A program made the translations under genes and the position numbers. From the NCBI GenBank assembly GCA_036274235.1, contig DASUGC010000226.1, positions 1 through 57,251 of the forward strand: 57,251 nucleotides of DNA. The letters run 5' to 3'. Source of the stretch: Vicinamibacterales bacterium. Its GTDB lineage: Bacteria > Acidobacteriota > Vicinamibacteria > Vicinamibacterales > SCN-69-37. Under the pieces are notes generated by a model. It was not told the origin of the DNA. It was given only the letters and a program-made list of their open reading frames with translations, and ran no database searches. The stretch's first letter is position 1. Every line of letters starts with the position of its first letter. Below are positions 1 through 57,251 of the stretch, piece by piece.

Positions 1-49
1 GAACCCTTGGACCGAACCCTTGGACCTTTGGCCCATGGACCCTTGGACC
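1..49. repeat. Short tandem repeat block (unit GAACCCTTGGACC / GGACCCTTGGACC) at the window edge
   Basis: GAACCCTTGGACC occurs at 1-13 and 14-26, followed by TTTGGCCCATGGACCCTTGGACC (27-49). Reverse-complement units (GGTCCAAAGGTCC) recur at 49181-49208, and a palindromic copy lies at 1183-1195. Confidence 0.8.
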
Positions 50-1200
50 AATGTCGTATCTGGGCCGGCGACCATCGCGCGTCACCACCGCATGCCGCCC
101 TGATAAATGGAACAAGCGCACATGCGCTGGACTACGACGACATGTGTTTTGTCTCGCTCGCACACCCGAGCGCGCCGCTGGTGCCGGCGATCGTGGCCGC
201 GGGGGAGTTGGCCGGGGCGTCCGGACGAGCTGTACTCGACGCGTATGTCGTCGGGTTTGAAGTGCAGGCCCGCCTGGGCCAGTTGATGAATCCGCGTCAC
301 TACCAGCGCGGCTGGCACTGCACATCCACGCTGGGTGCGATGAGTGCGGCCGCTGGTGCGGCGCGCGTGCTGGGACTGGATGCCGCCACCACGGCCCACG
401 CCCTCGCGATCGCTGCCTCGTCTGCTTCCGGGCTCAAGGAAAACTTCGGGACGATGGTCAAGCCGCTGCATGCGGGCCTGGCGGCCCGCGATGGAATCAC
501 CGCCGCGCTGCTCGCGCGATCCGGGCTCACAGGCAGCGACAAGGCGCTTGATGGGCCGCAGGGATTCCTGCGTGCCTTTGACAGCGAGCGCGTCGATCTG
601 CGCGCCGCGGTTTCGGATCTCGGATCGCGATGGGAAATCCTCGAGACGGGCGTGACCGTCAAGTTGTATCCCTCGTGCGCCGGCACGCATCCCACGCTCG
701 ATGCGCTTTTGGACCTGCGCGCCGAGCACAGCTTCGAGGCGGACAGCGTTGCCGCTGTGGAAATCGAGGTCGATCCCATCGTGCCGACGATCCTCCTTTA
801 CGACCGGCCGGCGACGGCGCTGGAAGGGAAGTTCAGCATGCCGTTCTGCGCGGCCGCCGCCATCGTCTTTGGGCGTGTCGGCATCGATACGTTCGATGAC
901 GCCTGCCTGCGCGATTCGCGTGTCGTGGCCGTGATGTCACGAATCACGATGCGGGTAGACGAAGCGATCGGCGCCGGCAGACCCGCGCTCACCGAATCGC
1001 GCGTCCGCGTCCGGCTCACGGACGGCCGGGTCCTCACGAAGGACGCCCACGGCGCTCGCGGCTATCCGTCAAACCCCGCGAGCCAGGCAGAGCTGGATGC
1101 CAAATTCCTGGCCTGCGCCGGCGGAGTTGTGGGGGCTGAAAGCGCCAGTGCCCTGTTGACCCGGCTGAAGCAGCTTGATGATGGACCCTTGGTCCTATAG
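7..1200 (+). CDS. MmgE/PrpD family protein (2-methylcitrate dehydratase-like); 5' end incomplete or replaced by repeat
   Basis: 397-aa ORF. AALINGTSAHALDYDD and the downstream sequence are typical of MmgE/PrpD. From memory, family members have roughly 60-80 more N-terminal residues. Here the first ~15 codons (TTG at 7) are read straight through the GGACC repeat block. Confidence 0.8.
   Translation: MDRTLGPLAHGPLDQCRIWAGDHRASPPHAALINGTSAHALDYDDMCFVSLAHPSAPLVPAIVAAGELAGASGRAVLDAYVVGFEVQARLGQLMNPRHYQRGWHCTSTLGAMSAAAGAARVLGLDAATTAHALAIAASSASGLKENFGTMVKPLHAGLAARDGITAALLARSGLTGSDKALDGPQGFLRAFDSERVDLRAAVSDLGSRWEILETGVTVKLYPSCAGTHPTLDALLDLRAEHSFEADSVAAVEIEVDPIVPTILLYDRPATALEGKFSMPFCAAAAIVFGRVGIDTFDDACLRDSRVVAVMSRITMRVDEAIGAGRPALTESRVRVRLTDGRVLTKDAHGARGYPSNPASQAELDAKFLACAGGVVGAESASALLTRLKQLDDGPLVL
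1183..1195. repeat. GGACCCTTGGTCC palindromic copy of the edge repeat unit
   Basis: Lies in the last codons (…DDGPLVL*) of the PrpD-like CDS. It has the same unit as 1-49 with one change, which makes it self-complementary (GGACC CTT GGTCC). Confidence 0.6.
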
Positions 1201-1214
1201 GGTTTACACTTCCA

Positions 1215-1234
1215 TTGGCGGCGATCCCCGCCAA
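1215..1234 (+). terminator. Hairpin after the PrpD-like gene (candidate terminator)
   Basis: TTGGCGG (1215-1221) pairs with CCGCCAA (1228-1234) around a 6-nt loop, 15 nt after the stop. There is no U tract. Confidence 0.35.
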
Positions 1235-1383
1235 ACCTCTCTGACCCGGCCCCAGCTTGGGTCATCCCGCAAGGACGAGAGGCAAAGGGGGGCACACTCC
1301 CGGATCGGCATCGGAACCTTTGCGCCGCCAGGCGGCGCTGCTGGGGAGCGCTCCGCCATGGCTTTGTGCGAAGGGATACGACG

Positions 1384-2076
1384 ATGCCGACGAACAAGGA
1401 CTTCAAACGACTGATTCGCGCCCGGATGGAAAAGACGGGCGAGGCGTACACGAGCGCTCGCTTGCAACTGCTTCGCGCGAGTGCGACGACGGGTACGACA
1501 GGTACGACGGGTACGACAGGTACGGGGTCATTCCCGGCGCTCGCGGGCATGTCGGATGCGTCCGTCAAGAAAGCGACCGGGTGCAGCTGGGAGAAATGGG
1601 TCGCCGCGCTCGATTACGCCGGCGCGTTCGACTGGTCGCATCGATCGATCGCGGATTACGTCAAGTACACCTACAAGACGCCGAGCTGGTGGGCCCAGAT
1701 GGTGGCGGTCGGGTACGAGCGCATCAAAGGGCTGCGGGCGAAGGGACAGCAGCGCGCCGGCGGGTTCGAAGCGACGCGAAGCAAAGCCATCGCCGCATCG
1801 CCCCAGCGTGTCTATCGCGCGTTCACGGACGCGCGCGTGCGCAAGACGTGGCTGCCCGGCGTGACCCCGAAGCTGCGCAAATCCACACCCAACCGCGTCG
1901 TGCGGATGGCGTGGGAAGACGGTTCCTTTGTCGAAGCGTGGCTGACCGGCAAGGCGGGCAAGACGGTGGCGCGAATCGAGCACCGCAGGCTTGGCAGCCA
2001 GGGCAGTGCCGACGAACGGCGAGCATTCTGGGCAGAGCGGCTCCATACCCTGGCCGTCGCAGTCAGGAAGCCGTAG
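1384..2076 (+). CDS. Hypothetical two-domain protein (N-terminal helical motif, (TTG)n linker, C-terminal SRPBCC-like region)
   Basis: ATG at 1384 (MPTNKDFKRLIRARMEKTGEAYTSAR…) in frame with ORF 1366-2076. The C-terminal half (…ASPQRVYRAFTDARVRKTWLPG…) resembles SRPBCC/AHSA1-type proteins. This domain call is by eye and weak. Confidence 0.55.
   Translation: MPTNKDFKRLIRARMEKTGEAYTSARLQLLRASATTGTTGTTGTTGTGSFPALAGMSDASVKKATGCSWEKWVAALDYAGAFDWSHRSIADYVKYTYKTPSWWAQMVAVGYERIKGLRAKGQQRAGGFEATRSKAIAASPQRVYRAFTDARVRKTWLPGVTPKLRKSTPNRVVRMAWEDGSFVEAWLTGKAGKTVARIEHRRLGSQGSADERRAFWAERLHTLAVAVRKP
1483..1527 (+). repeat. 9-bp tandem repeat (GGTACGACR) inside a CDS, encoding TTGTTGTTGTTGTG
   Basis: Units are GCGACGACG GGTACGACA GGTACGACG GGTACGACA GGTACGGGG. 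An exact 18-bp duplication is present (1486-1503 = 1504-1521). The reverse-complement unit GTCGTACC recurs at 49242-49286. Confidence 0.9.
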
Positions 2077-2087
2077 CTCACGGGCTG

Positions 2088-2118
2088 GCGGGTGGCAGGC
2101 GAGCCGGCTGCCACCCGC
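2088..2118 (+). terminator. GC-rich hairpin, candidate intrinsic terminator
   Basis: GCGGGTGGCAG (2088-2098) pairs with CTGCCACCCGC (2108-2118), an 11-bp stem with a 9-nt loop, 12 nt after the stop at 2076. Confidence 0.5.
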
Positions 2119-2271
2119 ACGCATACGGCGGTGGACCGGAGGGTTGAAAGCAATCACGTCACACCACGACCTGGACGGCCCGCGGGACGCCTGCTCTTCT
2201 CGTCGTGCGCCCGGCGGAGACGGCCCCGCGCGGGGCTGGCCGGACTAAGTCAAATTAGCTAGACTCATACC

Positions 2272-2505
2272 GTGATCCGGGTCACCATCCACGCCGCCAA
2301 GACTCAGTTGTCTCGCCTGATCCGGCGGGTTGAGCAGGGCGAGAGCGTCATCATCGCGCGAGCGGACCAGCCGGTGGCGAAACTGGTCCCCGTGGATGCG
2401 GAAAGGCCGGTCCGCGCGTTCGGCGCGATGAAGGGACACGCGCGCGTGACCGCGGCCTTCTTCGATCCCCTGCCCGCCGCCGAGCTCGACGAGTGGGGGG
2501 AATAA
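2272..2505 (+). CDS. Type II antitoxin, Phd/YefM (prevent-host-death) family
   Basis: 77 aa with a GTG start. MIRVTIHAAKTQLSRLIRRVEQGESVIIAR is the typical Phd/YefM N-terminus. The stop abuts the toxin start (TAAGTG). Confidence 0.85.
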   Translation: MIRVTIHAAKTQLSRLIRRVEQGESVIIARADQPVAKLVPVDAERPVRAFGAMKGHARVTAAFFDPLPAAELDEWGE

Positions 2506-2892
2506 GTGCGGCTGCTGCTCGATACCCACGCACTGCTCTGGTGGCTTGACGGCGACCGCCGGCTGTCGCGACGCGCACGGACCGCCATCGGCGATCCAGA
2601 CAACGTCCTCCTCGTCAGCGCGGCAACGGCCTGGGAATTGTCCACGAAAGCCAGGCTCGGCAGATTGCCCGGAGCGACGGATGTCGCCAGCGACGTCGCG
2701 GGATGTCTCGCGCGTCAGGGTTTCTCAGACCTGCCGATCACCATCGCCCACGCCCAGCGGGCGGGAAGCTTGTCCATCGATCCTCGTGACCCGTTCGACC
2801 GCATGCTGATCGCCCAGGCCCAGATGGAGGACTTGCCGATCGTCACGAACGAAGCCATGTTCGATCGATTCGGCGTCACGCGCGTCTGGTAA
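2506..2892 (+). CDS. vapC: Type II toxin, PIN-domain ribonuclease VapC
   Basis: 128 aa. Contains LLDTHALLWW, AATAWELSTK and DPFDRMLIAQA, which are conserved PIN acidic-residue motifs. Lies immediately downstream of the antitoxin. Confidence 0.9.
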   Translation: MRLLLDTHALLWWLDGDRRLSRRARTAIGDPDNVLLVSAATAWELSTKARLGRLPGATDVASDVAGCLARQGFSDLPITIAHAQRAGSLSIDPRDPFDRMLIAQAQMEDLPIVTNEAMFDRFGVTRVW

Positions 2893-3113
2893 GGCCGCCG
2901 AAGCCGGGATCGTCGCGTCCGGCCAGACCAGCCAGCCCGGCACCGCGAGTTCCGGCCGGGCACCTGTCGAGTGCGCATCGATGCCGCCGCGCCGGACCAC
3001 TTATGACAGCACGGCGGTTCGTTCGTATCTGGTGTCGATCGGTGTGGGCCGCGTACGAAGACGCGCAGCCCGTAATCGTGAATCTGCTGCGCGAGTATCG
3101 AACCGTCTGAGGC

Positions 3114-3169
3114 GGGATAACCCCGTCGTCCCGTTATCCCGTCGCCCCGTTACCCACGTTGCCCGTGAC
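3114..3169. repeat. Hairpin plus 8-bp-period CCCGTNNN repeat just beyond the peptidase stop
   Basis: GGGATAAC (3114-3121) pairs with GTTATCCC (3133-3140). Units are CCCGTCGT CCCGTTAT CCCGTCGC CCCGTTAC CCACGTTG CCCGTGAC. The block ends at the stop codon of the minus-strand gene (3170). Confidence 0.7.
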
Positions 3170-5212
3170 TCATTGCAAATACGTCTTCAGCCAGCCAAAT
3201 ACTTCCTCGTGCCATCGCTTGCTGTTGAGCGGCTTGAGCACCCAGTGGCCCTCGTCGGGAAACACGAGGGCTTTGCTCGCCACGCCGTTGCGCCGCAGGG
3301 CCGTGAAGAGCTGCAGGCCCTGATCGACCGGCACGCGATAATCCAGCTCATTCGTGATGACCAGCGTGGGCGTCTTGATTTGCTGGGCGTAGAGGTGCGG
3401 CGACCATTTGGCGACGTGCTCGCGGCCAGCCGCGCTCCAGGGTGGCCCGCCGGCCTCCCACTCGGAAAACCACAGCTCTTCCGTCGCGAGCGCCATCGAA
3501 TCCAGGTTGAACACGCCGTCGTGGCTGACGGCCGCCTTGAAGCGATTCGAATGTCCGATGATCCAATCCACGGCGTAGCCGCCGTAGCTCGCGCCCGCGA
3601 TGCCCTGGCGCGCGGCGTCCACGTACGGCAGCTTCACCGCCGCGTCGAAGACAGCCGTGAGATCGGTCATCACCTTGCCGCCCCAGTCCTGCGTGATCTC
3701 GTCCACGAACTTCTGTCCGAAACCGAACGACCCGCGAGGATTGGGCGCGACGATGACCCAGCCTTGCGCCGCCCAGAGCGTGGGATTCCATCTCGACGAC
3801 CACCCGTCGCCCCATTCGCCCTGCGGGCCGCCGTGAATCATGAACACGACCGGGTACTTCTTCGCCGGATCAAACGCGGGCGGCCGGACCACCCAGTACT
3901 GCACCGGCGTGCCGCCGGCGCCCGGCACGGTAAAACTCTCGGGCGGGTTCATCGCGACCGTCTTGAGCCACGAGTCGTTTTCATGCGTGAGTTGCGTGGA
4001 CGCCGACCCGCTCCTGGTCACATAGATTTCAGCCGGCGACGTCATCGTCGATTTTGAATAGACGATGGCGTTTCCGCGCGCGCCAACGGCGCTGATCGAT
4101 CCGCCTCGCGCGACCAGTTCGGGCGCGCCGCCGGCGAATGGGACGCGATACAGGTTGTCCAGACCCTGATTCGCGGCCGTGAACAGGATCGACTGCCCGT
4201 CCGGACTCAGCGTGAACTCGCTGACCGACACGTCCGGCGTCGTGAACACCGTGCGCCTGGCGTTGGTCGCGCGGTCGTAGACATCCAGGTACCACCGATC
4301 GGATTCAAAACCAGGCCGCCGTTGCGCGCGCACGATGAGCGACTTACCGTCGGCGGTAAACACCGGTTCTACATCCGCGGCCGGGTTCGGCGTCAGCTTC
4401 ACGGCCGTCCCGCCGCTGACCGGGACCAGCCACACGTCATTGTTGGTGGTCCACGCCTCGCGATCGTTTCCTTCGCGATTGGACACGAACGCGATCGACT
4501 TGCCGTCCGGCGTAAACGCAATCGCCGCATCTTCCTGCTGTCCGGGCGGGGAGTCGAAGTCGCCGGGCGTCAAATCGCGCGCTGGCCATGCGCCGCCGGC
4601 GGCCGTGGGCGCGACGAAGACGTGATGCCGGATGCCTTCGCGCCACTCATCCCAGTGACGGAAGAGCAGGCGCGTCAGCACATGCACCTTGACGGGATCC
4701 GCGTCGGCCGCAGCCCGCCGCGCTCGATTGCACGCGTCGTCCGCGCAGTCCGGATAGACGTCCGCAACGAACGCCACTGATGCGCCGTCTGGAGAGATGA
4801 CGAGCGGCGGCTGGACGCCACCGGCCACGTTGGTGATCTTGCGGATGCTGGCGCCGGAAGCGTCGGCCACATAGACCTGCGGGTCGCCGTCGCGCGAGGA
4901 GATGAATGCGATCTGACGGCCATCAGGAAACCAGCGCGGCGTGTTCTCGGACTTGTCGCCGGCGATGAGGGCCCGCGCTGATCCCGCGGCGGACGCGATC
5001 CAGATGTCCGCGTTCCGCTTGCCGGCCGCCACATCCGTCGTCGTTCGCACGAACGCGACCGAACCATCGGGCGCGACTTGCGGATCGGTGACGCGGACGG
5101 CGACCAGAAGATCGTTGATGGTCATCGGCCGGCCGGCCTGCGCGGCCATTCCCGCCACGAGGGCGGTGCTGATGACGCTGCAAAGAAGGAGAAATCGGCG
5201 CCCGGTTTTCAT
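3170..5212 (-). CDS. S9 family serine peptidase (prolyl oligopeptidase / acylaminoacyl-peptidase type) with N-terminal beta-propeller; secreted
   Basis: 680 aa. N-terminal signal-like MKTGRRFLLLCSVISTALVAGMAAQA. TolB-like SPDG repeats are present. The catalytic motif GASYGGY is followed by later D and GHW. Confidence 0.9.
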   Translation of the reverse strand: MKTGRRFLLLCSVISTALVAGMAAQAGRPMTINDLLVAVRVTDPQVAPDGSVAFVRTTTDVAAGKRNADIWIASAAGSARALIAGDKSENTPRWFPDGRQIAFISSRDGDPQVYVADASGASIRKITNVAGGVQPPLVISPDGASVAFVADVYPDCADDACNRARRAAADADPVKVHVLTRLLFRHWDEWREGIRHHVFVAPTAAGGAWPARDLTPGDFDSPPGQQEDAAIAFTPDGKSIAFVSNREGNDREAWTTNNDVWLVPVSGGTAVKLTPNPAADVEPVFTADGKSLIVRAQRRPGFESDRWYLDVYDRATNARRTVFTTPDVSVSEFTLSPDGQSILFTAANQGLDNLYRVPFAGGAPELVARGGSISAVGARGNAIVYSKSTMTSPAEIYVTRSGSASTQLTHENDSWLKTVAMNPPESFTVPGAGGTPVQYWVVRPPAFDPAKKYPVVFMIHGGPQGEWGDGWSSRWNPTLWAAQGWVIVAPNPRGSFGFGQKFVDEITQDWGGKVMTDLTAVFDAAVKLPYVDAARQGIAGASYGGYAVDWIIGHSNRFKAAVSHDGVFNLDSMALATEELWFSEWEAGGPPWSAAGREHVAKWSPHLYAQQIKTPTLVITNELDYRVPVDQGLQLFTALRRNGVASKALVFPDEGHWVLKPLNSKRWHEEVFGWLKTYLQ

Positions 5213-5279
5213 GAGTCAATCATACGGCGCGGCCCGCCGCTCAGTTAGGATTACGGCACCGTTTTCGAGAGGCCCACTC

Positions 5280-5954
5280 ATGTCCGAACCGACCACACCG
5301 TCGGCGCCGGCTCCAGCACCTACCGCGGCGCGTCCGGAGCCCGGCCATTCTCCCGGACGGGCACGCGACATCCTGACGGAACTCCTGATCGTCACGCTCG
5401 GCGTTCTGATCGCGCTGTCCGTGGACAGTTTCCGTCAGCTTCGCGAACACCGCAGTCTCGTCGAGGAAGCCAGGAGGAACATCGCGCAGGAGATCCGGGA
5501 CAACACCGGGCGGCTCGACCGGCTGCTTGGCGAGATCGACAAACGCCAGGCGCAGGTGGACCAGGTCGTCGCCTTTGCCGACGACCTTCTGGCGAAGCGG
5601 CCGATTGAGGGACACACCATCGAGCTCGGCTACACCGTTGAGGAAATATCGGATGCGGCGTGGCAGAGCGCCGGCCATACCGGTGCCTTTGGCTTCATGG
5701 AGTACGAAGAGGTGCAACGGTTCTCGCGGCTCTACGACCTGCAGGCGCTTCTGAGCAACTACCAGCGGCGAAGCGTGGATCAGGTCGCCGAAGCTTTGTC
5801 GATGCTTCAGAGCGATCCCGACAAAACCCCGGCACGCGACGTGCAGACGTTCCGCGACCGTGTTCTCAGCATTCGTGGCAGCCTCGTCGTGATCGATCAG
5901 GTTGGCCACGGGCTCAAGGCGAGGTACGGCGAAGTGCTCCCGACCTTGAAGTAG
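5280..5954 (+). CDS. Hypothetical membrane-anchored protein
   Basis: ATG at 5280 within ORF 4941-5954; the upstream part is antisense to the peptidase gene. It has a Pro/Ala-rich N-terminus, one TM segment (ILTELLIVTLGVLIALSV) and then a helical region. No family recognised. Confidence 0.5.
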   Translation: MSEPTTPSAPAPAPTAARPEPGHSPGRARDILTELLIVTLGVLIALSVDSFRQLREHRSLVEEARRNIAQEIRDNTGRLDRLLGEIDKRQAQVDQVVAFADDLLAKRPIEGHTIELGYTVEEISDAAWQSAGHTGAFGFMEYEEVQRFSRLYDLQALLSNYQRRSVDQVAEALSMLQSDPDKTPARDVQTFRDRVLSIRGSLVVIDQVGHGLKARYGEVLPTLK

Positions 5955-5970
5955 AGCCGAGTCAGTTCGC

Positions 5971-6885
5971 CTACTTGATTTGGAGATCCTGAGTTTTCTT
6001 CTCGCCTTCACCGAGCGTGATCTTGAGGGAGGTCGGCATCACCTGGCGCAGGAACCCGGCGTCGTGCCACTCGTCTTCCTCCACGTCCGTCAGCGCGGCG
6101 ATGAAGTAATCCCCTGGGGGCAGGCCGCGCACGCTGTAGTGGCCATCACTGGCCGGCCTCGTTTGCATGATTCGGCGCGAATGTCCGGACCACGTGCGCT
6201 CGTCCGCCGAGAACACAATGATGAAGTAGTCCGACGCCGGCCGCCCAGACGAGTCCTGCAGGCGGCCGCTCAGTTCCGACGGCTTGTCCGTGAATGTAAT
6301 CGTGATTCGGCCGATGTCGGTGCCGGCGCGCACGTCGAGTGGATAGTCGGAAATGTCCTGCCCGTCGACGATCGCTGATCGGAGAGCCCATTCGCCCTTT
6401 GATGGTCCTTCGTCAGGCCCGTACGCCAACAACTTGTACGAGCCCGGCATCAGACCGTCGACGGCAAATGTACCGTCGGCCTTGGCGTCGGTGGAGAGCG
6501 GTTCGACGACGAGACCTCCGGCGATCGCGATAGCCGACATGGAGATGTTAATCGCCGTCAGATCGGACGGCGGCGGATGCGTGCCCTGGAACACTACACG
6601 GCCGGCGGCCGACATTGCGGGCTGCAGCGTGAGTGCGACCGACTGATCCTGATTGGAGACAGTGAGCGTCGTCATCGCCCACATCCGCGTCTCGTCCACC
6701 ACCGCCGCGATCGCATAGGAACCCGGCGCCACTCCTTCAAACGTGAACCTGGAACCGCCGCTTTCCTTGACGCCGAACCATCCGCCGCCGTCGACGCCGG
6801 GCTCGGCGAGGTAGAGTCCGGATGGCACGCGCATCGCCACGTTGTCCGGCGAGGGCGTGACGCTCTTCGACGCCCAGTCCGGCAC
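5971..6885 (-). CDS. Carboxypeptidase-regulatory-like (CarboxypepD_reg) repeat protein, possibly 5'-truncated
   Basis: 304 aa with a GTG start. It has three beta-sandwich-type repeats with PGSY/PGDY motifs (FEGVAPGSYAIAAV, DGLMPGSYKLLAY, VRGLPPGDYFIAAL). There is no signal peptide. The first ~24 codons are antisense to the fragment at 6815-7078. Confidence 0.6.
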   Translation of the reverse strand: MPDWASKSVTPSPDNVAMRVPSGLYLAEPGVDGGGWFGVKESGGSRFTFEGVAPGSYAIAAVVDETRMWAMTTLTVSNQDQSVALTLQPAMSAAGRVVFQGTHPPPSDLTAINISMSAIAIAGGLVVEPLSTDAKADGTFAVDGLMPGSYKLLAYGPDEGPSKGEWALRSAIVDGQDISDYPLDVRAGTDIGRITITFTDKPSELSGRLQDSSGRPASDYFIIVFSADERTWSGHSRRIMQTRPASDGHYSVRGLPPGDYFIAALTDVEEDEWHDAGFLRQVMPTSLKITLGEGEKKTQDLQIK

Positions 6886-7078
6886 GCAGTTGCTGGTCCT
6901 GCGGGAATCGACCGGGCCGTTTCAAGTGCGCGAAGTGATCGTCCCGGGCAAGACACTCTCGGGCGTCGTCAATCTCACCTTCAGTGACGATGGCCGGCGG
7001 ATAGTGCTGACCGAGGCGGCGCCGGATTCTCGCGGCATCAAGGTCACGATTAAGACGTGGGACGGATCGGCGAGGTAA
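6815..7078 (+). pseudogene. C-terminal remnant of a WD40/TolB-like beta-propeller protein
   Basis: The open frame starts directly after a TAG at 6812-6814. Translation SPDGTRIATLSGEGVTLFDAQSGTQLLVLR…FSDDGRRIVL…IKTWDGSAR has propeller-blade signatures. It keeps its own terminator hairpin. No upstream continuation is seen in any plus frame. Confidence 0.5.
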
Positions 7079-7091
7079 CGGCAACCACGGC

Positions 7092-7113
7092 CCGGCGGGC
7101 TGAAGCCCGCCGG
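7092..7113. terminator. Bidirectional terminator hairpin between convergent genes
   Basis: CCGGCGGGC TGAA GCCCGCCGG: a 9-bp GC stem with a tetraloop, between the stops at 7078 (+) and 7131 (-). Confidence 0.6.
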
Positions 7114-7130
7114 CTACGCACGAACAGGCG

Positions 7131-7766
7131 TTACCACTTCGGCACTTTAATCGTGCTGATCATCAGGCTGCCGCTCACGGCGAAGAGCAATGAGAACGGA
7201 TGGAAGTCGCGGTGCAGGATCTTGTACTCGCCGCCCCAGAACGTGTGGCCGGCGTGGCCGGTGAGATCCAGCCAGAAGAGCAGGGCCATGATGCCGACGA
7301 GGAAGATGCTGGTCGGGATGGGCAGGCCCTCGAAGTACTTCACCTTGCCGGTGGCGACGTTCTTGAGCGTCTCGGCCGTGACGTTGAACCGCGCGAGACG
7401 GCTGATGCCGCAGCAGACGAAGTAGGTGAGGATGAGCGTGTCCCAGAGGCCGCGCAGGCCCAGGGTGTAGCCGAGCACCGCCGGCGCCACGCCGAATGAG
7501 ACGATGTCGGACAGCGAATCGAGATCCGCGCCGATGCGCGACTGCTTGCCGGCGTTGAGCCGGGCGACATAGCCGTCCAGCGAATCGATCACAAACGCCA
7601 CGATCGGCAGCACGAACGCGGTCCACAGCCAGCGTTTCTGATCGCCGGCGAGATAACTCAGGCACGCAAAGATGGTGATGGTGCCGCAACTGGCGTTGCC
7701 GAGCGTGAGTAGATCCGCCCACGTGTAGGAGCGAATCATGGAAAGACGTGGCTGCGTGGAAGGCAT
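7131..7766 (-). CDS. pssA: CDP-diacylglycerol--serine O-phosphatidyltransferase
   Basis: Carries the CDP-alcohol phosphatidyltransferase motif DSLDGYVARLNAGKQSRIGADLDSLSD and multiple TM segments. An alternative start at 7739 (MIRSYTWADLL…) is at least as likely. Confidence 0.85.
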   Translation of the reverse strand: MPSTQPRLSMIRSYTWADLLTLGNASCGTITIFACLSYLAGDQKRWLWTAFVLPIVAFVIDSLDGYVARLNAGKQSRIGADLDSLSDIVSFGVAPAVLGYTLGLRGLWDTLILTYFVCCGISRLARFNVTAETLKNVATGKVKYFEGLPIPTSIFLVGIMALLFWLDLTGHAGHTFWGGEYKILHRDFHPFSLLFAVSGSLMISTIKVPKW

Positions 7767-7793
7767 CTGTTTCAGCTGCTCAGGTGCCCGGGC

Positions 7794-8312
7794 TCAGTCC
7801 CGGGCAGCCGGCTTGCCCGCCGCAGCGCGCAGCGCGGAGGTGGGAACGTGGCCGCGCTTCCAGATCATGAACGTTCGACGGAACTCGATGACGATGGTTC
7901 CGTGCTGGTTCAGGCCGACGGTTTTCACGTGGACAATGCCGACGTGCGGCCGTGATTTGGATTCCCGTGTTTCCAGTACTTCGCTGCGCGCATAGATCGT
8001 GTCGCCCTCGAAGACCGGGTGCGGCAGCTTCACGGCGTCCCACCCGAGATTGGCGACGGCGTTGACGGTGAGATCGATCACCGACTGGCCGGTCACCAGC
8101 GCCAGCGTGAAGCAGGAGTTCACGAGCGGCCGCTTGAATTCCGTGTGGCTCGCGTACTCCGCGTCGAAATGGATCGGGTTCGTGTTCATCGTCACGCACG
8201 TGAACCAGATGTTGTCGGCCTGCGTGATCGTCCGGCCGAGCGGATGCTCGTAGACGTCGCCGGCCGTGAAGTCCTCGAAGACGCGGCCGGTCCAGCCCGG
8301 TTTGATCGCCAT
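7794..8312 (-). CDS. MaoC-like (R)-specific enoyl-CoA hydratase / dehydratase (hot-dog fold)
   Basis: 172 aa. DVYEHPLGRTITQADNIWFTCVTMNTNPIHFD is typical of the MaoC dehydratase family. Its start overlaps the stop of the upstream CoA-transferase by 1 nt. Confidence 0.85.
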   Translation of the reverse strand: MAIKPGWTGRVFEDFTAGDVYEHPLGRTITQADNIWFTCVTMNTNPIHFDAEYASHTEFKRPLVNSCFTLALVTGQSVIDLTVNAVANLGWDAVKLPHPVFEGDTIYARSEVLETRESKSRPHVGIVHVKTVGLNQHGTIVIEFRRTFMIWKRGHVPTSALRAAAGKPAARD

Positions 8313-9490
8313 CAGATTGTCCCCGCCGCCCGCCAGGCGGCCATCGTCCCGGCGTCGTAACCCAGTTCCCGCAGAATGGCCTCCGTGTGCGCGCCCAGGG
8401 CCGGGATCGGGCCCAGCCGCGGCTCTTCATTATCAATGGAGACGGGCGGCGCCAGGGTATGGATGGGCCCGGCCGGCGAATCCACATCGCGCCACCGCCC
8501 TCGCGCCAGGAGCTGCGGGTGACGCAGGAACTCGGCCATCGTGTTCATTCGCGCGTAGGCGATATCGGCGGCATCCAGCCGCGTGACGAGCTCCGCGGAC
8601 GTGAGCGTGGTGGTGACCGTCGCGATCTCACGATCGAGCGCCTCGCGATTTTTCACGCGCGCCGGATTGGTGGCGAATCGCGCGTCGGTTGCCAGTGCCG
8701 GGAGCTGGAGCACGTCCGTGCACAGCCGGGCCCACTCCGCCGCGTTCTGGACGGCCAGGTGCACCGGTTGAGCATCGGCGGTCGGCACCGGTCCGTAAGG
8801 CGCGATCGATGCGTGAAAGGCGCCCGACCGCGACGGCGCCGTACCGCCGTACTCCGTATAGGCTGCCGGCGCGCCCATCCACTCGGCCAGGGCATCGAAC
8901 AGCGACACGTCTACGGCGGCGCCGCGGCCGTGTGACGCGCGCGCATACAGCGCCGCGAGAATCCCGGAGTACGCGTACATCCCCGCGGCGATGTCCGCGA
9001 CGGAAATGCCGACCTTGGCCGGAGCGGCCGGCGTCCCGGTCAGCGACAACAAGCCGGCTTCGCTCTGCACGAGCAGATCGTACGCCTTGCGATCCGCGTA
9101 CGGCCCGCTCGTGCCGTAGCCGGACACGGTACAGACGATGAGCGCGGGATAGCGCGCGCGAAGCGAGGCCGGCGCCGTGCCGAGCCGATCCGCGGCGCCC
9201 GGCGCCACGTTCTGCACGAAGATATCCGCCTTCGAGAGGAGCCGATCCAGGATCTCGGCGCCGCCGGGCCGCTTCAGATCGAGCGTCAGCGATTCCTTCG
9301 ATCGATTGAGCCACGCGAAGTAGCTCGACAGCCCCTTGACGGTTGTGTCATATGCCCGGGCGAAATCGCCGGAGCCCGGCCGCTCGATCTTGATGACACG
9401 GGCCCCGAGATCGGCCAGTTGCCGCGTCGCAAACGGCGCGGCGACAGCCTGTTCCAATGAGACGACGGTGAGTTGATCGAACGGACTCAT
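8312..9490 (-). CDS. Family III CoA-transferase (CaiB/BaiF type)
   Basis: ATG at 9490 (MSPFDQLTVVSLEQAVAAPFATRQLADLGARVIKIERPGSGD…) within ORF 8312-9721. The longer ORF would read through the 9505-9581 repeat. Confidence 0.9.
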   Translation of the reverse strand: MSPFDQLTVVSLEQAVAAPFATRQLADLGARVIKIERPGSGDFARAYDTTVKGLSSYFAWLNRSKESLTLDLKRPGGAEILDRLLSKADIFVQNVAPGAADRLGTAPASLRARYPALIVCTVSGYGTSGPYADRKAYDLLVQSEAGLLSLTGTPAAPAKVGISVADIAAGMYAYSGILAALYARASHGRGAAVDVSLFDALAEWMGAPAAYTEYGGTAPSRSGAFHASIAPYGPVPTADAQPVHLAVQNAAEWARLCTDVLQLPALATDARFATNPARVKNREALDREIATVTTTLTSAELVTRLDAADIAYARMNTMAEFLRHPQLLARGRWRDVDSPAGPIHTLAPPVSIDNEEPRLGPIPALGAHTEAILRELGYDAGTMAAWRAAGTI

Positions 9491-9504
9491 CGGAAAACAG
9501 GAAA

Positions 9505-9581
9505 CCACGAAGCGCATGAAGGGCATAAAGGTTTTGGGGGCAAACCCAAACCGTTCTTCATGTGCTTCATGCCCTTCATGG
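9505..9581. repeat. Imperfect palindrome built from inverted sets of 9-bp units (CATGAAGNN)
   Basis: The left arm is CACGAAGCG CATGAAGGG CATAAAGGT (9506-9532). The central part is a GGTTTTGGG…CCCAAACC hairpin. The right arm is TTCTTCATG TGCTTCATG CCCTTCATG (9554-9580). The arms pair at about 22 of 27 positions. The element fills the spacer between the acyl-CoA dehydrogenase stop and the CoA-transferase start. Confidence 0.85.
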
Positions 9582-9587
9582 TTGACG

Positions 9588-10742
9588 TCAGTACGATCTT
9601 GGCAGGCCGAGAACTTTCTCGGCGACAAACGAGAGGATGAGGTTGGTCGAGATCGGCGCCACCTGGTAGAGCTTCGTCTCCCGGAACTTGCGTTCGATGT
9701 CGTAGTCCTCCGCAAAGCCAAAGCCGCCGTGCGTCTGGACGGCGACGTTCGCCGCTTCCCAGGAGGCGTCGGCGGCCAGGAGCTTCGCCATGTTGGCCTC
9801 CGCGCCGCACGGCTCGCCGCGATCGAACAGTTCCGCCGCGCGGACGCGCATCAGATCGGCGGCCTCCACGTTCACGTGCGCGCGCGCAATGGGGAACTGG
9901 ACACCCTGGTTCTGGCCGATCGGCCGGTTGAAGACCACGCGCTGGTTGGCGTACTTGGTGGCGCGCCCGATGAACCAGCGGCCGTCGCCGACGCATTCGG
10001 CGGCGATCAGAATCCGCTCCGCATTGAGGCCGTCGAGCAGATACCGGAAGCCCTGGCCCTCCTCGCCGATCAGCGCGGAGGCCGGCACCTCCAGATCGTC
10101 AAAGAACAACTCCGTCGTCGCGTGATTCATCATCGTACGGATCGGCCGAATCGTCAGGCCGTGCCCGACCGCGTCGCGCAAATCGACGAGGAGGATGGAC
10201 AAGCCCTCGCTGCGTTTCCTGACCTGTTCAGCCGGCGTCGTGCGGCAGACGAGCAGGAGCAGATCCGAATGCTCGGCGCGCGAGATCCAGACTTTCTGTC
10301 CACGGACAATGTACCGGTCGCCATTGCGCGTGGCGGTCGTCTTCATCTGCGTCGTATCGGAGCCGGTCGTCGGCTCGCTCACGCCAAAGGCCTGCAGGCG
10401 AAGCTCGCCACGGGCGATGCGCGGCAGGTACTCCCGCTTCTGCGCATCGGACCCGTGACGCAGCAGCGTGCCCATCGTGTACATCTGCGCATGACAGGCG
10501 CCGCTGTTGGCGCCGCTGTGGTTGATTTCTTCCAGAATCACCGACGCTTCGGCCAGGCCCAGTCCGGAGCCGCCGTATGTTTCCGGGATCAAGGCCGCCA
10601 GGTAGCCGGCGTCCGTCAGCGCGTTGACGAAGGTTTCAGGATATGCGCGCCTGGCATCCAGATCGCGCCAGTACGCGTCGGGAAACGATCGGCAGAGCTC
10701 GCGGACCGCGCGTCGCAGGTCACTGTGACTTTCGTTGGCCAC
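9588..10742 (-). CDS. Acyl-CoA dehydrogenase
   Basis: GTG at 10742 (VANESHSDLRRAVRELCRSFPDAYW…) within ORF 9588-10913. The sequence is typical ACAD (GGSGLGLAEA, GSDTTQMKTTA, C-terminal FAEDYDIERKFRETKLYQV). The upstream ORF part overlaps the divergent gene. Confidence 0.85.
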   Translation of the reverse strand: MANESHSDLRRAVRELCRSFPDAYWRDLDARRAYPETFVNALTDAGYLAALIPETYGGSGLGLAEASVILEEINHSGANSGACHAQMYTMGTLLRHGSDAQKREYLPRIARGELRLQAFGVSEPTTGSDTTQMKTTATRNGDRYIVRGQKVWISRAEHSDLLLLVCRTTPAEQVRKRSEGLSILLVDLRDAVGHGLTIRPIRTMMNHATTELFFDDLEVPASALIGEEGQGFRYLLDGLNAERILIAAECVGDGRWFIGRATKYANQRVVFNRPIGQNQGVQFPIARAHVNVEAADLMRVRAAELFDRGEPCGAEANMAKLLAADASWEAANVAVQTHGGFGFAEDYDIERKFRETKLYQVAPISTNLILSFVAEKVLGLPRSY

Positions 10743-10750
10743 GAAGGCGA

Positions 10751-12376
10751 ATGATATCGGAGTACGATGTCCCGCCGATGGCCGCGCTCGCCGAACTCGC
10801 CGATCTGATCGTCGCGGAGCTGCGCCGTACGGGGACGCAGGCCTTGTTCGGCGTGCCGGGTGGCGGAGGCAATCTGGACCTGATCGAAGCTGCGCGCAAG
10901 GCCGGCCTGCCATTCGTCCTGACGTCCACGGAAACCGGCGCCGCGGTCGCCGCGACCGCGCAGGCCGAGATTCTCCAGCGCCCGGGTGCGTGCCTGACGA
11001 CGCTGGGGCCGGGCGTGGCGTCGGTGGTGAATGGGATCGCGTGTGCGTGCCTCGAGCGCGCGCCGCTGATGCTGTTCACGGACAGCCATCCGCTCAGCGC
11101 GAACGGCCGGTTCGCGCACCAGCAGATCGATCACGTCGCGCTGCTGAAGCCAATCACCAAGTGGTCTGCGCGACTGTCGTCCATCAACGCGAACGAGACC
11201 GTCCAGCAGGCATTCCATGCATTGACGACACTGCCGCCGGGGCCCGTGCACCTCGACTGTCCAGGAGACGTGACGGGGAAGGTGGAAGCCGCCAGGGCGT
11301 TGCCCAGTGGGCCGGCGATTGCGGTCGATCCCCAGGAAGCAAAGCGATTCGATGAACTGGTCTCAGGCGCACGCAAGCCCCTCGTGCTGATCGGATTGGG
11401 CGCACGCCGGCCGGGCGGCGCCGCGGCGATCCGTGAGTTGTGCGAGCGCCGATCCGTTCCGGCGATGGTCACGTACAAGGGCAAAGGCGCCCTTCCGGAT
11501 GCGCACCCGTGTTTCGCCGGTGTGTTCACGAACGGGAGTGTCGAGCGCGCGATCGTCGGAGAAAGCGACCTGCTGATTGGCCTCGGCCTGGACCCTGTGG
11601 AGCTGTTGCCGCGGCCGTGGACGTTTCCGCAGGCGGTCGTCGGCCTGAATGAATGGCGCCTGCCGGCGGAGCACGTGCCCTTCGCGGCTCAATCGATCGG
11701 CAACCTGACCGGGCAGATTCGCCGGCTCGAAGCCACAATCAGGGGCACCGAGTGGGATCTGGAGACAGTCGCGACGCTGGCAGCCGGGCAGAGGTTCACG
11801 GACACTGGCGGTGGAGGGATGGGCGCCCAGCATGTCGTCGATGTCGCGGCGTCGGCATTGGCCGGCGCCTGGCGGGCGACCGTCGATGCCGGCGCCCACA
11901 TGCTGCCGGTGATGATGCGGTGGCCGGCCGCCCGGCCCGACGATCTGTTGATCTCGAACGGCCTGTCGACGATGGGGTTTGCGCTGCCGGCGGCGATCGG
12001 CGCGGCCATCGCGGATCGGCAGCGGCCCGTGGTGGCGCTCACGGGCGATGGCGGTCTGCTGATCTGTATCGGGGAGCTGTTGACCGCAGTCCGCGAGCGG
12101 CTTCGTCTGATCGTGATTGTGTTCAGTGACACGTCGTTGAGCCTCATCGAGATCAAGCAGCAGGCGCGGCAGCTTCCGGCCGCCGGCGTGGCGCTTGGGC
12201 CCATGAACTGGGCTGCGCTGGCGGAGAGCTTCGGCGCGCGCGGCTTCAGCGCCAGGTCCGAGCCCGAGCTGGCCATGGCGATTGAGCAGGCCGCCGCCCA
12301 CGACGGCGTGAGCGTCATCGAGGCGAAGATCGATCGCTCGAATTATGGGCGTATGTTGAAAGCAATTCGAGGATAG
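10751..12376 (+). CDS. Thiamine-diphosphate-dependent enzyme (acetolactate synthase large-subunit-like)
   Basis: Contains ALFGVPGGGGNLDLIEA and TTLGPGVASVVNGIA, plus the ThDP-binding GDGG (LTGDGGLLICIGEL). The start is at 10751, or in frame at 10778 (MAALAELADL…). Confidence 0.85.
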   Translation: MISEYDVPPMAALAELADLIVAELRRTGTQALFGVPGGGGNLDLIEAARKAGLPFVLTSTETGAAVAATAQAEILQRPGACLTTLGPGVASVVNGIACACLERAPLMLFTDSHPLSANGRFAHQQIDHVALLKPITKWSARLSSINANETVQQAFHALTTLPPGPVHLDCPGDVTGKVEAARALPSGPAIAVDPQEAKRFDELVSGARKPLVLIGLGARRPGGAAAIRELCERRSVPAMVTYKGKGALPDAHPCFAGVFTNGSVERAIVGESDLLIGLGLDPVELLPRPWTFPQAVVGLNEWRLPAEHVPFAAQSIGNLTGQIRRLEATIRGTEWDLETVATLAAGQRFTDTGGGGMGAQHVVDVAASALAGAWRATVDAGAHMLPVMMRWPAARPDDLLISNGLSTMGFALPAAIGAAIADRQRPVVALTGDGGLLICIGELLTAVRERLRLIVIVFSDTSLSLIEIKQQARQLPAAGVALGPMNWAALAESFGARGFSARSEPELAMAIEQAAAHDGVSVIEAKIDRSNYGRMLKAIRG

Positions 12377-12381
12377 AAAAC

Positions 12382-12395
12382 CAGGTTGCAGGTTG
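12382..12395. repeat. CAGGTTG x2 heptamer tandem in a 3' spacer
   Basis: Exact 7-bp duplication 6 nt after the stop at 12376. The unit resembles CAGGTAA at 43756-43776. Confidence 0.5.
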
Positions 12396-12414
12396 AGCCG
12401 GCAGGGGCACGCGT

Positions 12415-13857
12415 ATGGTTGAACAACTCATTATCAATGGCGAGAAGTCGGCGGCGTCTGATGGCGGGACGTTTCAGAGTTTCGATCCGTCCAGCGGCGA
12501 CGTGCTGGCCACCGTGGCGAAGGCGACGAAGGCCGATGTCGATCGCGCGGTCCAGAGCGCGCATGATGCGCTCGACGGAAAGGCGTGGGGAGGCATGGCG
12601 CCGGCCGAGCGCGGGCGCATCATGAATCGGATCGCCCAGGCGTTGCGGGATCGGGCCGAAGAGCTCGCGAATCTTGAAAGCCGCGACAACGGCAAGCCGC
12701 TGAAGCAGGCGCGCACGGACGTGCAGGTGGCGGCGCGCTATTTCGAGTTTTTCGCCGGCATCGCCGACAAGATCATGGGCCACACCATTCCACTTGGGCC
12801 CGGCTTCCTGGATTTCACCGTGCGCGAACCCATCGGCGTCTCCGCGCAGATCGTGCCGTGGAACTATCCGATCCAGATTGGCGCGCGCGGCGTAGCGCCG
12901 GCGCTGGCCGCTGGCTGCGCCGTGGTCATGAAACCGTCGAGCGAATCGCCCATGACCGCGTTGCGGCTTGGGGAAATCGCGCTCGCCTGCGGATTGCCGG
13001 CCGGCGCGCTGAACGTCGTGCCGGGCACGGGCAGCGAGGCCGGCACGGCGCTCGCCAGCCACCCGGCGATCAATCAGTTGACGTTCACCGGATCGGTCGA
13101 CGTCGGCGTGCAGGTCGCAAAGATGGCGGCCGGCAATGTCGTACCCGTCGTGATGGAGCTGGGCGGCAAGTCGCCGAACATCGTGTTCGCCGACGCCGAC
13201 CTGGATCTGGCCGCGCAAGGTGTGGCGAACGCGATCTTTCAGAATGCCGGCCAGACGTGTTCGGCCGGCTCGCGCCTGCTGGTCGAGCGCAGCGCGCATC
13301 AGGCGCTTGTCGATCGGCTCGCGGCCCGCGCCTCGTCTATGCGCGTCGGGCCCGGCGTGAGCGATCCGGACATGGGCCCCATCATTTCCAGACGGCAGCT
13401 CGAAACGGTGGAGCGATACGTGGACGTCGGAAGATCCGAGGGCGCGCACGTCGCGGCCGGCGGCGCTCGTCCATCCGATCCCTCACTCGGGCGCGGCTAC
13501 TACTTCCAGCCGACGCTGCTCGATCAGGTGACGCCCGACATGCGTGTGGCGCAGGAAGAGATCTTTGGCCCGGTGCTCGCCATGATCGAATTTGCCGATC
13601 TCGAAGACGCGGCCGCGATCGCCAATCGCAGCCAGTACGGCCTGGTCGCCGGCATCTGGACGCGCGACATCAACAAGGCGATGGCACTGGCCTCGCGCAT
13701 CAAGTCCGGCCAGGTGTACGTGAACACGTACGGCGCCGGCGGCGGCGTGGAACTGCCGTTCGGCGGCTACAAGAAGAGCGGCTACGGCCGCGAAAAAGGG
13801 CTGGAGTCGCTGATGAGTTATACGCAAGTGAAGAACGTCTGCATTAAGTACGCCTAA
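12415..13857 (+). CDS. NAD(P)-dependent aldehyde dehydrogenase
   Basis: 480 aa with ELGGKSP and the catalytic-Cys motif GQTCSAGSR, and PWNYP. Confidence 0.9.
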   Translation: MVEQLIINGEKSAASDGGTFQSFDPSSGDVLATVAKATKADVDRAVQSAHDALDGKAWGGMAPAERGRIMNRIAQALRDRAEELANLESRDNGKPLKQARTDVQVAARYFEFFAGIADKIMGHTIPLGPGFLDFTVREPIGVSAQIVPWNYPIQIGARGVAPALAAGCAVVMKPSSESPMTALRLGEIALACGLPAGALNVVPGTGSEAGTALASHPAINQLTFTGSVDVGVQVAKMAAGNVVPVVMELGGKSPNIVFADADLDLAAQGVANAIFQNAGQTCSAGSRLLVERSAHQALVDRLAARASSMRVGPGVSDPDMGPIISRRQLETVERYVDVGRSEGAHVAAGGARPSDPSLGRGYYFQPTLLDQVTPDMRVAQEEIFGPVLAMIEFADLEDAAAIANRSQYGLVAGIWTRDINKAMALASRIKSGQVYVNTYGAGGGVELPFGGYKKSGYGREKGLESLMSYTQVKNVCIKYA

Positions 13858-13891
13858 GGAAAGGCGGGCCTGAGTCTGCCACGATGGGAGG

Positions 13892-15646
13892 ATGTCTGGT
13901 CAGACGCGTGACGCTGCTGAGGAGCTGGGCGACTTCACGGCGTCACCGCGGCTGCTGGCCATCGCGACGCTTGCCATGGTCATCGGCGTCGTCGCGGCCT
14001 TTGTCGCCAAGGCGCTGCTCGCGCTGATTGCGTTTTTCACCAATCTGTTCTTCTTTCACCGGCTGTCATTCGCCGGATCGTCGCCGGCCGATCACGCACT
14101 CGGCTGGCTGGTTCTCTTCGTCCCGGTAGCCGGGGCGCTCGTCATCGGCCTGATGGCCCGCTATGGATCGGATCGCATCCGGGGGCACGGCATTCCGGAA
14201 GCGATCGAGGCCATCCTGATCAATGGCAGCCGCGTCCAGCCCAAGGTGGCGATTCTCAAGCCCTTGTCGTCGGCGATTTCGATTGGATCGGGCGGGCCGT
14301 TTGGCGCCGAGGGGCCCATCATCATGACGGGCGGCGCGATTGGTTCCGTGATCGCGCAGTTCTTCCATCTGACCAGCGCCGAACGGAAGACGCTGCTCGT
14401 CGCCGGCGCGGCGGCCGGGATGTCGGCCACCTTTGCGGCGCCCGTCGCGGCGGTCCTGCTGGCGGTGGAGCTGCTGCTCTTCGAATGGAAGCCGCGCAGC
14501 TTCGTGCCGGTGGCGCTGGCCAGCGCCACCGCGCTCGTCGTGCGCCGCTACATTCTTGGCGTCGGGCCGCTCTTTGCGGTGCCGGCGCATCCCGTCTTCA
14601 TCGGCCCGCTCGGCGTGCTCGGCTGTGTGGCGGCGGGCCTGCTCGCGGGCGCCCTGTCGGCGGCGCTGACCTCGGCGGTGTACGCGGCGGAAGACGCGTT
14701 CAGCCATCTCCCGATCCATTGGATGTGGTGGCCCGCCATCGGCGGCGTGGCGATCGGCGTGGGCGGATATTTCTTTCCACACGCGTTGGGCGTGGGCTAC
14801 GACACCATCGCGGGACTGCTTCGCGGCGACGTGAGCATGCGTGTCATCGCCGGTCTGCTGATTGTCAAAGGGCTCATGTGGTCGATTTCGCTGGGATCGG
14901 GCACATCGGGCGGAGTGCTGGCGCCGCTCCTGCTGATGGGCGGCGCGCTCGGCGGCGTCGAGGCGCTCGCCTTGCCGGACTTCGGGCCCGGCTTCTGGCC
15001 GCTCGTCAGCATGGGCGCGATTCTCGGCGGCACGATGCGGTCGCCGTTCACCGGCATCGTGTTCCTGATTGAGCTGACGCACGACGTCAACATGATGCTG
15101 CCGCTCCTGGTCGCGGTGACGGTGGCGCATGCGCTCACGGTGCTCGTGCTGAAGCGATCGATCCTGACGGAGAAGATCGCGCGCCGCGGCTACCATTTGA
15201 GCCGCGAGTACGCGATTGACCCGCTGGAGATCCTGTTTGTTCGAGAGGTGATGCGCACGAACGTGGTCGCGCTGCCGGCCGATGCGCCGCCCGCGAAGCT
15301 GCAGATCCTTCGTCAGAATCATTCGGATCTCGGCCAGCGTCTCTATCCACTCGTCGATCGCGAGGGACGCCTGACGGGCGTGATTACGCGCGGAGAAGGC
15401 GTGGTGCACGACAATCCGACGCTGGCCCTGGCCGATGAGCCGCTCCGCGTCATCGTCCATCGGATGGCCAAGACGGGACTGACGAGATTTCCGGTGATTG
15501 ACCGGGTGGACACGCGCGTGCTGGTGGGGATGGTGTCCCTGGAAGATCTGTTGAAGGCGCGCGCGCTGAATCTCGACGCCGAGGATCGCCGGGAACGGAC
15601 GATGCGCGTGAAGATTGCGTTTCCGTTCGGGCTGGGATCGGGGTGA
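13892..15646 (+). CDS. ClC family chloride channel / H+-Cl- antiporter with C-terminal CBS pair
   Basis: 584 aa and polytopic. Has the ClC motifs GHGIPEA, GSGGPFGAEGP and GSGTSGGVLAP. The C-terminal ~140 aa are CBS-like. Confidence 0.9.
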   Translation: MSGQTRDAAEELGDFTASPRLLAIATLAMVIGVVAAFVAKALLALIAFFTNLFFFHRLSFAGSSPADHALGWLVLFVPVAGALVIGLMARYGSDRIRGHGIPEAIEAILINGSRVQPKVAILKPLSSAISIGSGGPFGAEGPIIMTGGAIGSVIAQFFHLTSAERKTLLVAGAAAGMSATFAAPVAAVLLAVELLLFEWKPRSFVPVALASATALVVRRYILGVGPLFAVPAHPVFIGPLGVLGCVAAGLLAGALSAALTSAVYAAEDAFSHLPIHWMWWPAIGGVAIGVGGYFFPHALGVGYDTIAGLLRGDVSMRVIAGLLIVKGLMWSISLGSGTSGGVLAPLLLMGGALGGVEALALPDFGPGFWPLVSMGAILGGTMRSPFTGIVFLIELTHDVNMMLPLLVAVTVAHALTVLVLKRSILTEKIARRGYHLSREYAIDPLEILFVREVMRTNVVALPADAPPAKLQILRQNHSDLGQRLYPLVDREGRLTGVITRGEGVVHDNPTLALADEPLRVIVHRMAKTGLTRFPVIDRVDTRVLVGMVSLEDLLKARALNLDAEDRRERTMRVKIAFPFGLGSG

Positions 15647-15692
15647 GACGGCGCCGCGTCGTTCCCTTCGGCGCTGGACGTACACTGGCGTC

Positions 15693-17591
15693 ATGACCTC
15701 ATTGCGACTCTTTCTGCGTTCGGCCGCCGGCCTTGTCTTCGGCGTTCTGCTTACGGCCACCGCGCTGGCGCAGACGCGCGATCGGTCCTCGGTTCCCGAA
15801 AAACTGACCTGGAATCTGAAGGATCTCTATCCGACCGATGCCGCGTGGCGCGCCGAGAAGGACGCCATCGCCAGGCAGTTGCCGTCGCTGGCGAGCTTCA
15901 AAGGCCGTCTGAGCTCGTCCGCTTCCGTGCTGGCCGACGCGCTCGAGCGGGGCTCTGCTGTGGATCGCACGATGTCCCGCCTGGCGTTGTACGCCGGCCT
16001 GCTCGCCGACCAGGACACGCGGGACGCGACGCACCAGGGGATGCAGCAGGAAATGATCGCGCTGTATACGACGTTTGGAGCGCAGGTCTCGTACTTCGAG
16101 CCGGAGGTTCTGCGGTTTCCGGCCGGGACGGTCGAGAAGTTTCTGGCGGCGGAGCCGCGACTGGCGCCGTACCGGTTTTATCTGCAGGACATCGCGCGCC
16201 GCGCCGCGCACACGCTGAGCGAGTCAGAAGAGCGCCTGCTCGCCAGCGCCGGGATGATGGCCACCTCGCCGTCGGACGTCTATTCGATCCTGAGTAACGC
16301 GGACTTCCAGTATCCGTCCGTGACCCTGAGCGACGGCAGGACGGTGAAGCTCGATCAGGCCGGGTACTCCGACCTGCGCGCCCTGCCGAATCGCGCCGAT
16401 CGCGAGAAAGTCATGTCGACGTTCTTCCAGGCGCTTGGCGCCTACAGCGGCACGTTCGGCGCCACGATGAACGCGGAGATTCAGAAGACCTGGTTCTTCG
16501 CCAACGCGCGCAAGTACGAATCCAGCCTGGAAGCGTCGCTCAACACGTTCAACATTCCCGTCACCGTCTATACGCGGCTGGTGGATGGCGTGAACAAGGC
16601 GCTCCCGACCTTCCACCGGTACCTCAAACTGCGCCGGCGCATGATGGGCGTGGACACGCTGCACTACTACGACCTGTATGCGCCGCTCGTCGGGTCCGTG
16701 AACCTGGAGTACACGCCGGAGCAGGCGCGGCAACTCGTGCTCGACGCGCTCGCGCCGCTCGGCACGGACTACACGACCGTGGTGAAGCAGGCGTTCGACA
16801 ACCGCTGGATCGACATGCTGCCGACGCCCGGCAAGCGGTCCGGCGCGTACTCGAATTCCACCTACGACGTGCACCCGTACATGCTGATCAATTACAACGG
16901 CAAGTACACCGACGTCAGCACGGTGGCCCACGAAATGGGCCACACGATGCAGAGCTACTTCTCCAACAAGACCCAGCCGTATCCACTGGCCAACTACCCG
17001 ATCTTCGTGGCCGAAGTCGCGTCCACGTTCAACGAGGCGCTGCTCATCGATCACATGCTGACGATCCTGAAGGATCCGTCGGCGCGCCTGGCTCTTCTTG
17101 GGAACTATCTCGAGAACATCAAGGGGACGGTCTTCCGGCAGACCCAGTTCGCCGAATTCGAGATGAAGATGCACGAAATGGCGCAGAAGGGCCAGCCGGT
17201 CACCGGCGAGTCACTGGCGAAGCTCTATCTCGATGTGACGCGCAAGTACTACGGCCACGACGCCGGCATCTGCATCGTGGACGACTACATCGCCCACGAG
17301 TGGAGCTTCATTCCGCACTTCTACAGCGACTACTACGTCTTTCAGTATGCGACGTCCTTTACCGCATCGGCCGCGCTGGAGACCAAGGTCAAGGCGGGCG
17401 ACGCGGAAGCACGGCGGCGTTATCTGGCGTTTATCAGCGCCGGCGGCTCGAAGTACCCCATCGATCTGCTGAAGGACGCCGGCGTCGACATGACGACGAG
17501 CGAGCCGCTGGATCTGACGATGAAGAAGATGAACGCGGTCATGGACGAGATGGAACAATTGCTGGCCCGGAAAGGCGCCGGCCAGCGCTGA
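15693..17591 (+). CDS. pepF: M3B family oligoendopeptidase F, secreted
   Basis: ATG at 15693 (MTSLRLFLRSAAGLVFGVLLTATALAQ signal) within ORF 15615-17591. Zinc motif HEMGH. About 630 aa. Confidence 0.85.
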   Translation: MTSLRLFLRSAAGLVFGVLLTATALAQTRDRSSVPEKLTWNLKDLYPTDAAWRAEKDAIARQLPSLASFKGRLSSSASVLADALERGSAVDRTMSRLALYAGLLADQDTRDATHQGMQQEMIALYTTFGAQVSYFEPEVLRFPAGTVEKFLAAEPRLAPYRFYLQDIARRAAHTLSESEERLLASAGMMATSPSDVYSILSNADFQYPSVTLSDGRTVKLDQAGYSDLRALPNRADREKVMSTFFQALGAYSGTFGATMNAEIQKTWFFANARKYESSLEASLNTFNIPVTVYTRLVDGVNKALPTFHRYLKLRRRMMGVDTLHYYDLYAPLVGSVNLEYTPEQARQLVLDALAPLGTDYTTVVKQAFDNRWIDMLPTPGKRSGAYSNSTYDVHPYMLINYNGKYTDVSTVAHEMGHTMQSYFSNKTQPYPLANYPIFVAEVASTFNEALLIDHMLTILKDPSARLALLGNYLENIKGTVFRQTQFAEFEMKMHEMAQKGQPVTGESLAKLYLDVTRKYYGHDAGICIVDDYIAHEWSFIPHFYSDYYVFQYATSFTASAALETKVKAGDAEARRRYLAFISAGGSKYPIDLLKDAGVDMTTSEPLDLTMKKMNAVMDEMEQLLARKGAGQR

Positions 17592-17599
17592 CGGGACCG

Positions 17600-18337
17600 C
17601 TAGGCTGAACGCAGCAGCGCGCGTGTCGCTTCATGCGTCGGCGAATCCAGCACGGTCTGTGGATCCCCGCGTTCCACGACGCTGCCGTCCGCGAGGATGA
17701 GGCATTCCGTGGCGAACTCGCGCACGAACGTGACGTCGTGGCACGTCACGAGCAGCGCGCGGCCGGCTGACGCGAGCTGACGGAACGTCGCGCCGAGTTC
17801 GCCGCGGCGCGCCGGATCCAGCGAGGCCGTCGGTTCGTCCAGCAGCAGGATCGGCGGATTGGTCGCCAGCGCGCGCGCAATCGCGACGCGCTGCGCTTCG
17901 CCGCCCGACAGTTCACGCGGCCACGCGGCCGCCCGGTGCGCGACGCCGAGTTCATCGAGCAGTCGCCCCGCCACATCCTCGGCCTCCCGCCGGCCGCGCC
18001 GTTGCACGTGCACCGGCGCGAGGCATACGTTGTCGAGCGCGGTGAGGTGCTCGAACAGATGATGGAACTGAAAGACCATGCCGACGTGGCCCGCGGTGGC
18101 GCGCCGCGTGGCGGCAGACAATGGACCGGCGGACAGCGTCGCCGATCCCAAGGCGATGGCGCCGGCATCGAACGGTTCGAGCCCCGCAATCGCGCGCAGG
18201 GCCGTGGTCTTGCCCGATCCGGACAACCCCATGAGCGCGACGATGGCGCCAGGCGCGACGTCAAACGACAGATCGCGGAGCACCGCGCGGCTGCCGCGAT
18301 TGAGGCGGACGCCGGAGACGGACAGGACGGTGCTCAT
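17600..18337 (-). CDS. Amino-acid ABC transporter ATP-binding protein
   Basis: Walker A GLSGSGKTT, signature LSGGEAQRVAIARAL and Walker B LLLDEPTASLD. ATGA overlap with the upstream permease gene. Confidence 0.9.
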   Translation of the reverse strand: MSTVLSVSGVRLNRGSRAVLRDLSFDVAPGAIVALMGLSGSGKTTALRAIAGLEPFDAGAIALGSATLSAGPLSAATRRATAGHVGMVFQFHHLFEHLTALDNVCLAPVHVQRRGRREAEDVAGRLLDELGVAHRAAAWPRELSGGEAQRVAIARALATNPPILLLDEPTASLDPARRGELGATFRQLASAGRALLVTCHDVTFVREFATECLILADGSVVERGDPQTVLDSPTHEATRALLRSA

Positions 18338-19821
18338 GACGTGGTCGCCGCCTTCCAGCGCGATTCAAGCCGGCGCGCAAGCTGGGACAGCGGCAGGGAC
18401 ATCGCCAGGTACAGCGTCGCGCACAACGCGCCAGGGATGACCCAGCTGCCCAGATTGGTCGCGAAGATCTGCGTCTGCTTCGTCAGTTCCATGACGGTGA
18501 GCACCGACACGAGCGACGAGTCCTTGAGCATGGCAACGAAGTCGTTTGTCATCGGCGCCAGCGCCACCCGGAAGGCCTGCGGGCCGCGAATCAGGCGCAG
18601 CGTCTGCGCGTCGCTGAAGCCGAGCACGCGCGCGGCCTCCAACTGGCCGCGCGGCACGGCCTCGAGCGCGCTCCGATAGATCTCGCTTTCGTAGGCCGCA
18701 TAGTTGAGTCCAAGGCCGAGCAGCGCCGCGAGGAACGCCGGCAGGCGAATGACGTCCGCCAGGCCGTAGTAAATAATGAAGAGCTGCAGCAGCACCGGCG
18801 TGCCGCGAATGACCTCCACATACAGCGTGACGATTGCGCGAAGCCATCGACTCCCGTACACGCGGCCGATTGCCAGCCCCATGCCGACAGCGATCGCCAG
18901 CGCCATCGACAGGCACGACAGCACCAGCGTCATCGCAGACGCGGTGAGGAACGACGGCAGGTAGCGCCGCGTCATCGCCAGTGTGGACTCGGACGCGGTG
19001 CCTGGCACGGCCGTGCCTTGAATGTCACCGCCCGCGAGCACGCGCGCGAAGAATGCCGGCTGGTTGTCGTTCCAGACGTTCCATTTCCTGAAGATCGCCT
19101 CCAGCCGCCCGTCCCGCATCGCGGCGCGGAGGATCTCGTCGATGCGATCGCGGAGCGCCGTCTGGCCGGGCGCGAGTACACCCACGTAGTGGCCGATTGC
19201 CACCTCATCCGGCTGCGTGTACAGGCCCGTGATTCGCCGCATCGTGCGTTCGGCCAGCACGTGATCGAGCAGCACCGCATCCACGCGGCCGCTGACCATG
19301 TCGGTGTACGGATGCACATCGTCGTCGTACGAGACGGCGGAAATGCCATGGTCGCGCTCGGCGACGAGCAAAAGCTCGTAGGCGATCGTGCCGCCGAGCG
19401 TCGCGACGCGATGACCGCGGAGGTCGGCGAGGCTCTTGAACCTGCCGCGATCGGCGCTGCGAACGGTGAGCACTTCGCGAAATTCGTAGTACGGCACGGT
19501 GACGGCGAGCGTGGATCGCCGGGCCGGCGTGTCTTCGATCCCGCTCAGTCCAATATCGAAGTCGCCGCGGGCCGCGGACTGGTCGAGCGACGTGAACAGG
19601 ATTTGAACGAACTGAGGCGGCCGGCCCAGTTCCCGGGCAATCAGCGATGCAATGTCGACGTCGAAGCCGACGACGCGATCGGGCTGCCGTGGATCCGCCT
19701 CGACGAATGGCGCGCCGCCTTCGGCGTCGCCGCCCCAGCGGAACGGCCGCGGTTCCTGCGCCCGAATCGCCGCGCCCAGCGCGAGCGCCGCGACGACGAG
19801 TGCGCCGGCGGTGCGAAGCAA
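18334..19821 (-). CDS. Fused periplasmic substrate-binding (family 3) domain and amino-acid ABC permease
   Basis: 495 aa. The N-terminal half is SBP_bac_3-like (GFDVDIASLIARELG…). The C-terminal half is a polar-amino-acid permease (EVIRGTPVLLQLFIIYYGL, EAARVLGFS). Confidence 0.85.
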   Translation of the reverse strand: MLRTAGALVVAALALGAAIRAQEPRPFRWGGDAEGGAPFVEADPRQPDRVVGFDVDIASLIARELGRPPQFVQILFTSLDQSAARGDFDIGLSGIEDTPARRSTLAVTVPYYEFREVLTVRSADRGRFKSLADLRGHRVATLGGTIAYELLLVAERDHGISAVSYDDDVHPYTDMVSGRVDAVLLDHVLAERTMRRITGLYTQPDEVAIGHYVGVLAPGQTALRDRIDEILRAAMRDGRLEAIFRKWNVWNDNQPAFFARVLAGGDIQGTAVPGTASESTLAMTRRYLPSFLTASAMTLVLSCLSMALAIAVGMGLAIGRVYGSRWLRAIVTLYVEVIRGTPVLLQLFIIYYGLADVIRLPAFLAALLGLGLNYAAYESEIYRSALEAVPRGQLEAARVLGFSDAQTLRLIRGPQAFRVALAPMTNDFVAMLKDSSLVSVLTVMELTKQTQIFATNLGSWVIPGALCATLYLAMSLPLSQLARRLESRWKAATTS

Positions 19822-19834
19822 ACGGGAGGATCCG

Positions 19835-20272
19835 TTAGTCGAAGGCCCAGACCGCGCACACGACGATCGCGATGGCGGTCAGGAAGGCGATGCGGCCGAA
19901 CCGTTGCATGGTTGGCATGACCGAGGCGTCGCCGTTGCGCAGCCGGCGCTGCAGGGACTGCAGATAGCCAATCAGGCCGGACAGAATCACGACGAGCGTC
20001 AGCTTCAGGTGGAACTGCCACGGCATGTTGCCGATGTTTTCAAAGCCGCCCCACTTCTCAAAGAAGAGGCCGAGGCCGGTGATCCACAGCAGCGCGAGTC
20101 CAATCGAGCCCACGCGGCTCATCAGCGGCGGGAAGCGGCCGAGCACGGCCTTTTCCGCCGGTGCGCTCTTGTCGATGAGCCCGGCCATCACCATGCTCGA
20201 CAGCCCCACCGAGAGGCCCATCGCGAGACCGAGGAAGTGCAGGACCAGCAGCAGGCGATTCATCAGTTCCAT
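19835..20272 (-). CDS. Small integral membrane protein (4 TM), unknown function
   Basis: 145 aa with four hydrophobic segments. No catalytic motif recognised. Confidence 0.55.
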   Translation of the reverse strand: MELMNRLLLVLHFLGLAMGLSVGLSSMVMAGLIDKSAPAEKAVLGRFPPLMSRVGSIGLALLWITGLGLFFEKWGGFENIGNMPWQFHLKLTLVVILSGLIGYLQSLQRRLRNGDASVMPTMQRFGRIAFLTAIAIVVCAVWAFD

Positions 20273-20325
20273 GGCGCTGCGATTCTAACGCAGCCGTGTC
20301 GTACGTCGATATGATGCCAGCCGCT

Positions 20326-21216
20326 ATGGCACGAATTGGTTTCGTCGGATTGGGGAACATGGGCCGGCCGATGGCGTCGAATCTCGCCCGCAAAGGCGAA
20401 ACGCTCGTGGTCCGAGACGTCAATCCCGCGCCGGTGCGGGCGCTGGTCGGGCTGGGGGCGAGAGAGGCCGCCGAGGTGCAGGAAATTGCCGCATGCGATG
20501 TGGTCTTCACGATGCTGCCCACCACGGCGGTGGTCGAACAGGTGATCGGCGGAGCAGACGGCATTCTGGCCCATGCCCGCGCCGGAACCGTGGTCGTGGA
20601 CATGAGTACGATCGATCCGCTGGTGACCGATCGCCTGGCCGCCGCGGCGGCCGGAAAGGGCGTGGCGTTTGCGGACGCGCCCGTGGGCCGCCTGGCGAGC
20701 CACGCCGAGCGCGGCGAATCGCTGTTCATGGTGGGCACCTCGGCGGAGACATTCGCGCGCATCAAGCCGCTGCTGGACAAGATGGGCACGACGGTCCATC
20801 ACTGCGGCGGACCCGGCTCGGGCATGCGCACCAAGCTGGTGAACAACTACCTGGCGATCGTCTCGTGCGCGTTCAATGCCGAAGCCATCGCCCTTTCACA
20901 GCGATTCGGGCTGGATCTGGCGAAGACGCTGGACGTAATCCACGGCACGACGGCGACAAACGGTCAGCTCAAGATCGCGTGGCCATCCAAAGTGTTCAAA
21001 GGCGACACGGCTCCGGGCTTTACCATCGATCTGGCCCACAAGGACCTGACCCTCATTGTCGATGCCGCCAATGCCGTCAAGGTGCCGGTGCCCATCGCGG
21101 CCGTGGCGCGAGAGTCCTTCAGCGCGGCCCGGGCATCCGGCAGGGGCGATCAGGATTTTTCGGCCGTACTCGACGCGTTATGCGACGCGGCGGGGATCGA
21201 TCGCGCGCGACTTTGA
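20326..21216 (+). CDS. NAD(P)-dependent beta-hydroxyacid dehydrogenase (3-hydroxyisobutyrate / tartronate-semialdehyde reductase family)
   Basis: MARIGFVGLGNMGRPMASNLARKG forms the Rossmann N-terminus. In-frame alternative starts lie at 20311 (ATG) and 20296 (GTG). Confidence 0.85.
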   Translation: MARIGFVGLGNMGRPMASNLARKGETLVVRDVNPAPVRALVGLGAREAAEVQEIAACDVVFTMLPTTAVVEQVIGGADGILAHARAGTVVVDMSTIDPLVTDRLAAAAAGKGVAFADAPVGRLASHAERGESLFMVGTSAETFARIKPLLDKMGTTVHHCGGPGSGMRTKLVNNYLAIVSCAFNAEAIALSQRFGLDLAKTLDVIHGTTATNGQLKIAWPSKVFKGDTAPGFTIDLAHKDLTLIVDAANAVKVPVPIAAVARESFSAARASGRGDQDFSAVLDALCDAAGIDRARL

Positions 21217-21230
21217 TCAATCATGTGTCG

Positions 21231-22670
21231 ATGGCTGTGTCCTTCCCGAACCTGATCGCCGGCGAGCGTGTCGAGTCCGCCTCGCGCAACACCGATATCA
21301 ACCCCTCGAACACCAGCGACGTGATCGGCGAATTCGCCCGCGCGTCCAGGGCGGACCTCGCCAACGCGATCGGCGCGGCGCGTGAAGCGTTCAAGACCTG
21401 GTCGCATTCGAATCCGCAGACGCGCTTCGACATTCTGGACAAAGCCGGCACGGAGATCCTGGCGCGCAAAGAAGAGCTGGGGCGGCAGCTCGCGCGCGAG
21501 CAGGGGAAGCCGGTGGCCGACGGCATCGGCGAAGCCGCGCGCGCCGGCATGATCTTCAAGTTCTTCGCCGGTGAGGCCGTGCGATTGGCAGGCGACCGGG
21601 TGGACTCGACGCGTCCGGGCGTGGATGTCGAAGTCACACGCGAGCCGCTTGGGGTCATCGCCGCGATCACGCCATGGAACTTTCCGCTGGCCATCGCCGC
21701 GTGGAAGATCGCGCCCGCGCTCGCGTGCGGCAATACGGTTGTCTTCAAGCCGGCGGAACTGGTGCCGGCCTCTCCCTGGGCCATCGCGGACATCGTGCAG
21801 CGCGCCGGTCTGCCGCCTGGGGTGCTCAATCTCGTGCTGGGACCCGGATCGGAACTCGGCCCGGCGCTGGCATCCTCGCCGGATGTCGATGCCGTGACGT
21901 TTACCGGATCGCAGGACGTCGGACCGTCGGTCGCCGCCGCCGCCGTGGCCGCCGGCTCGCGCATCCAGCTGGAAATGGGCGGCAAGAATCCGCTGGTGAT
22001 CGTCGACGACGCGGATCTGAACGTGGCGGTGAACATCGCCGTGAACGGCGCCTTCTTCCAGGCGGGCCAGCGCTGCACGTCCTCGAGCCGGCTCATCGTG
22101 ACCGAGGGCATTCACGATCGATTCGTCGCGGCGATGGTCGAGCGTATGAAGAAGCTGGTCGTCGACGATGCCTTGAAGCCGGGCATCGATCTCGGCCCGG
22201 TGGTGGACGCGAAACAACTGGAGAAGAACCTCAGTTACATCGACATCGGCAAACGCGATGGCGCGCGCCTCGTCACGGGTGGCGAGCGGCTGAAGCGCGA
22301 CACCGAGGGCTTCTACATGGCGCCGGCGTTGTTTACCGACACGCATAACGACATGCGCATCAACCGCGAAGAGATCTTCGGGCCGGTCGCGGCCGTGATT
22401 CGCGTCAGGGACTACGAAGAAGCGCTGGCGACCGCGAATGCCACTGTCTACGGACTGTCGTCAGGCATCGCGACGACGTCACTCAAACTCGCGACGCATT
22501 TCAAGCGCAACTCGAGCAGCGGTCTGGTCATGGTCAATCAGCCGACAGCCGGGCTCGATTACCACGTGCCGTTTGGCGGCCGGAAAAAGTCAAGTTATGG
22601 GCCGCGCGAGCAGGGCAGCTATGCGAAGGACTTTTACACGGTGCTCAAAACGGCGTACACGGCGTCCTGA
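21231..22670 (+). CDS. NAD(P)-dependent aldehyde dehydrogenase (semialdehyde dehydrogenase-like)
   Basis: ATG at 21231 (MAVSFPNLIAGERVES…) within ORF 20493-22670. Has EMGGKNP and catalytic GQRCTSSSR. The 5' ORF extension overlaps the previous gene out of frame and is Arg/Gly-rich. Confidence 0.9.
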   Translation: MAVSFPNLIAGERVESASRNTDINPSNTSDVIGEFARASRADLANAIGAAREAFKTWSHSNPQTRFDILDKAGTEILARKEELGRQLAREQGKPVADGIGEAARAGMIFKFFAGEAVRLAGDRVDSTRPGVDVEVTREPLGVIAAITPWNFPLAIAAWKIAPALACGNTVVFKPAELVPASPWAIADIVQRAGLPPGVLNLVLGPGSELGPALASSPDVDAVTFTGSQDVGPSVAAAAVAAGSRIQLEMGGKNPLVIVDDADLNVAVNIAVNGAFFQAGQRCTSSSRLIVTEGIHDRFVAAMVERMKKLVVDDALKPGIDLGPVVDAKQLEKNLSYIDIGKRDGARLVTGGERLKRDTEGFYMAPALFTDTHNDMRINREEIFGPVAAVIRVRDYEEALATANATVYGLSSGIATTSLKLATHFKRNSSSGLVMVNQPTAGLDYHVPFGGRKKSSYGPREQGSYAKDFYTVLKTAYTAS

Positions 22671-22676
22671 CTCAGA

Positions 22677-22779
22677 AACTGACCACGCACAACTGACAAT
22701 TGCGGATCGAACCCAACGTGCCAGTTGTGAGTTGTGAGTTGTGAGTTGTGAGTTGTTAGTTGTTAGTCGTGAGTTTGTC
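22677..22779. repeat. Heptamer array (GTTGTGA x4, GTTGTTA x2, GTCGTGA, GTTTGTC) with inverted AACTGAC units upstream
   Basis: There are 8 contiguous 7-bp units at 22724-22779. The left arm AACTGAC CACGCAC AACTGAC (22677-22697) is close to the reverse complement of these units. The block lies between convergent genes, and its last three units encode the C-terminus (…DKLTTNN*) of the minus-strand gene. Confidence 0.9.
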
Positions 22780-23601
22780 CGCGAGTTCCACGACCCGCCT
22801 CGCCCTCGTGACCACCGGCTGATCGACCATCCGGTTCTCGAATCGAAACGCGCCCTGGCCGGCTGCGCGGGCGGCGGCGTCGGCCGCAATCAGGCGCCGC
22901 GCGCGGGCGATTTCGTCCCCGGTCGGGCTGAACACGTCGTTGATGACCGCAATTTGATTCGGGTGAATCGCCGTTTTGCCGCGGAAGCCCACCGCCTTGG
23001 CGCGCCGGCAGTCCTCGAACAGGTCTCCTGAGGCGGTCAGATCGACAAAGACGGCATCAATCGCATCGGCGCCGATGGTCGCGGCGGCCAGGACGACCTG
23101 CGATCGCGCCAGCACCAGTTCCTCGCCATTGACCGTGCGCGGAATCCCGAGCTGGGCGGTGAGATCCTCCGCGCCGAAGATAATCGCCGGCATGTCGGCC
23201 GTCGCGCGGACGATGGCGGGCGCGTCGAGAATCGCGCGCGCCGTCTCGAACATCGGACACACGCGGCCATGCGGCGCCACGCGCGCCACCTGCTCGATGT
23301 GATCGGCGGCTTCGACCTTCGGCACGATGACGCCGTCGATGTAGCCGGCCACCCGGGCGAGCCACCGCAGATCGGCCTCCTGCCATTCCGATCCGGGCGC
23401 ATTGACCCGCACGAACCGCGCCGTTCGCGAGGCGGTCGTGGTCTTCAGCCACGCGCCGACCAATTCACGCGCTTCGGCTTTGCGGGAGCTGTCCACGGCA
23501 TCTTCGAGGTCGATGAGTGCTGCATCAGCGCCCGATGCGAGGGCCTTCGAAAATCGATCGGGACTGGTGCCGGGGACGAACAACAGCGAACGTAACACCA
23601 C
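22756..23601 (-). CDS. HpcH/HpaI aldolase / citrate-lyase beta-subunit-like acyl-CoA lyase (CitE-like)
   Basis: 281 aa with a GTG start. LRSLLFVPGTSPDRFSKALASGADAALIDLEDAV is the typical CitE/malyl-CoA lyase N-terminus. Confidence 0.9.
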   Translation of the reverse strand: MVLRSLLFVPGTSPDRFSKALASGADAALIDLEDAVDSSRKAEARELVGAWLKTTTASRTARFVRVNAPGSEWQEADLRWLARVAGYIDGVIVPKVEAADHIEQVARVAPHGRVCPMFETARAILDAPAIVRATADMPAIIFGAEDLTAQLGIPRTVNGEELVLARSQVVLAAATIGADAIDAVFVDLTASGDLFEDCRRAKAVGFRGKTAIHPNQIAVINDVFSPTGDEIARARRLIAADAAARAAGQGAFRFENRMVDQPVVTRARRVVELADKLTTNN

Positions 23602-23678
23602 CTCGCGATTGTAGCCGCCTTCGCTGTGCGCGCTGGGTGCACCTTCGGCGGGCCATGTTCCTTTGGTAGGCTGGCGCC

Positions 23679-24563
23679 GTGACGCCGGTGATTGTCACGA
23701 CCGATCTCGCGAAGCAGTACGGCGCGGTCCGCGCGTTGGCCGGCCTGTCGCTGCGCGTGGATGCCGGCGAGATCTTCGGCTTCCTTGGCCCGAATGGCGC
23801 GGGCAAGACGACCACCATCCGTCTGCTGCTCGGCCTGCTGCGCCCCAGCCACGGACGTGCGGCGGTGCTGGGCCATCCGATTGGCAGGGCGGGCACGGCG
23901 GCCCGCGCGGAGATCGGGTATCTGCCTGGTGAGCTGGCGCTGTGGCCCGGCTTCACGGGCTGGCACACCTTGCGGTTTCTCGAGCGCCTGACCCGGCGCC
24001 CGGCCGTCGATCGCCAGGCTCTCCTCGATCGGTTCGGGCTGGCCGACGCGGATCTTCGGCGGCCGGTCCGCACGTATTCGGACGGCATGAAACAAAAGAT
24101 CGGCCTCGTCCAGGCCCTGCAGTGCCGCCCGCGTCTCGCGTTTCTCGACGAGCCGACAAAAGGCCTGGATCCGCTGGTTCAGCAGGCGTTTTACGACGCG
24201 CTCGCCGACGCGCGCTCGCGCGGCATGACCATCTTTTTCTCGTCGCACATCCTCTCGGAAGTCGAGCGTGTCTGCGATCGCGTCGCGATGCTGCGCGGCG
24301 GGACGCTGGTTGCCACCGGCACCATCGACAGCGTGCTGGCGTCCCAACGGCGCCGGGTTCGAATCGCGTTTACAACCCCGACCGATGCATCGGATCTCAG
24401 CGCGTTCGGCGACGTGGTCTTCCGCAGCGACACGCGCGTCGAGCTGCTGGTCGTGCGCAGCGACGTGCCGGATCTGGTGCGGCGGGCCAGTACGCTCCCG
24501 CTCGATGACATCACCGTGGAGCCGATGAGCCTCGAAGACGCATTCCTGGAGCACTATCGATGA
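23679..24563 (+). CDS. ABC transporter ATP-binding protein (ABC-2 subfamily type)
   Basis: Walker A GPNGAGKTTT, YSDGMKQKIGLVQAL and Walker B FLDEPTKGLD. Confidence 0.9.
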   Translation: MTPVIVTTDLAKQYGAVRALAGLSLRVDAGEIFGFLGPNGAGKTTTIRLLLGLLRPSHGRAAVLGHPIGRAGTAARAEIGYLPGELALWPGFTGWHTLRFLERLTRRPAVDRQALLDRFGLADADLRRPVRTYSDGMKQKIGLVQALQCRPRLAFLDEPTKGLDPLVQQAFYDALADARSRGMTIFFSSHILSEVERVCDRVAMLRGGTLVATGTIDSVLASQRRRVRIAFTTPTDASDLSAFGDVVFRSDTRVELLVVRSDVPDLVRRASTLPLDDITVEPMSLEDAFLEHYR

Positions 24564-25366
24564 CGGGCGGGGCCCGCACGATTGTCGCGCTCCTCCGCCA
24601 CGCCTGGGCCCGTCACCACAGGCCGCTGATCCCGATTGCGCTGGCGGTCGGCGTGTTTCAGTTTCTGCTGACCCGGCTCGCCCCTGCGCCCAACGAAACA
24701 AGCTGGATCAGCAGCCTGCTGACGCTGCTGCCCCCGGAGATGCAGGCGCTCGTCGGCAACGAGGTCGCGCTGACGCCCGCGGGGTTTCTCGCACTTGGCT
24801 ACGCCCATCCCTTCTTCATTCTGCTGCTGTCCACGTGGGTGGTTCGTACCTCCGCGGCTGCCATCGCCGGCGAAGCGGGCCTGGGCACCATGGATTTGCT
24901 GGCGACACGGCCCGCGGCTCGCTGGACGTTTGTGGTTGCCGGCATCCAGACGGTGATGATCGGATTGGCCGTCGGCGTCAGCGCCGCCTGGATCGGGACG
25001 GCGATTGGTCTGCGCCTGCGTCCTCTCGATGTGTCCCCGGCGAGCCTGCTGCCGGCCGCCGCCATGGCGTGGCTGGTGTTCGCGGCATTCGGCGCGGTCG
25101 GGTTGATCGTCAGTGCGTGGCATCGCGATGGCGGCGCGGCAACGGCCTGGACGATCGCCGTGATCGCCGGCTCGTTCGTACTCGACTATGTGGCGCGGCT
25201 CTGGGCGCCCGCGGCGCGGCTGCGGCCGCTGTCGCTGTTCCGCTATTACGAGCCGCAGGCGATTGTCGGGGCCGGTGTCTCGACCGGCGCGGTCATCGTG
25301 CTCGTCTGTACGACGATCGCGGCATTCCTGATCGCGCTCGCGATCGCCGGCCGGCGCGATCTATGA
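24560..25366 (+). CDS. ABC-2 type transporter permease
   Basis: 268 aa with about 6 hydrophobic segments. ATGA overlap with the ATPase gene. Confidence 0.7.
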   Translation: MTGGARTIVALLRHAWARHHRPLIPIALAVGVFQFLLTRLAPAPNETSWISSLLTLLPPEMQALVGNEVALTPAGFLALGYAHPFFILLLSTWVVRTSAAAIAGEAGLGTMDLLATRPAARWTFVVAGIQTVMIGLAVGVSAAWIGTAIGLRLRPLDVSPASLLPAAAMAWLVFAAFGAVGLIVSAWHRDGGAATAWTIAVIAGSFVLDYVARLWAPAARLRPLSLFRYYEPQAIVGAGVSTGAVIVLVCTTIAAFLIALAIAGRRDL

Positions 25367-26707
25367 CGCCGCCATCGCGCTGATTTCGGCGGCGGCGCGT
25401 TGGCCGCTTTCGACGGCGCCTTCCATGTAGCCCTGGGCGTCGAGGCTCGTGTGCTCGCCGGCAAAGAGCACGCGGCCGAAGGGCCGCGCGAGCCATTCGC
25501 GCAAACCCGGGTCGAAGCCGGTGTGAAATGCCGCGTATCCGCCGCCGGCCCAGGGGTCGTTCTCCCACGTGATCGCCCGAGCCGAGATGAGTTTCGACGG
25601 GCGGCCCAGCCAGCCAAGACGCCGGACCACCGCCTGCGGTCCGCCCCGCGCCAGCAGCCGCTGCAGTTCGGCCGACGCGCTTCCGCCGGCCAGCAGGCTC
25701 AGAATCGCCGTCTTGCCGTGCTGCTCTTCGTTGCCGTCCCAGACCGCGCCCGTCGGCTGGTCGGAGGCGAACAAACTTGGCTGGCGCCGGCGGCGCCAGA
25801 AACGGGACGCGAACTGCAGCGTCAGCCGCGTGGCGGGCCCCATGTGCAGTTCCCGAATGGCCTGCTGCTGTGGGCGTGGCAGCCCCGGCTCGAAGATGAT
25901 GCGCCGCAACGGCACGGGCGGCAGCGTGCAAATCAGCGCGTCAGCCCGAACGTCCGTGCGGCCCGTCGGCGTATCCACGGTGACCGTCACGCCGGAACGT
26001 CCGGCACGCACGCGGCGCAGCACCGTTCTCAGATGAATCGGACTGTCCAGCGTGGCCGCCAGGGCTGTCGCGAGCTGGTCGTTGCCGCCGACGACGCGTT
26101 GCATGACGCTGTCGCCCCCGAACGGATCGTCGGCGAAGAAATCCACGAGCGCGAGGAGCGACAGTTCCTCGGGGTCCGCGAGAAACAAACCGCGAAAACC
26201 GCGAAACCGCGAGATGAGCTGTTCGATCTCGCCGCGGCTGCGATCCGTGCAGATCGAGCGTACCCAGTCCGAAACCGATCGCTGCGACAGCCGGCCGGCG
26301 ATGGGCCCGTCCCAGCGCTGCGCCGCCAGCTTGTAGTCCCGGACCAGCGAGGCCAGCGCTTCATTGATGGGCGCGAAGCCGTCGAATGCCGACTGCCGCC
26401 GGACCCGTCCGGCGCGATCGGGCCCGTAGTACCCGAAGCCGCGTTTGAGGATCGGCACGAGGCTCAGGCGAAGACGCTTAGCAAGCTGGCAGGCGTTTTC
26501 CTGATCAGATTCGATGAGGTCCGCGCCGCCCTCCGCGTGTTGTCGTCCTGTAAATCCCTCGCGGAGTGTCACCACCCGGCCGCCGACGCGATCGCGCGCT
26601 TCGATAATGGTGGCGCGCATCCCGCGATCTTCGAGTTCACGGGCAGCGGACAAACCGGCCATCCCGGCCCCGGCGATGAGAATGTGCAGGGACATGGGAT
26701 CGAGCAT
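25361..26707 (-). CDS. FAD-dependent amine oxidase family protein
   Basis: Dinucleotide fold ILIAGAGMAGLSAARELEDRGMRATIIEARDRVGGR and a C-terminal LFAGEHTS motif. An alternative start lies at 26695. Confidence 0.85.
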   Translation of the reverse strand: MLDPMSLHILIAGAGMAGLSAARELEDRGMRATIIEARDRVGGRVVTLREGFTGRQHAEGGADLIESDQENACQLAKRLRLSLVPILKRGFGYYGPDRAGRVRRQSAFDGFAPINEALASLVRDYKLAAQRWDGPIAGRLSQRSVSDWVRSICTDRSRGEIEQLISRFRGFRGLFLADPEELSLLALVDFFADDPFGGDSVMQRVVGGNDQLATALAATLDSPIHLRTVLRRVRAGRSGVTVTVDTPTGRTDVRADALICTLPPVPLRRIIFEPGLPRPQQQAIRELHMGPATRLTLQFASRFWRRRRQPSLFASDQPTGAVWDGNEEQHGKTAILSLLAGGSASAELQRLLARGGPQAVVRRLGWLGRPSKLISARAITWENDPWAGGGYAAFHTGFDPGLREWLARPFGRVLFAGEHTSLDAQGYMEGAVESGQRAAAEISAMAAS

Positions 26708-26712
26708 AAATC

Positions 26713-26761
26713 GAGGCCGGGGCTCATTTCCGGTCCCACCAGGGAAATGAGCCCCGGCCTC
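26713..26761. repeat. Palindromic element, 19-bp perfect arms (GAGGCCGGGGCTCATTTCC)
   Basis: 26713-26731 is the exact reverse complement of 26743-26761, with an 11-nt loop. It lies 6 nt upstream of the amine-oxidase start in a divergent spacer. The arm is 18/19 identical to 31481-31499. Confidence 0.9.
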
Positions 26762-26879
26762 CTGATCTCACGAAATTGAGATTGGGCGCACAGTCCTTGT
26801 CGGTGCCGGCGCATTACGCGCGGCCGGATGTCAGGAAACCGTCGCCCGTGTCTGGCACTGCTATTGCCAAAATTGCCCG

Positions 26880-27269
26880 GTGGCCCACGGACTGGGAGGA
26901 CCCCAGCAGTATCGCGGACGAGACCAGCGGAGGTCGCCGCGCGTCGATGTCTTTATGCGCGTCCGCGGCGAGCTGGTGTCCCTTAACACCCCGATCGTCA
27001 TCCATGACCTCAGCCGCACCGGCTTCTCCGTAGTCAGCCAGACCCCGTTCGAGAAAGGGCAGGCGCTGGACTTTCGCCTGATGGGCGATGACGGGCCGGG
27101 GGTCAAGGTCACCGCCTGCGCAGTTCACAGCCGGCCCGTACAGGGGTCGCCAGGCCTGCATCGGAGCGGTTTCATGTTCATTCCGGGCCAGCTCACGGGC
27201 CTGGTCCCGCAAGCTTCCATCGACCAGCTGATCGACGCCGTCTCCGTTGTCAGTTCCTGCCTTACCTAG
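26880..27269 (+). CDS. PilZ domain protein (c-di-GMP receptor type)
   Basis: 129 aa with a GTG start. RRSPRVDV (RxxxR) followed by DLSRTGFSV (D/NxSxxG). Confidence 0.7.
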   Translation: MAHGLGGPQQYRGRDQRRSPRVDVFMRVRGELVSLNTPIVIHDLSRTGFSVVSQTPFEKGQALDFRLMGDDGPGVKVTACAVHSRPVQGSPGLHRSGFMFIPGQLTGLVPQASIDQLIDAVSVVSSCLT

Positions 27270-27367
27270 GCCCTGTCAAAGCTACAGCGCCTTCCGACCC
27301 ACCCCTGTCAGTTTCCGGCCAGATTGCGATGGCACTCCGTTTGCTATGGCTGTGGCCGGAGTTTGCA

Positions 27368-27484
27368 ATGCACGTCGAATCCCCGCCGTTTGCCGCCATC
27401 GTCGTTCAGCTTCTGGTCCGCGCCACGGGCATTGCCCTGATCGGCTCGGTCCTGCTGATCGCGGCGGTCACGCTGTCACGCTAG
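27368..27484 (+). CDS. Candidate small hydrophobic peptide (38 aa)
   Basis: Not in the ORF track because it is under 60 aa. GGAG lies at 27358-27361, 6 nt before the ATG. Translation is MHVESPPFAAIVVQLLVRATGIALIGSVLLIAAVTLSR, with one predicted TM helix. Confidence 0.3.
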   Translation: MHVESPPFAAIVVQLLVRATGIALIGSVLLIAAVTLSR

Positions 27485-27495
27485 AAAGACCTCGG

Positions 27496-27652
27496 GAGTC
27501 GTTTTCCCCGGAAAAGACAACTGCGGTTGGCGTTTGGCGCCACCCCGGACCGGAGGTGTCATCTGAGTCTGCCTGGGCGGGTTCTCTCGCGCCTGTCCCG
27601 GACGCTTGGCGCCCGCACAAACGCCCGGGGCTCGCGCCGGGAAAACGACCTC
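27496..27652. other. Nested imperfect inverted repeats (candidate structured RNA or palindromic element)
   Basis: Outer arms GAGTCGTTTTCCCCGG (27496-27511) and CCGGGAAAACGACCTC (27637-27652) match at about 14 of 16 positions. An inner stem pairs GGCGTTTGGCGCC (27529-27541) with GGCGCC…AAACGCC (27608-27625), 13 bp with a 5-nt bulge. Confidence 0.45.
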
Positions 27653-27673
27653 AAAAGGTCCTAACATTGATCC

Positions 27674-28162
27674 GTGGCTCCGAGTCAGTTTCTTGCGCTC
27701 GGCTGGGTCCTGCTGACGATCGCGCCGGCCGCGGTCCCCATCTATTCGCCGCAGGCCAAGACTCTCCACTTCTATGTGAAGACCGACGAGGGCGGGGAGC
27801 GGAAAGATCTGGAGGCGCGTCGCGAATCAGTGTCTGACGTGACGGCAGCTCTGGCGGCTAAGAAGAAGGTGCTCACGGCCGCCGAGGGGGAGGCCGGCGC
27901 AGACGTCTTGATTGAGGTGATCGAGCGGTCTGTCTACGTGCCCAAGGTCGTCATGGGCCTCAACCCCAGGCCCGGAGACCCTTCGTCCATTCCGGGGATG
28001 ATCGCGCCGGTCCGCTCGCCCGTGCTGCGCGTACGCGTGACGCGCGGGCCCGTGGCGATTGTGTTCACCAACAAGAACAAGCCGCCGGAATCCCTGCGCG
28101 GATGGCAGGAGGCGGCCAGCGACGTGGCCGGCCAAATCGAGAAGTGGCTCAGGACTAAATAG
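27674..28162 (+). CDS. Hypothetical exported protein
   Basis: 162 aa with a GTG start and a hydrophobic N-terminus (FLALGWVLLTIAPAAV). No family recognised. Coding-like composition. Confidence 0.5.
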   Translation: MAPSQFLALGWVLLTIAPAAVPIYSPQAKTLHFYVKTDEGGERKDLEARRESVSDVTAALAAKKKVLTAAEGEAGADVLIEVIERSVYVPKVVMGLNPRPGDPSSIPGMIAPVRSPVLRVRVTRGPVAIVFTNKNKPPESLRGWQEAASDVAGQIEKWLRTK

Positions 28163-28184
28163 CGCAGCCGGTCGATCCAGGGCA

Positions 28185-28190
28185 TATAAT
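28185..28190 (+). promoter_or_regulatory. Consensus -10-like hexamer TATAAT
   Basis: TATAAT lies 38 nt upstream of the amidase ATG, and a GGAGAGG Shine-Dalgarno sits at 28218-28224. No good -35 is seen. Promoter rules for this lineage are unknown to me. Confidence 0.3.
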
Positions 28191-28227
28191 CCGCAAATTC
28201 CACGATCCCCTCGCCCTGGAGAGGCAT

Positions 28228-30201
28228 ATGACGTTTCACGACGAGCACGACCTGCTGGATCAGGCGCAGATTGACGCGACCGCCGAGGCCGACGCGCAGG
28301 GCCTGGAGGGTTTCGATCGTCGCCGCTTTATTTTCATGTCGCTCGTCGCGACCGCGGCGAGCACGTTTGGATTTGGCGCCAGAGCGCTGGCGCAGACGCC
28401 GCCGGCGGGCGGCGGGCGCGCGGGTGGCGCCGGCCAGGGCCAGGCCACCCCGGCCGTGGCGCTCGGCAACGGCGAGGCCGTGTCGTGGACGTTCCAGCCG
28501 TATCCCTATGGGACCGGCGCGCTGATGGAAAAACTGATCAAGGAACGCGGCGCCGCGGCATTTGCGCGTGACGTGTTCACGGTGGAGAAGTGGACGGGCC
28601 CGGTGCCCACGACAGGCGAGGACATCGCGTTCCTGCCGGCGCACCGGCTGTCCGCCTTGCTCAAGGACCGCAAGATCACGTCCGCCGACCTCACGAAGAT
28701 CTATCTCGATCGCATCAAGAAATACGACCCGACGCTGCTCTGTGCCGTGACGATCATGGAAGACCAGGCGATGGCCGCGGCCGCGCGGGCGGACGCTGAG
28801 ATCAAGGCCGGCCGGTATCGCGGGCCGCTCCACGGCATTCCGTACGGGGTCAAAGATCTGTTCTCGACGAAGGGCGTGCGCACGACGTGGGGCGCAGGCG
28901 ATTTCGAGAATCGGATCATCGACGAGGATGCCGAGATCGTCGTGCGCCTGCGTGACGCCGGCGCCGTCCTGATGGCGAAGCTTGCGACGGGGTTGTTCGC
29001 CCAGGGCGATCAGTGGTACCGCGGCCGCACGAACAATCCGTGGGACATCCGGCGCGGATCGAGCGGATCGTCCGCGGGGCCGTCGTCGGCGACGGCGGCG
29101 GGATGCGTCGCGTTCGGCATCGGGACGGAGACGTCCGGATCGATCGTGTCGCCGGCGCGTGAATGCGGGCTGAGCGCGCTCCGGCCCACCTACGGACGCG
29201 TGAGTCGTCATGGCGGGATGGTGCTCGCCTGGTCGCAGGATCGCGTGGGGCCCATCTGCCGCACCGTCGAGGACTGCGCGATGGTGTTCAACGTGCTGCA
29301 CGGCGTGGATCCCAAGGATCCGTCAACAGTCATGACGCCGTTCCATTTTGATCGCGCGATCAAATTGTCCACGCTCAAGATCGGGGTTGACGCCGGCGCA
29401 CCGAAGGAATTTGTGGACGGGCTCAAGGAGCTGGGCGCCGTACCGAAGGAATTGGGGCCGCGGCCTGGCGGGGGCGGAGGCGGACTCGGCGTTGAATCGG
29501 CCGCGGCGTTCGATTTCTACGTCGTCGCCAAGGCGAAGGAATTTGGTTTCGATCTCGCCACACTGCAACCGCCGGCGCGCGGCGGCGGCGCGGGTGGTGG
29601 TGGCGGGCGCGCGGGTGGTCCGGGTGCGCCGGGCGGGGCAGGCGCCGATCCGGCTGCGGCAGCCGCTGGCGGAGCCGGAGCGTCGGCACCGGCGCCAGGA
29701 GCCGGTCGCGCGGGCGGCGGCGGTGGCGGTGGCCGCGGCAGTTCAGGACGCGCGACGAGCATGGCCGATCTGACGCGCTGGACGAATGGCCGGTTCACCT
29801 ACGCGTTCGATTTCATCAACGCGCAGCGACGCCGTCAGATCCTGATCACGCAGATGGCGGAGCTGCTCAAGGACCTTGATATGTACGTCCCCGGCAACGG
29901 GTACGACGTCGGATTGCACGCCTCGACGGGCCATCCGGCGGTTGTGGTGCCGTACAAGTTCGATTCACAGCCCGCCGGCGGCGGCGGACGCGGAGGTGGC
30001 GCCGCGGGGGCCGCCGGAGCGGCAGGAGCTGGGGGTGCTGCGGCGACGCCGACGCCCACGCCGACGCCCGTCGTCTACAACAAGCAGCCGATTTGCGCGG
30101 TCATCGCCGGGAATCTGTACAACGACGACAAGATCCTGTCGGTCGCGCACCAGTACCAGATCAAGCACGATTGGCATACGAGGAAGCCGACGATTGCGTA
30201 A
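28228..30201 (+). CDS. Amidase-signature (AS) family amidase with twin-arginine signal and Gly/Ala-rich insertions
   Basis: Tat motif FDRRRFIF followed by ALA|Q. AS core: VKDLFSTKG, GSSGSSAG and GTETSGSIVSPA. 657 aa, which is long for the family because of low-complexity segments. Confidence 0.9.
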   Translation: MTFHDEHDLLDQAQIDATAEADAQGLEGFDRRRFIFMSLVATAASTFGFGARALAQTPPAGGGRAGGAGQGQATPAVALGNGEAVSWTFQPYPYGTGALMEKLIKERGAAAFARDVFTVEKWTGPVPTTGEDIAFLPAHRLSALLKDRKITSADLTKIYLDRIKKYDPTLLCAVTIMEDQAMAAAARADAEIKAGRYRGPLHGIPYGVKDLFSTKGVRTTWGAGDFENRIIDEDAEIVVRLRDAGAVLMAKLATGLFAQGDQWYRGRTNNPWDIRRGSSGSSAGPSSATAAGCVAFGIGTETSGSIVSPARECGLSALRPTYGRVSRHGGMVLAWSQDRVGPICRTVEDCAMVFNVLHGVDPKDPSTVMTPFHFDRAIKLSTLKIGVDAGAPKEFVDGLKELGAVPKELGPRPGGGGGGLGVESAAAFDFYVVAKAKEFGFDLATLQPPARGGGAGGGGGRAGGPGAPGGAGADPAAAAAGGAGASAPAPGAGRAGGGGGGGRGSSGRATSMADLTRWTNGRFTYAFDFINAQRRRQILITQMAELLKDLDMYVPGNGYDVGLHASTGHPAVVVPYKFDSQPAGGGGRGGGAAGAAGAAGAGGAAATPTPTPTPVVYNKQPICAVIAGNLYNDDKILSVAHQYQIKHDWHTRKPTIA

Positions 30202-30205
30202 ATCC

Positions 30206-30244
30206 GGGCCGGGTCTATTTTCTTCAAGAAAATAGGCCCGGCCC
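30206..30244 (+). terminator. Hairpin after the amidase gene; possibly a distant member of the GGCCGGGGCTCATTTCC family
   Basis: GGGCCGGGTCTATTTTCTT pairs with AAGAAAATAGGCCCGGCCC (one G-T pair), 5 nt after the stop. The arm resembles 26715-26730 (GGCCGGG[T/G]CT[-/C]ATTT). Confidence 0.55.
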
Positions 30245-30295
30245 CAATTTCCGTCCGTTGTCATATCCTCACCCTGTCTTGGGTGAGGCGTTCGC

Positions 30296-32671
30296 GTGAA
30301 GGTTGCCGTCATTGGGGGAGGGCCCGCGGGGCTCTACTTCTCGCTGTTGTTCAAGCAGGCGCGGCCTGACGCGGACATTACCGTCCTCGAGCGCAACCGG
30401 CCCGACGACACGTTCGGCTGGGGCGTGGTGTTTTCGGATCAGACGCTCGAGAACTTCCGCGCGGCAGATCGGCTGACGTTCGAGCGCATCACATCCAGCT
30501 TCGCGCACTGGGACGACATCGACGTCCACGTCGCTTCAGCAGGCCGCCAGGGGCGGCCGCGCGATCGCGTCATCACCTCCAGCGGCCACGGGTTTGCCGG
30601 CATCGCGCGCAAGAAACTGCTGAACATTCTGCAGACCCGTTGTGCCGATCTCGGGGTCTCGCTTCGATTCGAGTGCGAGCTGGCGAGCGACGCGGTTTTA
30701 CCACGGCTCGGCCTTGGCGATGCGGATGTCATCGTCGCCGCCGACGGCATTCACAGCGCGGTGCGCGCCAGGCATGCCGGCACGTTCCAGCCGGATCTCG
30801 CCGTCGGCAAGGCCAAATTCATCTGGCTCGGCACGACGTTTCCGTTTCAGGCGTTCACGTTTTATTTCGTCGAGAACGAGCACGGCGTCTTCCAGGCGCA
30901 CTGCTACCGGTTCGACGAGCACTTGTCCACGTTCATCGTCGAGTGCGACGAGGCGTCATGGCGGAGCGCCGGGTACGACAGGCTCGATCTGGATGGCACG
31001 GTCGCGGCCTGTGAGTCGCTCTTCGCCCCCTGGCTCAAGGGGCATCGTCTGATGACCAACGCGCGACATCTGTCGGCGCCGTGGGCGAACTTCACGCGTG
31101 TCCGCAATGCCGCGTGGTTTCACGGCAACATTGTCTTGATGGGCGATGCGGCCCACACGGCGCATTTCTCGATTGGATCCGGCACCAAGCTCGCCATGGA
31201 GGATGCCATTGCCCTCGCGCGCGAGCTGGCCACCGGCCGGCCGCTTGCCGACGCACTGACCGCGTACCAGGACGAACGGATGACCGAAGCCCTGCGGCTG
31301 CAGAACGCCGCGCGCAATTCGGCTGAGTGGTTCGAACATGTGAAGCGGTACATCAGGATGGAGCCGGAGCAGTTCACCTACTCCCTGCTGACGCGCAGCC
31401 AGCGCGTGAGCCACGAGAGCCTCCGGATGCGCGACGCGAGGTATCTCGAGGGCGTCGAGCGATGGTTTGCGGGGAAAACCGAGGTCGGGGCTCATTTCCA
31501 CCCTGTAGGGTACGGGCAGCCCCCTCACCCCAAGGGGTTGGAAATGAGCCCCGACCTCGGTTTTCCACCGCCACCCATGTTCACGCCCTTCACGCTGCGC
31601 GGCATGACCGTCGTCAACCGGGTGGTCGTCGCGCCGATGGACATGTACTCGGCCGATGACGGGACGCCCGGCGAGTTTCATCTGGCGCATCTCGGCACGC
31701 GTGCCATTGGTGGCGCCGGACTCGTCATGACGGAAATGACCTGCGTCTCTCCCGACGCCCGGATCACGCCAGGCTGCACGGGCATGTACAAGCCGGAGCA
31801 CGTCACGGCGTGGCGCCGCATCGTGGACTTCATCCACCGCGAGAGCCTCGCCAAGGTCTGCCTGCAGCTCGGTCACGCCGGCCCCAAGGGATCGACGAAA
31901 GTGCCCTGGCTCGGCGAAGACGTGCCGCTCGACGACGGGAATTGGCCGCTCGTGGCGCCGTCGGCGATTCGGTACGCGCCGCAATTGCCGATCCCGCGCG
32001 AAATGTCCCGGGCGGACATGGACCAGGTCCGCGATCAGTTCGTCGCCGCCGCGCGGATGGGGATCGATTGCGGCTTCGACATGATCGAGCTCCATTGCGC
32101 GCACGGGTATCTGCTGTCGGCGTTCATCACGCCCTTGAGCAATCAGCGCCAGGACGCCTACGGCGGGCCGGTCGAGCATCGCGTGCGTTTTCCCGTTGAA
32201 GTGTTCAAGGCGGTGCGCGCGGCCTGGCCCGCCGATCGACCGATGTCCGTACGCGTCTCGGCCACCGACTGGGTCGAGGGCGGCGTCACGGGCGACGAGG
32301 CCGTGGCGGTCGCCAAGGCGTTCATTGCCGCGGGTGTCGACATCGTGCACGTGTCAACCGGCCAGACGTCCAAGCAAGCGAAGCCGGTGTACGGCCGCAT
32401 GTATCAGACGCCGTTCAGCGACCAGATTCGGAACGAAACGCACTGTCCGACCATTGCCGTCGGCAACATTACTGATGCGGAGCAGGTCAACGCGATCATT
32501 GCCGCCGGCCGCGCCGACTTGTGCGCGTTGGGGCGGCCGCACCTGGCGGATCCGTACTGGACGCTGCACGCCGCGGCCGCGCTCGGCTACGCCGGGCAGG
32601 CCTGGCCGAACCAATACCTGACGGCGCGCCGCCAGCTCGAGCGGAATCTCGCGAAAGCGAGGCAGATGTGA
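30296..32671 (+). CDS. Bifunctional FAD monooxygenase / Old-Yellow-Enzyme reductase (2-aminobenzoyl-CoA monooxygenase/reductase or salicylyl-CoA 5-hydroxylase type)
   Basis: 791 aa with a GTG start. The N-terminal half is an aromatic-ring hydroxylase ([37 protein letters not shown]). The C-terminal half is OYE-like ([34 protein letters not shown]). Confidence 0.85.
31473..31566. repeat. 94-bp palindromic (MITE/RPE-like) element, in frame inside a CDS
   Basis: GGAAAACCGAGGTCGGGGCTCATTTCCA (31473-31500) is the exact reverse complement of 31539-31566, with a 38-nt loop. It is translated as about 31 aa in the linker between the two enzyme halves. Confidence 0.9.
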
Positions 32672-33456
32672 GCGGCTGGCTTCGCGGACGGCACGCAGTG
32701 GTCACCGGAGGCGGCGGTGGACTTGGCGCGGCGATTGCCGCCGCGTTGGCGGCGGACGGCGCGAAGCTCACGCTGATGGGCCGCACAGCCGCCACGATCG
32801 AAACTCAGGCGCGAGCAATCCAGCGCTCATCGAGCGTCCAGGCGGCAGCGGTCGTCTGCGATGTCTCGGATCCGGACGCCGTCGCCCGCGCTTTTGCCCG
32901 CGCCGCCGAAGACTTCGGACCGGTCCAGGTACTGGTGAACAATGCCGGCGTGGCAGCGGCAGCAGCGTTTGCGGATACCACGCTGGAATCGTGGCGAGAG
33001 GTGATGGCCGTGAACCTGACGGGGACGTTCCTCTGCACCCGGCAGGCGCTGCCAAACATGCTCGTTGCCGCAGAAGGCCGCATCATTAATATCGCCTCGA
33101 CCGCCGGCCTCCACGGGTACGCGCGAGTGGCGGCGTACTGCGCGGCCAAGCACGGCGTGGTGGGACTGACACGCGCGCTGGCGGCGGAAACGGCTCGCAC
33201 GGGCGTCACGGTGAATGCGGTCTGTCCCGGCTATATCGAGGGCACCCCGATGCTGGAGTCCGCGATCGCGAACGTGTCGAAGGTCACGGGCAAATCCGTC
33301 GATGGCGCCCGTGCGGTTCTGGCCACACAGTCGCCCGGAGGCGCGTTCGTGACCGTGCGGGACGTGGCCGCCAAGGTGCGGTGGCTGTGTTCCGACCAGG
33401 CCGCGCGCACCACCGGACAGGCGATCATCGTGGGCGGCGACGAGAGCGCGTCATGA
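32668..33456 (+). CDS. Short-chain dehydrogenase/reductase (SDR)
   Basis: GTG at 32668, overlapping the upstream stop (GTGA). TGGGGGLG cofactor motif and catalytic YCAAK. Confidence 0.9.
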
Positions 33457-34265
33457 TTCCCACGCCGAAACATTTTGCATGGCACGTCGAGGATCGCGTC
33501 GCGACGATGACGCTCAATCGGCCGGAGCGCAAGAATCCGCTGACGTTTGAGTCGTATCGGGAGCTGATTGACACATTCCGCGCGCTCACGAACGAAAGAG
33601 ATATCCGCGCCGTGGTGCTCACGGGCGCCGGCGGCAACTTCTGTTCGGGCGGCGACGTCGAGGAAATCATTGGTCCGCTCGTGGCGATGCAGGCGAAGCG
33701 GGATCGCGAAGGGCTCCTGAAATTCACCACCATGACCGGCGATCTCGTGAAGAGCATGCGCGCCTGCCCGCAACCGATCGTGGCGGCCGTTGACGGCATT
33801 TGTGCCGGCGCCGGCGCGATTCTGGCCATGGCCAGCGACCTGCGCATCGGCACGGCGCGCAGCCGCGTCGGCTTCCTGTTCGTGCGAGTCGGGCTCTCCG
33901 GCGCGGACATGGGAGCCTGCGCCCTGCTTCCGCGCATCATCGGTCACGGCCGCGCCAGCGAACTGCTGTACACCGGCCGCTTCATGGACGGCGCCGAAGC
34001 GGAGCGGTGGGGGTTCTACAACCGCCTGGCCGATCCCGAAGCACTGCTGACGGCCGCGACGGATCTTGCGCGGACCCTGGCCAGCGGACCAACCGTCGCT
34101 CATGCGATCACCAAGCGATCGCTGCACGACGAGTGGGACATGAGCCTCGACGAGGCCATCACGGCCGAGGCGAACGCGCAGGCGCTGTGCATGGACACGA
34201 AGGATTTCGCTCGCGGCTATCGCGCCTTCCTGGACAAGCGCGCGCCGGCGTTCGAAGGGGACTGA
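33453..34265 (+). CDS. Enoyl-CoA hydratase/isomerase (crotonase) family
   Basis: ATG at 33453 (ATGA overlap). [16 protein letters not shown] and [12 protein letters not shown]. Confidence 0.9.
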
Positions 34266-35416
34266 TGGCGGACGGCACCTATCTCACCTGGCCGTTTTTC
34301 GACGACGCGCATCGGGATTTGGCGTCGCGGGCGGCGGCATGGCGGGACCGCGATCTCGATGCCCGTCACGTCGCCGATCCGGCGAAGGCGTGCGCCGCCT
34401 ACGTGTCGCAACTGGGCGCCGCCGGATGGCTGAAATATGCCGTCCCGCGCGCGTACGGCGGTGTGCTCGAATTGTTCGACGTTCGGTCGATCTGCCTGCT
34501 CCGCGAAACCTTCGGCTATGTGTCTGGCCTCGCGGAGTTTGCGTTTGCGATGCAGGGGCTGGGATCGGGACCGATCTCGCTGTTCGGATCCGAGGGGTTG
34601 AAAAGGAAATATCTGCCCGCTGTCGCCGCCGGCACTTCGATCGCCGCGTTCGCCATTTCCGAAGCCGGCGCCGGCTCGGATCTCGCCGCGATGCAGACGA
34701 CCGCCCGCCGGGACGGCGCGCACGTCGTCATCAACGGCGAAAAGACGTGGATCTCGAACGCGGGTATCGCCGGGTTCTACGTCGTGTTCTGCCGCTGGCC
34801 GGAGGGCGGCGAGCGGAGCTACATCGCGCTGGTGGTCGAGGCCGGCACGCCCGGTCTGGAGGTCAGCCGCGTCATCGACGTGATGGCGCGGCATCCGCTC
34901 GGCACGCTGATGTTCACGGACTGTCGCGTGCCGGCCGACGCGGTTGTTGGAGAGCCCGGCAAGGGGATGCGCGTCGCGCTTGGGACGCTGGATGTGTTCC
35001 GAACGACCGTCGGCGCGGCGGCGCTCGGCTTTGCACGCCGGGCCCTGGACGAAGCCATTCGACATGTGAAGACACGCGTGGCCTTCGGCAGGCCGCTCGC
35101 CGACTTCCAGCTGACACAGGCGCGCATCGCAGACATGGCGACCGCGATCGACGCGGCGGCGCTGCTCGTCTATCGCGCCGCCTGGACGCGCGATCGGGGC
35201 GCCGATCGCGTGACGCGAGAAGCCGCGATGGCCAAGCTCGTTGCGACGGAGACGGCGCAGCAGGTCATTGACTCCGCCGTGCAGCTGCTCGGCGCGCGCG
35301 GTGTCGTCGCCGACGAACCCGTCGAACGTCTGTACCGCGAGATCCGCGCGCTTCGCATCTACGAGGGCACGAGCGAGATTCAGAAGATCGTGATTGCCGG
35401 GCAGGTGCTGGCATGA
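34265..35416 (+). CDS. Acyl-CoA dehydrogenase
   Basis: ATG at 34265 (TGATG overlap). 383 aa with an ACAD-typical C-terminus ([22 protein letters not shown]). Confidence 0.9.
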
Positions 35417-37431
35417 TCGATCGAGGTACCGCGCACATCGATACGTTCGTCCGGGACCACCTGCCGCCGCGCGAGCTGTGGCCGGAGACCGACTGGACGG
35501 GCGTGCCGGAGCTGTCGTACCGGCCGCATCTCAACGCTGCGGCGTTGCTGCTCGACGAATGGATCGCGCGCGGTCACGGCGGCCGCCCCGCCCTCCATCA
35601 CGCCAGCGGCACGTGGTCGTACCAGCGGCTGTTCACTGCGGCGAATCGAATCGCCCACGTGCTGGTGGAGGACTGCGGACTCGTGCCCGGCAATCGGGTG
35701 TTGCTCCGCGCTACCAATCAGCCGATGCTGATTGCCAGTTGGTTCGCCGTGCTCAAGGCCGGCGGCGTGGCGGTCACGACCATGTCGCTCCATCGAACGC
35801 GGGAATTGAGCGACATCATCCAGAAAGCCGACGTCACTCTCGCTCTTTGCGACGCGGCGGTCGCCTCCGATCTCGAAGCGGTGCTCCTCGGACGCGAACG
35901 AGGGCGCGTGCTGTGCTTCAACTCGCAGGAGCCGGATGCGCTCGACGCGCTGATGAGTGGAAAGCCGCCGGCGTTCAAAACCATCCAGACCAGGGCCGAC
36001 GATCCGGCGATCATCGCGTTCACCTCCGGCACCACGGGCCGGAGCAAAGGCACCGTCCACACGCATCGCGACCTGATGGCGGTCACCGACACCTACGGCC
36101 GTCACGTGCTGCGGCCCGATCCCGGCGACGTGTTCATCGGATCCCCGCCCGTGGCGTTCACCTATGCGCTCGGCGGACTGGTGCTGTTTCCGATGCGCTG
36201 CGGCGCGTCCACGGCGCTGCTCGAGCAGGCGTCGCCGCCACTCCTGCTCGAAGGCATTGAAAAGTTCCGCGCGACGGTCCTGTTCACCTCGCCGACCGCC
36301 TATCGCGCGATGCTGGGGCATATCGGCGAAGCCGATCTCAGCAGCCTGCGGCTGTGCGTGTCGGCCGGGGAGACGCTGCCGGCCGCGACATTTCTCGCGT
36401 GGGAAGCGGCCACCAGGCTCCGCCTGATGGATGGCATCGGCTCGACGGAAATGCTGCACATGTTCATCGGCAGCCAGGCCGGAGACGCCAGGCCGGGATC
36501 CACAGGTCGAGTCGTCCCCGGCTACAAGGCGCGGGTCGTAGACGACGAGGGGCGTGAGGTGCCGAGGGGAACCATCGGCCGTCTCGCCGTGATGGGACCG
36601 ACCGGCTGCCGCTATCTCGATGATCTCGCGAACCAGCGGAAGTACGTGCAGGACGGCTGGAACTTCACGGGCGATGCGTATCGTCAGGACGAGGACGGCT
36701 ATTTCTGGTACGTGTCGCGCACCGACGACATGATCGTGACGTCCGGTTACAACGTGTCCGGCGTGGAAGTGGAGAACGTGCTGCTCATGCATCCCGCGGT
36801 GGCCGAGTGCGCGGTCGTCGGCGTGGCGGACGACGCGCGAGGCCAGGTCGTCAAGGCGTTCGTCGTCACGGCGCCAGGCGGCGGTGGATCGGACGCCCTC
36901 GCGCGCGAACTGCAGGAGTTCGTCAAATCCCAGCTGGCGCCGTACAAGTATCCGCGTGCGGTCGAGTTCGTCGCGGACTTGCCGCGCACGCTCACCGGCA
37001 AGCTGCAACGCTTCCGTCTGCGTGCCGGCGCCGCGGTCGAGTCGCATGAGCCCCCGGGCTGGCCTCGACCGAAGGGATACGCGAACGCCGTCAGCGCGAC
37101 CGGACGCCTGGTGTTCGTGTCCGGGCAGATCGGGTGGGATCCCGTGACGTGCCGGTTGTCCGCGGCTGACTTCGCCGCCGAAGTCCGGCAGGCGCTGACC
37201 AACGTCGTCTCCGCGCTTGCGGCTGCCGGCGCGCGGCCGGATCAGATCACGCGTCTCACGTGGTACGTCACCGATCGCGGCGAATATGCGCGGCACCAGC
37301 GTGAAATCGGTCTGGCCTATCGCGAGGTGATCGGCCGGCACTTTCCCGCCATGTCCGTCGTGGTCGTACACGGACTCGTCGAAGAGCGTGCGCGGGTGGA
37401 AATTGAAGCGACTGCCGTGATCGGGAGCTGA
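35413..37431 (+). CDS. Aryl-CoA ligase (AMP-forming, benzoate/2-aminobenzoate-CoA ligase-like) fused to a C-terminal RidA/YjgF domain
   Basis: AMP-binding motif [13 protein letters not shown], plus FTGDAY and GKLQRFRLR. From about 37036 the sequence [24 protein letters not shown]…[10 protein letters not shown] is RidA-like. It is a single ORF of 672 aa with an ATGA overlap upstream. Confidence 0.85.
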
Positions 37432-37434
37432 ATA

Positions 37435-38436
37435 GTGGACGCATACACTCTTGGTGAAGCGACGGCCCTGCCGGGGTCGACGGTATCGGGAACGTTGACC
37501 GTTGGCGCCAACGCCACGACGATTCCATTCACGATAATCCACGGCACCAGGCCGGGCCCGGTGCTCGCGCTGGTGGCCGGGACGCATGGATCGGAGTACG
37601 TTCCGATCATCGCCTTGCAGCGGTTGCGCGCGTCGATCGATCCCGCCACGATCAGCGGGACGATTCTCATGGTGCACGTCGCGAACATGCCGTCGTTCCT
37701 CTCGCGCACGGTGTACTACTCGCCGCACGACGGGCAGAATCTGAATCGTGTGTTCCCTGGCAGGGCCGACGGCACGTTGTCCGAGCGCATCGCCGACGTC
37801 ATCACGCGCGAGTTTATCGGGCGCGCGACGCACGTGGCGGATTTGCACGGCGGCGACGGCAACGAATCACTGCGGCCGTATGCGTACTGGATCACGACCG
37901 GCGCCGAAGAGATCGCCGAGCAAAGCCGCGCGATGGCGCTGGCGTTCGGCCTCGAATACATCGTCGTCGATCGCAATCGGCCCACGGACCCGGCGCGATC
38001 GAGCTTCCTGTCCAACACCGCGATCCTGCGCGGCAAGCCCGCGATCACGACCGAAACCGGCGATCGGTCGCGTGTCGATGAGGACATGGTTGTGCTGGTC
38101 GAGCGCGGCGTGGCTGGCCTCCTCAAGCACCTCGGCATGTGCGCGGACGGTCCCGAGCCAGTCGGCGCGGCGCACTGGATCGACAAGGAACAGGTCCTTC
38201 GGGCGGACGCCACGGGCCTGTTCTATCCGGCGGTCGTCAAGGGGCAGACGGTCGAATCTGGCGATCTGATCGGCCGGATCGCGGACTTTCACGGCCACAC
38301 GCTCGAGTCCATTTCCGCGCCGTTTTCGGGCGAAATCCTCTACATCGTGGACACGCCGCCTATTACGAAGGGTGAGCCTGTGGGCATGGTGGGAACTATC
38401 GCCCCGCCGCTCCCGTATCCGGGTACGATTCCTTAA
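37435..38436 (+). CDS. Succinylglutamate desuccinylase / aspartoacylase (AstE/AspA, M14-like) family deacylase
   Basis: 333 aa; the GTG start lies 3 nt after the ligase stop. Contains LVAGTHGSEYVPI and ADLHGGD, family-like metal-ligand motifs. Confidence 0.75.
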   Translation: MDAYTLGEATALPGSTVSGTLTVGANATTIPFTIIHGTRPGPVLALVAGTHGSEYVPIIALQRLRASIDPATISGTILMVHVANMPSFLSRTVYYSPHDGQNLNRVFPGRADGTLSERIADVITREFIGRATHVADLHGGDGNESLRPYAYWITTGAEEIAEQSRAMALAFGLEYIVVDRNRPTDPARSSFLSNTAILRGKPAITTETGDRSRVDEDMVVLVERGVAGLLKHLGMCADGPEPVGAAHWIDKEQVLRADATGLFYPAVVKGQTVESGDLIGRIADFHGHTLESISAPFSGEILYIVDTPPITKGEPVGMVGTIAPPLPYPGTIP

Positions 38437-38463
38437 GAAGCCTGACTCTGCCCTGGAGGGCCC

Positions 38464-38883
38464 ATGACCAAGAGCCATTTCGCGCGCCTCGCCGTTCTCG
38501 TGCTGCTGCTGTCGCCGAACCTGTTTGCGTCGGCTGAAGACCTCAGCGGCAAGTGGAGCGGCACGTTCGTGATTTCGATGGGCGAGAACCCGCCCAGGGA
38601 CGACACCGCCTACATGGTGGCCACGCACAAAGGCGCGGACCTCACGGGATCCATTGGTCCGAATGAGAACGAGCAGTTTCCAATCCTCAAGGGCAAGGTC
38701 GCGACCGTCAAGGAATCCGGCAAAGACGTGACCAAGGTTTCGTTTGACGTCCAGCCCGAAAACGGCCCGGAGACGGCCCACGTTGAGCTGACGATGGTCG
38801 ACGGCCACCTCAAGGGCAAGCTGACGGCCGAGCACGAGGGCCAGAAGATCAGCGCCGTCCTCGACCTCGCTCGCATCAAATAA
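38464..38883 (+). CDS. Hypothetical secreted protein
   Basis: 139 aa with a GGAGGG Shine-Dalgarno and signal peptide MTKSHFARLAVLVLLLSPNLFASA. No family recognised. Confidence 0.6.
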   Translation: MTKSHFARLAVLVLLLSPNLFASAEDLSGKWSGTFVISMGENPPRDDTAYMVATHKGADLTGSIGPNENEQFPILKGKVATVKESGKDVTKVSFDVQPENGPETAHVELTMVDGHLKGKLTAEHEGQKISAVLDLARIK

Positions 38884-38904
38884 TTGCCGGAACGCGGCTT
38901 GACC

Positions 38905-38926
38905 CGCCGTGCCGTGTCGCACGGCG
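38905..38926 (+). terminator. Small hairpin between the hypothetical gene and the ADOP permease
   Basis: CGCCGTG (38905-38911) pairs with CACGGCG (38920-38926). The stem is weak and there is no U tract. Confidence 0.25.
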
Positions 38927-38949
38927 TGTCAAGCGCTTTCCTCAGGCGC

Positions 38950-41433
38950 ATGATCGACGCGATCGCACGAGACCTGAGATACGGCCTCCGCTGGCTGCGG
39001 CGGAGCCCGGGCTTCACCGCCGTCGCCATTCTTTCGCTCGGTCTCGGCGTGGGCGTGAACACCGCGATGTTTTCCCTGGTGGACGCGGTCATGCTGAGGC
39101 CGCTGCCTGTTGCCGATCCAGGCTCGCTCGTTGACGTCTTCACGAGCAGCGGCGACGGCGACGTGCATGCCACGTCTTCGTTCCTGGACCTGCAGGATTT
39201 CAGGGCCCGCAATTCAAGTTTCACCGACATGATCGGCTATTCGCCGATGATGGCCGCCGTGAGCCTCGGCGATCGATCGCGGCTCCTTGTCGGGCAGCTC
39301 GTCACCGCCAACTACTTCCAGGTCCTGGGCGTCGGCCCGGAGCGAGGGCGATTACTGGAGCCCGGCGACGATCAGCCCGGCGCCGACCGCGTCGTGGTGC
39401 TCTCGCACCGGATGTGGGTGGGCGAGTTTGCGTCCGACGATGGGATTGTCGGGCGCGCGCTGACGGTGCGCGGCCAGTCGTACCGGATCGTCGGCGTGGC
39501 TCCCGCGCGTTTCACGGGCGTGATCCCGCTTCTCGTTCCGCAGCTGTGGCTGCCCGTGTCGCACGCGGACGATGTTGAGCCTGCCGGCATGGTCGATTCG
39601 ACTCCCGGGCCCGGATCGACGCGCGTGGATCGGCGCGGCTACCGATTCATGTTCGCGAAAGGCCGGCTGAAACCCGGCGTGACGGCCGCGCAGGCGTCGG
39701 CGAATCTCAAGGCAATCGGGACGCAGCTCGAATCAGAGTTTCCGCAGACCAACAGGGATCGACGCGTCAGCGCCGTACCGACGGCCGACGTCCGGCTGCT
39801 GGTGCCCGAGGCCAGCGGTCCTGTGACAGCCGGCAGCGCGGGCGTGATGGCCGTCGTCGGCCTCGTGCTGCTGATTGCGTGTGCGAACGTCGGGGGCCTG
39901 CTGGCCGCGCGCGCGTCCGGCAGGCGTCGTGAAATGAGCGTGCGTGCCGCGCTCGGCGCCGGCCGGCTTCGTCTGGTGCGCCAGTTACTGGTCGAAGGCG
40001 TGGTGATTGGCCTGGCAGGTGTGGTGGTTGCGATCGGCATTGCGTGGTCCCTCATCCGCGTGCTGCTCGCCATCAAGTTGCCGATTCCAGATCTGCCGCT
40101 CGATCTCCGTTTCGACGCGCGCGTCATGGCATTCGCGCTGGTTGTGGCCACAGCGGCCGGCCTGGCTGCCAGCCTGCTGCCGTCGCTGCAGGCGTCGTCG
40201 CCCTCGCTCATCGCGGATCTCCGCGGCGCGGGCCTGCAGGCGACGTCGCGCCGCCGGCGCTGGCGTCTGCGCGAGTGGCTGGTGGCCGCGCAGGTGGCGT
40301 TGACCATCGTGCTGCTGGTCGTGGCCAGCTTGCTGCTTCGCAGCCTCTCGAAATCCCAGGCGGCGAACGTCGGATTTGATCCGCGCCGGCTCGCGGTCGT
40401 CTCCGTGGACACCAGCATGGTGCGGTATTCAGCCGAGCGCAGCCGGCAGTTCTGGGATCGGGCGCTGGCGCGCGTGCGGGCGTTGCCGGGCGTGGAGATC
40501 GCGGCGCTGGCCTCGCCCCGCGTGCCGTTCGATCTCAATTTTCAGACCAACGAATTCCGCATCGACGATCGCCGCTACGCCGCGGAGCAGCGCGGCGAGA
40601 TTCTGAACAACGTCTCCGTCTCCGCTGATTATTTCGCGACGCTGGGCGTGCCCATCATCCAGGGGCGCGCGCTGACGGAGAGCGATCGCGAGGGGGCGGC
40701 GCGCGTCGTGGTCATCAATCAGACGATGGCGCAACGTTACTGGCCCGGCCAGTCGGCGATCGGCCGGACGATCACCCTGGCCGGATCCGGCCAGCAATAC
40801 GAGATCGTCGGCGTGTCCGCCGACTACCGCGTGCGTTCGGTCAGCGAGGGACCCACGCCATACGTGCACATGTCGGCCGCGCAGCGCCCCGCAACCTACA
40901 ACTACCTGATCGCCCGCGCGAGGACGGACGGCGAGGCCGTCCTGCAGTCGATGCGGCGCGAGCTGCTCGCGCTGGAGCCGGGCCTCGTGTTCATCGGCAA
41001 CGGCACGATGGAGCGCACGCTGGCCGCCACCTTGTTGCCGTCGCGCGTGGGCGCGATGCTGGCGACGGGATTTGGCGCGCTGGGCGTGCTGCTCGCCGGC
41101 ATCGGTCTGTACGGCGTCATGGCCTTTGTCGTCAGCCAGCGCACGCGGGAAATCGGCATCCGGCTGGCGCTCGGCGCGCGCGCGGGCCAGGTCGTTCGCA
41201 TGGTGCTGGGCCGCGCGATGGTGGTGGTCGCGGCCGGCGCGGCGGCGGGCGCCGTGCTGGCTGCGCTGGCCGCGGGCGCGCTCGGCGCCGCGCTCTACGG
41301 CATCGGCTCCGGCGACCCGCTGGCCTGGATCGCCGCGATGCTGACGATGACGGCGGCCGCCGCACTGGCCGGCGCGCTGCCGGCCCTTCGCGCCGTTCGC
41401 GTCGATCCCGCGCGAGCCCTGCGCGCCGAATAG
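38950..41433 (+). CDS. ADOP family duplicated FtsX/MacB-like permease
   Basis: ATG at 38950 (MIDAIARDLRYGLRWLRRSPGFTAVAILSLGLGVGVNTAMFSL…). It has two MacB_PCD + FtsX modules in about 827 aa. The N-terminal signature is characteristic of acidobacterial duplicated orphan permeases. Confidence 0.9.
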   Translation: MIDAIARDLRYGLRWLRRSPGFTAVAILSLGLGVGVNTAMFSLVDAVMLRPLPVADPGSLVDVFTSSGDGDVHATSSFLDLQDFRARNSSFTDMIGYSPMMAAVSLGDRSRLLVGQLVTANYFQVLGVGPERGRLLEPGDDQPGADRVVVLSHRMWVGEFASDDGIVGRALTVRGQSYRIVGVAPARFTGVIPLLVPQLWLPVSHADDVEPAGMVDSTPGPGSTRVDRRGYRFMFAKGRLKPGVTAAQASANLKAIGTQLESEFPQTNRDRRVSAVPTADVRLLVPEASGPVTAGSAGVMAVVGLVLLIACANVGGLLAARASGRRREMSVRAALGAGRLRLVRQLLVEGVVIGLAGVVVAIGIAWSLIRVLLAIKLPIPDLPLDLRFDARVMAFALVVATAAGLAASLLPSLQASSPSLIADLRGAGLQATSRRRRWRLREWLVAAQVALTIVLLVVASLLLRSLSKSQAANVGFDPRRLAVVSVDTSMVRYSAERSRQFWDRALARVRALPGVEIAALASPRVPFDLNFQTNEFRIDDRRYAAEQRGEILNNVSVSADYFATLGVPIIQGRALTESDREGAARVVVINQTMAQRYWPGQSAIGRTITLAGSGQQYEIVGVSADYRVRSVSEGPTPYVHMSAAQRPATYNYLIARARTDGEAVLQSMRRELLALEPGLVFIGNGTMERTLAATLLPSRVGAMLATGFGALGVLLAGIGLYGVMAFVVSQRTREIGIRLALGARAGQVVRMVLGRAMVVVAAGAAAGAVLAALAAGALGAALYGIGSGDPLAWIAAMLTMTAAAALAGALPALRAVRVDPARALRAE

Positions 41434-41475
41434 TTCATGCTATAAGCTGATTTGAGGCCATTCACGAGGTTACCC

Positions 41476-42216
41476 ATGAAACGCGTCATCACGATGTTTG
41501 TTGCCGCCGCCATCGGGCTGTCGGTCGTCCACCTGTCGGCCCAAGGACAGGCCGCCGCGCTCCCGACGGCCGATCAAATCATGGACAAGTTCATCACGGC
41601 CGTCGGTGGCCGCGAGGCGATGGAGAAAGTGACGTCGCGCGTCTCGACCGGCACGTTCGAGATCCCGGACATGGGCGTCACCGGCAACATCACCATCAGC
41701 GAGAAGGCGCCGAACAAGTCGCTCGCGGTAATTGAACTCGGCGGCATGGGCACGGTTCGCGAGGGATCCGACGGCGTGACCGCCTGGTCAGAGCAGCCCG
41801 GCGCGCCGGCGCAAGACAAGACCGGCGCCGAGCTGGCCGAGGCCCTGCGCAGCTCCATCTTCAACGCGGAGCTGAAGTACAAAACGCTGTACAAGACCGT
41901 CGCCGTCACCGGCAAGGAAGTCATCGAGGGCAACGAAGCGTACGTCGTGGTCGCCACCCCGGCCGAAGGCTCGCCCAACAAACTGTTCTTTGACGTGGCA
42001 TCCGGCCTCATGGTCCGGCAGTCGAGCACCCGCCAGAGCCCGCAGGGGCCGCTCGACGTGGACGTCTACGTCACCGACTACCGGCCGGTGGACGGGATCA
42101 AGGTGCCGTTCTCCGTCCGTCAGGTGACGTCGATGTTCAGCGCCGTGATTCGCCTGTCGTCGATCAAGCAGAACGTGCCGTTGGACGACGCCATCTTCAA
42201 GAAGCCGGCGTTCTAG
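41476..42216 (+). CDS. Hypothetical secreted protein (LolA-like fold possible)
   Basis: ATG at 41476, preceded by GAGGT. Signal peptide MKRVITMFVAAAIGLSVVHLSAQ. The fold assignment is speculative. Confidence 0.55.
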   Translation: MKRVITMFVAAAIGLSVVHLSAQGQAAALPTADQIMDKFITAVGGREAMEKVTSRVSTGTFEIPDMGVTGNITISEKAPNKSLAVIELGGMGTVREGSDGVTAWSEQPGAPAQDKTGAELAEALRSSIFNAELKYKTLYKTVAVTGKEVIEGNEAYVVVATPAEGSPNKLFFDVASGLMVRQSSTRQSPQGPLDVDVYVTDYRPVDGIKVPFSVRQVTSMFSAVIRLSSIKQNVPLDDAIFKKPAF

Positions 42217-42965
42217 ACACCGATCAGCATCCGCGGAATCTGCGTCTCCTTGAGCGGCTCGCCGAGCCCCAGGGGCTCGTCCGGCGGGACGAGGGCGGGA
42301 TCCGTGTACGTGCCGAACATCCGGTCCCACACGCTGAACGCCGTCCCGAAGTTGGATCGGTTGTGGCGGGTGGAATGGTGGACGCGGTGGTAGGCCGGCG
42401 TGATGATGATGTGACGCAGCGGCCCGACATTGACCCGGATGTTCGTGTGCTCCCAGAACTGAATGAGCAAGCCGACGGAGTAGCCGATGCCGGCCTCGAG
42501 CGGGCTCAGGTTGAACACGAGCGTTGACACCGTCGTGGCCGGAATCGCGTACATCAAGGAGTGGAAGAAACTGGTCCGGAAACCGGAGAACCAGTAGAGC
42601 TGTTCGATCGAATGGTGCCACGCATGCGTGCGCCACAGCGTGTCGAACTGGTGCTGGGCGCGATGGATCCAGTAAATGATGAAGTCCACGACGACGATGG
42701 CCATGACGATGCGGAGCGCCCCGGGCCAGGCGTGCAGCCGCGCGAACGCGGCGACAATGCCCGCCGGAATCCCGGCCGCGATGGCCCCGCCGACGATCAG
42801 CTTGCAGGCGCGGTTGAGCGCCAGCGCCAGCGCGAACGACAGGACGTCAATCTTGAGATCCTTCCAGCGATCGATTTCGCGCGCCGGACGCACGCGTTCG
42901 AGGACCTCGAACAGGATGACGAGGCCGAAAAAAGCCGCAGTCTGATATTCGTGCGCGGTAGCCAT
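42213..42965 (-). CDS. Sterol desaturase / fatty-acid hydroxylase superfamily membrane protein
   Basis: Histidine boxes HRAQH, HAWHH and HRVHH. 250 aa and polytopic. Confidence 0.85.
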   Translation of the reverse strand: MATAHEYQTAAFFGLVILFEVLERVRPAREIDRWKDLKIDVLSFALALALNRACKLIVGGAIAAGIPAGIVAAFARLHAWPGALRIVMAIVVVDFIIYWIHRAQHQFDTLWRTHAWHHSIEQLYWFSGFRTSFFHSLMYAIPATTVSTLVFNLSPLEAGIGYSVGLLIQFWEHTNIRVNVGPLRHIIITPAYHRVHHSTRHNRSNFGTAFSVWDRMFGTYTDPALVPPDEPLGLGEPLKETQIPRMLIGV

Positions 42966-43195
42966 GCGCGATCCACAGGCATCACGTTTGTCTACTTACC
43001 AGTGGCGGCGAGCTGACGAAACCGATCGTCGCCGCCGCCGCTCACGCCAATCCGCCGTCGAATCCCCGGCCCGCCCACCGGCATCGCGTCCCGGGCGAAT
43101 CGGGCGACGTGCCACTGTTATACGCCAAATTCGGGCGGTATTGACCGGCGAACTGGGGCTGACTCAGCCGCCTGTGGCGGCGGCCCGGCAGTACA

Positions 43196-43732
43196 ATGGC
43201 CGGCATGATTGACGACCTTCGCTATCCCATCGGCAAGTGGCCACGTAACCCATCGGCAGATGCGAGCACGTGCGCGCCGATGATCGAGCAGATCGCGGCG
43301 GCGCCGGCGGCCCTGGCGGCCGCGGTGAAAGGCCTGACGGACGCGCAGCTCGATACGCCGTATCGCGAGGGCGGATGGACGCCGCGTCAAATTGTGCATC
43401 ACATCGCCGACAGCCACATGAACGCGTACATCCGCTTCAAGCTGTGCATGACGGAAGACCAGCCGACCGTGAAGCCCTACAACGAGAAGCTGTGGGCCGA
43501 GACCGCGGACGGCAAGACCGCGCCCGTCGCCGTGTCGCTCCAGTTGATCGACACGCTGCACAATCGGTGGGTCCAGTTCCTGCGGTCGATTGACAGGGGC
43601 GCGTACGGGCGCACGGTCATGCACCCGGAAAACGGCCCGATGAGCCTGACGGAGATGCTGCAGTTGTACTCCTGGCACGGCCGCCACCACACGGCGCACA
43701 TCACGGGGCTCAGACAGCGGATGGGGTGGTAG
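43196..43732 (+). CDS. DinB/YfiT family metal-dependent hydrolase
   Basis: LRYPIGKW, WTPRQIVHHIADSH and WHGRHHTAHI form a YfiT-like His triad. An alternative start lies at 43205. Confidence 0.85.
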   Translation: MAGMIDDLRYPIGKWPRNPSADASTCAPMIEQIAAAPAALAAAVKGLTDAQLDTPYREGGWTPRQIVHHIADSHMNAYIRFKLCMTEDQPTVKPYNEKLWAETADGKTAPVAVSLQLIDTLHNRWVQFLRSIDRGAYGRTVMHPENGPMSLTEMLQLYSWHGRHHTAHITGLRQRMGW

Positions 43733-43740
43733 CGGTTTCG

Positions 43741-43778
43741 ACAGGTACAAGGCTGCAGGTAACAGGTAACAGGTAAAA
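43741..43778. repeat. CAGGTAA x3 heptamer tandem (plus degenerate ACAGGTACA) in a 3' spacer
   Basis: CAGGTAA occurs at 43756-62, 43763-69 and 43770-76. GACAGGTAC at 43739-43747 also occurs inside the 1483-1527 array. Confidence 0.75.
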
Positions 43779-43785
43779 TCTGCCG

Positions 43786-45219
43786 ATGCGCTCGAGATTC
43801 GCCGCTGCGTCAATTGTCCTTGTTGCGGCGGCGATTTCGTCGCCGCGCGCCGCCGGTCCCACCGATTGGCCGCAGTTCCGCGGCCCTGCGTCCGCGGGCA
43901 TGGCGGACCAGTTCGCGCTCCCGGCGACCTGGTCCAGGACGGACAACGTCGCGTGGGTCAGCACGATTCCCGGCCGCGGCTGGTCATCGCCCATCGTCTG
44001 GGGCGACCGCGCGTACATCACCTCCGCGGTCAATGCCGGCGCGTTCAAGGAGCCGTCCACCGGCATCTTCGGCAACGACTACGCGGCCGAGCTGCAGCGC
44101 CAGGGGCTGTCGAACGAAGAAATCCTGAAGCGCGTGACCGCGCGCGACATTGAGCTCACCGGCGAAGCCGAAGACGTGCGATTCATGCTGTACGCGGTCG
44201 ATGTGAAGACCGGCAAGATCGCGTGGGAGCGTGAGGCGCACCACGGCAAGCCCTTCGGCGGCCGCCACCGGAAGAACACGTACGCGTCGGAAACGGCGGC
44301 GACGGACGGCGAGCGCATCTACGCGTCCTTTGGGGCGAACGTCGGGCTCTTCTGCTATTCGATGGATGGCCAGTTGCTGTGGAAGCGCGAATGGCCGCCG
44401 CAGCCGGTCTATCTGGACTTCGGGACGGCCGCGTCGCCCGTGGTGCATCGCGGACGCGTGTACATCCTCCGGGACAGCGAAGGCGATTCGTTCCTCACCG
44501 CGCTGGATGCCAGGACCGGGGCCGTGATCTGGTCCACGACACGCAACACGCTCGAGGGCCGGCAGAAATCGGGTTGGGCCACGCCATTCATCTGGGAGAC
44601 ACCGGGGCGCACCGAAATTGTGACCATCGGGAAGTCGATGGTCGTCAGCTACGATCTCGACGGTCACGAGCTCTGGCGGCTGAAAGGCATGACGCAGGCG
44701 ACGCCGACGCCAATCACCGGTGGAGGCTTGCTCTATGTCGGATCCGGCGCGCAGACGGATGCCGCGCGGCCGATGTACGCGATCCGCCCGGGCGCCAGCG
44801 GTGACATCTCCCTGGCCGCCGGCGCCACATCGAGCGAGCACGTCGCATGGTTCCAGCCCAAGCTCTCCGCGTACATTCCGTCGCCGCTGTTCTATCGCGG
44901 CCGGCTGTACGTCGTGAATGACAACGGCATCATGCAGGTGGTGGACGCGGCGGACGGCACGGAGATCTACCGCGCGCGCGTCGGCGGCGTGGGAAATACG
45001 TTCTCCAGCTCACCGTTCGCCAGCAATGGCCGCGTATACATCCTCAGCGAGGACGGCGATACCTTCGTCTTCGACGCCGGGACGGACGCGTACGTGGAGC
45101 GCGCGAAGAACAGCCTGGGCGAAATGAGCCTGGCGACGCCCGCGCCGGTTGGAAACGGCCTGCTGATCCGCACCCAGACGAAGCTCTACCGCGTGCAGGC
45201 GCGGACCGCTCCGGAATGA
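43786..45219 (+). CDS. PQQ-like (BamB-type) beta-propeller repeat protein, secreted
   Basis: Signal peptide followed by TDWPQFRGP. It has repeated W..…G motifs typical of PQQ-like propellers. 477 aa. Confidence 0.8.
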   Translation: MRSRFAAASIVLVAAAISSPRAAGPTDWPQFRGPASAGMADQFALPATWSRTDNVAWVSTIPGRGWSSPIVWGDRAYITSAVNAGAFKEPSTGIFGNDYAAELQRQGLSNEEILKRVTARDIELTGEAEDVRFMLYAVDVKTGKIAWEREAHHGKPFGGRHRKNTYASETAATDGERIYASFGANVGLFCYSMDGQLLWKREWPPQPVYLDFGTAASPVVHRGRVYILRDSEGDSFLTALDARTGAVIWSTTRNTLEGRQKSGWATPFIWETPGRTEIVTIGKSMVVSYDLDGHELWRLKGMTQATPTPITGGGLLYVGSGAQTDAARPMYAIRPGASGDISLAAGATSSEHVAWFQPKLSAYIPSPLFYRGRLYVVNDNGIMQVVDAADGTEIYRARVGGVGNTFSSSPFASNGRVYILSEDGDTFVFDAGTDAYVERAKNSLGEMSLATPAPVGNGLLIRTQTKLYRVQARTAPE

Positions 45220-47165
45220 TTTCGCGCATCCGCCGCGCGATGCTCGCGGCCGTCGTCGGCGCGCTGGCCGCGGCCCTCAGTCTGGTTGCCGCTTACATCA
45301 TTCATCCGGGCCTGGTCTTTGAGATGGACCGGCCGCTGCCGTCGTTCATCCAGGGCATCTACGGCCAGGAAGCCGACGCACAGGGAACGTACTCGTGGAC
45401 ATCGGCCCACGTGTCGGCCGAGTTTCCCGGCCTGGATCGACAGGTCGGCTGGGCGTGCACGATCCGCTTCCGGGGGCCGCGGCCGGCGGGTGAGCCGACC
45501 CCGACGCTCGACGTGCGCGTGGATGGCCGTCCGGCCGCACACGTGACGGCGACCCCTGAGTATCAGGATCTCGGCGTCATGCTGCCGCCGCAGGCCAACG
45601 CGACAGGCGCCTCGATCCTCATGGACATCGCGCCGGCGTTCACGCCCGGCACCGCCGACACGCGAGTCCTGGGCGTGCAGCTCGATCGCTTTCTCTGCCG
45701 TCCAGCCTCCTCGATTGTCCGGCCGCCGTCCGACACGCTGTCGCAGGCCACGCTGGCCGCCGCGATTTTCTCGGCCGGCCTGGCGCTTCTGGGATTGTCG
45801 CTGAGCAGCGCGATGTTTGCGGCCGCGGCAATCGGCCTGGGCCAGACCTTGATGATGGTGATGGGCTCCGGGATGTACGGTGACTATCCCGCCAGGCTCC
45901 CGTGGCTCGCGCTGGGCGTCGTGGGGCCGGCATTTCTGGTAGCGCGGGTCATCGAACGCTGGCGGCACGAGCCGCTGTCTTCGACAGCGCGCTTCGTCGT
46001 CGCCTGCTGTGCCGCCGTGCTGTTCCTCAAGCTGGCAGGCCTCTACCATCCCGCGAAGCCGGTCATCGACGCCGACTTCAACGCCCATCGCCTGGAATGG
46101 GTGCTCGCCGGGCGGTTCTTCTTCACGCAGCCGCTGCCCAATGGCGTGGCGATGCCATACGCGATCGGGTTCTACATTTTCTCGGCGCCCTGGGGCTGGC
46201 TGTTCGGCGCGACCAAGGCGGTCGTCTGGACCGTTGCGGCCAGCATGGACGTGGTGGCGGGCGCGTTGCTGTACCCGGTGATCCTGAAAGCCTGGGGCGA
46301 CCGGCGCGCCGCCGCGGCGGCCGCCGTGTTCTTTCAACTCGTTCCCGCGCCGTTCGTCACGCTCGGCAACGCGAACCTGCCGAACATGTTCGGCCAGGCG
46401 ATGGCGCTCATGGCGATGCTGGCGGCCGTGGCGTGGCGATTGGATGCGCGACGGTTCCCGCGGTTGGCCGGCTTCACCATCCTGGCGGCCTGGGCGCTCT
46501 GCGCGCATGTCAGCACCGTCACGATCTTTACGGCCACCATCGGCGTGCTCATCGTGCTGTATTTCTGGCGCGGCGACCCTGATCGCCGCCGTGCCGCAGG
46601 GGCGATGGCGCTGGGGGTTGCGGCCGCCCTGGCCTTCGCCTGGTTTGCCTACTATCAGCACTGGCTGGACGTGTTCCGATCCGCGTTTTCGCTGATGTTC
46701 CGTCCGCCCACGCCGGAAGAGGCCGCGGCGGCGGCCGTCGTCAAAGGCAACATGACGCTGGCGCAGCGAGTCGCGGATCTGGCGACCCAGGCCGTGAATG
46801 CGGCGGGCTGGCCGCTCCTGATCCTGTCGGCGATCGGCATCTGGAGCCTGGTCCGGCGGCGCGAGCGCGGGCGGCTGGAATCGGCGCTGATGGCGTGGGC
46901 GATCGTGTGGATCGTGTTCTCGGCGTCGACTGTGTTCGCCCGCGTCGATCAAGCGTACGTGCGCTACTCGGCGGAATTCCTGGGCCGCATCAACCTGGCG
47001 ACCGTCCCGCTCATCGCCATTCTCGCCGCTCGCGGCGCGGCGTCAGGCTGGGAGGCCGAGACCCCGGCCGGCCTGCGGCGTCCGTTGCAGACCGTCGCGG
47101 CTGTGCTCTGCGTCTGGGCGCTTCTCGTCGCGATGTGGGCGTGGATGGGGTGGTTTACACGCTGA
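45216..47165 (+). CDS. Large polytopic membrane protein (GT-C-like glycosyltransferase candidate)
   Basis: 649 aa with an ATGA overlap to the propeller gene. It has an N-terminal TM segment, an extracytoplasmic domain of about 170 aa, then 10 or more TM segments. The family call is speculative. Confidence 0.6.
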   Translation: MISRIRRAMLAAVVGALAAALSLVAAYIIHPGLVFEMDRPLPSFIQGIYGQEADAQGTYSWTSAHVSAEFPGLDRQVGWACTIRFRGPRPAGEPTPTLDVRVDGRPAAHVTATPEYQDLGVMLPPQANATGASILMDIAPAFTPGTADTRVLGVQLDRFLCRPASSIVRPPSDTLSQATLAAAIFSAGLALLGLSLSSAMFAAAAIGLGQTLMMVMGSGMYGDYPARLPWLALGVVGPAFLVARVIERWRHEPLSSTARFVVACCAAVLFLKLAGLYHPAKPVIDADFNAHRLEWVLAGRFFFTQPLPNGVAMPYAIGFYIFSAPWGWLFGATKAVVWTVAASMDVVAGALLYPVILKAWGDRRAAAAAAVFFQLVPAPFVTLGNANLPNMFGQAMALMAMLAAVAWRLDARRFPRLAGFTILAAWALCAHVSTVTIFTATIGVLIVLYFWRGDPDRRRAAGAMALGVAAALAFAWFAYYQHWLDVFRSAFSLMFRPPTPEEAAAAAVVKGNMTLAQRVADLATQAVNAAGWPLLILSAIGIWSLVRRRERGRLESALMAWAIVWIVFSASTVFARVDQAYVRYSAEFLGRINLATVPLIAILAARGAASGWEAETPAGLRRPLQTVAAVLCVWALLVAMWAWMGWFTR

Positions 47166-47171
47166 GCGGTC

Positions 47172-47222
47172 GATGGAGCGCGGGGTCTTCAGACCCCGGG
47201 TCTAAAGACCCGGGGCTCCATC
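47172..47222. terminator. Compound bidirectional terminator with mutually exclusive inner hairpins
   Basis: The outer stem pairs GATGGAGC with GCTCCATC. Inner hairpin A is CGGGGTC-TTCA-GACCCCG (47181-47198). Inner hairpin B is CCCCGGGTC-TAAA-GACCCGGGG (47194-47215). The two share 47194-47198. Confidence 0.6.
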
Positions 47223-48123
47223 ACTTCTTGATGAATCGTCCTGTCCGCAGCTCGTCGTAAGCCTGCTGCAACTCGGCTTCCGTGTTCATCACGATCGGGC
47301 CGTACCACGCCACCGGTTCCTGCAGAGGTTTACCTGACACCAGCAGGAATCGCATACCGCGGTCGCCGGCCTGCACCACGATTTCATCGCCGCGGTCGAA
47401 CAGCACGAGCGAACGGTCGCCGGCTTCGGTGAGCTCTGCGATGCTGGTGCCGTCGGTGCGTTCGGTCATGACGGGTTGCGGTCCGGACGCGCCGCGAAAC
47501 GTACCGCTGCCTTCAAAGACGTACGCGAACGCCGATCGCGAGACTTCGACCGGCATGTGCTTGCGCACGCCGGCCGGCACGAAGACGTCGAGATACCGTG
47601 GGTCGGCGGCAATCCCTTCGACGGGGCCGCGTTTGCCCCAGAAGTCTCCGACAATCACCCGCACCCGCGTGCCGTCGTCGTCCGTGATTTCCGGAATCGC
47701 GTCGGACGTGACGTCCTGATAGCGCGGAGCCGTCATCTTGAGCGCGCTCGGCAGGTTCGCCCAGAGCTGAAAGCCGTGCATGCGTCCGGTCGGGTCGCCC
47801 TTCGGCATTTCCTGATGCATGATGCCGCGACCGGCGGTCATCCACTGGATGTCGCCGGCGCCCAGCGTGCCCGTGTTACCAAGGCTGTCGCCATGGCTCA
47901 CGGATCCCGCGAGCACGTACGTGATGGTTTCAATGCCGCGGTGCGGATGCCAGGGAAAGCCCTTGAGGTAATCTTCGGGCCGCTCGTTGCGGAAGTCATC
48001 GAGCAACAGGAACGGATCGAATTCTTCCGTCCCGCCAAATCCAAACGCGCGCCGCAAGCGGACGCCTGCGCCCTCGACTGCCGGCTGCGAGCTTGTGACA
48101 CGGCGAACGGGTCTGATGGACAT
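47221..48123 (-). CDS. Pirin family protein
   Basis: ATG at 48123 (MSIRPVRRV…). WHPHRGIETITYVLAGSVSHGDS is the bicupin metal site. About 300 aa. Confidence 0.9.
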   Translation of the reverse strand: MSIRPVRRVTSSQPAVEGAGVRLRRAFGFGGTEEFDPFLLLDDFRNERPEDYLKGFPWHPHRGIETITYVLAGSVSHGDSLGNTGTLGAGDIQWMTAGRGIMHQEMPKGDPTGRMHGFQLWANLPSALKMTAPRYQDVTSDAIPEITDDDGTRVRVIVGDFWGKRGPVEGIAADPRYLDVFVPAGVRKHMPVEVSRSAFAYVFEGSGTFRGASGPQPVMTERTDGTSIAELTEAGDRSLVLFDRGDEIVVQAGDRGMRFLLVSGKPLQEPVAWYGPIVMNTEAELQQAYDELRTGRFIKK

Positions 48124-48361
48124 TATCCAGATAGAGTAACGCCAAGGGCTATGGTCTGGAGCAGCCACGACGCGGTTTCAGAGTGCGACGAAATTCGGGT
48201 GATAGCCGGATGACAGGACAGAGGCCGCAGGGCGCCTCAAGGCGACTTGACGAATGCGGCGAGCGAACGAGCGCCAGCGGGTGAGCCACGAGAGCGGCGC
48301 GCGACTTGCTTGCGAGCATTTCGCAAGAGCCAAGCCGCACGAGCGAGCGTGTGAGGGGGGT

Positions 48362-48380
48362 TGGGGGACGAAGTCCCCCA
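48362..48380 (+). other. Hairpin 10 nt upstream of the MpaB-like start
   Basis: TGGGGGAC GAA GTCCCCCA: an 8-bp stem with a 3-nt loop. Confidence 0.4.
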
Positions 48381-48389
48381 AGTGATCAA

Positions 48390-49163
48390 ATGATCGGTCG
48401 TCGCATCAATGCCGAGCGGCTCGTGCTTTTGGGCTGGTCGCGCGCGATTCTGCTGCAGATGGCGCACCCGTTGATCGCGGCCGGGGTCGTCGATCACAGT
48501 CATTTTCGATCCGGAGCGCGGGAGGCGGCGCTGCGGCTGCGCGGGACGATTCGAGCCATGCTCGCGCTGGCCTTCGGCGATCCGGTGGCGTACGCCAAGT
48601 CAATTGCGGGCATCCGATCGATCCATACGCGCGTGCATGGCCGGCTGCGGCAGCCGGCCGGCGTGTTTCCCGCCGGCACGCTCTATTCGGCGGAGGACCC
48701 CGCGCTGGTCCTGTGGGTGCACGCGACATTCCTCGAATCGGCCGTGCTGGTGTACGAGCGGCTGATTGCGCCCGTCACCGACGCCGATCGCGATCGGTAC
48801 TGCGATGAAGGCGCCGGTGTGGCCATCGCGCTCGGCGCGCGCACGCACGACGTGCCCCGCGACTGGCGCAGTCTCCAGGCCTATCTGGCGGCCGAATACG
48901 CGTCTGGCCGGATTGCGGTCGGCGAGGACGCCCATCTCATCGCCAATGCCGTCATGTTTCCGCCGATGTCGCCCGTCACCGGCGTGCCCGCCTGGATCAA
49001 TCGGGTGATCACGGTCGGATTGCTGCCGGAACCCATCCGCGACCAGTACCGCTACCGCTGGGACGCTCGCCGCGCGCGGCAGTTCGAGCGGACCGTGCGC
49101 TCCCTGCACGCGATGCGGGTTGTACTGCCTCGGGCGCTTGCCTGGTGGCCCGAGGCTCGCTAG
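48390..49163 (+). CDS. Oxygenase MpaB family / DUF2236 protein
   Basis: ATG at 48390 (MIGRRINAERLVLLGWSRAILLQMAHPLIAAGV…), the typical DUF2236 N-terminal region. Confidence 0.7.
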   Translation: MIGRRINAERLVLLGWSRAILLQMAHPLIAAGVVDHSHFRSGAREAALRLRGTIRAMLALAFGDPVAYAKSIAGIRSIHTRVHGRLRQPAGVFPAGTLYSAEDPALVLWVHATFLESAVLVYERLIAPVTDADRDRYCDEGAGVAIALGARTHDVPRDWRSLQAYLAAEYASGRIAVGEDAHLIANAVMFPPMSPVTGVPAWINRVITVGLLPEPIRDQYRYRWDARRARQFERTVRSLHAMRVVLPRALAWWPEAR

Positions 49164-49180
49164 GGAAGATCTCTCTTGTC

Positions 49181-49208
49181 GGTCCAAAGGTCCACGGTCC
49201 AAAGGTCC
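49181..49208. repeat. GGTCCAAAGGTCC-type repeats (reverse complement of the units at 1-49)
   Basis: GGTCCAAAGGTCCACGGTCCAAAGGTCC, with GGTCC spaced 9, 7 and 9 nt apart. Confidence 0.85.
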
Positions 49209-49210
49209 CC

Positions 49211-49234
49211 GCGCGCGAGCAGGCGCCCGCGCGC
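49211..49234 (+). terminator. GC hairpin between two repeat arrays
   Basis: GCGCGCG (49211-17) pairs with CGCGCGC (49228-34) around a 10-nt loop, about 50 nt after the stop at 49163. Confidence 0.4.
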
Positions 49235-49241
49235 CGTGTCG

Positions 49242-49286
49242 GTCGTACCCGTCGTACCTGTCGTACCTGTCCGTACTTGTCCTACG
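49242..49286. repeat. 9-bp tandem repeat GTCGTACCN (reverse complement of the array at 1483-1527)
   Basis: Units are GTCGTACCC GTCGTACCT GTCGTACCT GTCCGTACT TGTCCTACG. Confidence 0.9.
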
Positions 49287-49378
49287 CGTCGCAACCTGTC
49301 TACGATTCACGGAATGCGTGCACCGTGCTCCGCCATGTGTCGGGACGCCGCGTCCGCGATTGAGCGGTCGCGCGGACG

Positions 49379-51652
49379 ATGATTCAGCCGGGCTCGCAAA
49401 TCGGTCCGTACGCGATCCTGCGGGTGCTCGGGCAGGGCGGCATGGCGACCGTGTATCTGGCTGACGACGCCAAGCATGGCCGGAAGGTCGCGATCAAAGT
49501 GATGCGGCCGGAAGCCGTCGCGGCCATCGGCGCGGAGCGGTTCACGCGCGAGATCGAAACCGTCGCGCGGCTGTCGCACCCGCACATCCTGCCGCTGTAC
49601 GACTCCGGGTCCGCCGACGGCCAGCTGTTTTTCGTCATGCCGTACGTCGAAGGCGATTCGTTGCGGGCGCGGATCGATCGCGAACGGCAACTGCCGATTG
49701 ACGACGCCCTGGACATCGCGCGGGCGGTCGCCGGCGCCCTGGGCCATGCGCACCAGCAGGGCCTGGTGCATCGCGACGTGAAGCCGGAGAACGTGCTGCT
49801 GTCGGACGGCATCGCGCTGGTGGCCGACTTCGGCGTCGCGCGCGCCGCCGGGCGGACGATCGAATCGCACGCGGAAACGCAGGCCGGTTTCCAGGCCCTG
49901 ACCCGGCAGGGCATTGTCCTCGGCACGCCGAAGTACATGGCGCCGGAACAGGCATTCGGCGACCAGCCCGTGGATGGCCGCGCCGATCTGTACGCGCTGG
50001 GCTGTGTCCTGTATGAAATGCTGGCCGGCCAGCCGCCGTTCACCGGGCCGACGGTGCAGGCCCTGCTGCTGCGACATGCGCACGATCCGGTGCCGCCGAT
50101 CACCAGCCTCCGGCCGGGGGTGCCCGAGTCCATTCGCCACATCATTGAAAAACTACTGGCCAAATCGCCGGCCGATCGGTTTGCCACCGCGGCGGAATGC
50201 ATCGAGGCCCTGGCGGCCGCGCGATCGGCCGGCACCGGAGCCATCGCGGCGCCGCTGTCCTCTGGCGTCACCGTCGCCGTGTTGCCGTTCGAAAATCTCA
50301 GCGGCGCGGCGGAGGACGAGCTCGGCGACGGCATCTGCGACGAGCTGATCCACATGCTGGGACGGATCGACGGCGTCCGCGTCATCGCGCGCGGATCGTC
50401 GTTCCTGTTCCGTGAGCGCCGCGCGGACATCCGCACCATTGGCGCCCAGCTCAACGTCGGGCTCATCGTGGACGGCACGGTGCGGCGATCCGGCAAGCGG
50501 CTGCGGTTGACGGCGCAGCTGATCAACGTGGCCGACGGCTTCCAGATCTGGTCGGAACGCTACGACCGCGAAGTGGAGGACGTCTTTGCCCTCGAGGACG
50601 ACATCGCCGGCGCCATCGCGGAGGTGCTGCGCGTGAAGCTGTCGCCGGGCAGCCGCGCGCCGGCCGCCAGCTTCGAGGCCTACGAGCGCTATCTCTCCGG
50701 CGTGCATCACTGGAACCGCCGCACGCCACAGGATCTCGAGCGCGCGCTCGAACACCTGCGCGCGGCCTTGCAGCTCGATCCCGCCTTTGCGCCGGCCTGG
50801 GGCGCGACGGGGCTCTGCTACGTCACGCTGAACATCTACGGCGTGCGATCGCCGGACGAAGTCATCGGCCTGGCCCGTGAAGCCGTCGATCGCGCGCTGG
50901 TGCTGGACCGCGGCCAGATCGGGGCTCTGACCGCGCGGGCGGCCATGCGATCGATCTACGACTGGGATCCGGTCTCCGCCGAGCGCGACTTCAAGGACGC
51001 CATGGCCCGCGAGCCGTCCGACGCGGTCGCGCGCCAGTGGTACGCGATCAATCTGCTCGCGCCAATCGGCCGGCTGGACGAGGCCCGCGCGGCGCTCGCC
51101 CGCGCGCGCGCGCTGGATCCGTTGTCGCCGTCGATCATGCTGAGCTCGGGCCTGGTCGCGTACATCGTCGGCGACCTCGAGGGCGCGATCGCGCAGTACG
51201 AGCGCGCGCTGTCGCTCGATCCGGCGTTCAGCACCGCGCGGTATTTCATGGGCCCGGCCCTTGCCAGTCTCGGCCGGTTCGACGACGCGATTCGCGAGCT
51301 GGAAGTCGCGGCGTCGCTCATGGGACACAGCCCCGAGGTCCGAGCGGCCCTGGCCGTCGTGTGCGCGAACGCGGGCCAGCGCGATCGGGCGCAGGCCCTG
51401 CTGGCGGGACTCGAGACCGCGTCAGCGGCGCAGTATGTGTCACCCGCGCAGCTGGCGCAGGTGCGCGTGGCGCTGGGGGATCTGGACGGCGCGGTCAAGG
51501 ATCTGGAACGCGCGATCGACACGCGCGCGGTGGAAGTGATGTGGATGGAGCAGCGGCCGACGTTCGCCCCGCTCAGGCGCGATCCGCGCTTTGCGCGGCT
51601 GATCGCGCGCAGAGACGCGGCGCGGCAGCTGAGTTCAGCGACGAGCGCGTAG
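49379..51652 (+). CDS. Ser/Thr protein kinase with C-terminal TolB-N-like and TPR region
   Basis: GQGGMATVY, AIKV, HRDVKPENVLL, DFGVAR and MAPEQ. The C-terminal approximately 350 aa are TPR-like. Confidence 0.9.
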   Translation: MIQPGSQIGPYAILRVLGQGGMATVYLADDAKHGRKVAIKVMRPEAVAAIGAERFTREIETVARLSHPHILPLYDSGSADGQLFFVMPYVEGDSLRARIDRERQLPIDDALDIARAVAGALGHAHQQGLVHRDVKPENVLLSDGIALVADFGVARAAGRTIESHAETQAGFQALTRQGIVLGTPKYMAPEQAFGDQPVDGRADLYALGCVLYEMLAGQPPFTGPTVQALLLRHAHDPVPPITSLRPGVPESIRHIIEKLLAKSPADRFATAAECIEALAAARSAGTGAIAAPLSSGVTVAVLPFENLSGAAEDELGDGICDELIHMLGRIDGVRVIARGSSFLFRERRADIRTIGAQLNVGLIVDGTVRRSGKRLRLTAQLINVADGFQIWSERYDREVEDVFALEDDIAGAIAEVLRVKLSPGSRAPAASFEAYERYLSGVHHWNRRTPQDLERALEHLRAALQLDPAFAPAWGATGLCYVTLNIYGVRSPDEVIGLAREAVDRALVLDRGQIGALTARAAMRSIYDWDPVSAERDFKDAMAREPSDAVARQWYAINLLAPIGRLDEARAALARARALDPLSPSIMLSSGLVAYIVGDLEGAIAQYERALSLDPAFSTARYFMGPALASLGRFDDAIRELEVAASLMGHSPEVRAALAVVCANAGQRDRAQALLAGLETASAAQYVSPAQLAQVRVALGDLDGAVKDLERAIDTRAVEVMWMEQRPTFAPLRRDPRFARLIARRDAARQLSSATSA

Positions 51653-51661
51653 CGCCGAAAC

Positions 51662-51682
51662 GCGGCCGCCAACGGCGGCCGC
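51662..51682. terminator. Bidirectional terminator hairpin
   Basis: GCGGCCGCC AAC GGCGGCCGC: a 9-bp stem between the convergent stops at 51652 and 51716. Confidence 0.55.
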
Positions 51683-51715
51683 CAGACCCAACCGCCTGCA
51701 CGGCTCTGCACGGCG

Positions 51716-54700
51716 CTACAAGGTGATCGTGTCCTGTGCGAGCACGTGTCTGGCATCGGCCAGGTCGCGCGTCTCCGTGTTCTCCGGCAGCGCCGCCATG
51801 ACATCGCGCAGGATCTGCGCCGCGTGCGGTGCGCCGATTCTCGCGAGGCTCGTGGCGGCGCGCAGTTCGAACAGGCGCGCGCCCTGCCGCCGGGCCGTGT
51901 CCAGCGCGCGCTGGAACAGCAACTCGACCGCGGCCGCATCGGCCGTCGTCGGGGTGCCGGATCCGGCTGTGGCGCGCCTCCACTGGATCTCGCCTTCGAG
52001 CCGATCGATCTCGGCCGACGCGATGACTTCGCCGCCCTGCGACGCCAGGCGCCTGGCGTCCTCGAGCCGCTCCAGCGCGCGATCGAAATCGCCCTGCATC
52101 ATGTGCGCGTCGGCCAGCTGGGTCAGGAAGTACGGCACCACCATGCCGGTCCCGACGCCGCGGTACATGCCGAGCGCCTGATCCATCTGCGCGATGCCCG
52201 CGTCAATCTGTCCGGCGTCCGCCTGGCCCCGGCCGGCGAAAATCATGCCCCACAGCAGCCACCAGCCCAGCGCCTGTGCCTGCGACAGCGCCATCGTCTC
52301 GGCCGCGCGCTGCGCCATCGCGCCCGGATCGCGGCGATACGAATGGAACCAGGCCGCACAGCCCAGCGCGTACGCCTGGCTGAACGGATGCTTGAGCTCG
52401 TCCGCCAATCGGACCGCGTCGGCGGAGGCGGCGACGGCTTGCGTGATGTCGCCCTGAAGATAACGGACCATCGCGGCCACCGATCGCGACGTGACGCCGA
52501 CGTCCTGGCAGCTCAGGAAGCAGTTGGCGTGATGGCGCGCCGGCACGTAGTTGGCCACCGCGCGATCGAGATGCGTTCGGGCGCGCGGCAGATCGCCCAT
52601 GTAGTAATGACTCAGCCCGAGCGAGAAATCCGATTCGATTTCCAGCGACTCGTCCTCCCGCGCCCGCGCGAACTGCATCATGCGCTCCGCGAACGTCAGG
52701 CCCTGCGTCTGATCGCCCTTGACCAGATAGAACGCCCACAGCCCCCACAGCACCCAGAACAGCGACGGGCTGTCGCCCACGCGCTTGCTGAGGGCATGCG
52801 CGCGCGAATACGCGTCTGCCACTTCAGGCGCGGCCCATCCTTTCTGGATCGTGAGCGCCGTGCCGAGCGTCGAGAGGATGTCCAGCTCGATCCGATCGCG
52901 CGCCATCGACGCCGGCACCGCGGCAAGCTGGTCCAGCCCGTGCTGCAGATGGCTCGCTGCTTCCGCGACAGACGACGAAGCGATGGCTTTCTGGCCGGCC
53001 TGCAGCCAGTAGGGCGCGGCGCGAAGCGGCTGGCCGGCCCGCGTCCAGTGCTGGGCGATCCGCTCGGGCTGGCCCTGCGCGTTCATCGCGAACGCGCCCT
53101 CCAGTGCCAGCGCGATCCGCTCGTGGTACTGCTGGCGCGTGCGCTTGAGCAGCGAATCGTAGGCGACGTCCTTGATCAGCTCGTGCTTGATCATGAAGCC
53201 GCTGCCCGTCGCGAACACCAGGCCGGCATCGAGCAACTGCTGCAATCCAGTGCGAATCGTTGCCGCCTCGTCCGGCAGCACCTCTACAAGCAACTCGTAC
53301 GCGAACTCGCGGCCGACGGTGGACCCGAGCTGCATCACCATGCGCGCCTCGGCCTCCATCCGATCCAGGCGCGCGCGCAGCAGATCCTGCAGCCGCGTCG
53401 GCACGGACGCGTCGGGCATCGGGCCCGTCAGGACATAGGCGCCCTCGCGTTCCACAAGCCATCCCGACTCGAGCAGCATGCGCGTCATCTCTTCGACGAA
53501 CAGCGGGTTGCCGTCGCTCTTTTTCACGAGCAGCGTCAGCACTTCACGCGGCAGCTGTTTGCCCCTGGTGACGTTGGCGATCAGCCGTTCGGTGTCGGCA
53601 GGCGACAGGTCGCTGACCGTCAGCGAGACCAGCGAGTCGCGCGGCGGCCATGGCGCATGAAACGTCGGCCGCGCCGACAGCAGCACGAGCAGCCGCGATC
53701 CCTGAAGACGCTCCAGCAGCGCTCCCACCAGTTCCAGCGTCGTCGGATCCACCCAGTGCGCGTCTTCGATGACGAGCAGCGTCGGCCGCCGCTCGGCTGG
53801 CGCCAGCACGAGCGTCAGCAGGACCTCCAGCGTGCGCTGCTTCTGCGTGAGCGGGTGCAGCGCGATCGGTGTGTAGCCCGCGTCCGGAGGAATCCCCAGC
53901 AGATGCGCGACGAGCGGTAACGCGCCGTCGACGTCGGCATGATGCTCCATCAGATGCGCGCGGACGCGCTCGAGCCTGTTGCGCGGGTCGGGCTCGTCAT
54001 TCAGGCGCAGCCGCGTTCGCAGCATGTCGCTGAACGGGTACAGCGCGCTGCTGGCGTGGTACGGCGAGCCAAAGCACTCGATCTCGTAGTGCGGCTCGGA
54101 CGTCAGGCCTTCTCGAAACACCTGAAGCAAACGTGACTTGCCCACCCCGGCTTCGCCGGTGACGACCACCATCCGGCCCGATCCGTTGACTGCGTCTTTC
54201 CAGGCCGCGGTGAGCGCCGCCAGGACCGGCTCCCGGCCGACGTAGCCCGTCCTGTACGACTGCGGCTTCCGGCCTCGCCGCTCGTCGGCGCCGGCCGCTT
54301 CGACGACGCGGAACACCTCGATGGGGTCGGTGACACCTTTAAAGACCTGTGGCCCCAGGCGTTCGGTCCGGAAGTGATCGCGGACCAATTCGAACGTACT
54401 GGCGCTGATGACGACCGTGTTGGGTTTGGCGAGCGCCTGCACGCGCGCGGCGACGTTGGGTGTATCGCCCATCGCCAGACGTTCCGTACGATTCACGCCG
54501 CCGACGTCGCCCACCACGGCCAGACCGGTGTGGATGCCGATCCGTACGGCCAGGCACAACGATTGATCCGTGCTGAGCCGTGCGTTCAGCGCGCTGACGG
54601 CTTCCACAATGTCCAGCCCCGCCTGCACCGCCCGCCGCCCGTCGTCTTCGTGCGCCACCGGGAATCCGAAGTAGACCAGGATCCCATCGCCGTAGTACTG

Positions 54701-55078
54701 AGCCGTCGTGCCTTCATGCCGCCCGACCGCGGCCGCCGCGGCTTCGCGATAGGCGCCGACGACATCGCGCAGATCTTCGGGATCGATCGAGCGGGACAGT
54801 TCCGTGGAGCCCACGAGATCGCAGAACAGGAACGTCATGTGCCGGCGTTCGATTGCCGACGTGATGGTCACGGACGTCGATGTATCGGTTCTAGCGGGCG
54901 CCGGCCGTGAAGGAGGCGGCGGCGCTGCCGTGAGCGGCGTGCCGCACTGGGAGCAGAAGCGGGCATCCGGTGAGGCCTCGGCGCCGCACGATGGGCAGCG
55001 GGGGACCAGCGCGGTGCCGCACTGAGCGCAGAATCGGGCGCCCGGCGCGCTGAGCGCTTCGCACTGCGGGCAGTTCAT
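51716..55078 (-). CDS. Double zinc-ribbon + class III adenylate/guanylate cyclase + AAA/STAND ATPase + TPR protein
   Basis: ATG at 55078 (MNCPQCEAL…CPSCGAE…). Cyclase motifs FLFCDLVGSTELS and GDGILVYFG. P-loop GEAGVGKSRL. There is a long TPR-like C-terminus. About 1120 aa. Confidence 0.9.
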   Translation of the reverse strand: MNCPQCEALSAPGARFCAQCGTALVPRCPSCGAEASPDARFCSQCGTPLTAAPPPPSRPAPARTDTSTSVTITSAIERRHMTFLFCDLVGSTELSRSIDPEDLRDVVGAYREAAAAAVGRHEGTTAQYYGDGILVYFGFPVAHEDDGRRAVQAGLDIVEAVSALNARLSTDQSLCLAVRIGIHTGLAVVGDVGGVNRTERLAMGDTPNVAARVQALAKPNTVVISASTFELVRDHFRTERLGPQVFKGVTDPIEVFRVVEAAGADERRGRKPQSYRTGYVGREPVLAALTAAWKDAVNGSGRMVVVTGEAGVGKSRLLQVFREGLTSEPHYEIECFGSPYHASSALYPFSDMLRTRLRLNDEPDPRNRLERVRAHLMEHHADVDGALPLVAHLLGIPPDAGYTPIALHPLTQKQRTLEVLLTLVLAPAERRPTLLVIEDAHWVDPTTLELVGALLERLQGSRLLVLLSARPTFHAPWPPRDSLVSLTVSDLSPADTERLIANVTRGKQLPREVLTLLVKKSDGNPLFVEEMTRMLLESGWLVEREGAYVLTGPMPDASVPTRLQDLLRARLDRMEAEARMVMQLGSTVGREFAYELLVEVLPDEAATIRTGLQQLLDAGLVFATGSGFMIKHELIKDVAYDSLLKRTRQQYHERIALALEGAFAMNAQGQPERIAQHWTRAGQPLRAAPYWLQAGQKAIASSSVAEAASHLQHGLDQLAAVPASMARDRIELDILSTLGTALTIQKGWAAPEVADAYSRAHALSKRVGDSPSLFWVLWGLWAFYLVKGDQTQGLTFAERMMQFARAREDESLEIESDFSLGLSHYYMGDLPRARTHLDRAVANYVPARHHANCFLSCQDVGVTSRSVAAMVRYLQGDITQAVAASADAVRLADELKHPFSQAYALGCAAWFHSYRRDPGAMAQRAAETMALSQAQALGWWLLWGMIFAGRGQADAGQIDAGIAQMDQALGMYRGVGTGMVVPYFLTQLADAHMMQGDFDRALERLEDARRLASQGGEVIASAEIDRLEGEIQWRRATAGSGTPTTADAAAVELLFQRALDTARRQGARLFELRAATSLARIGAPHAAQILRDVMAALPENTETRDLADARHVLAQDTITL

Positions 55079-55899
55079 GCGCGTGGGGCGGGCAGCAGCG
55101 GCAGATCGCGCGCCCGCACGCGCGGCCATTCATGGTGCCGCTCGTGCTCGGTCAGGATGAGAAGCGGCTCGCGGCCGAAGAGGATGCCGGCCAGTCGCAC
55201 CACCCCATGCGGAACCGGGAGAGGAAAGGTGCCGACGTGACCGTCGAGGCTGTGCAGCACGTGATGAAACACGAAGCTGGCGAAGCCCACGCTGAGGCGG
55301 AGCGCGAACCAGTACACGAGGAACGCCGCCGGATTGATCGCGGCCACGATCACGAAAGCGGCGCAGCGAATGGCCATTTCGACGGCAAGGGCGCGGCTCA
55401 GGCCGTGCGTACGAATCCACGTGGCCAGCGCGTGCTCCGGCGAAATCATCGCCATGCCGAACGCGCGCCAGGGTCCGCCGATGATTTGATACCGCTCGGG
55501 ATCGCGATCGGTCGAGGCGAACCGGTGGTGGGCAAAGTGAATCGCCCGATGTTCCCGGTACCCGAGGCCGATTGGCGTCTCCAGGATCATCGTCAGCCGG
55601 TGAAACGCCGGAACTTCCTGTGCCGACGCCGCGTGCAGCAATTCATGGAGCGCCAGCGCCAGCCGCAGATAGATGAGCGGCACCGCGACCAGAAGCAGCC
55701 AGGCAGGCAGCAGGCGGGCGAGCGCAAGGCCGAGAGCCAGGTACAGCAGGGACACAAGACCGAGCGTGAGGCGCACGTAGTGCCGCGCGTCGGTCCGATC
55801 GCGGAGCAGGGCGGCCGGTGGCGAGAACGTGCGGGCCGCTGACGCCAGCAGCGGCGTGTCATCCAGCGTGGAATCTCCTGTGCAAATCTCCCTCCTCAT
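55075..55899 (-). CDS. Fatty-acid-desaturase-like di-iron membrane protein
   Basis: Histidine boxes HELLH, HFAHHRF, HHVLH and HERHH. 274 aa. ATGA overlap with the downstream cyclase gene. Confidence 0.8.
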   Translation of the reverse strand: MRREICTGDSTLDDTPLLASAARTFSPPAALLRDRTDARHYVRLTLGLVSLLYLALGLALARLLPAWLLLVAVPLIYLRLALALHELLHAASAQEVPAFHRLTMILETPIGLGYREHRAIHFAHHRFASTDRDPERYQIIGGPWRAFGMAMISPEHALATWIRTHGLSRALAVEMAIRCAAFVIVAAINPAAFLVYWFALRLSVGFASFVFHHVLHSLDGHVGTFPLPVPHGVVRLAGILFGREPLLILTEHERHHEWPRVRARDLPLLPAPRA

Positions 55900-55922
55900 C
55901 GCTGCGACCTCAGACGAAAACC

Positions 55923-55967
55923 GCTAGAGCCGTTTTCGGCTCAACGATGCACGAAAACGGCTCTAGC
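55923..55967. promoter_or_regulatory. Perfect 16-bp inverted repeat in a divergent promoter region (operator or RNA hairpin)
   Basis: GCTAGAGCCGTTTTCG (55923-38) and CGAAAACGGCTCTAGC (55952-67) are separated by 13 nt. An extra ACGAAAAC copy at 55914-21 can pair with 55932-38. The right arm ends 8 nt before the ATG at 55976. Confidence 0.6.
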
Positions 55968-55975
55968 ATACAGCG

Positions 55976-57085
55976 ATGGCGCGCGTGGCGATCGTCGGTG
56001 CGGGTCCAGCCGGATCGTCGGCGGCCTGGCACCTGGCGAAGCGGGGGCAGCAGGTGGACCTGATCGATCGATCGGTGTTCCCGCGCGCCAAGACGTGCGG
56101 CGACTGGATTCCGCTCAACGCGGTCGAGGAACTCGCGGCGCTGGAGCTCGGGCGCATTGCCGCGGACGCCAACGCGGCCGATTGCGCGACCATCACGCGG
56201 ACGACGATCGGTGCACCGGGCGGGCGAATGTCTCACGCCACGTCGCGTGCGCCCGCGTTCTGCATGCCGCGCCTGACGTTCGATGCCATTCTCTGGCGGC
56301 ACGCGATTGACGCCGGGTGCCGGCCGATCCAGCGCATGGTTCGTGATCCCGCGGCTCTCAACGCTGACTATGACGTGGTCATTGACGCACGCGGAGCGGC
56401 GGCGGGTGCGGCAAACGCCGTGGCCCTGCGCGCGTACTGGACTGTGCCACGGAGTGTGCTCGCGCCGGGTGAAGAGGCGACGGTACAAATCCACACGGAC
56501 ACGCGATTCGAGCGCGGCTACGGCTGGATGTTTCCCGTCGGATCCGACAACGGCCAGGTGCGCATGAATGTCGGTGTGGGGCTGTGGGCCGACGACAGTG
56601 TGCGAGGACACAGCGTCGCGGATTTCCACGATCGGTTCCTGGCGACCAATGCCGTGCTCGCCCGATGGATGCCGAAATCGAGTCGGGAGCGGCCGGTCGG
56701 CTGTCATGTCGGTCTTGGCATCGGCGCGAATCCCGTCGCGGGCGCGGGCGTGCTCCGCATCGGGGATGCCGCGAACCTTGCCGATCCGCTGACGGGCGAC
56801 GGCATCGCCAATGCGCTCAGGAGCGGGCGGCTCGTCGCCGGGGCCGTCGCGGATTCCACGGATCGCCGCGCGGCCGCCGTCGCCTGGCAGGCTCGCCACG
56901 ACGAATCATTCGTGCCCGAGTTCACGAGGGCGCTTCGTCTTCAGCGGCTGCTCGCGGGAACGGCGTCCAAAAATCTGACTTCGGCAATCCTCGCGATCAT
57001 GCCGCCGCTGCGATCGCGCGTGCATGCGGCGGTGTTCGGCGAGATGACATATGGGGAAATGATGGGAACGACGAGAACGACGTGA
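55976..57085 (+). CDS. FAD-dependent oxidoreductase, geranylgeranyl-reductase family
   Basis: MARVAIVGAGPAGSSAAWHLAKRG and KTCGDWI, with a later GDAANLADPLTGDGI motif. The C-terminal …MMGTTRTT* is read from the 9-bp repeat. Confidence 0.85.
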   Translation: MARVAIVGAGPAGSSAAWHLAKRGQQVDLIDRSVFPRAKTCGDWIPLNAVEELAALELGRIAADANAADCATITRTTIGAPGGRMSHATSRAPAFCMPRLTFDAILWRHAIDAGCRPIQRMVRDPAALNADYDVVIDARGAAAGAANAVALRAYWTVPRSVLAPGEEATVQIHTDTRFERGYGWMFPVGSDNGQVRMNVGVGLWADDSVRGHSVADFHDRFLATNAVLARWMPKSSRERPVGCHVGLGIGANPVAGAGVLRIGDAANLADPLTGDGIANALRSGRLVAGAVADSTDRRAAAVAWQARHDESFVPEFTRALRLQRLLAGTASKNLTSAILAIMPPLRSRVHAAVFGEMTYGEMMGTTRTT

Positions 57086-57153
57086 GCGACGAGAACGACG
57101 GGAACTGTAGGAACTTGTTAAGAACGGTCGTTTTCCTCGTTCTCGTCGTTGCT
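57064..57153. repeat. 9-bp repeat array (GRGAACGAC) followed by inverted units (GTCGTTNNC)
   Basis: Units are GGGAACGAC GAGAACGAC GTGAGCGAC GAGAACGAC GGGAACTGT AGGAACTTG TTAAGAACG, then GTCGTTTTC CTCGTTCTC GTCGTTGCT. The array starts inside the CDS; the stop is at 57083-85. Confidence 0.9.
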
Positions 57154-57156
57154 AGA

Positions 57157-57251
57157 ATGACGCCGCCCATGACCTCCCGCTGGTCCGACGCGACCCTGGC
57201 CGCAGCCCGCCTCGAAGGCGATCCCGACGCCGACGCGATTATCGAACGCAT
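57157..57251 (+). CDS. 5' fragment of an unidentified gene running off the window
   Basis: ATG at 57157, or at 57169 (MTSRWSDATLAAARLEGDPDADAIIER…). The frame is open to the window end. It is too short to assign. Confidence 0.3.
   Translation, partial: MTPPMTSRWSDATLAAARLEGDPDADAIIER

Follow-up and report, generated by a model that had tools for sequence, protein, structure and literature searches.

The short-period tandem arrays in the window, the whole 57,251-nt stretch analysed here, are real copies of a few repeat families dispersed throughout the genome and occur far above chance. With a probability of roughly 0.6, we consider them to be STRR-like dispersed short-unit repeat elements that are not tailored to individual genes as signals, that are tolerated at gene ends, and that are partnered with PF05635 cassettes in the way REPs are partnered with RAYTs. 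The window derives from a soil metagenome-assembled genome of an uncultured member of the Vicinamibacterales (Acidobacteriota), and the assembly is 80% complete.

Arrays in the window and their repeat families

The combination of TRF, a repeat finder, and direct reading of the letters confirmed short-period arrays at the loci named in the original prediction, the one at 12382-12395 being weak when taken alone, and agreed with it that they are neither CRISPRs nor GC-stem/U-tract terminators. The features are as follows.

1..50, minus strand: truncated head of the GGTCCAAGG composite element, period 13/8, cut by the contig end
1486..1524, plus strand: ACGACRGGT x4.3, 9 nt (GTCGTACCY family), in frame as (Thr-Thr-Gly)n
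3114..3169, unstranded: about six degenerate 8-nt units, CCCGTCGY / CCCGTTAY, with 8/16-nt periodicity at 3120-3164
9503..9583, minus strand: hairpin with arms (9503-9530 and 9556-9583) of about three CATGAAGSR 9-nt units
12382..12395, plus strand: CAGGTTG x2, between a TPP-enzyme stop and an aldehyde dehydrogenase start
22677..22779, unstranded: AGTTGTG x7.6 (22723-22775) with a degenerate inverse arm (22677-22698), between convergent genes
43741..43778, plus strand: CAGGTAA x3 (43756-43776) with degenerate CAGGTAC / CAAGGCTG units, 7 nt
48255..48380, unstranded: GAGCG-rich stretch, then a GGGGGTTGGGGG/CCCCC hairpin, within a divergent spacer
49180..49208, plus strand: GGTCCAAA x3.6, 8 nt, fragment of the GGTCCAAGG family
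49242..49300, plus strand: GTCGTACCY x4.8-6, 9 nt, 79 nt upstream of a Ser/Thr kinase start at 49379
57064..57153, plus strand: hairpin with GAACGACGR 9-nt arms (57066-57105 and 57127-57150)

The element at 1..50, which reads ...ACATT followed by GGTCCAAGGGTCCATGGGCCAAAGGTCCAAGGGTTCGGTCCAAGGGTTC on the minus strand, aligns with approximately 35-40 genomic copies through a common 45-nt head. The array at 1486..1524 lies in the linker of a gene at ~1384-2076 and contains an exact 18-nt duplication (1486-1521); the first 40 residues of the protein and its C-terminal domain are conserved in two relatives (G001 and G003), and the linker is variable, with REP-like palindromes at that place in both. 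The array at 3114..3169, with a local 11-bp hairpin (-20.6 kcal/mol, z -2.3), had been described as starting at a stop codon; it does adjoin the stop of a minus-strand S9 peptidase gene (3170-5212), while the stop codon on its left ends a 35-aa ORF that is unlikely to be a gene. The 9503..9583 hairpin (inverted arms of 28 nt, 82% complementary; repeat calls at 9509-9531 and 9556-9580) occupies the 97-nt spacer 9491-9587 between an acyl-CoA dehydrogenase stop (9588) and a CoA-transferase start (9490), and the array at 43741..43778 takes up a 53-nt spacer between a DinB-family gene and a beta-propeller gene. Two arrays overlap gene-end codons (22756-22779 and 57064-57085): the final units of the former encode the last codons and the stop of a minus-strand HpcH-type lyase gene, and the stop codon of an FAD-oxidoreductase gene (57083-57085) is situated within the left arm of the latter, whose inverted arms measure 24 nt and are 83% complementary. 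The pair at 12382..12395 has only two copies, falls under the TRF threshold, and by our estimate is at chance level on its own, several exact 7-nt tandem duplications being expected per 57 kb; its CAGGTTG unit also occurs in the arms of a cassette described below (C138) and at about six other loci. Regarding the stretch pointed out at 48255-48355, its GAGCG-rich composition and location in a divergent spacer stand; it belongs to a separate REP-like repeat family with no tandem array. A related sequence, CTGCGAGCGCAGCGAGCG, occurs 34 times between genes, and 13 of these copies lie no more than 200 nt from an array.

Clustering of the units bore out the predicted recurrence of common cores and defined a few genome-wide families, namely GTCGTACCY, GGGAACGAC, GGTCCAAGG, AAGTCAG, and CAGGTTG. 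In the GGTCCAAGG family, the 45-nt head and the order of variant units are common to the ~35-40 loci, the flanks of which are unrelated; this fixed head and fixed order indicate that the element was copied whole and did not grow in place. The AAGTCAG arrays are likewise accompanied by a conserved non-repeat flank. In a survey of pattern hits across 119 other sampled genomes of the order, GTCGTACCY, with 126 hits in this genome and 113 in one genome of another genus (G008), gave none in 116 of the 119 and 7, 1, and 1 in three more genomes of the same family. Additionally, one genome from another family of the order had arrays at near-background level.

Genome-wide position, folding, and turnover

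In the genome-wide scan, the real intergenic regions yielded 209 period 7-9 arrays, compared with 0-6 in dinucleotide-preserving shuffles, and periods of 6, 10, and 11 were nearly missing. Among the period 7-9 arrays scoring at least 50, the intergenic shares were 48/61, 45/49, and 65/97, in a genome of which only ~8% is non-coding. According to a crude, purpose-made gene caller, on which all array-to-gene distances and spacer classes rest, array density per kb fell from 1.72 in convergent spacers through 0.99 in co-directional ones to 0.56 in divergent ones, a roughly threefold excess of convergent over divergent (chi-square ~29, 2 df). By the same gene calls, a median of 14 nt separated an array from the stop codon before it and a median of 39 nt from the start codon after it. 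The proposed placement at gene 3′ ends therefore holds as a positional bias, which is a moderate enrichment and no rule: divergent spacers hold 37 arrays, and other arrays are found at former operon junctions, upstream of starts, around tRNA genes (a tRNA-Leu gene is enclosed by inverted array arms), and in an in-frame protein linker. Copy number spans 2 to 16 units, and contig ends are ~5-fold enriched in arrays; together with the exact 18-nt duplication, this upholds the suggestion that the arrays are slippage-prone.

The inverted sets at 9505, 22677, and 57064 fold into hairpins as anticipated, with computed energies of -42.9 (z -6.3), -37.4 (z -2.7), and -40.7 kcal/mol (z -4.1), respectively. 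Genome-wide, 57 array hairpins (median stem length 30 bp) were identified, 17 of them in 315 convergent spacers versus 5 in 376 divergent ones. The strength of these hairpins, their enrichment in convergent spacers, the array starts shortly past stop codons, the arm complementarity that survives unit change, and the inverted arms around the tRNA-Leu and IVS-protein genes, which resemble processing stems, would suit host-serving RNA elements, that is, U-tract-independent terminators, 3′-end stabilisers against exonucleases, or RNase III stems separating transcripts, comparable to REP in E. coli operons. The similar repeats of Xanthomonas, moreover, are mostly transcribed (PMC4692102). We nevertheless regard this explanation as unlikely, given that an inverted partner is present for 35% of the arrays and missing in ~65%, and that direct-only arrays showed no fold over background (z ~0; z +0.7 for 43741..43778). 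In solo hairpins, sense-strand mismatches are weakly biased toward G.U over A.C (44 versus 27), whereas cassette arms have no such asymmetry (91 versus 85), and in neither class does it discriminate RNA from DNA pairing.

Comparison with relatives points in the same direction. The junction holding the 9505 hairpin separates two genes that run in the same direction and serve one pathway, and a terminator there would leave the second gene untranscribed. In most relatives, this junction is 0-15 nt long, and the remaining relatives bear hairpins, half elements, or other 7-mers at it; whole elements are present or absent with precise boundaries. Downstream of the aldehyde dehydrogenase gene, the orthologous sites of 22677..22779 in 15 relatives are occupied by CTCAGGG x6, by REP-like palindromes, or by other units, or are empty. 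Array copies are thus present, absent, or swapped for other units at orthologous sites, and since the closest relatives lack arrays at the same sites, the arrays are dispensable. A general terminator or 3′-UTR role, as proposed in the original prediction, is consequently unsupported by either anatomy or comparison, considering the 9505 junction, the coding linker, the sites upstream of starts and at tRNA and small genes, and the unit swaps in relatives.

Cassettes of a four-helix-bundle gene

All three PF05635/TIGR02436 '23S IVS protein' loci of the genome are bracketed by inverted arrays of major families, the arms being the GGTCCAAGG element in C190, CAGGTTG in C138, and GAACGACGR, the unit of 57064..57153, in C45. 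The family assignment is based on a PF05635 score over its cut-off, on TIGR02436, and on PDB 2GSC; the proteins are four-helix bundles of ~120-145 aa, many with very basic C-terminal tails, for which we know of no nuclease or recombinase activity. Within the Vicinamibacterales, 52 of 59 PF05635 loci have complementary arms with alignment scores above the 99th percentile of controls (median score 65, versus 20-23 in controls). For example, the cassette next to radA has orthologues in at least 14 genomes, where the 7-mers differ and the arms are still complementary; the arms remain complementary as the unit changes between genera. For GTCGTACCY, the largest family, no cassette was found in the 80%-complete assembly, such cassettes being present only in relatives. 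Outside the order, cassettes are situated on plasmids of Nostoc punctiforme, Calothrix brevissima, Anabaena sp. 90, and Gemmatirosa. The cassette is also seen at Xanthomonas XCC0516, the PF05635 protein of PDB 2GSC, at the start of which a supplementary table of Rehm et al. (PMC4692102) lists a GGGAATC repeat; the text of that paper makes no mention of S23, helix bundle, or intervening, and we found no description of a heptamer repeat paired with a four-helix-bundle gene in the literature searched. Neither the dispersed-family copies nor the role of these families as cassette arms had been part of the original prediction.

The cassette arms carry their own genome's dominant unit. AAGCCAG x3 gave 174 hits in G017, whose cassette has this unit, versus 0-19 elsewhere; AACTTCG x3 gave 580 in G013 and 364 in G018; and AGGGCAA x3 was high in genomes with an AGGGCAA cassette and zero in five others. 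Many unit hits were also seen in G136 (AACTTCG) and G161 (AGGGCAA), where no cassette with the respective unit was found among the portion of their cassettes examined, and in G028, which has six cassettes, a 400-kb sample contained few solo arrays. The matching could equally be read as genome-wide array homogenisation overwriting the cassette arms.

Avd reportedly binds both nucleic acid and a reverse transcriptase. Its homology to PF05635 (PMC10053308), the basic C-terminal tails, and the unit common to cassette arms and dominant solo arrays, genome by genome, would agree with arrays that bind, multivalently, the cognate four-helix-bundle protein, a putative regulator- or nucleoid-like factor of which each paralogue would have its own unit; the arrays would be kept by the host for gene control. 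This appears quite improbable to us: the genes adjoining arrays have unrelated functions, array sites are not stable among close relatives, a period of 7-9 nt does not hold one helix face, and one family still has ~19 loci although its cassette in this genome is a frameshifted pseudogene. Purely local microsatellites, with in-place replication slippage and unit similarity from polymerase mutational bias in lieu of dispersal, are scarcely tenable, since the 18-nt duplication, the range of copy numbers, and the polymerase-footprint idea discussed for the heptamer excess (PMC4692102) are set against the identical head and variant order of the composite family, which already contradict them there, the conserved AAGTCAG flanks, the genome-specific dominant units that differ between genera, and the precise boundaries of whole elements.

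Relation to known repeats and a possible origin

The arrays are best read as the acidobacterial version of the cyanobacterial STRR and Xanthomonas heptamer repeats. STRR heptanucleotides were reportedly described in heterocystous cyanobacteria by Mazel and co-workers in 1990, and they are fingerprinting targets because they vary between strains. The arrays resemble them as tandem short units of few families dispersed in the non-coding DNA of one lineage, and differ in phylum and in including 8- and 9-mers. As in 23S rRNA IVS with an S23p/PF05635 ORF, known from Leptospira and Coxiella, where RNase III excises the stem, the gene sits between long complementary flanks that would pair into a stem; in contrast, the cassettes here lie between protein-coding genes and have tandem arrays as arms. 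They share with REP/REPIN and RAYT (Y1 transposase) systems a single-copy gene flanked by inverted copies of a genome-dispersed repeat, and families that are genome-specific, hairpin-forming, extragenic, and located at gene ends, although the flanked gene is a four-helix bundle with no transposase motif and the repeat consists of tandem short units instead of a single 20-40-nt palindrome. Different repeats, namely GGAAACTCGAGTTTCC palindromes and GAGGTC 12-mers, flank the two Y1_Tnp genes of the genome. MITEs and modular repeats such as pneumococcal BOX are likewise small, dispersed, and non-coding, have inverted ends and a variable number of internal modules, and occur at gene ends; here, the modules are just 7-13 nt, no target-site duplication was seen for the array elements, and no transposition machinery, cognate transposase included, was identified.

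Rehm et al. (2015; PMC4692102) reported GGGAATC in Xanthomonas campestris and X. axonopodis and GGGGA(C/T)T in Nostoc PCC 7120, most of the Xanthomonas repeats being transcribed and none having an assigned function. Like ours, these are tandem units of ~7 nt (2-26 copies, hundreds of loci, strongly intergenic) that favour co-directional and convergent spacers and positions <50 nt from gene ends, are depleted in divergent spacers, frequently form convergent inverted pairs, and differ in length and sequence among close relatives. Unlike them, our genome has several unrelated families with periods of 7, 8, 9, and 13, some with a fixed non-repetitive head. Because many of its units, among them AAGTCAG, AGTTGTG, and CAGGTAA, have no G-tracts, G-quadruplex formation cannot be a common property.

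If the arrays are such dispersed elements, each genome would maintain few unit families of 7, 8, 9, or 13 nt in three copy forms: the solo array, the inverted pair that makes a hairpin of ~30 bp, and the inverted pair around a PF05635/TIGR02436 gene, a relative of Avd. New copies would arise by copy-and-paste into non-coding DNA, and replication slippage would make the unit number drift. Arm complementarity may be kept because the folded form, possibly a single-stranded DNA hairpin or a double-stranded RNA stem, is propagated, or because it makes insertion harmless. The bias toward stop codons would follow from the loss of insertions hitting promoters, ribosome-binding sites, or structured coding sequence, and effects on mRNA ends, if any, would be a by-product. 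The mirrored arrays around the four-helix-bundle gene thereby offer a testable lead to the origin of the repeats.

Abundance, families and position of the short tandem arrays

The metagenome-assembled genome (MAG) that includes the window as its contig C226 comprises 3.42 Mb in 252 contigs, is approximately 80% complete, and has a G+C content of 66%. Genes were called with our own simple codon-usage model, whose 2899 predicted genes occupy 92.6% of the genome; these calls are approximate, and the positional statistics of the arrays rest on them, with the genes adjoining arrays checked against Pfam. A genome-wide scan with TRF (score of at least 40) identified 209 intergenic arrays with a period of 7–9 nt, far above the 0–6 obtained when the same spacers were shuffled five times with dinucleotide composition preserved. 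At a score of at least 50, the intergenic share was 48/61 for period 7, 45/49 for period 8, and 65/97 for period 9, in a genome with a non-coding fraction of only about 8%, and periods 6, 10, and 11 were almost missing from the spacers. All array loci listed in the original prediction were recovered by TRF and a repeat finder except 12382–12395, which consists of two 7-mer copies only and is at chance level by itself. Contig ends were also enriched for arrays, by a factor of about five (27 of 504 ends, the block at 1–49 being one case), which fits multi-copy or length-variable sequence breaking assemblies.

Clustering of the canonicalised units, a step suggested with the original prediction, grouped them into a few large families.

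Large unit families, genome-wide, from canonicalised units
GTCGTACCY: 20+16 loci; window arrays at 1486 and 49242, one 9-mer in opposite orientations
CAGGTTG-type: approximately 19 loci
GGGAACGAC: 18 loci; window array at 57064 of this type
GGTCCAAGG: 15+5 loci; window arrays at 1–49 and 49180 of this type
AAGTCAG: 12 loci
AACTGGGG: 11 loci

The window arrays at 12382 and 43741 are of the CAGGT type. Alignment of the copies of the GGTCCAAGG element showed that it is more than a plain repeat: a 45-nt head, GGTCCAAGGGTCC-AYGGTCCAAR-GGTCCAAGGGTTCGGTCC, is common to approximately 35–40 loci with unrelated flanks and precedes a variable tail built of 13-nt units, and a conserved non-repeat flank comes after the AAGTCAG arrays. 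Such a shared order of head and flank is impossible by independent slippage; therefore, the elements were copied, and the arrays are shown to be dispersed, copied families and not local oddities. The proposal of slippage-prone repeats holds for the variation in copy number, which is of the slippage type, but not for the shared order of the elements, which needs copying. Of the hallmarks of MITEs, namely terminal inverted repeats plus a target-site duplication, inverted arms occur with 35% of the arrays, and no target-site duplication was visible at the 35–40 or so aligned copies of the GGTCCAAGG composite element. Arrays of the GTCGTACCY family often carry a good −10-like box (TATAAT, TATAGA, or TACAAT) a few nucleotides after their end, for example at C76:11390, C93:4422, and C165:6735 (other contigs of the MAG). 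The motif TANNNT occurred within 22 nt after 18 of 84 such arrays, versus 8 of 84 on the opposite side, and 22 of 35 downstream neighbours were gene starts; these counts are only suggestive, and the box may be an outward promoter or may reflect insertion next to promoters.

Of the 240 intergenic arrays, convergent spacers contained 52, co-directional spacers 120, and divergent spacers 37, with 31 more at contig edges, corresponding to 1.72, 0.99, and 0.56 arrays per kb for the three spacer types, respectively. In co-directional spacers, the median array begins 14 nt past the upstream stop and ends 39 nt short of the next start. The bias of arrays toward gene 3′ ends noted in the window is thus real, as judged by density and by the 14-nt median, but only moderate, and it agrees with the positions of the Xanthomonas GGGAATC and Nostoc GGGGAYT repeats (Rehm et al., PMC4692102). 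An inverted partner was located within 1.5 kb of 85 of the 240 arrays (35%), compared to 5 in the control.

Folding, turnover and other repeats

The three inverted sets of the window (9505, 22677, and 57064), noted from the sequence as able to form hairpins, all fold strongly, and direct, non-inverted arrays were without structure on folding.

Predicted array hairpins in the window
9498–9590, minus strand: hairpin, −42.9 kcal/mol, z −6.3
57060–57156: hairpin, −40.7 kcal/mol, z −4.1
22671–22785: hairpin, −37.4 kcal/mol, z −2.7

Their repeat arms measure 22–28 nt, the median stem genome-wide is 30 bp, and a U-rich tail is present in the 9498–9590 hairpin only. A consensus scan for intrinsic terminators, i.e., a short GC-rich stem followed by a U-tract, returned 7 sites versus 7.3 in shuffles and none at arrays, in line with the original exclusion of this class; a terminator role is further argued against by a 90-nt hairpin inside a tight co-directional junction at 9505. 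The arrays are likewise not CRISPRs, as had been stated, since their 7–13-nt units are too short and run head to tail with no spacers, versus the 24–48-nt repeats and unique spacers of similar length in CRISPRs.

Orthologous sites in relatives differed in their repeat content. Immediately past the stop of the aldehyde dehydrogenase gene (window 22671), the 15 Vicinamibacterales relatives have six copies of CTCAGGG, a REP-like palindrome of 80 nt, degenerate 7-mers, or GTTCCCGTC units; some have none of these. Between the acyl-CoA dehydrogenase and CoA-transferase genes, where the window has the 9505 hairpin, most of 25 relatives from soil metagenomes have a junction of 0–15 nt, the two closest (88% and 84%) among them; other relatives bear a related hairpin of CGTGAAGG units, a single arm, or half of the window's own element, and further ones an unrelated AACTTAG array or a REP-like palindrome. 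The soil-metagenome scan yielded no relative closer than 88%, and exact-protein look-ups found no strain-level variants. Coding sequences were affected as well. The array at 1486–1524 is part of the reading frame of a real gene, in a variable linker; the N-terminal 40 residues and C-terminal domain of this gene are conserved in two congeners, where REP-like palindromes occupy the same linker. At 22756–22779 (an HpcH-type lyase) and 57064–57085 (an FAD oxidoreductase), array units encode the last 5–7 codons and the stop; therefore, array insertion reshaped the C-termini of both proteins. Gain, loss, and replacement of arrays at orthologous sites are shown to be fast. It is also relevant to annotation that assemblies break at arrays, that gene ends are extended or created by them, and that they enter protein linkers in frame.

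Three tandem copies of GTCGTACCY gave 126 matches in this genome and 113 in a genome from a different genus of its family; three more genomes of the family had 7, 1, and 1, and of the 121 genomes sampled across the order, the other 116 had none. In TRF scans of 400 kb per genome, arrays were present in a congener and in that other genus, with distinct families in either case, and were near background in a genome outside the family.

Several other repeats were observed. A separate REP-like hairpin family (GGGGCTCATTTCC / GAGGTC...TTTCC) is located at window positions 26713–26761, 30197–30253, and 31473–31566, with one copy in frame within a 791-aa monooxygenase/reductase gene. The two Y1_Tnp (RAYT-like) genes of the genome, at C92:4804–5142 and C217:10177–10515, are flanked by GGAAACTCGAGTTTCC palindromes and GAGGTC-containing 12-mers and may be the partners of this family; RAYT-driven REPs were rejected as a reading of the 7–9-nt arrays, which do not flank these genes. 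A near-perfect GGGTCTNNAGACCC palindrome (47172–47222; −40 kcal/mol, z −6.7) is situated between convergent genes, and two copies of its motif lie upstream of the aldehyde dehydrogenase orthologue in genome G006 (locus L004, 2950–3010). The divergent spacer at 48255–48380 contains a GAGCG-rich stretch and a GGGGG...CCCCC hairpin, and intergenic copies of a related element, GCCTGTCCRCCGAAGCTGCGAGCGCAGCGAGCG...GCGAAGGYGG, number 34 and are often immediate neighbours of GGGAACGAC arrays. The divergent spacer separating the genes at 55075–55899 (−) and 55976–57085 (+) contains a perfect 16-bp inverted repeat, GCTAGAGCCGTTTTCG / CGAAAACGGCTCTAGC (55923–55967), the arms of which are 13 nt apart; it looks like an operator. 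At 2272–2892, a small ORF is followed by a PIN-domain gene, with stop and start abutting, an arrangement resembling a VapBC-type toxin–antitoxin pair. A search of genome contigs for loci related to the orphan protein encoded at 45216–47165 found nothing.

The four-helix-bundle cassette and its cognate arrays

All three matches of the genome to PF05635, the family of small four-helix-bundle "23S rRNA IVS proteins", sit between inverted arrays of the large families. We refer to such a gene with its complementary arms as a cassette.

Cassettes of the genome
Contig C190: arms of GGTCCAAGG
Contig C45: arms of GGGAACGAC, 2 units in one arm and 14 in the opposite arm
Contig C138: arms of CAGGTTG/ACAGGTT, enclosing a frameshifted gene copy

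PF05635 scores were 68.7 and 39.2 bits (cut-off 33.8), with 23.6 bits for the third, degraded locus, and TIGR02436 ("four helix bundle protein") scored 57.8–72.4 bits (cut-off 24). The structure PDB 2GSC matches a cassette protein with E = 1.5e-5, and PF05635 is homologous to Avd, a protein of diversity-generating retroelements (DGRs) (PMC10053308). A retroelement or DGR origin was rejected on the basis of the lack of any PF00078 (reverse transcriptase) match in the approximately 80%-complete genome and of the housekeeping neighbours of the cassettes.

The survey of cassettes covered six further genomes at first and then the wider family. Complementary flanks exceeded the 99th percentile of two controls at 52 of 59 Vicinamibacterales loci, with a median alignment score of 65 versus 20–23 in the controls. 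The cassettes found lie between protein-coding genes, with ordinary housekeeping genes as neighbours. Four-helix-bundle genes with GTCGTACCY-type arms were identified in G008 (a genome of another genus of the family) and in the congener G001, and a variant in the congener G003. In at least 14 genomes, which span many genera, one cassette lies beside the start of radA, a shared position from which vertical inheritance follows. Its units vary by genome (AAGTTCG, AACTTAG, AACTYGA, AAGCCAG, CAGGTTG, and others), while its left and right arms are 82–100% complementary in 13 of the 14 genomes and 74% in one, which at the level of the sequences is covariation of long-range pairing. Many of the four-helix-bundle proteins at loci L125–L157 bear very basic, proline-rich C-terminal tails, such as RPRRNKPRRPGDTPPR and KRARRKRRGRS, and two sequence subfamilies occur together in most genomes.

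The arm units also matched the units of the solo arrays, i.e., those enclosing no cassette gene. Three copies of AAGCCAG gave 174 matches, at dozens of loci, in G017, a relative with AAGCCAG cassette arms, and 0–19 in 15 other genomes. For AACTTCG, likewise in three copies, there were 580 matches in G013 and 364 in G018, both with AACTTCG arms, as well as 134 in G149 and 0–1 in G000, G003, G008, and G028. Matches to three copies of AGGGCAA were numerous in G136, G008, G143, G151, G158, and G003, all of which have such cassettes, and absent from five other genomes. The exceptions are G136 for AACTTCG and G161 and G001 for AGGGCAA, genomes for which inspection covered only some of the cassettes. 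These matches indicate that cassette arms and solo arrays evolve together within a genome and diverge between genomes, the same pattern as in REP families and RAYT genes. These counts connect the array class quantitatively with a single small protein family, in that complementary arrays enclose 52 of 59 gene copies, the arms co-vary across genera, and the dominant unit of each genome is the one in its cassette arms.

Relation to heptamer repeats of other phyla and a proposed partnership

Heptamer-type repeats have reportedly been known in cyanobacteria since about 1990. For these and the Xanthomonas repeats, we know of no established origin or function. In Xanthomonas, they have been known since 2015 (PMC4692102). 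The STRR/heptamer long-SSR class (Rehm 2015; Mazel 1990) is characterised by tandem units of approximately 7 nt (6–9) in many copies, one unit dispersed over many loci of a genome, an intergenic bias with divergent depletion and gene-end proximity, and convergent inverted pairs, all of which were found here. The version in soil Acidobacteriota is richer, with several unit lengths and composite heads, and the arrays are a new acidobacterial variant of this known, unexplained class. They do not fall in the G-quadruplex subclass stressed by Rehm 2015 (PMC4692102), where every unit has a G3 tract and four units are preferred: among the units read, GGG is present in GGGAACGAC, ACGACGGGT, and AAGGGTCC, the units AAGTCAG, AGTTGTG, CAGGTAA, and AACGCTG are devoid of it, and copy numbers show no mode at four.

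The link to the protein extends to other phyla. A tblastn search of plasmids with one cassette protein gave mostly Nostoc, Calothrix, and Anabaena matches, and four of the five plasmid loci read contain a gene annotated as "four helix bundle protein" or "S23 ribosomal protein" between inverted heptamer arrays.

Cassette heptamers in other phyla
Nostoc punctiforme: CAGGAGT
Calothrix brevissima: GGGTGTA
Anabaena sp. 90: GACAGGT
Gemmatirosa kalamazoonensis: GGAGGGC

On plasmid pANA02 of Anabaena sp. 90 (43568–45333), the genes on either side of the array-armed gene are cas6 and cas4, which belong to a CRISPR-Cas locus, and upstream there is a very long (GACAGGGAACAGGT)n array. Of the GGGAATC repeats listed for X. 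campestris (Rehm et al., supplementary table, PMC4692102), no. 15 overlaps the start of XCC0516, and XCC0516 is the protein of PDB 2GSC. The terms "S23", "helix bundle", and "intervening" are all absent from the text of that paper (PMC4692102). Our literature search, which was incomplete and does not by itself prove novelty, found no paper linking four-helix-bundle proteins to repeats.

A general role as tRNA processing stems was rejected, as inverted arrays bracket just 2 of 36 tRNA genes. These are a tRNA-Leu gene between inverted composite arms of the GGTCCAAGG type, each at a distance of approximately 140 nt (C232:10790–11365), and a tRNA-Gly gene between inverted AAGTCAG-type arrays (C1:10050–10705). 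The roles suggested in the original prediction, namely U-tract-independent terminators or 3′ UTR stabilisers, protein-binding arrays, and slippage-prone repeats, found partial support only. A host-serving RNA role of the arrays is a live rival. Mismatch counts, compared as a guide to pairing in RNA (RNase III stems) or in DNA, were 44 G·U versus 27 A·C in solo hairpins but 91 versus 85 in cassette arms, and pairing may matter at either level. The stems of 23S rRNA intervening sequences (IVSs) are cut by RNase III.

Our explanation is that the arrays would be semi-autonomous repeat elements persisting where harm is small, such as after stops, at operon junctions, and in disordered linkers, with the folded form being what is propagated or tolerated and the four-helix-bundle gene acting as their partner. 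We tentatively propose, with a probability of roughly 0.3, that the Avd-like "IVS protein" (PF05635/TIGR02436) is a trans-acting partner, each paralogue of which may recognise a 7–9-nt unit of its own, within folded DNA or RNA, and either drive or sustain the spread of this unit and its homogenisation across the genome, in a REP-RAYT-like partnership built on a non-transposase protein. If true, this would give a common origin, as one element class, to the STRR/heptamer repeats of cyanobacteria, Xanthomonas, Acidobacteriota, and Gemmatimonadota and to the protein-coding 23S IVSs. The link to the cassette makes the old question of the heptamer repeats experimentally approachable.
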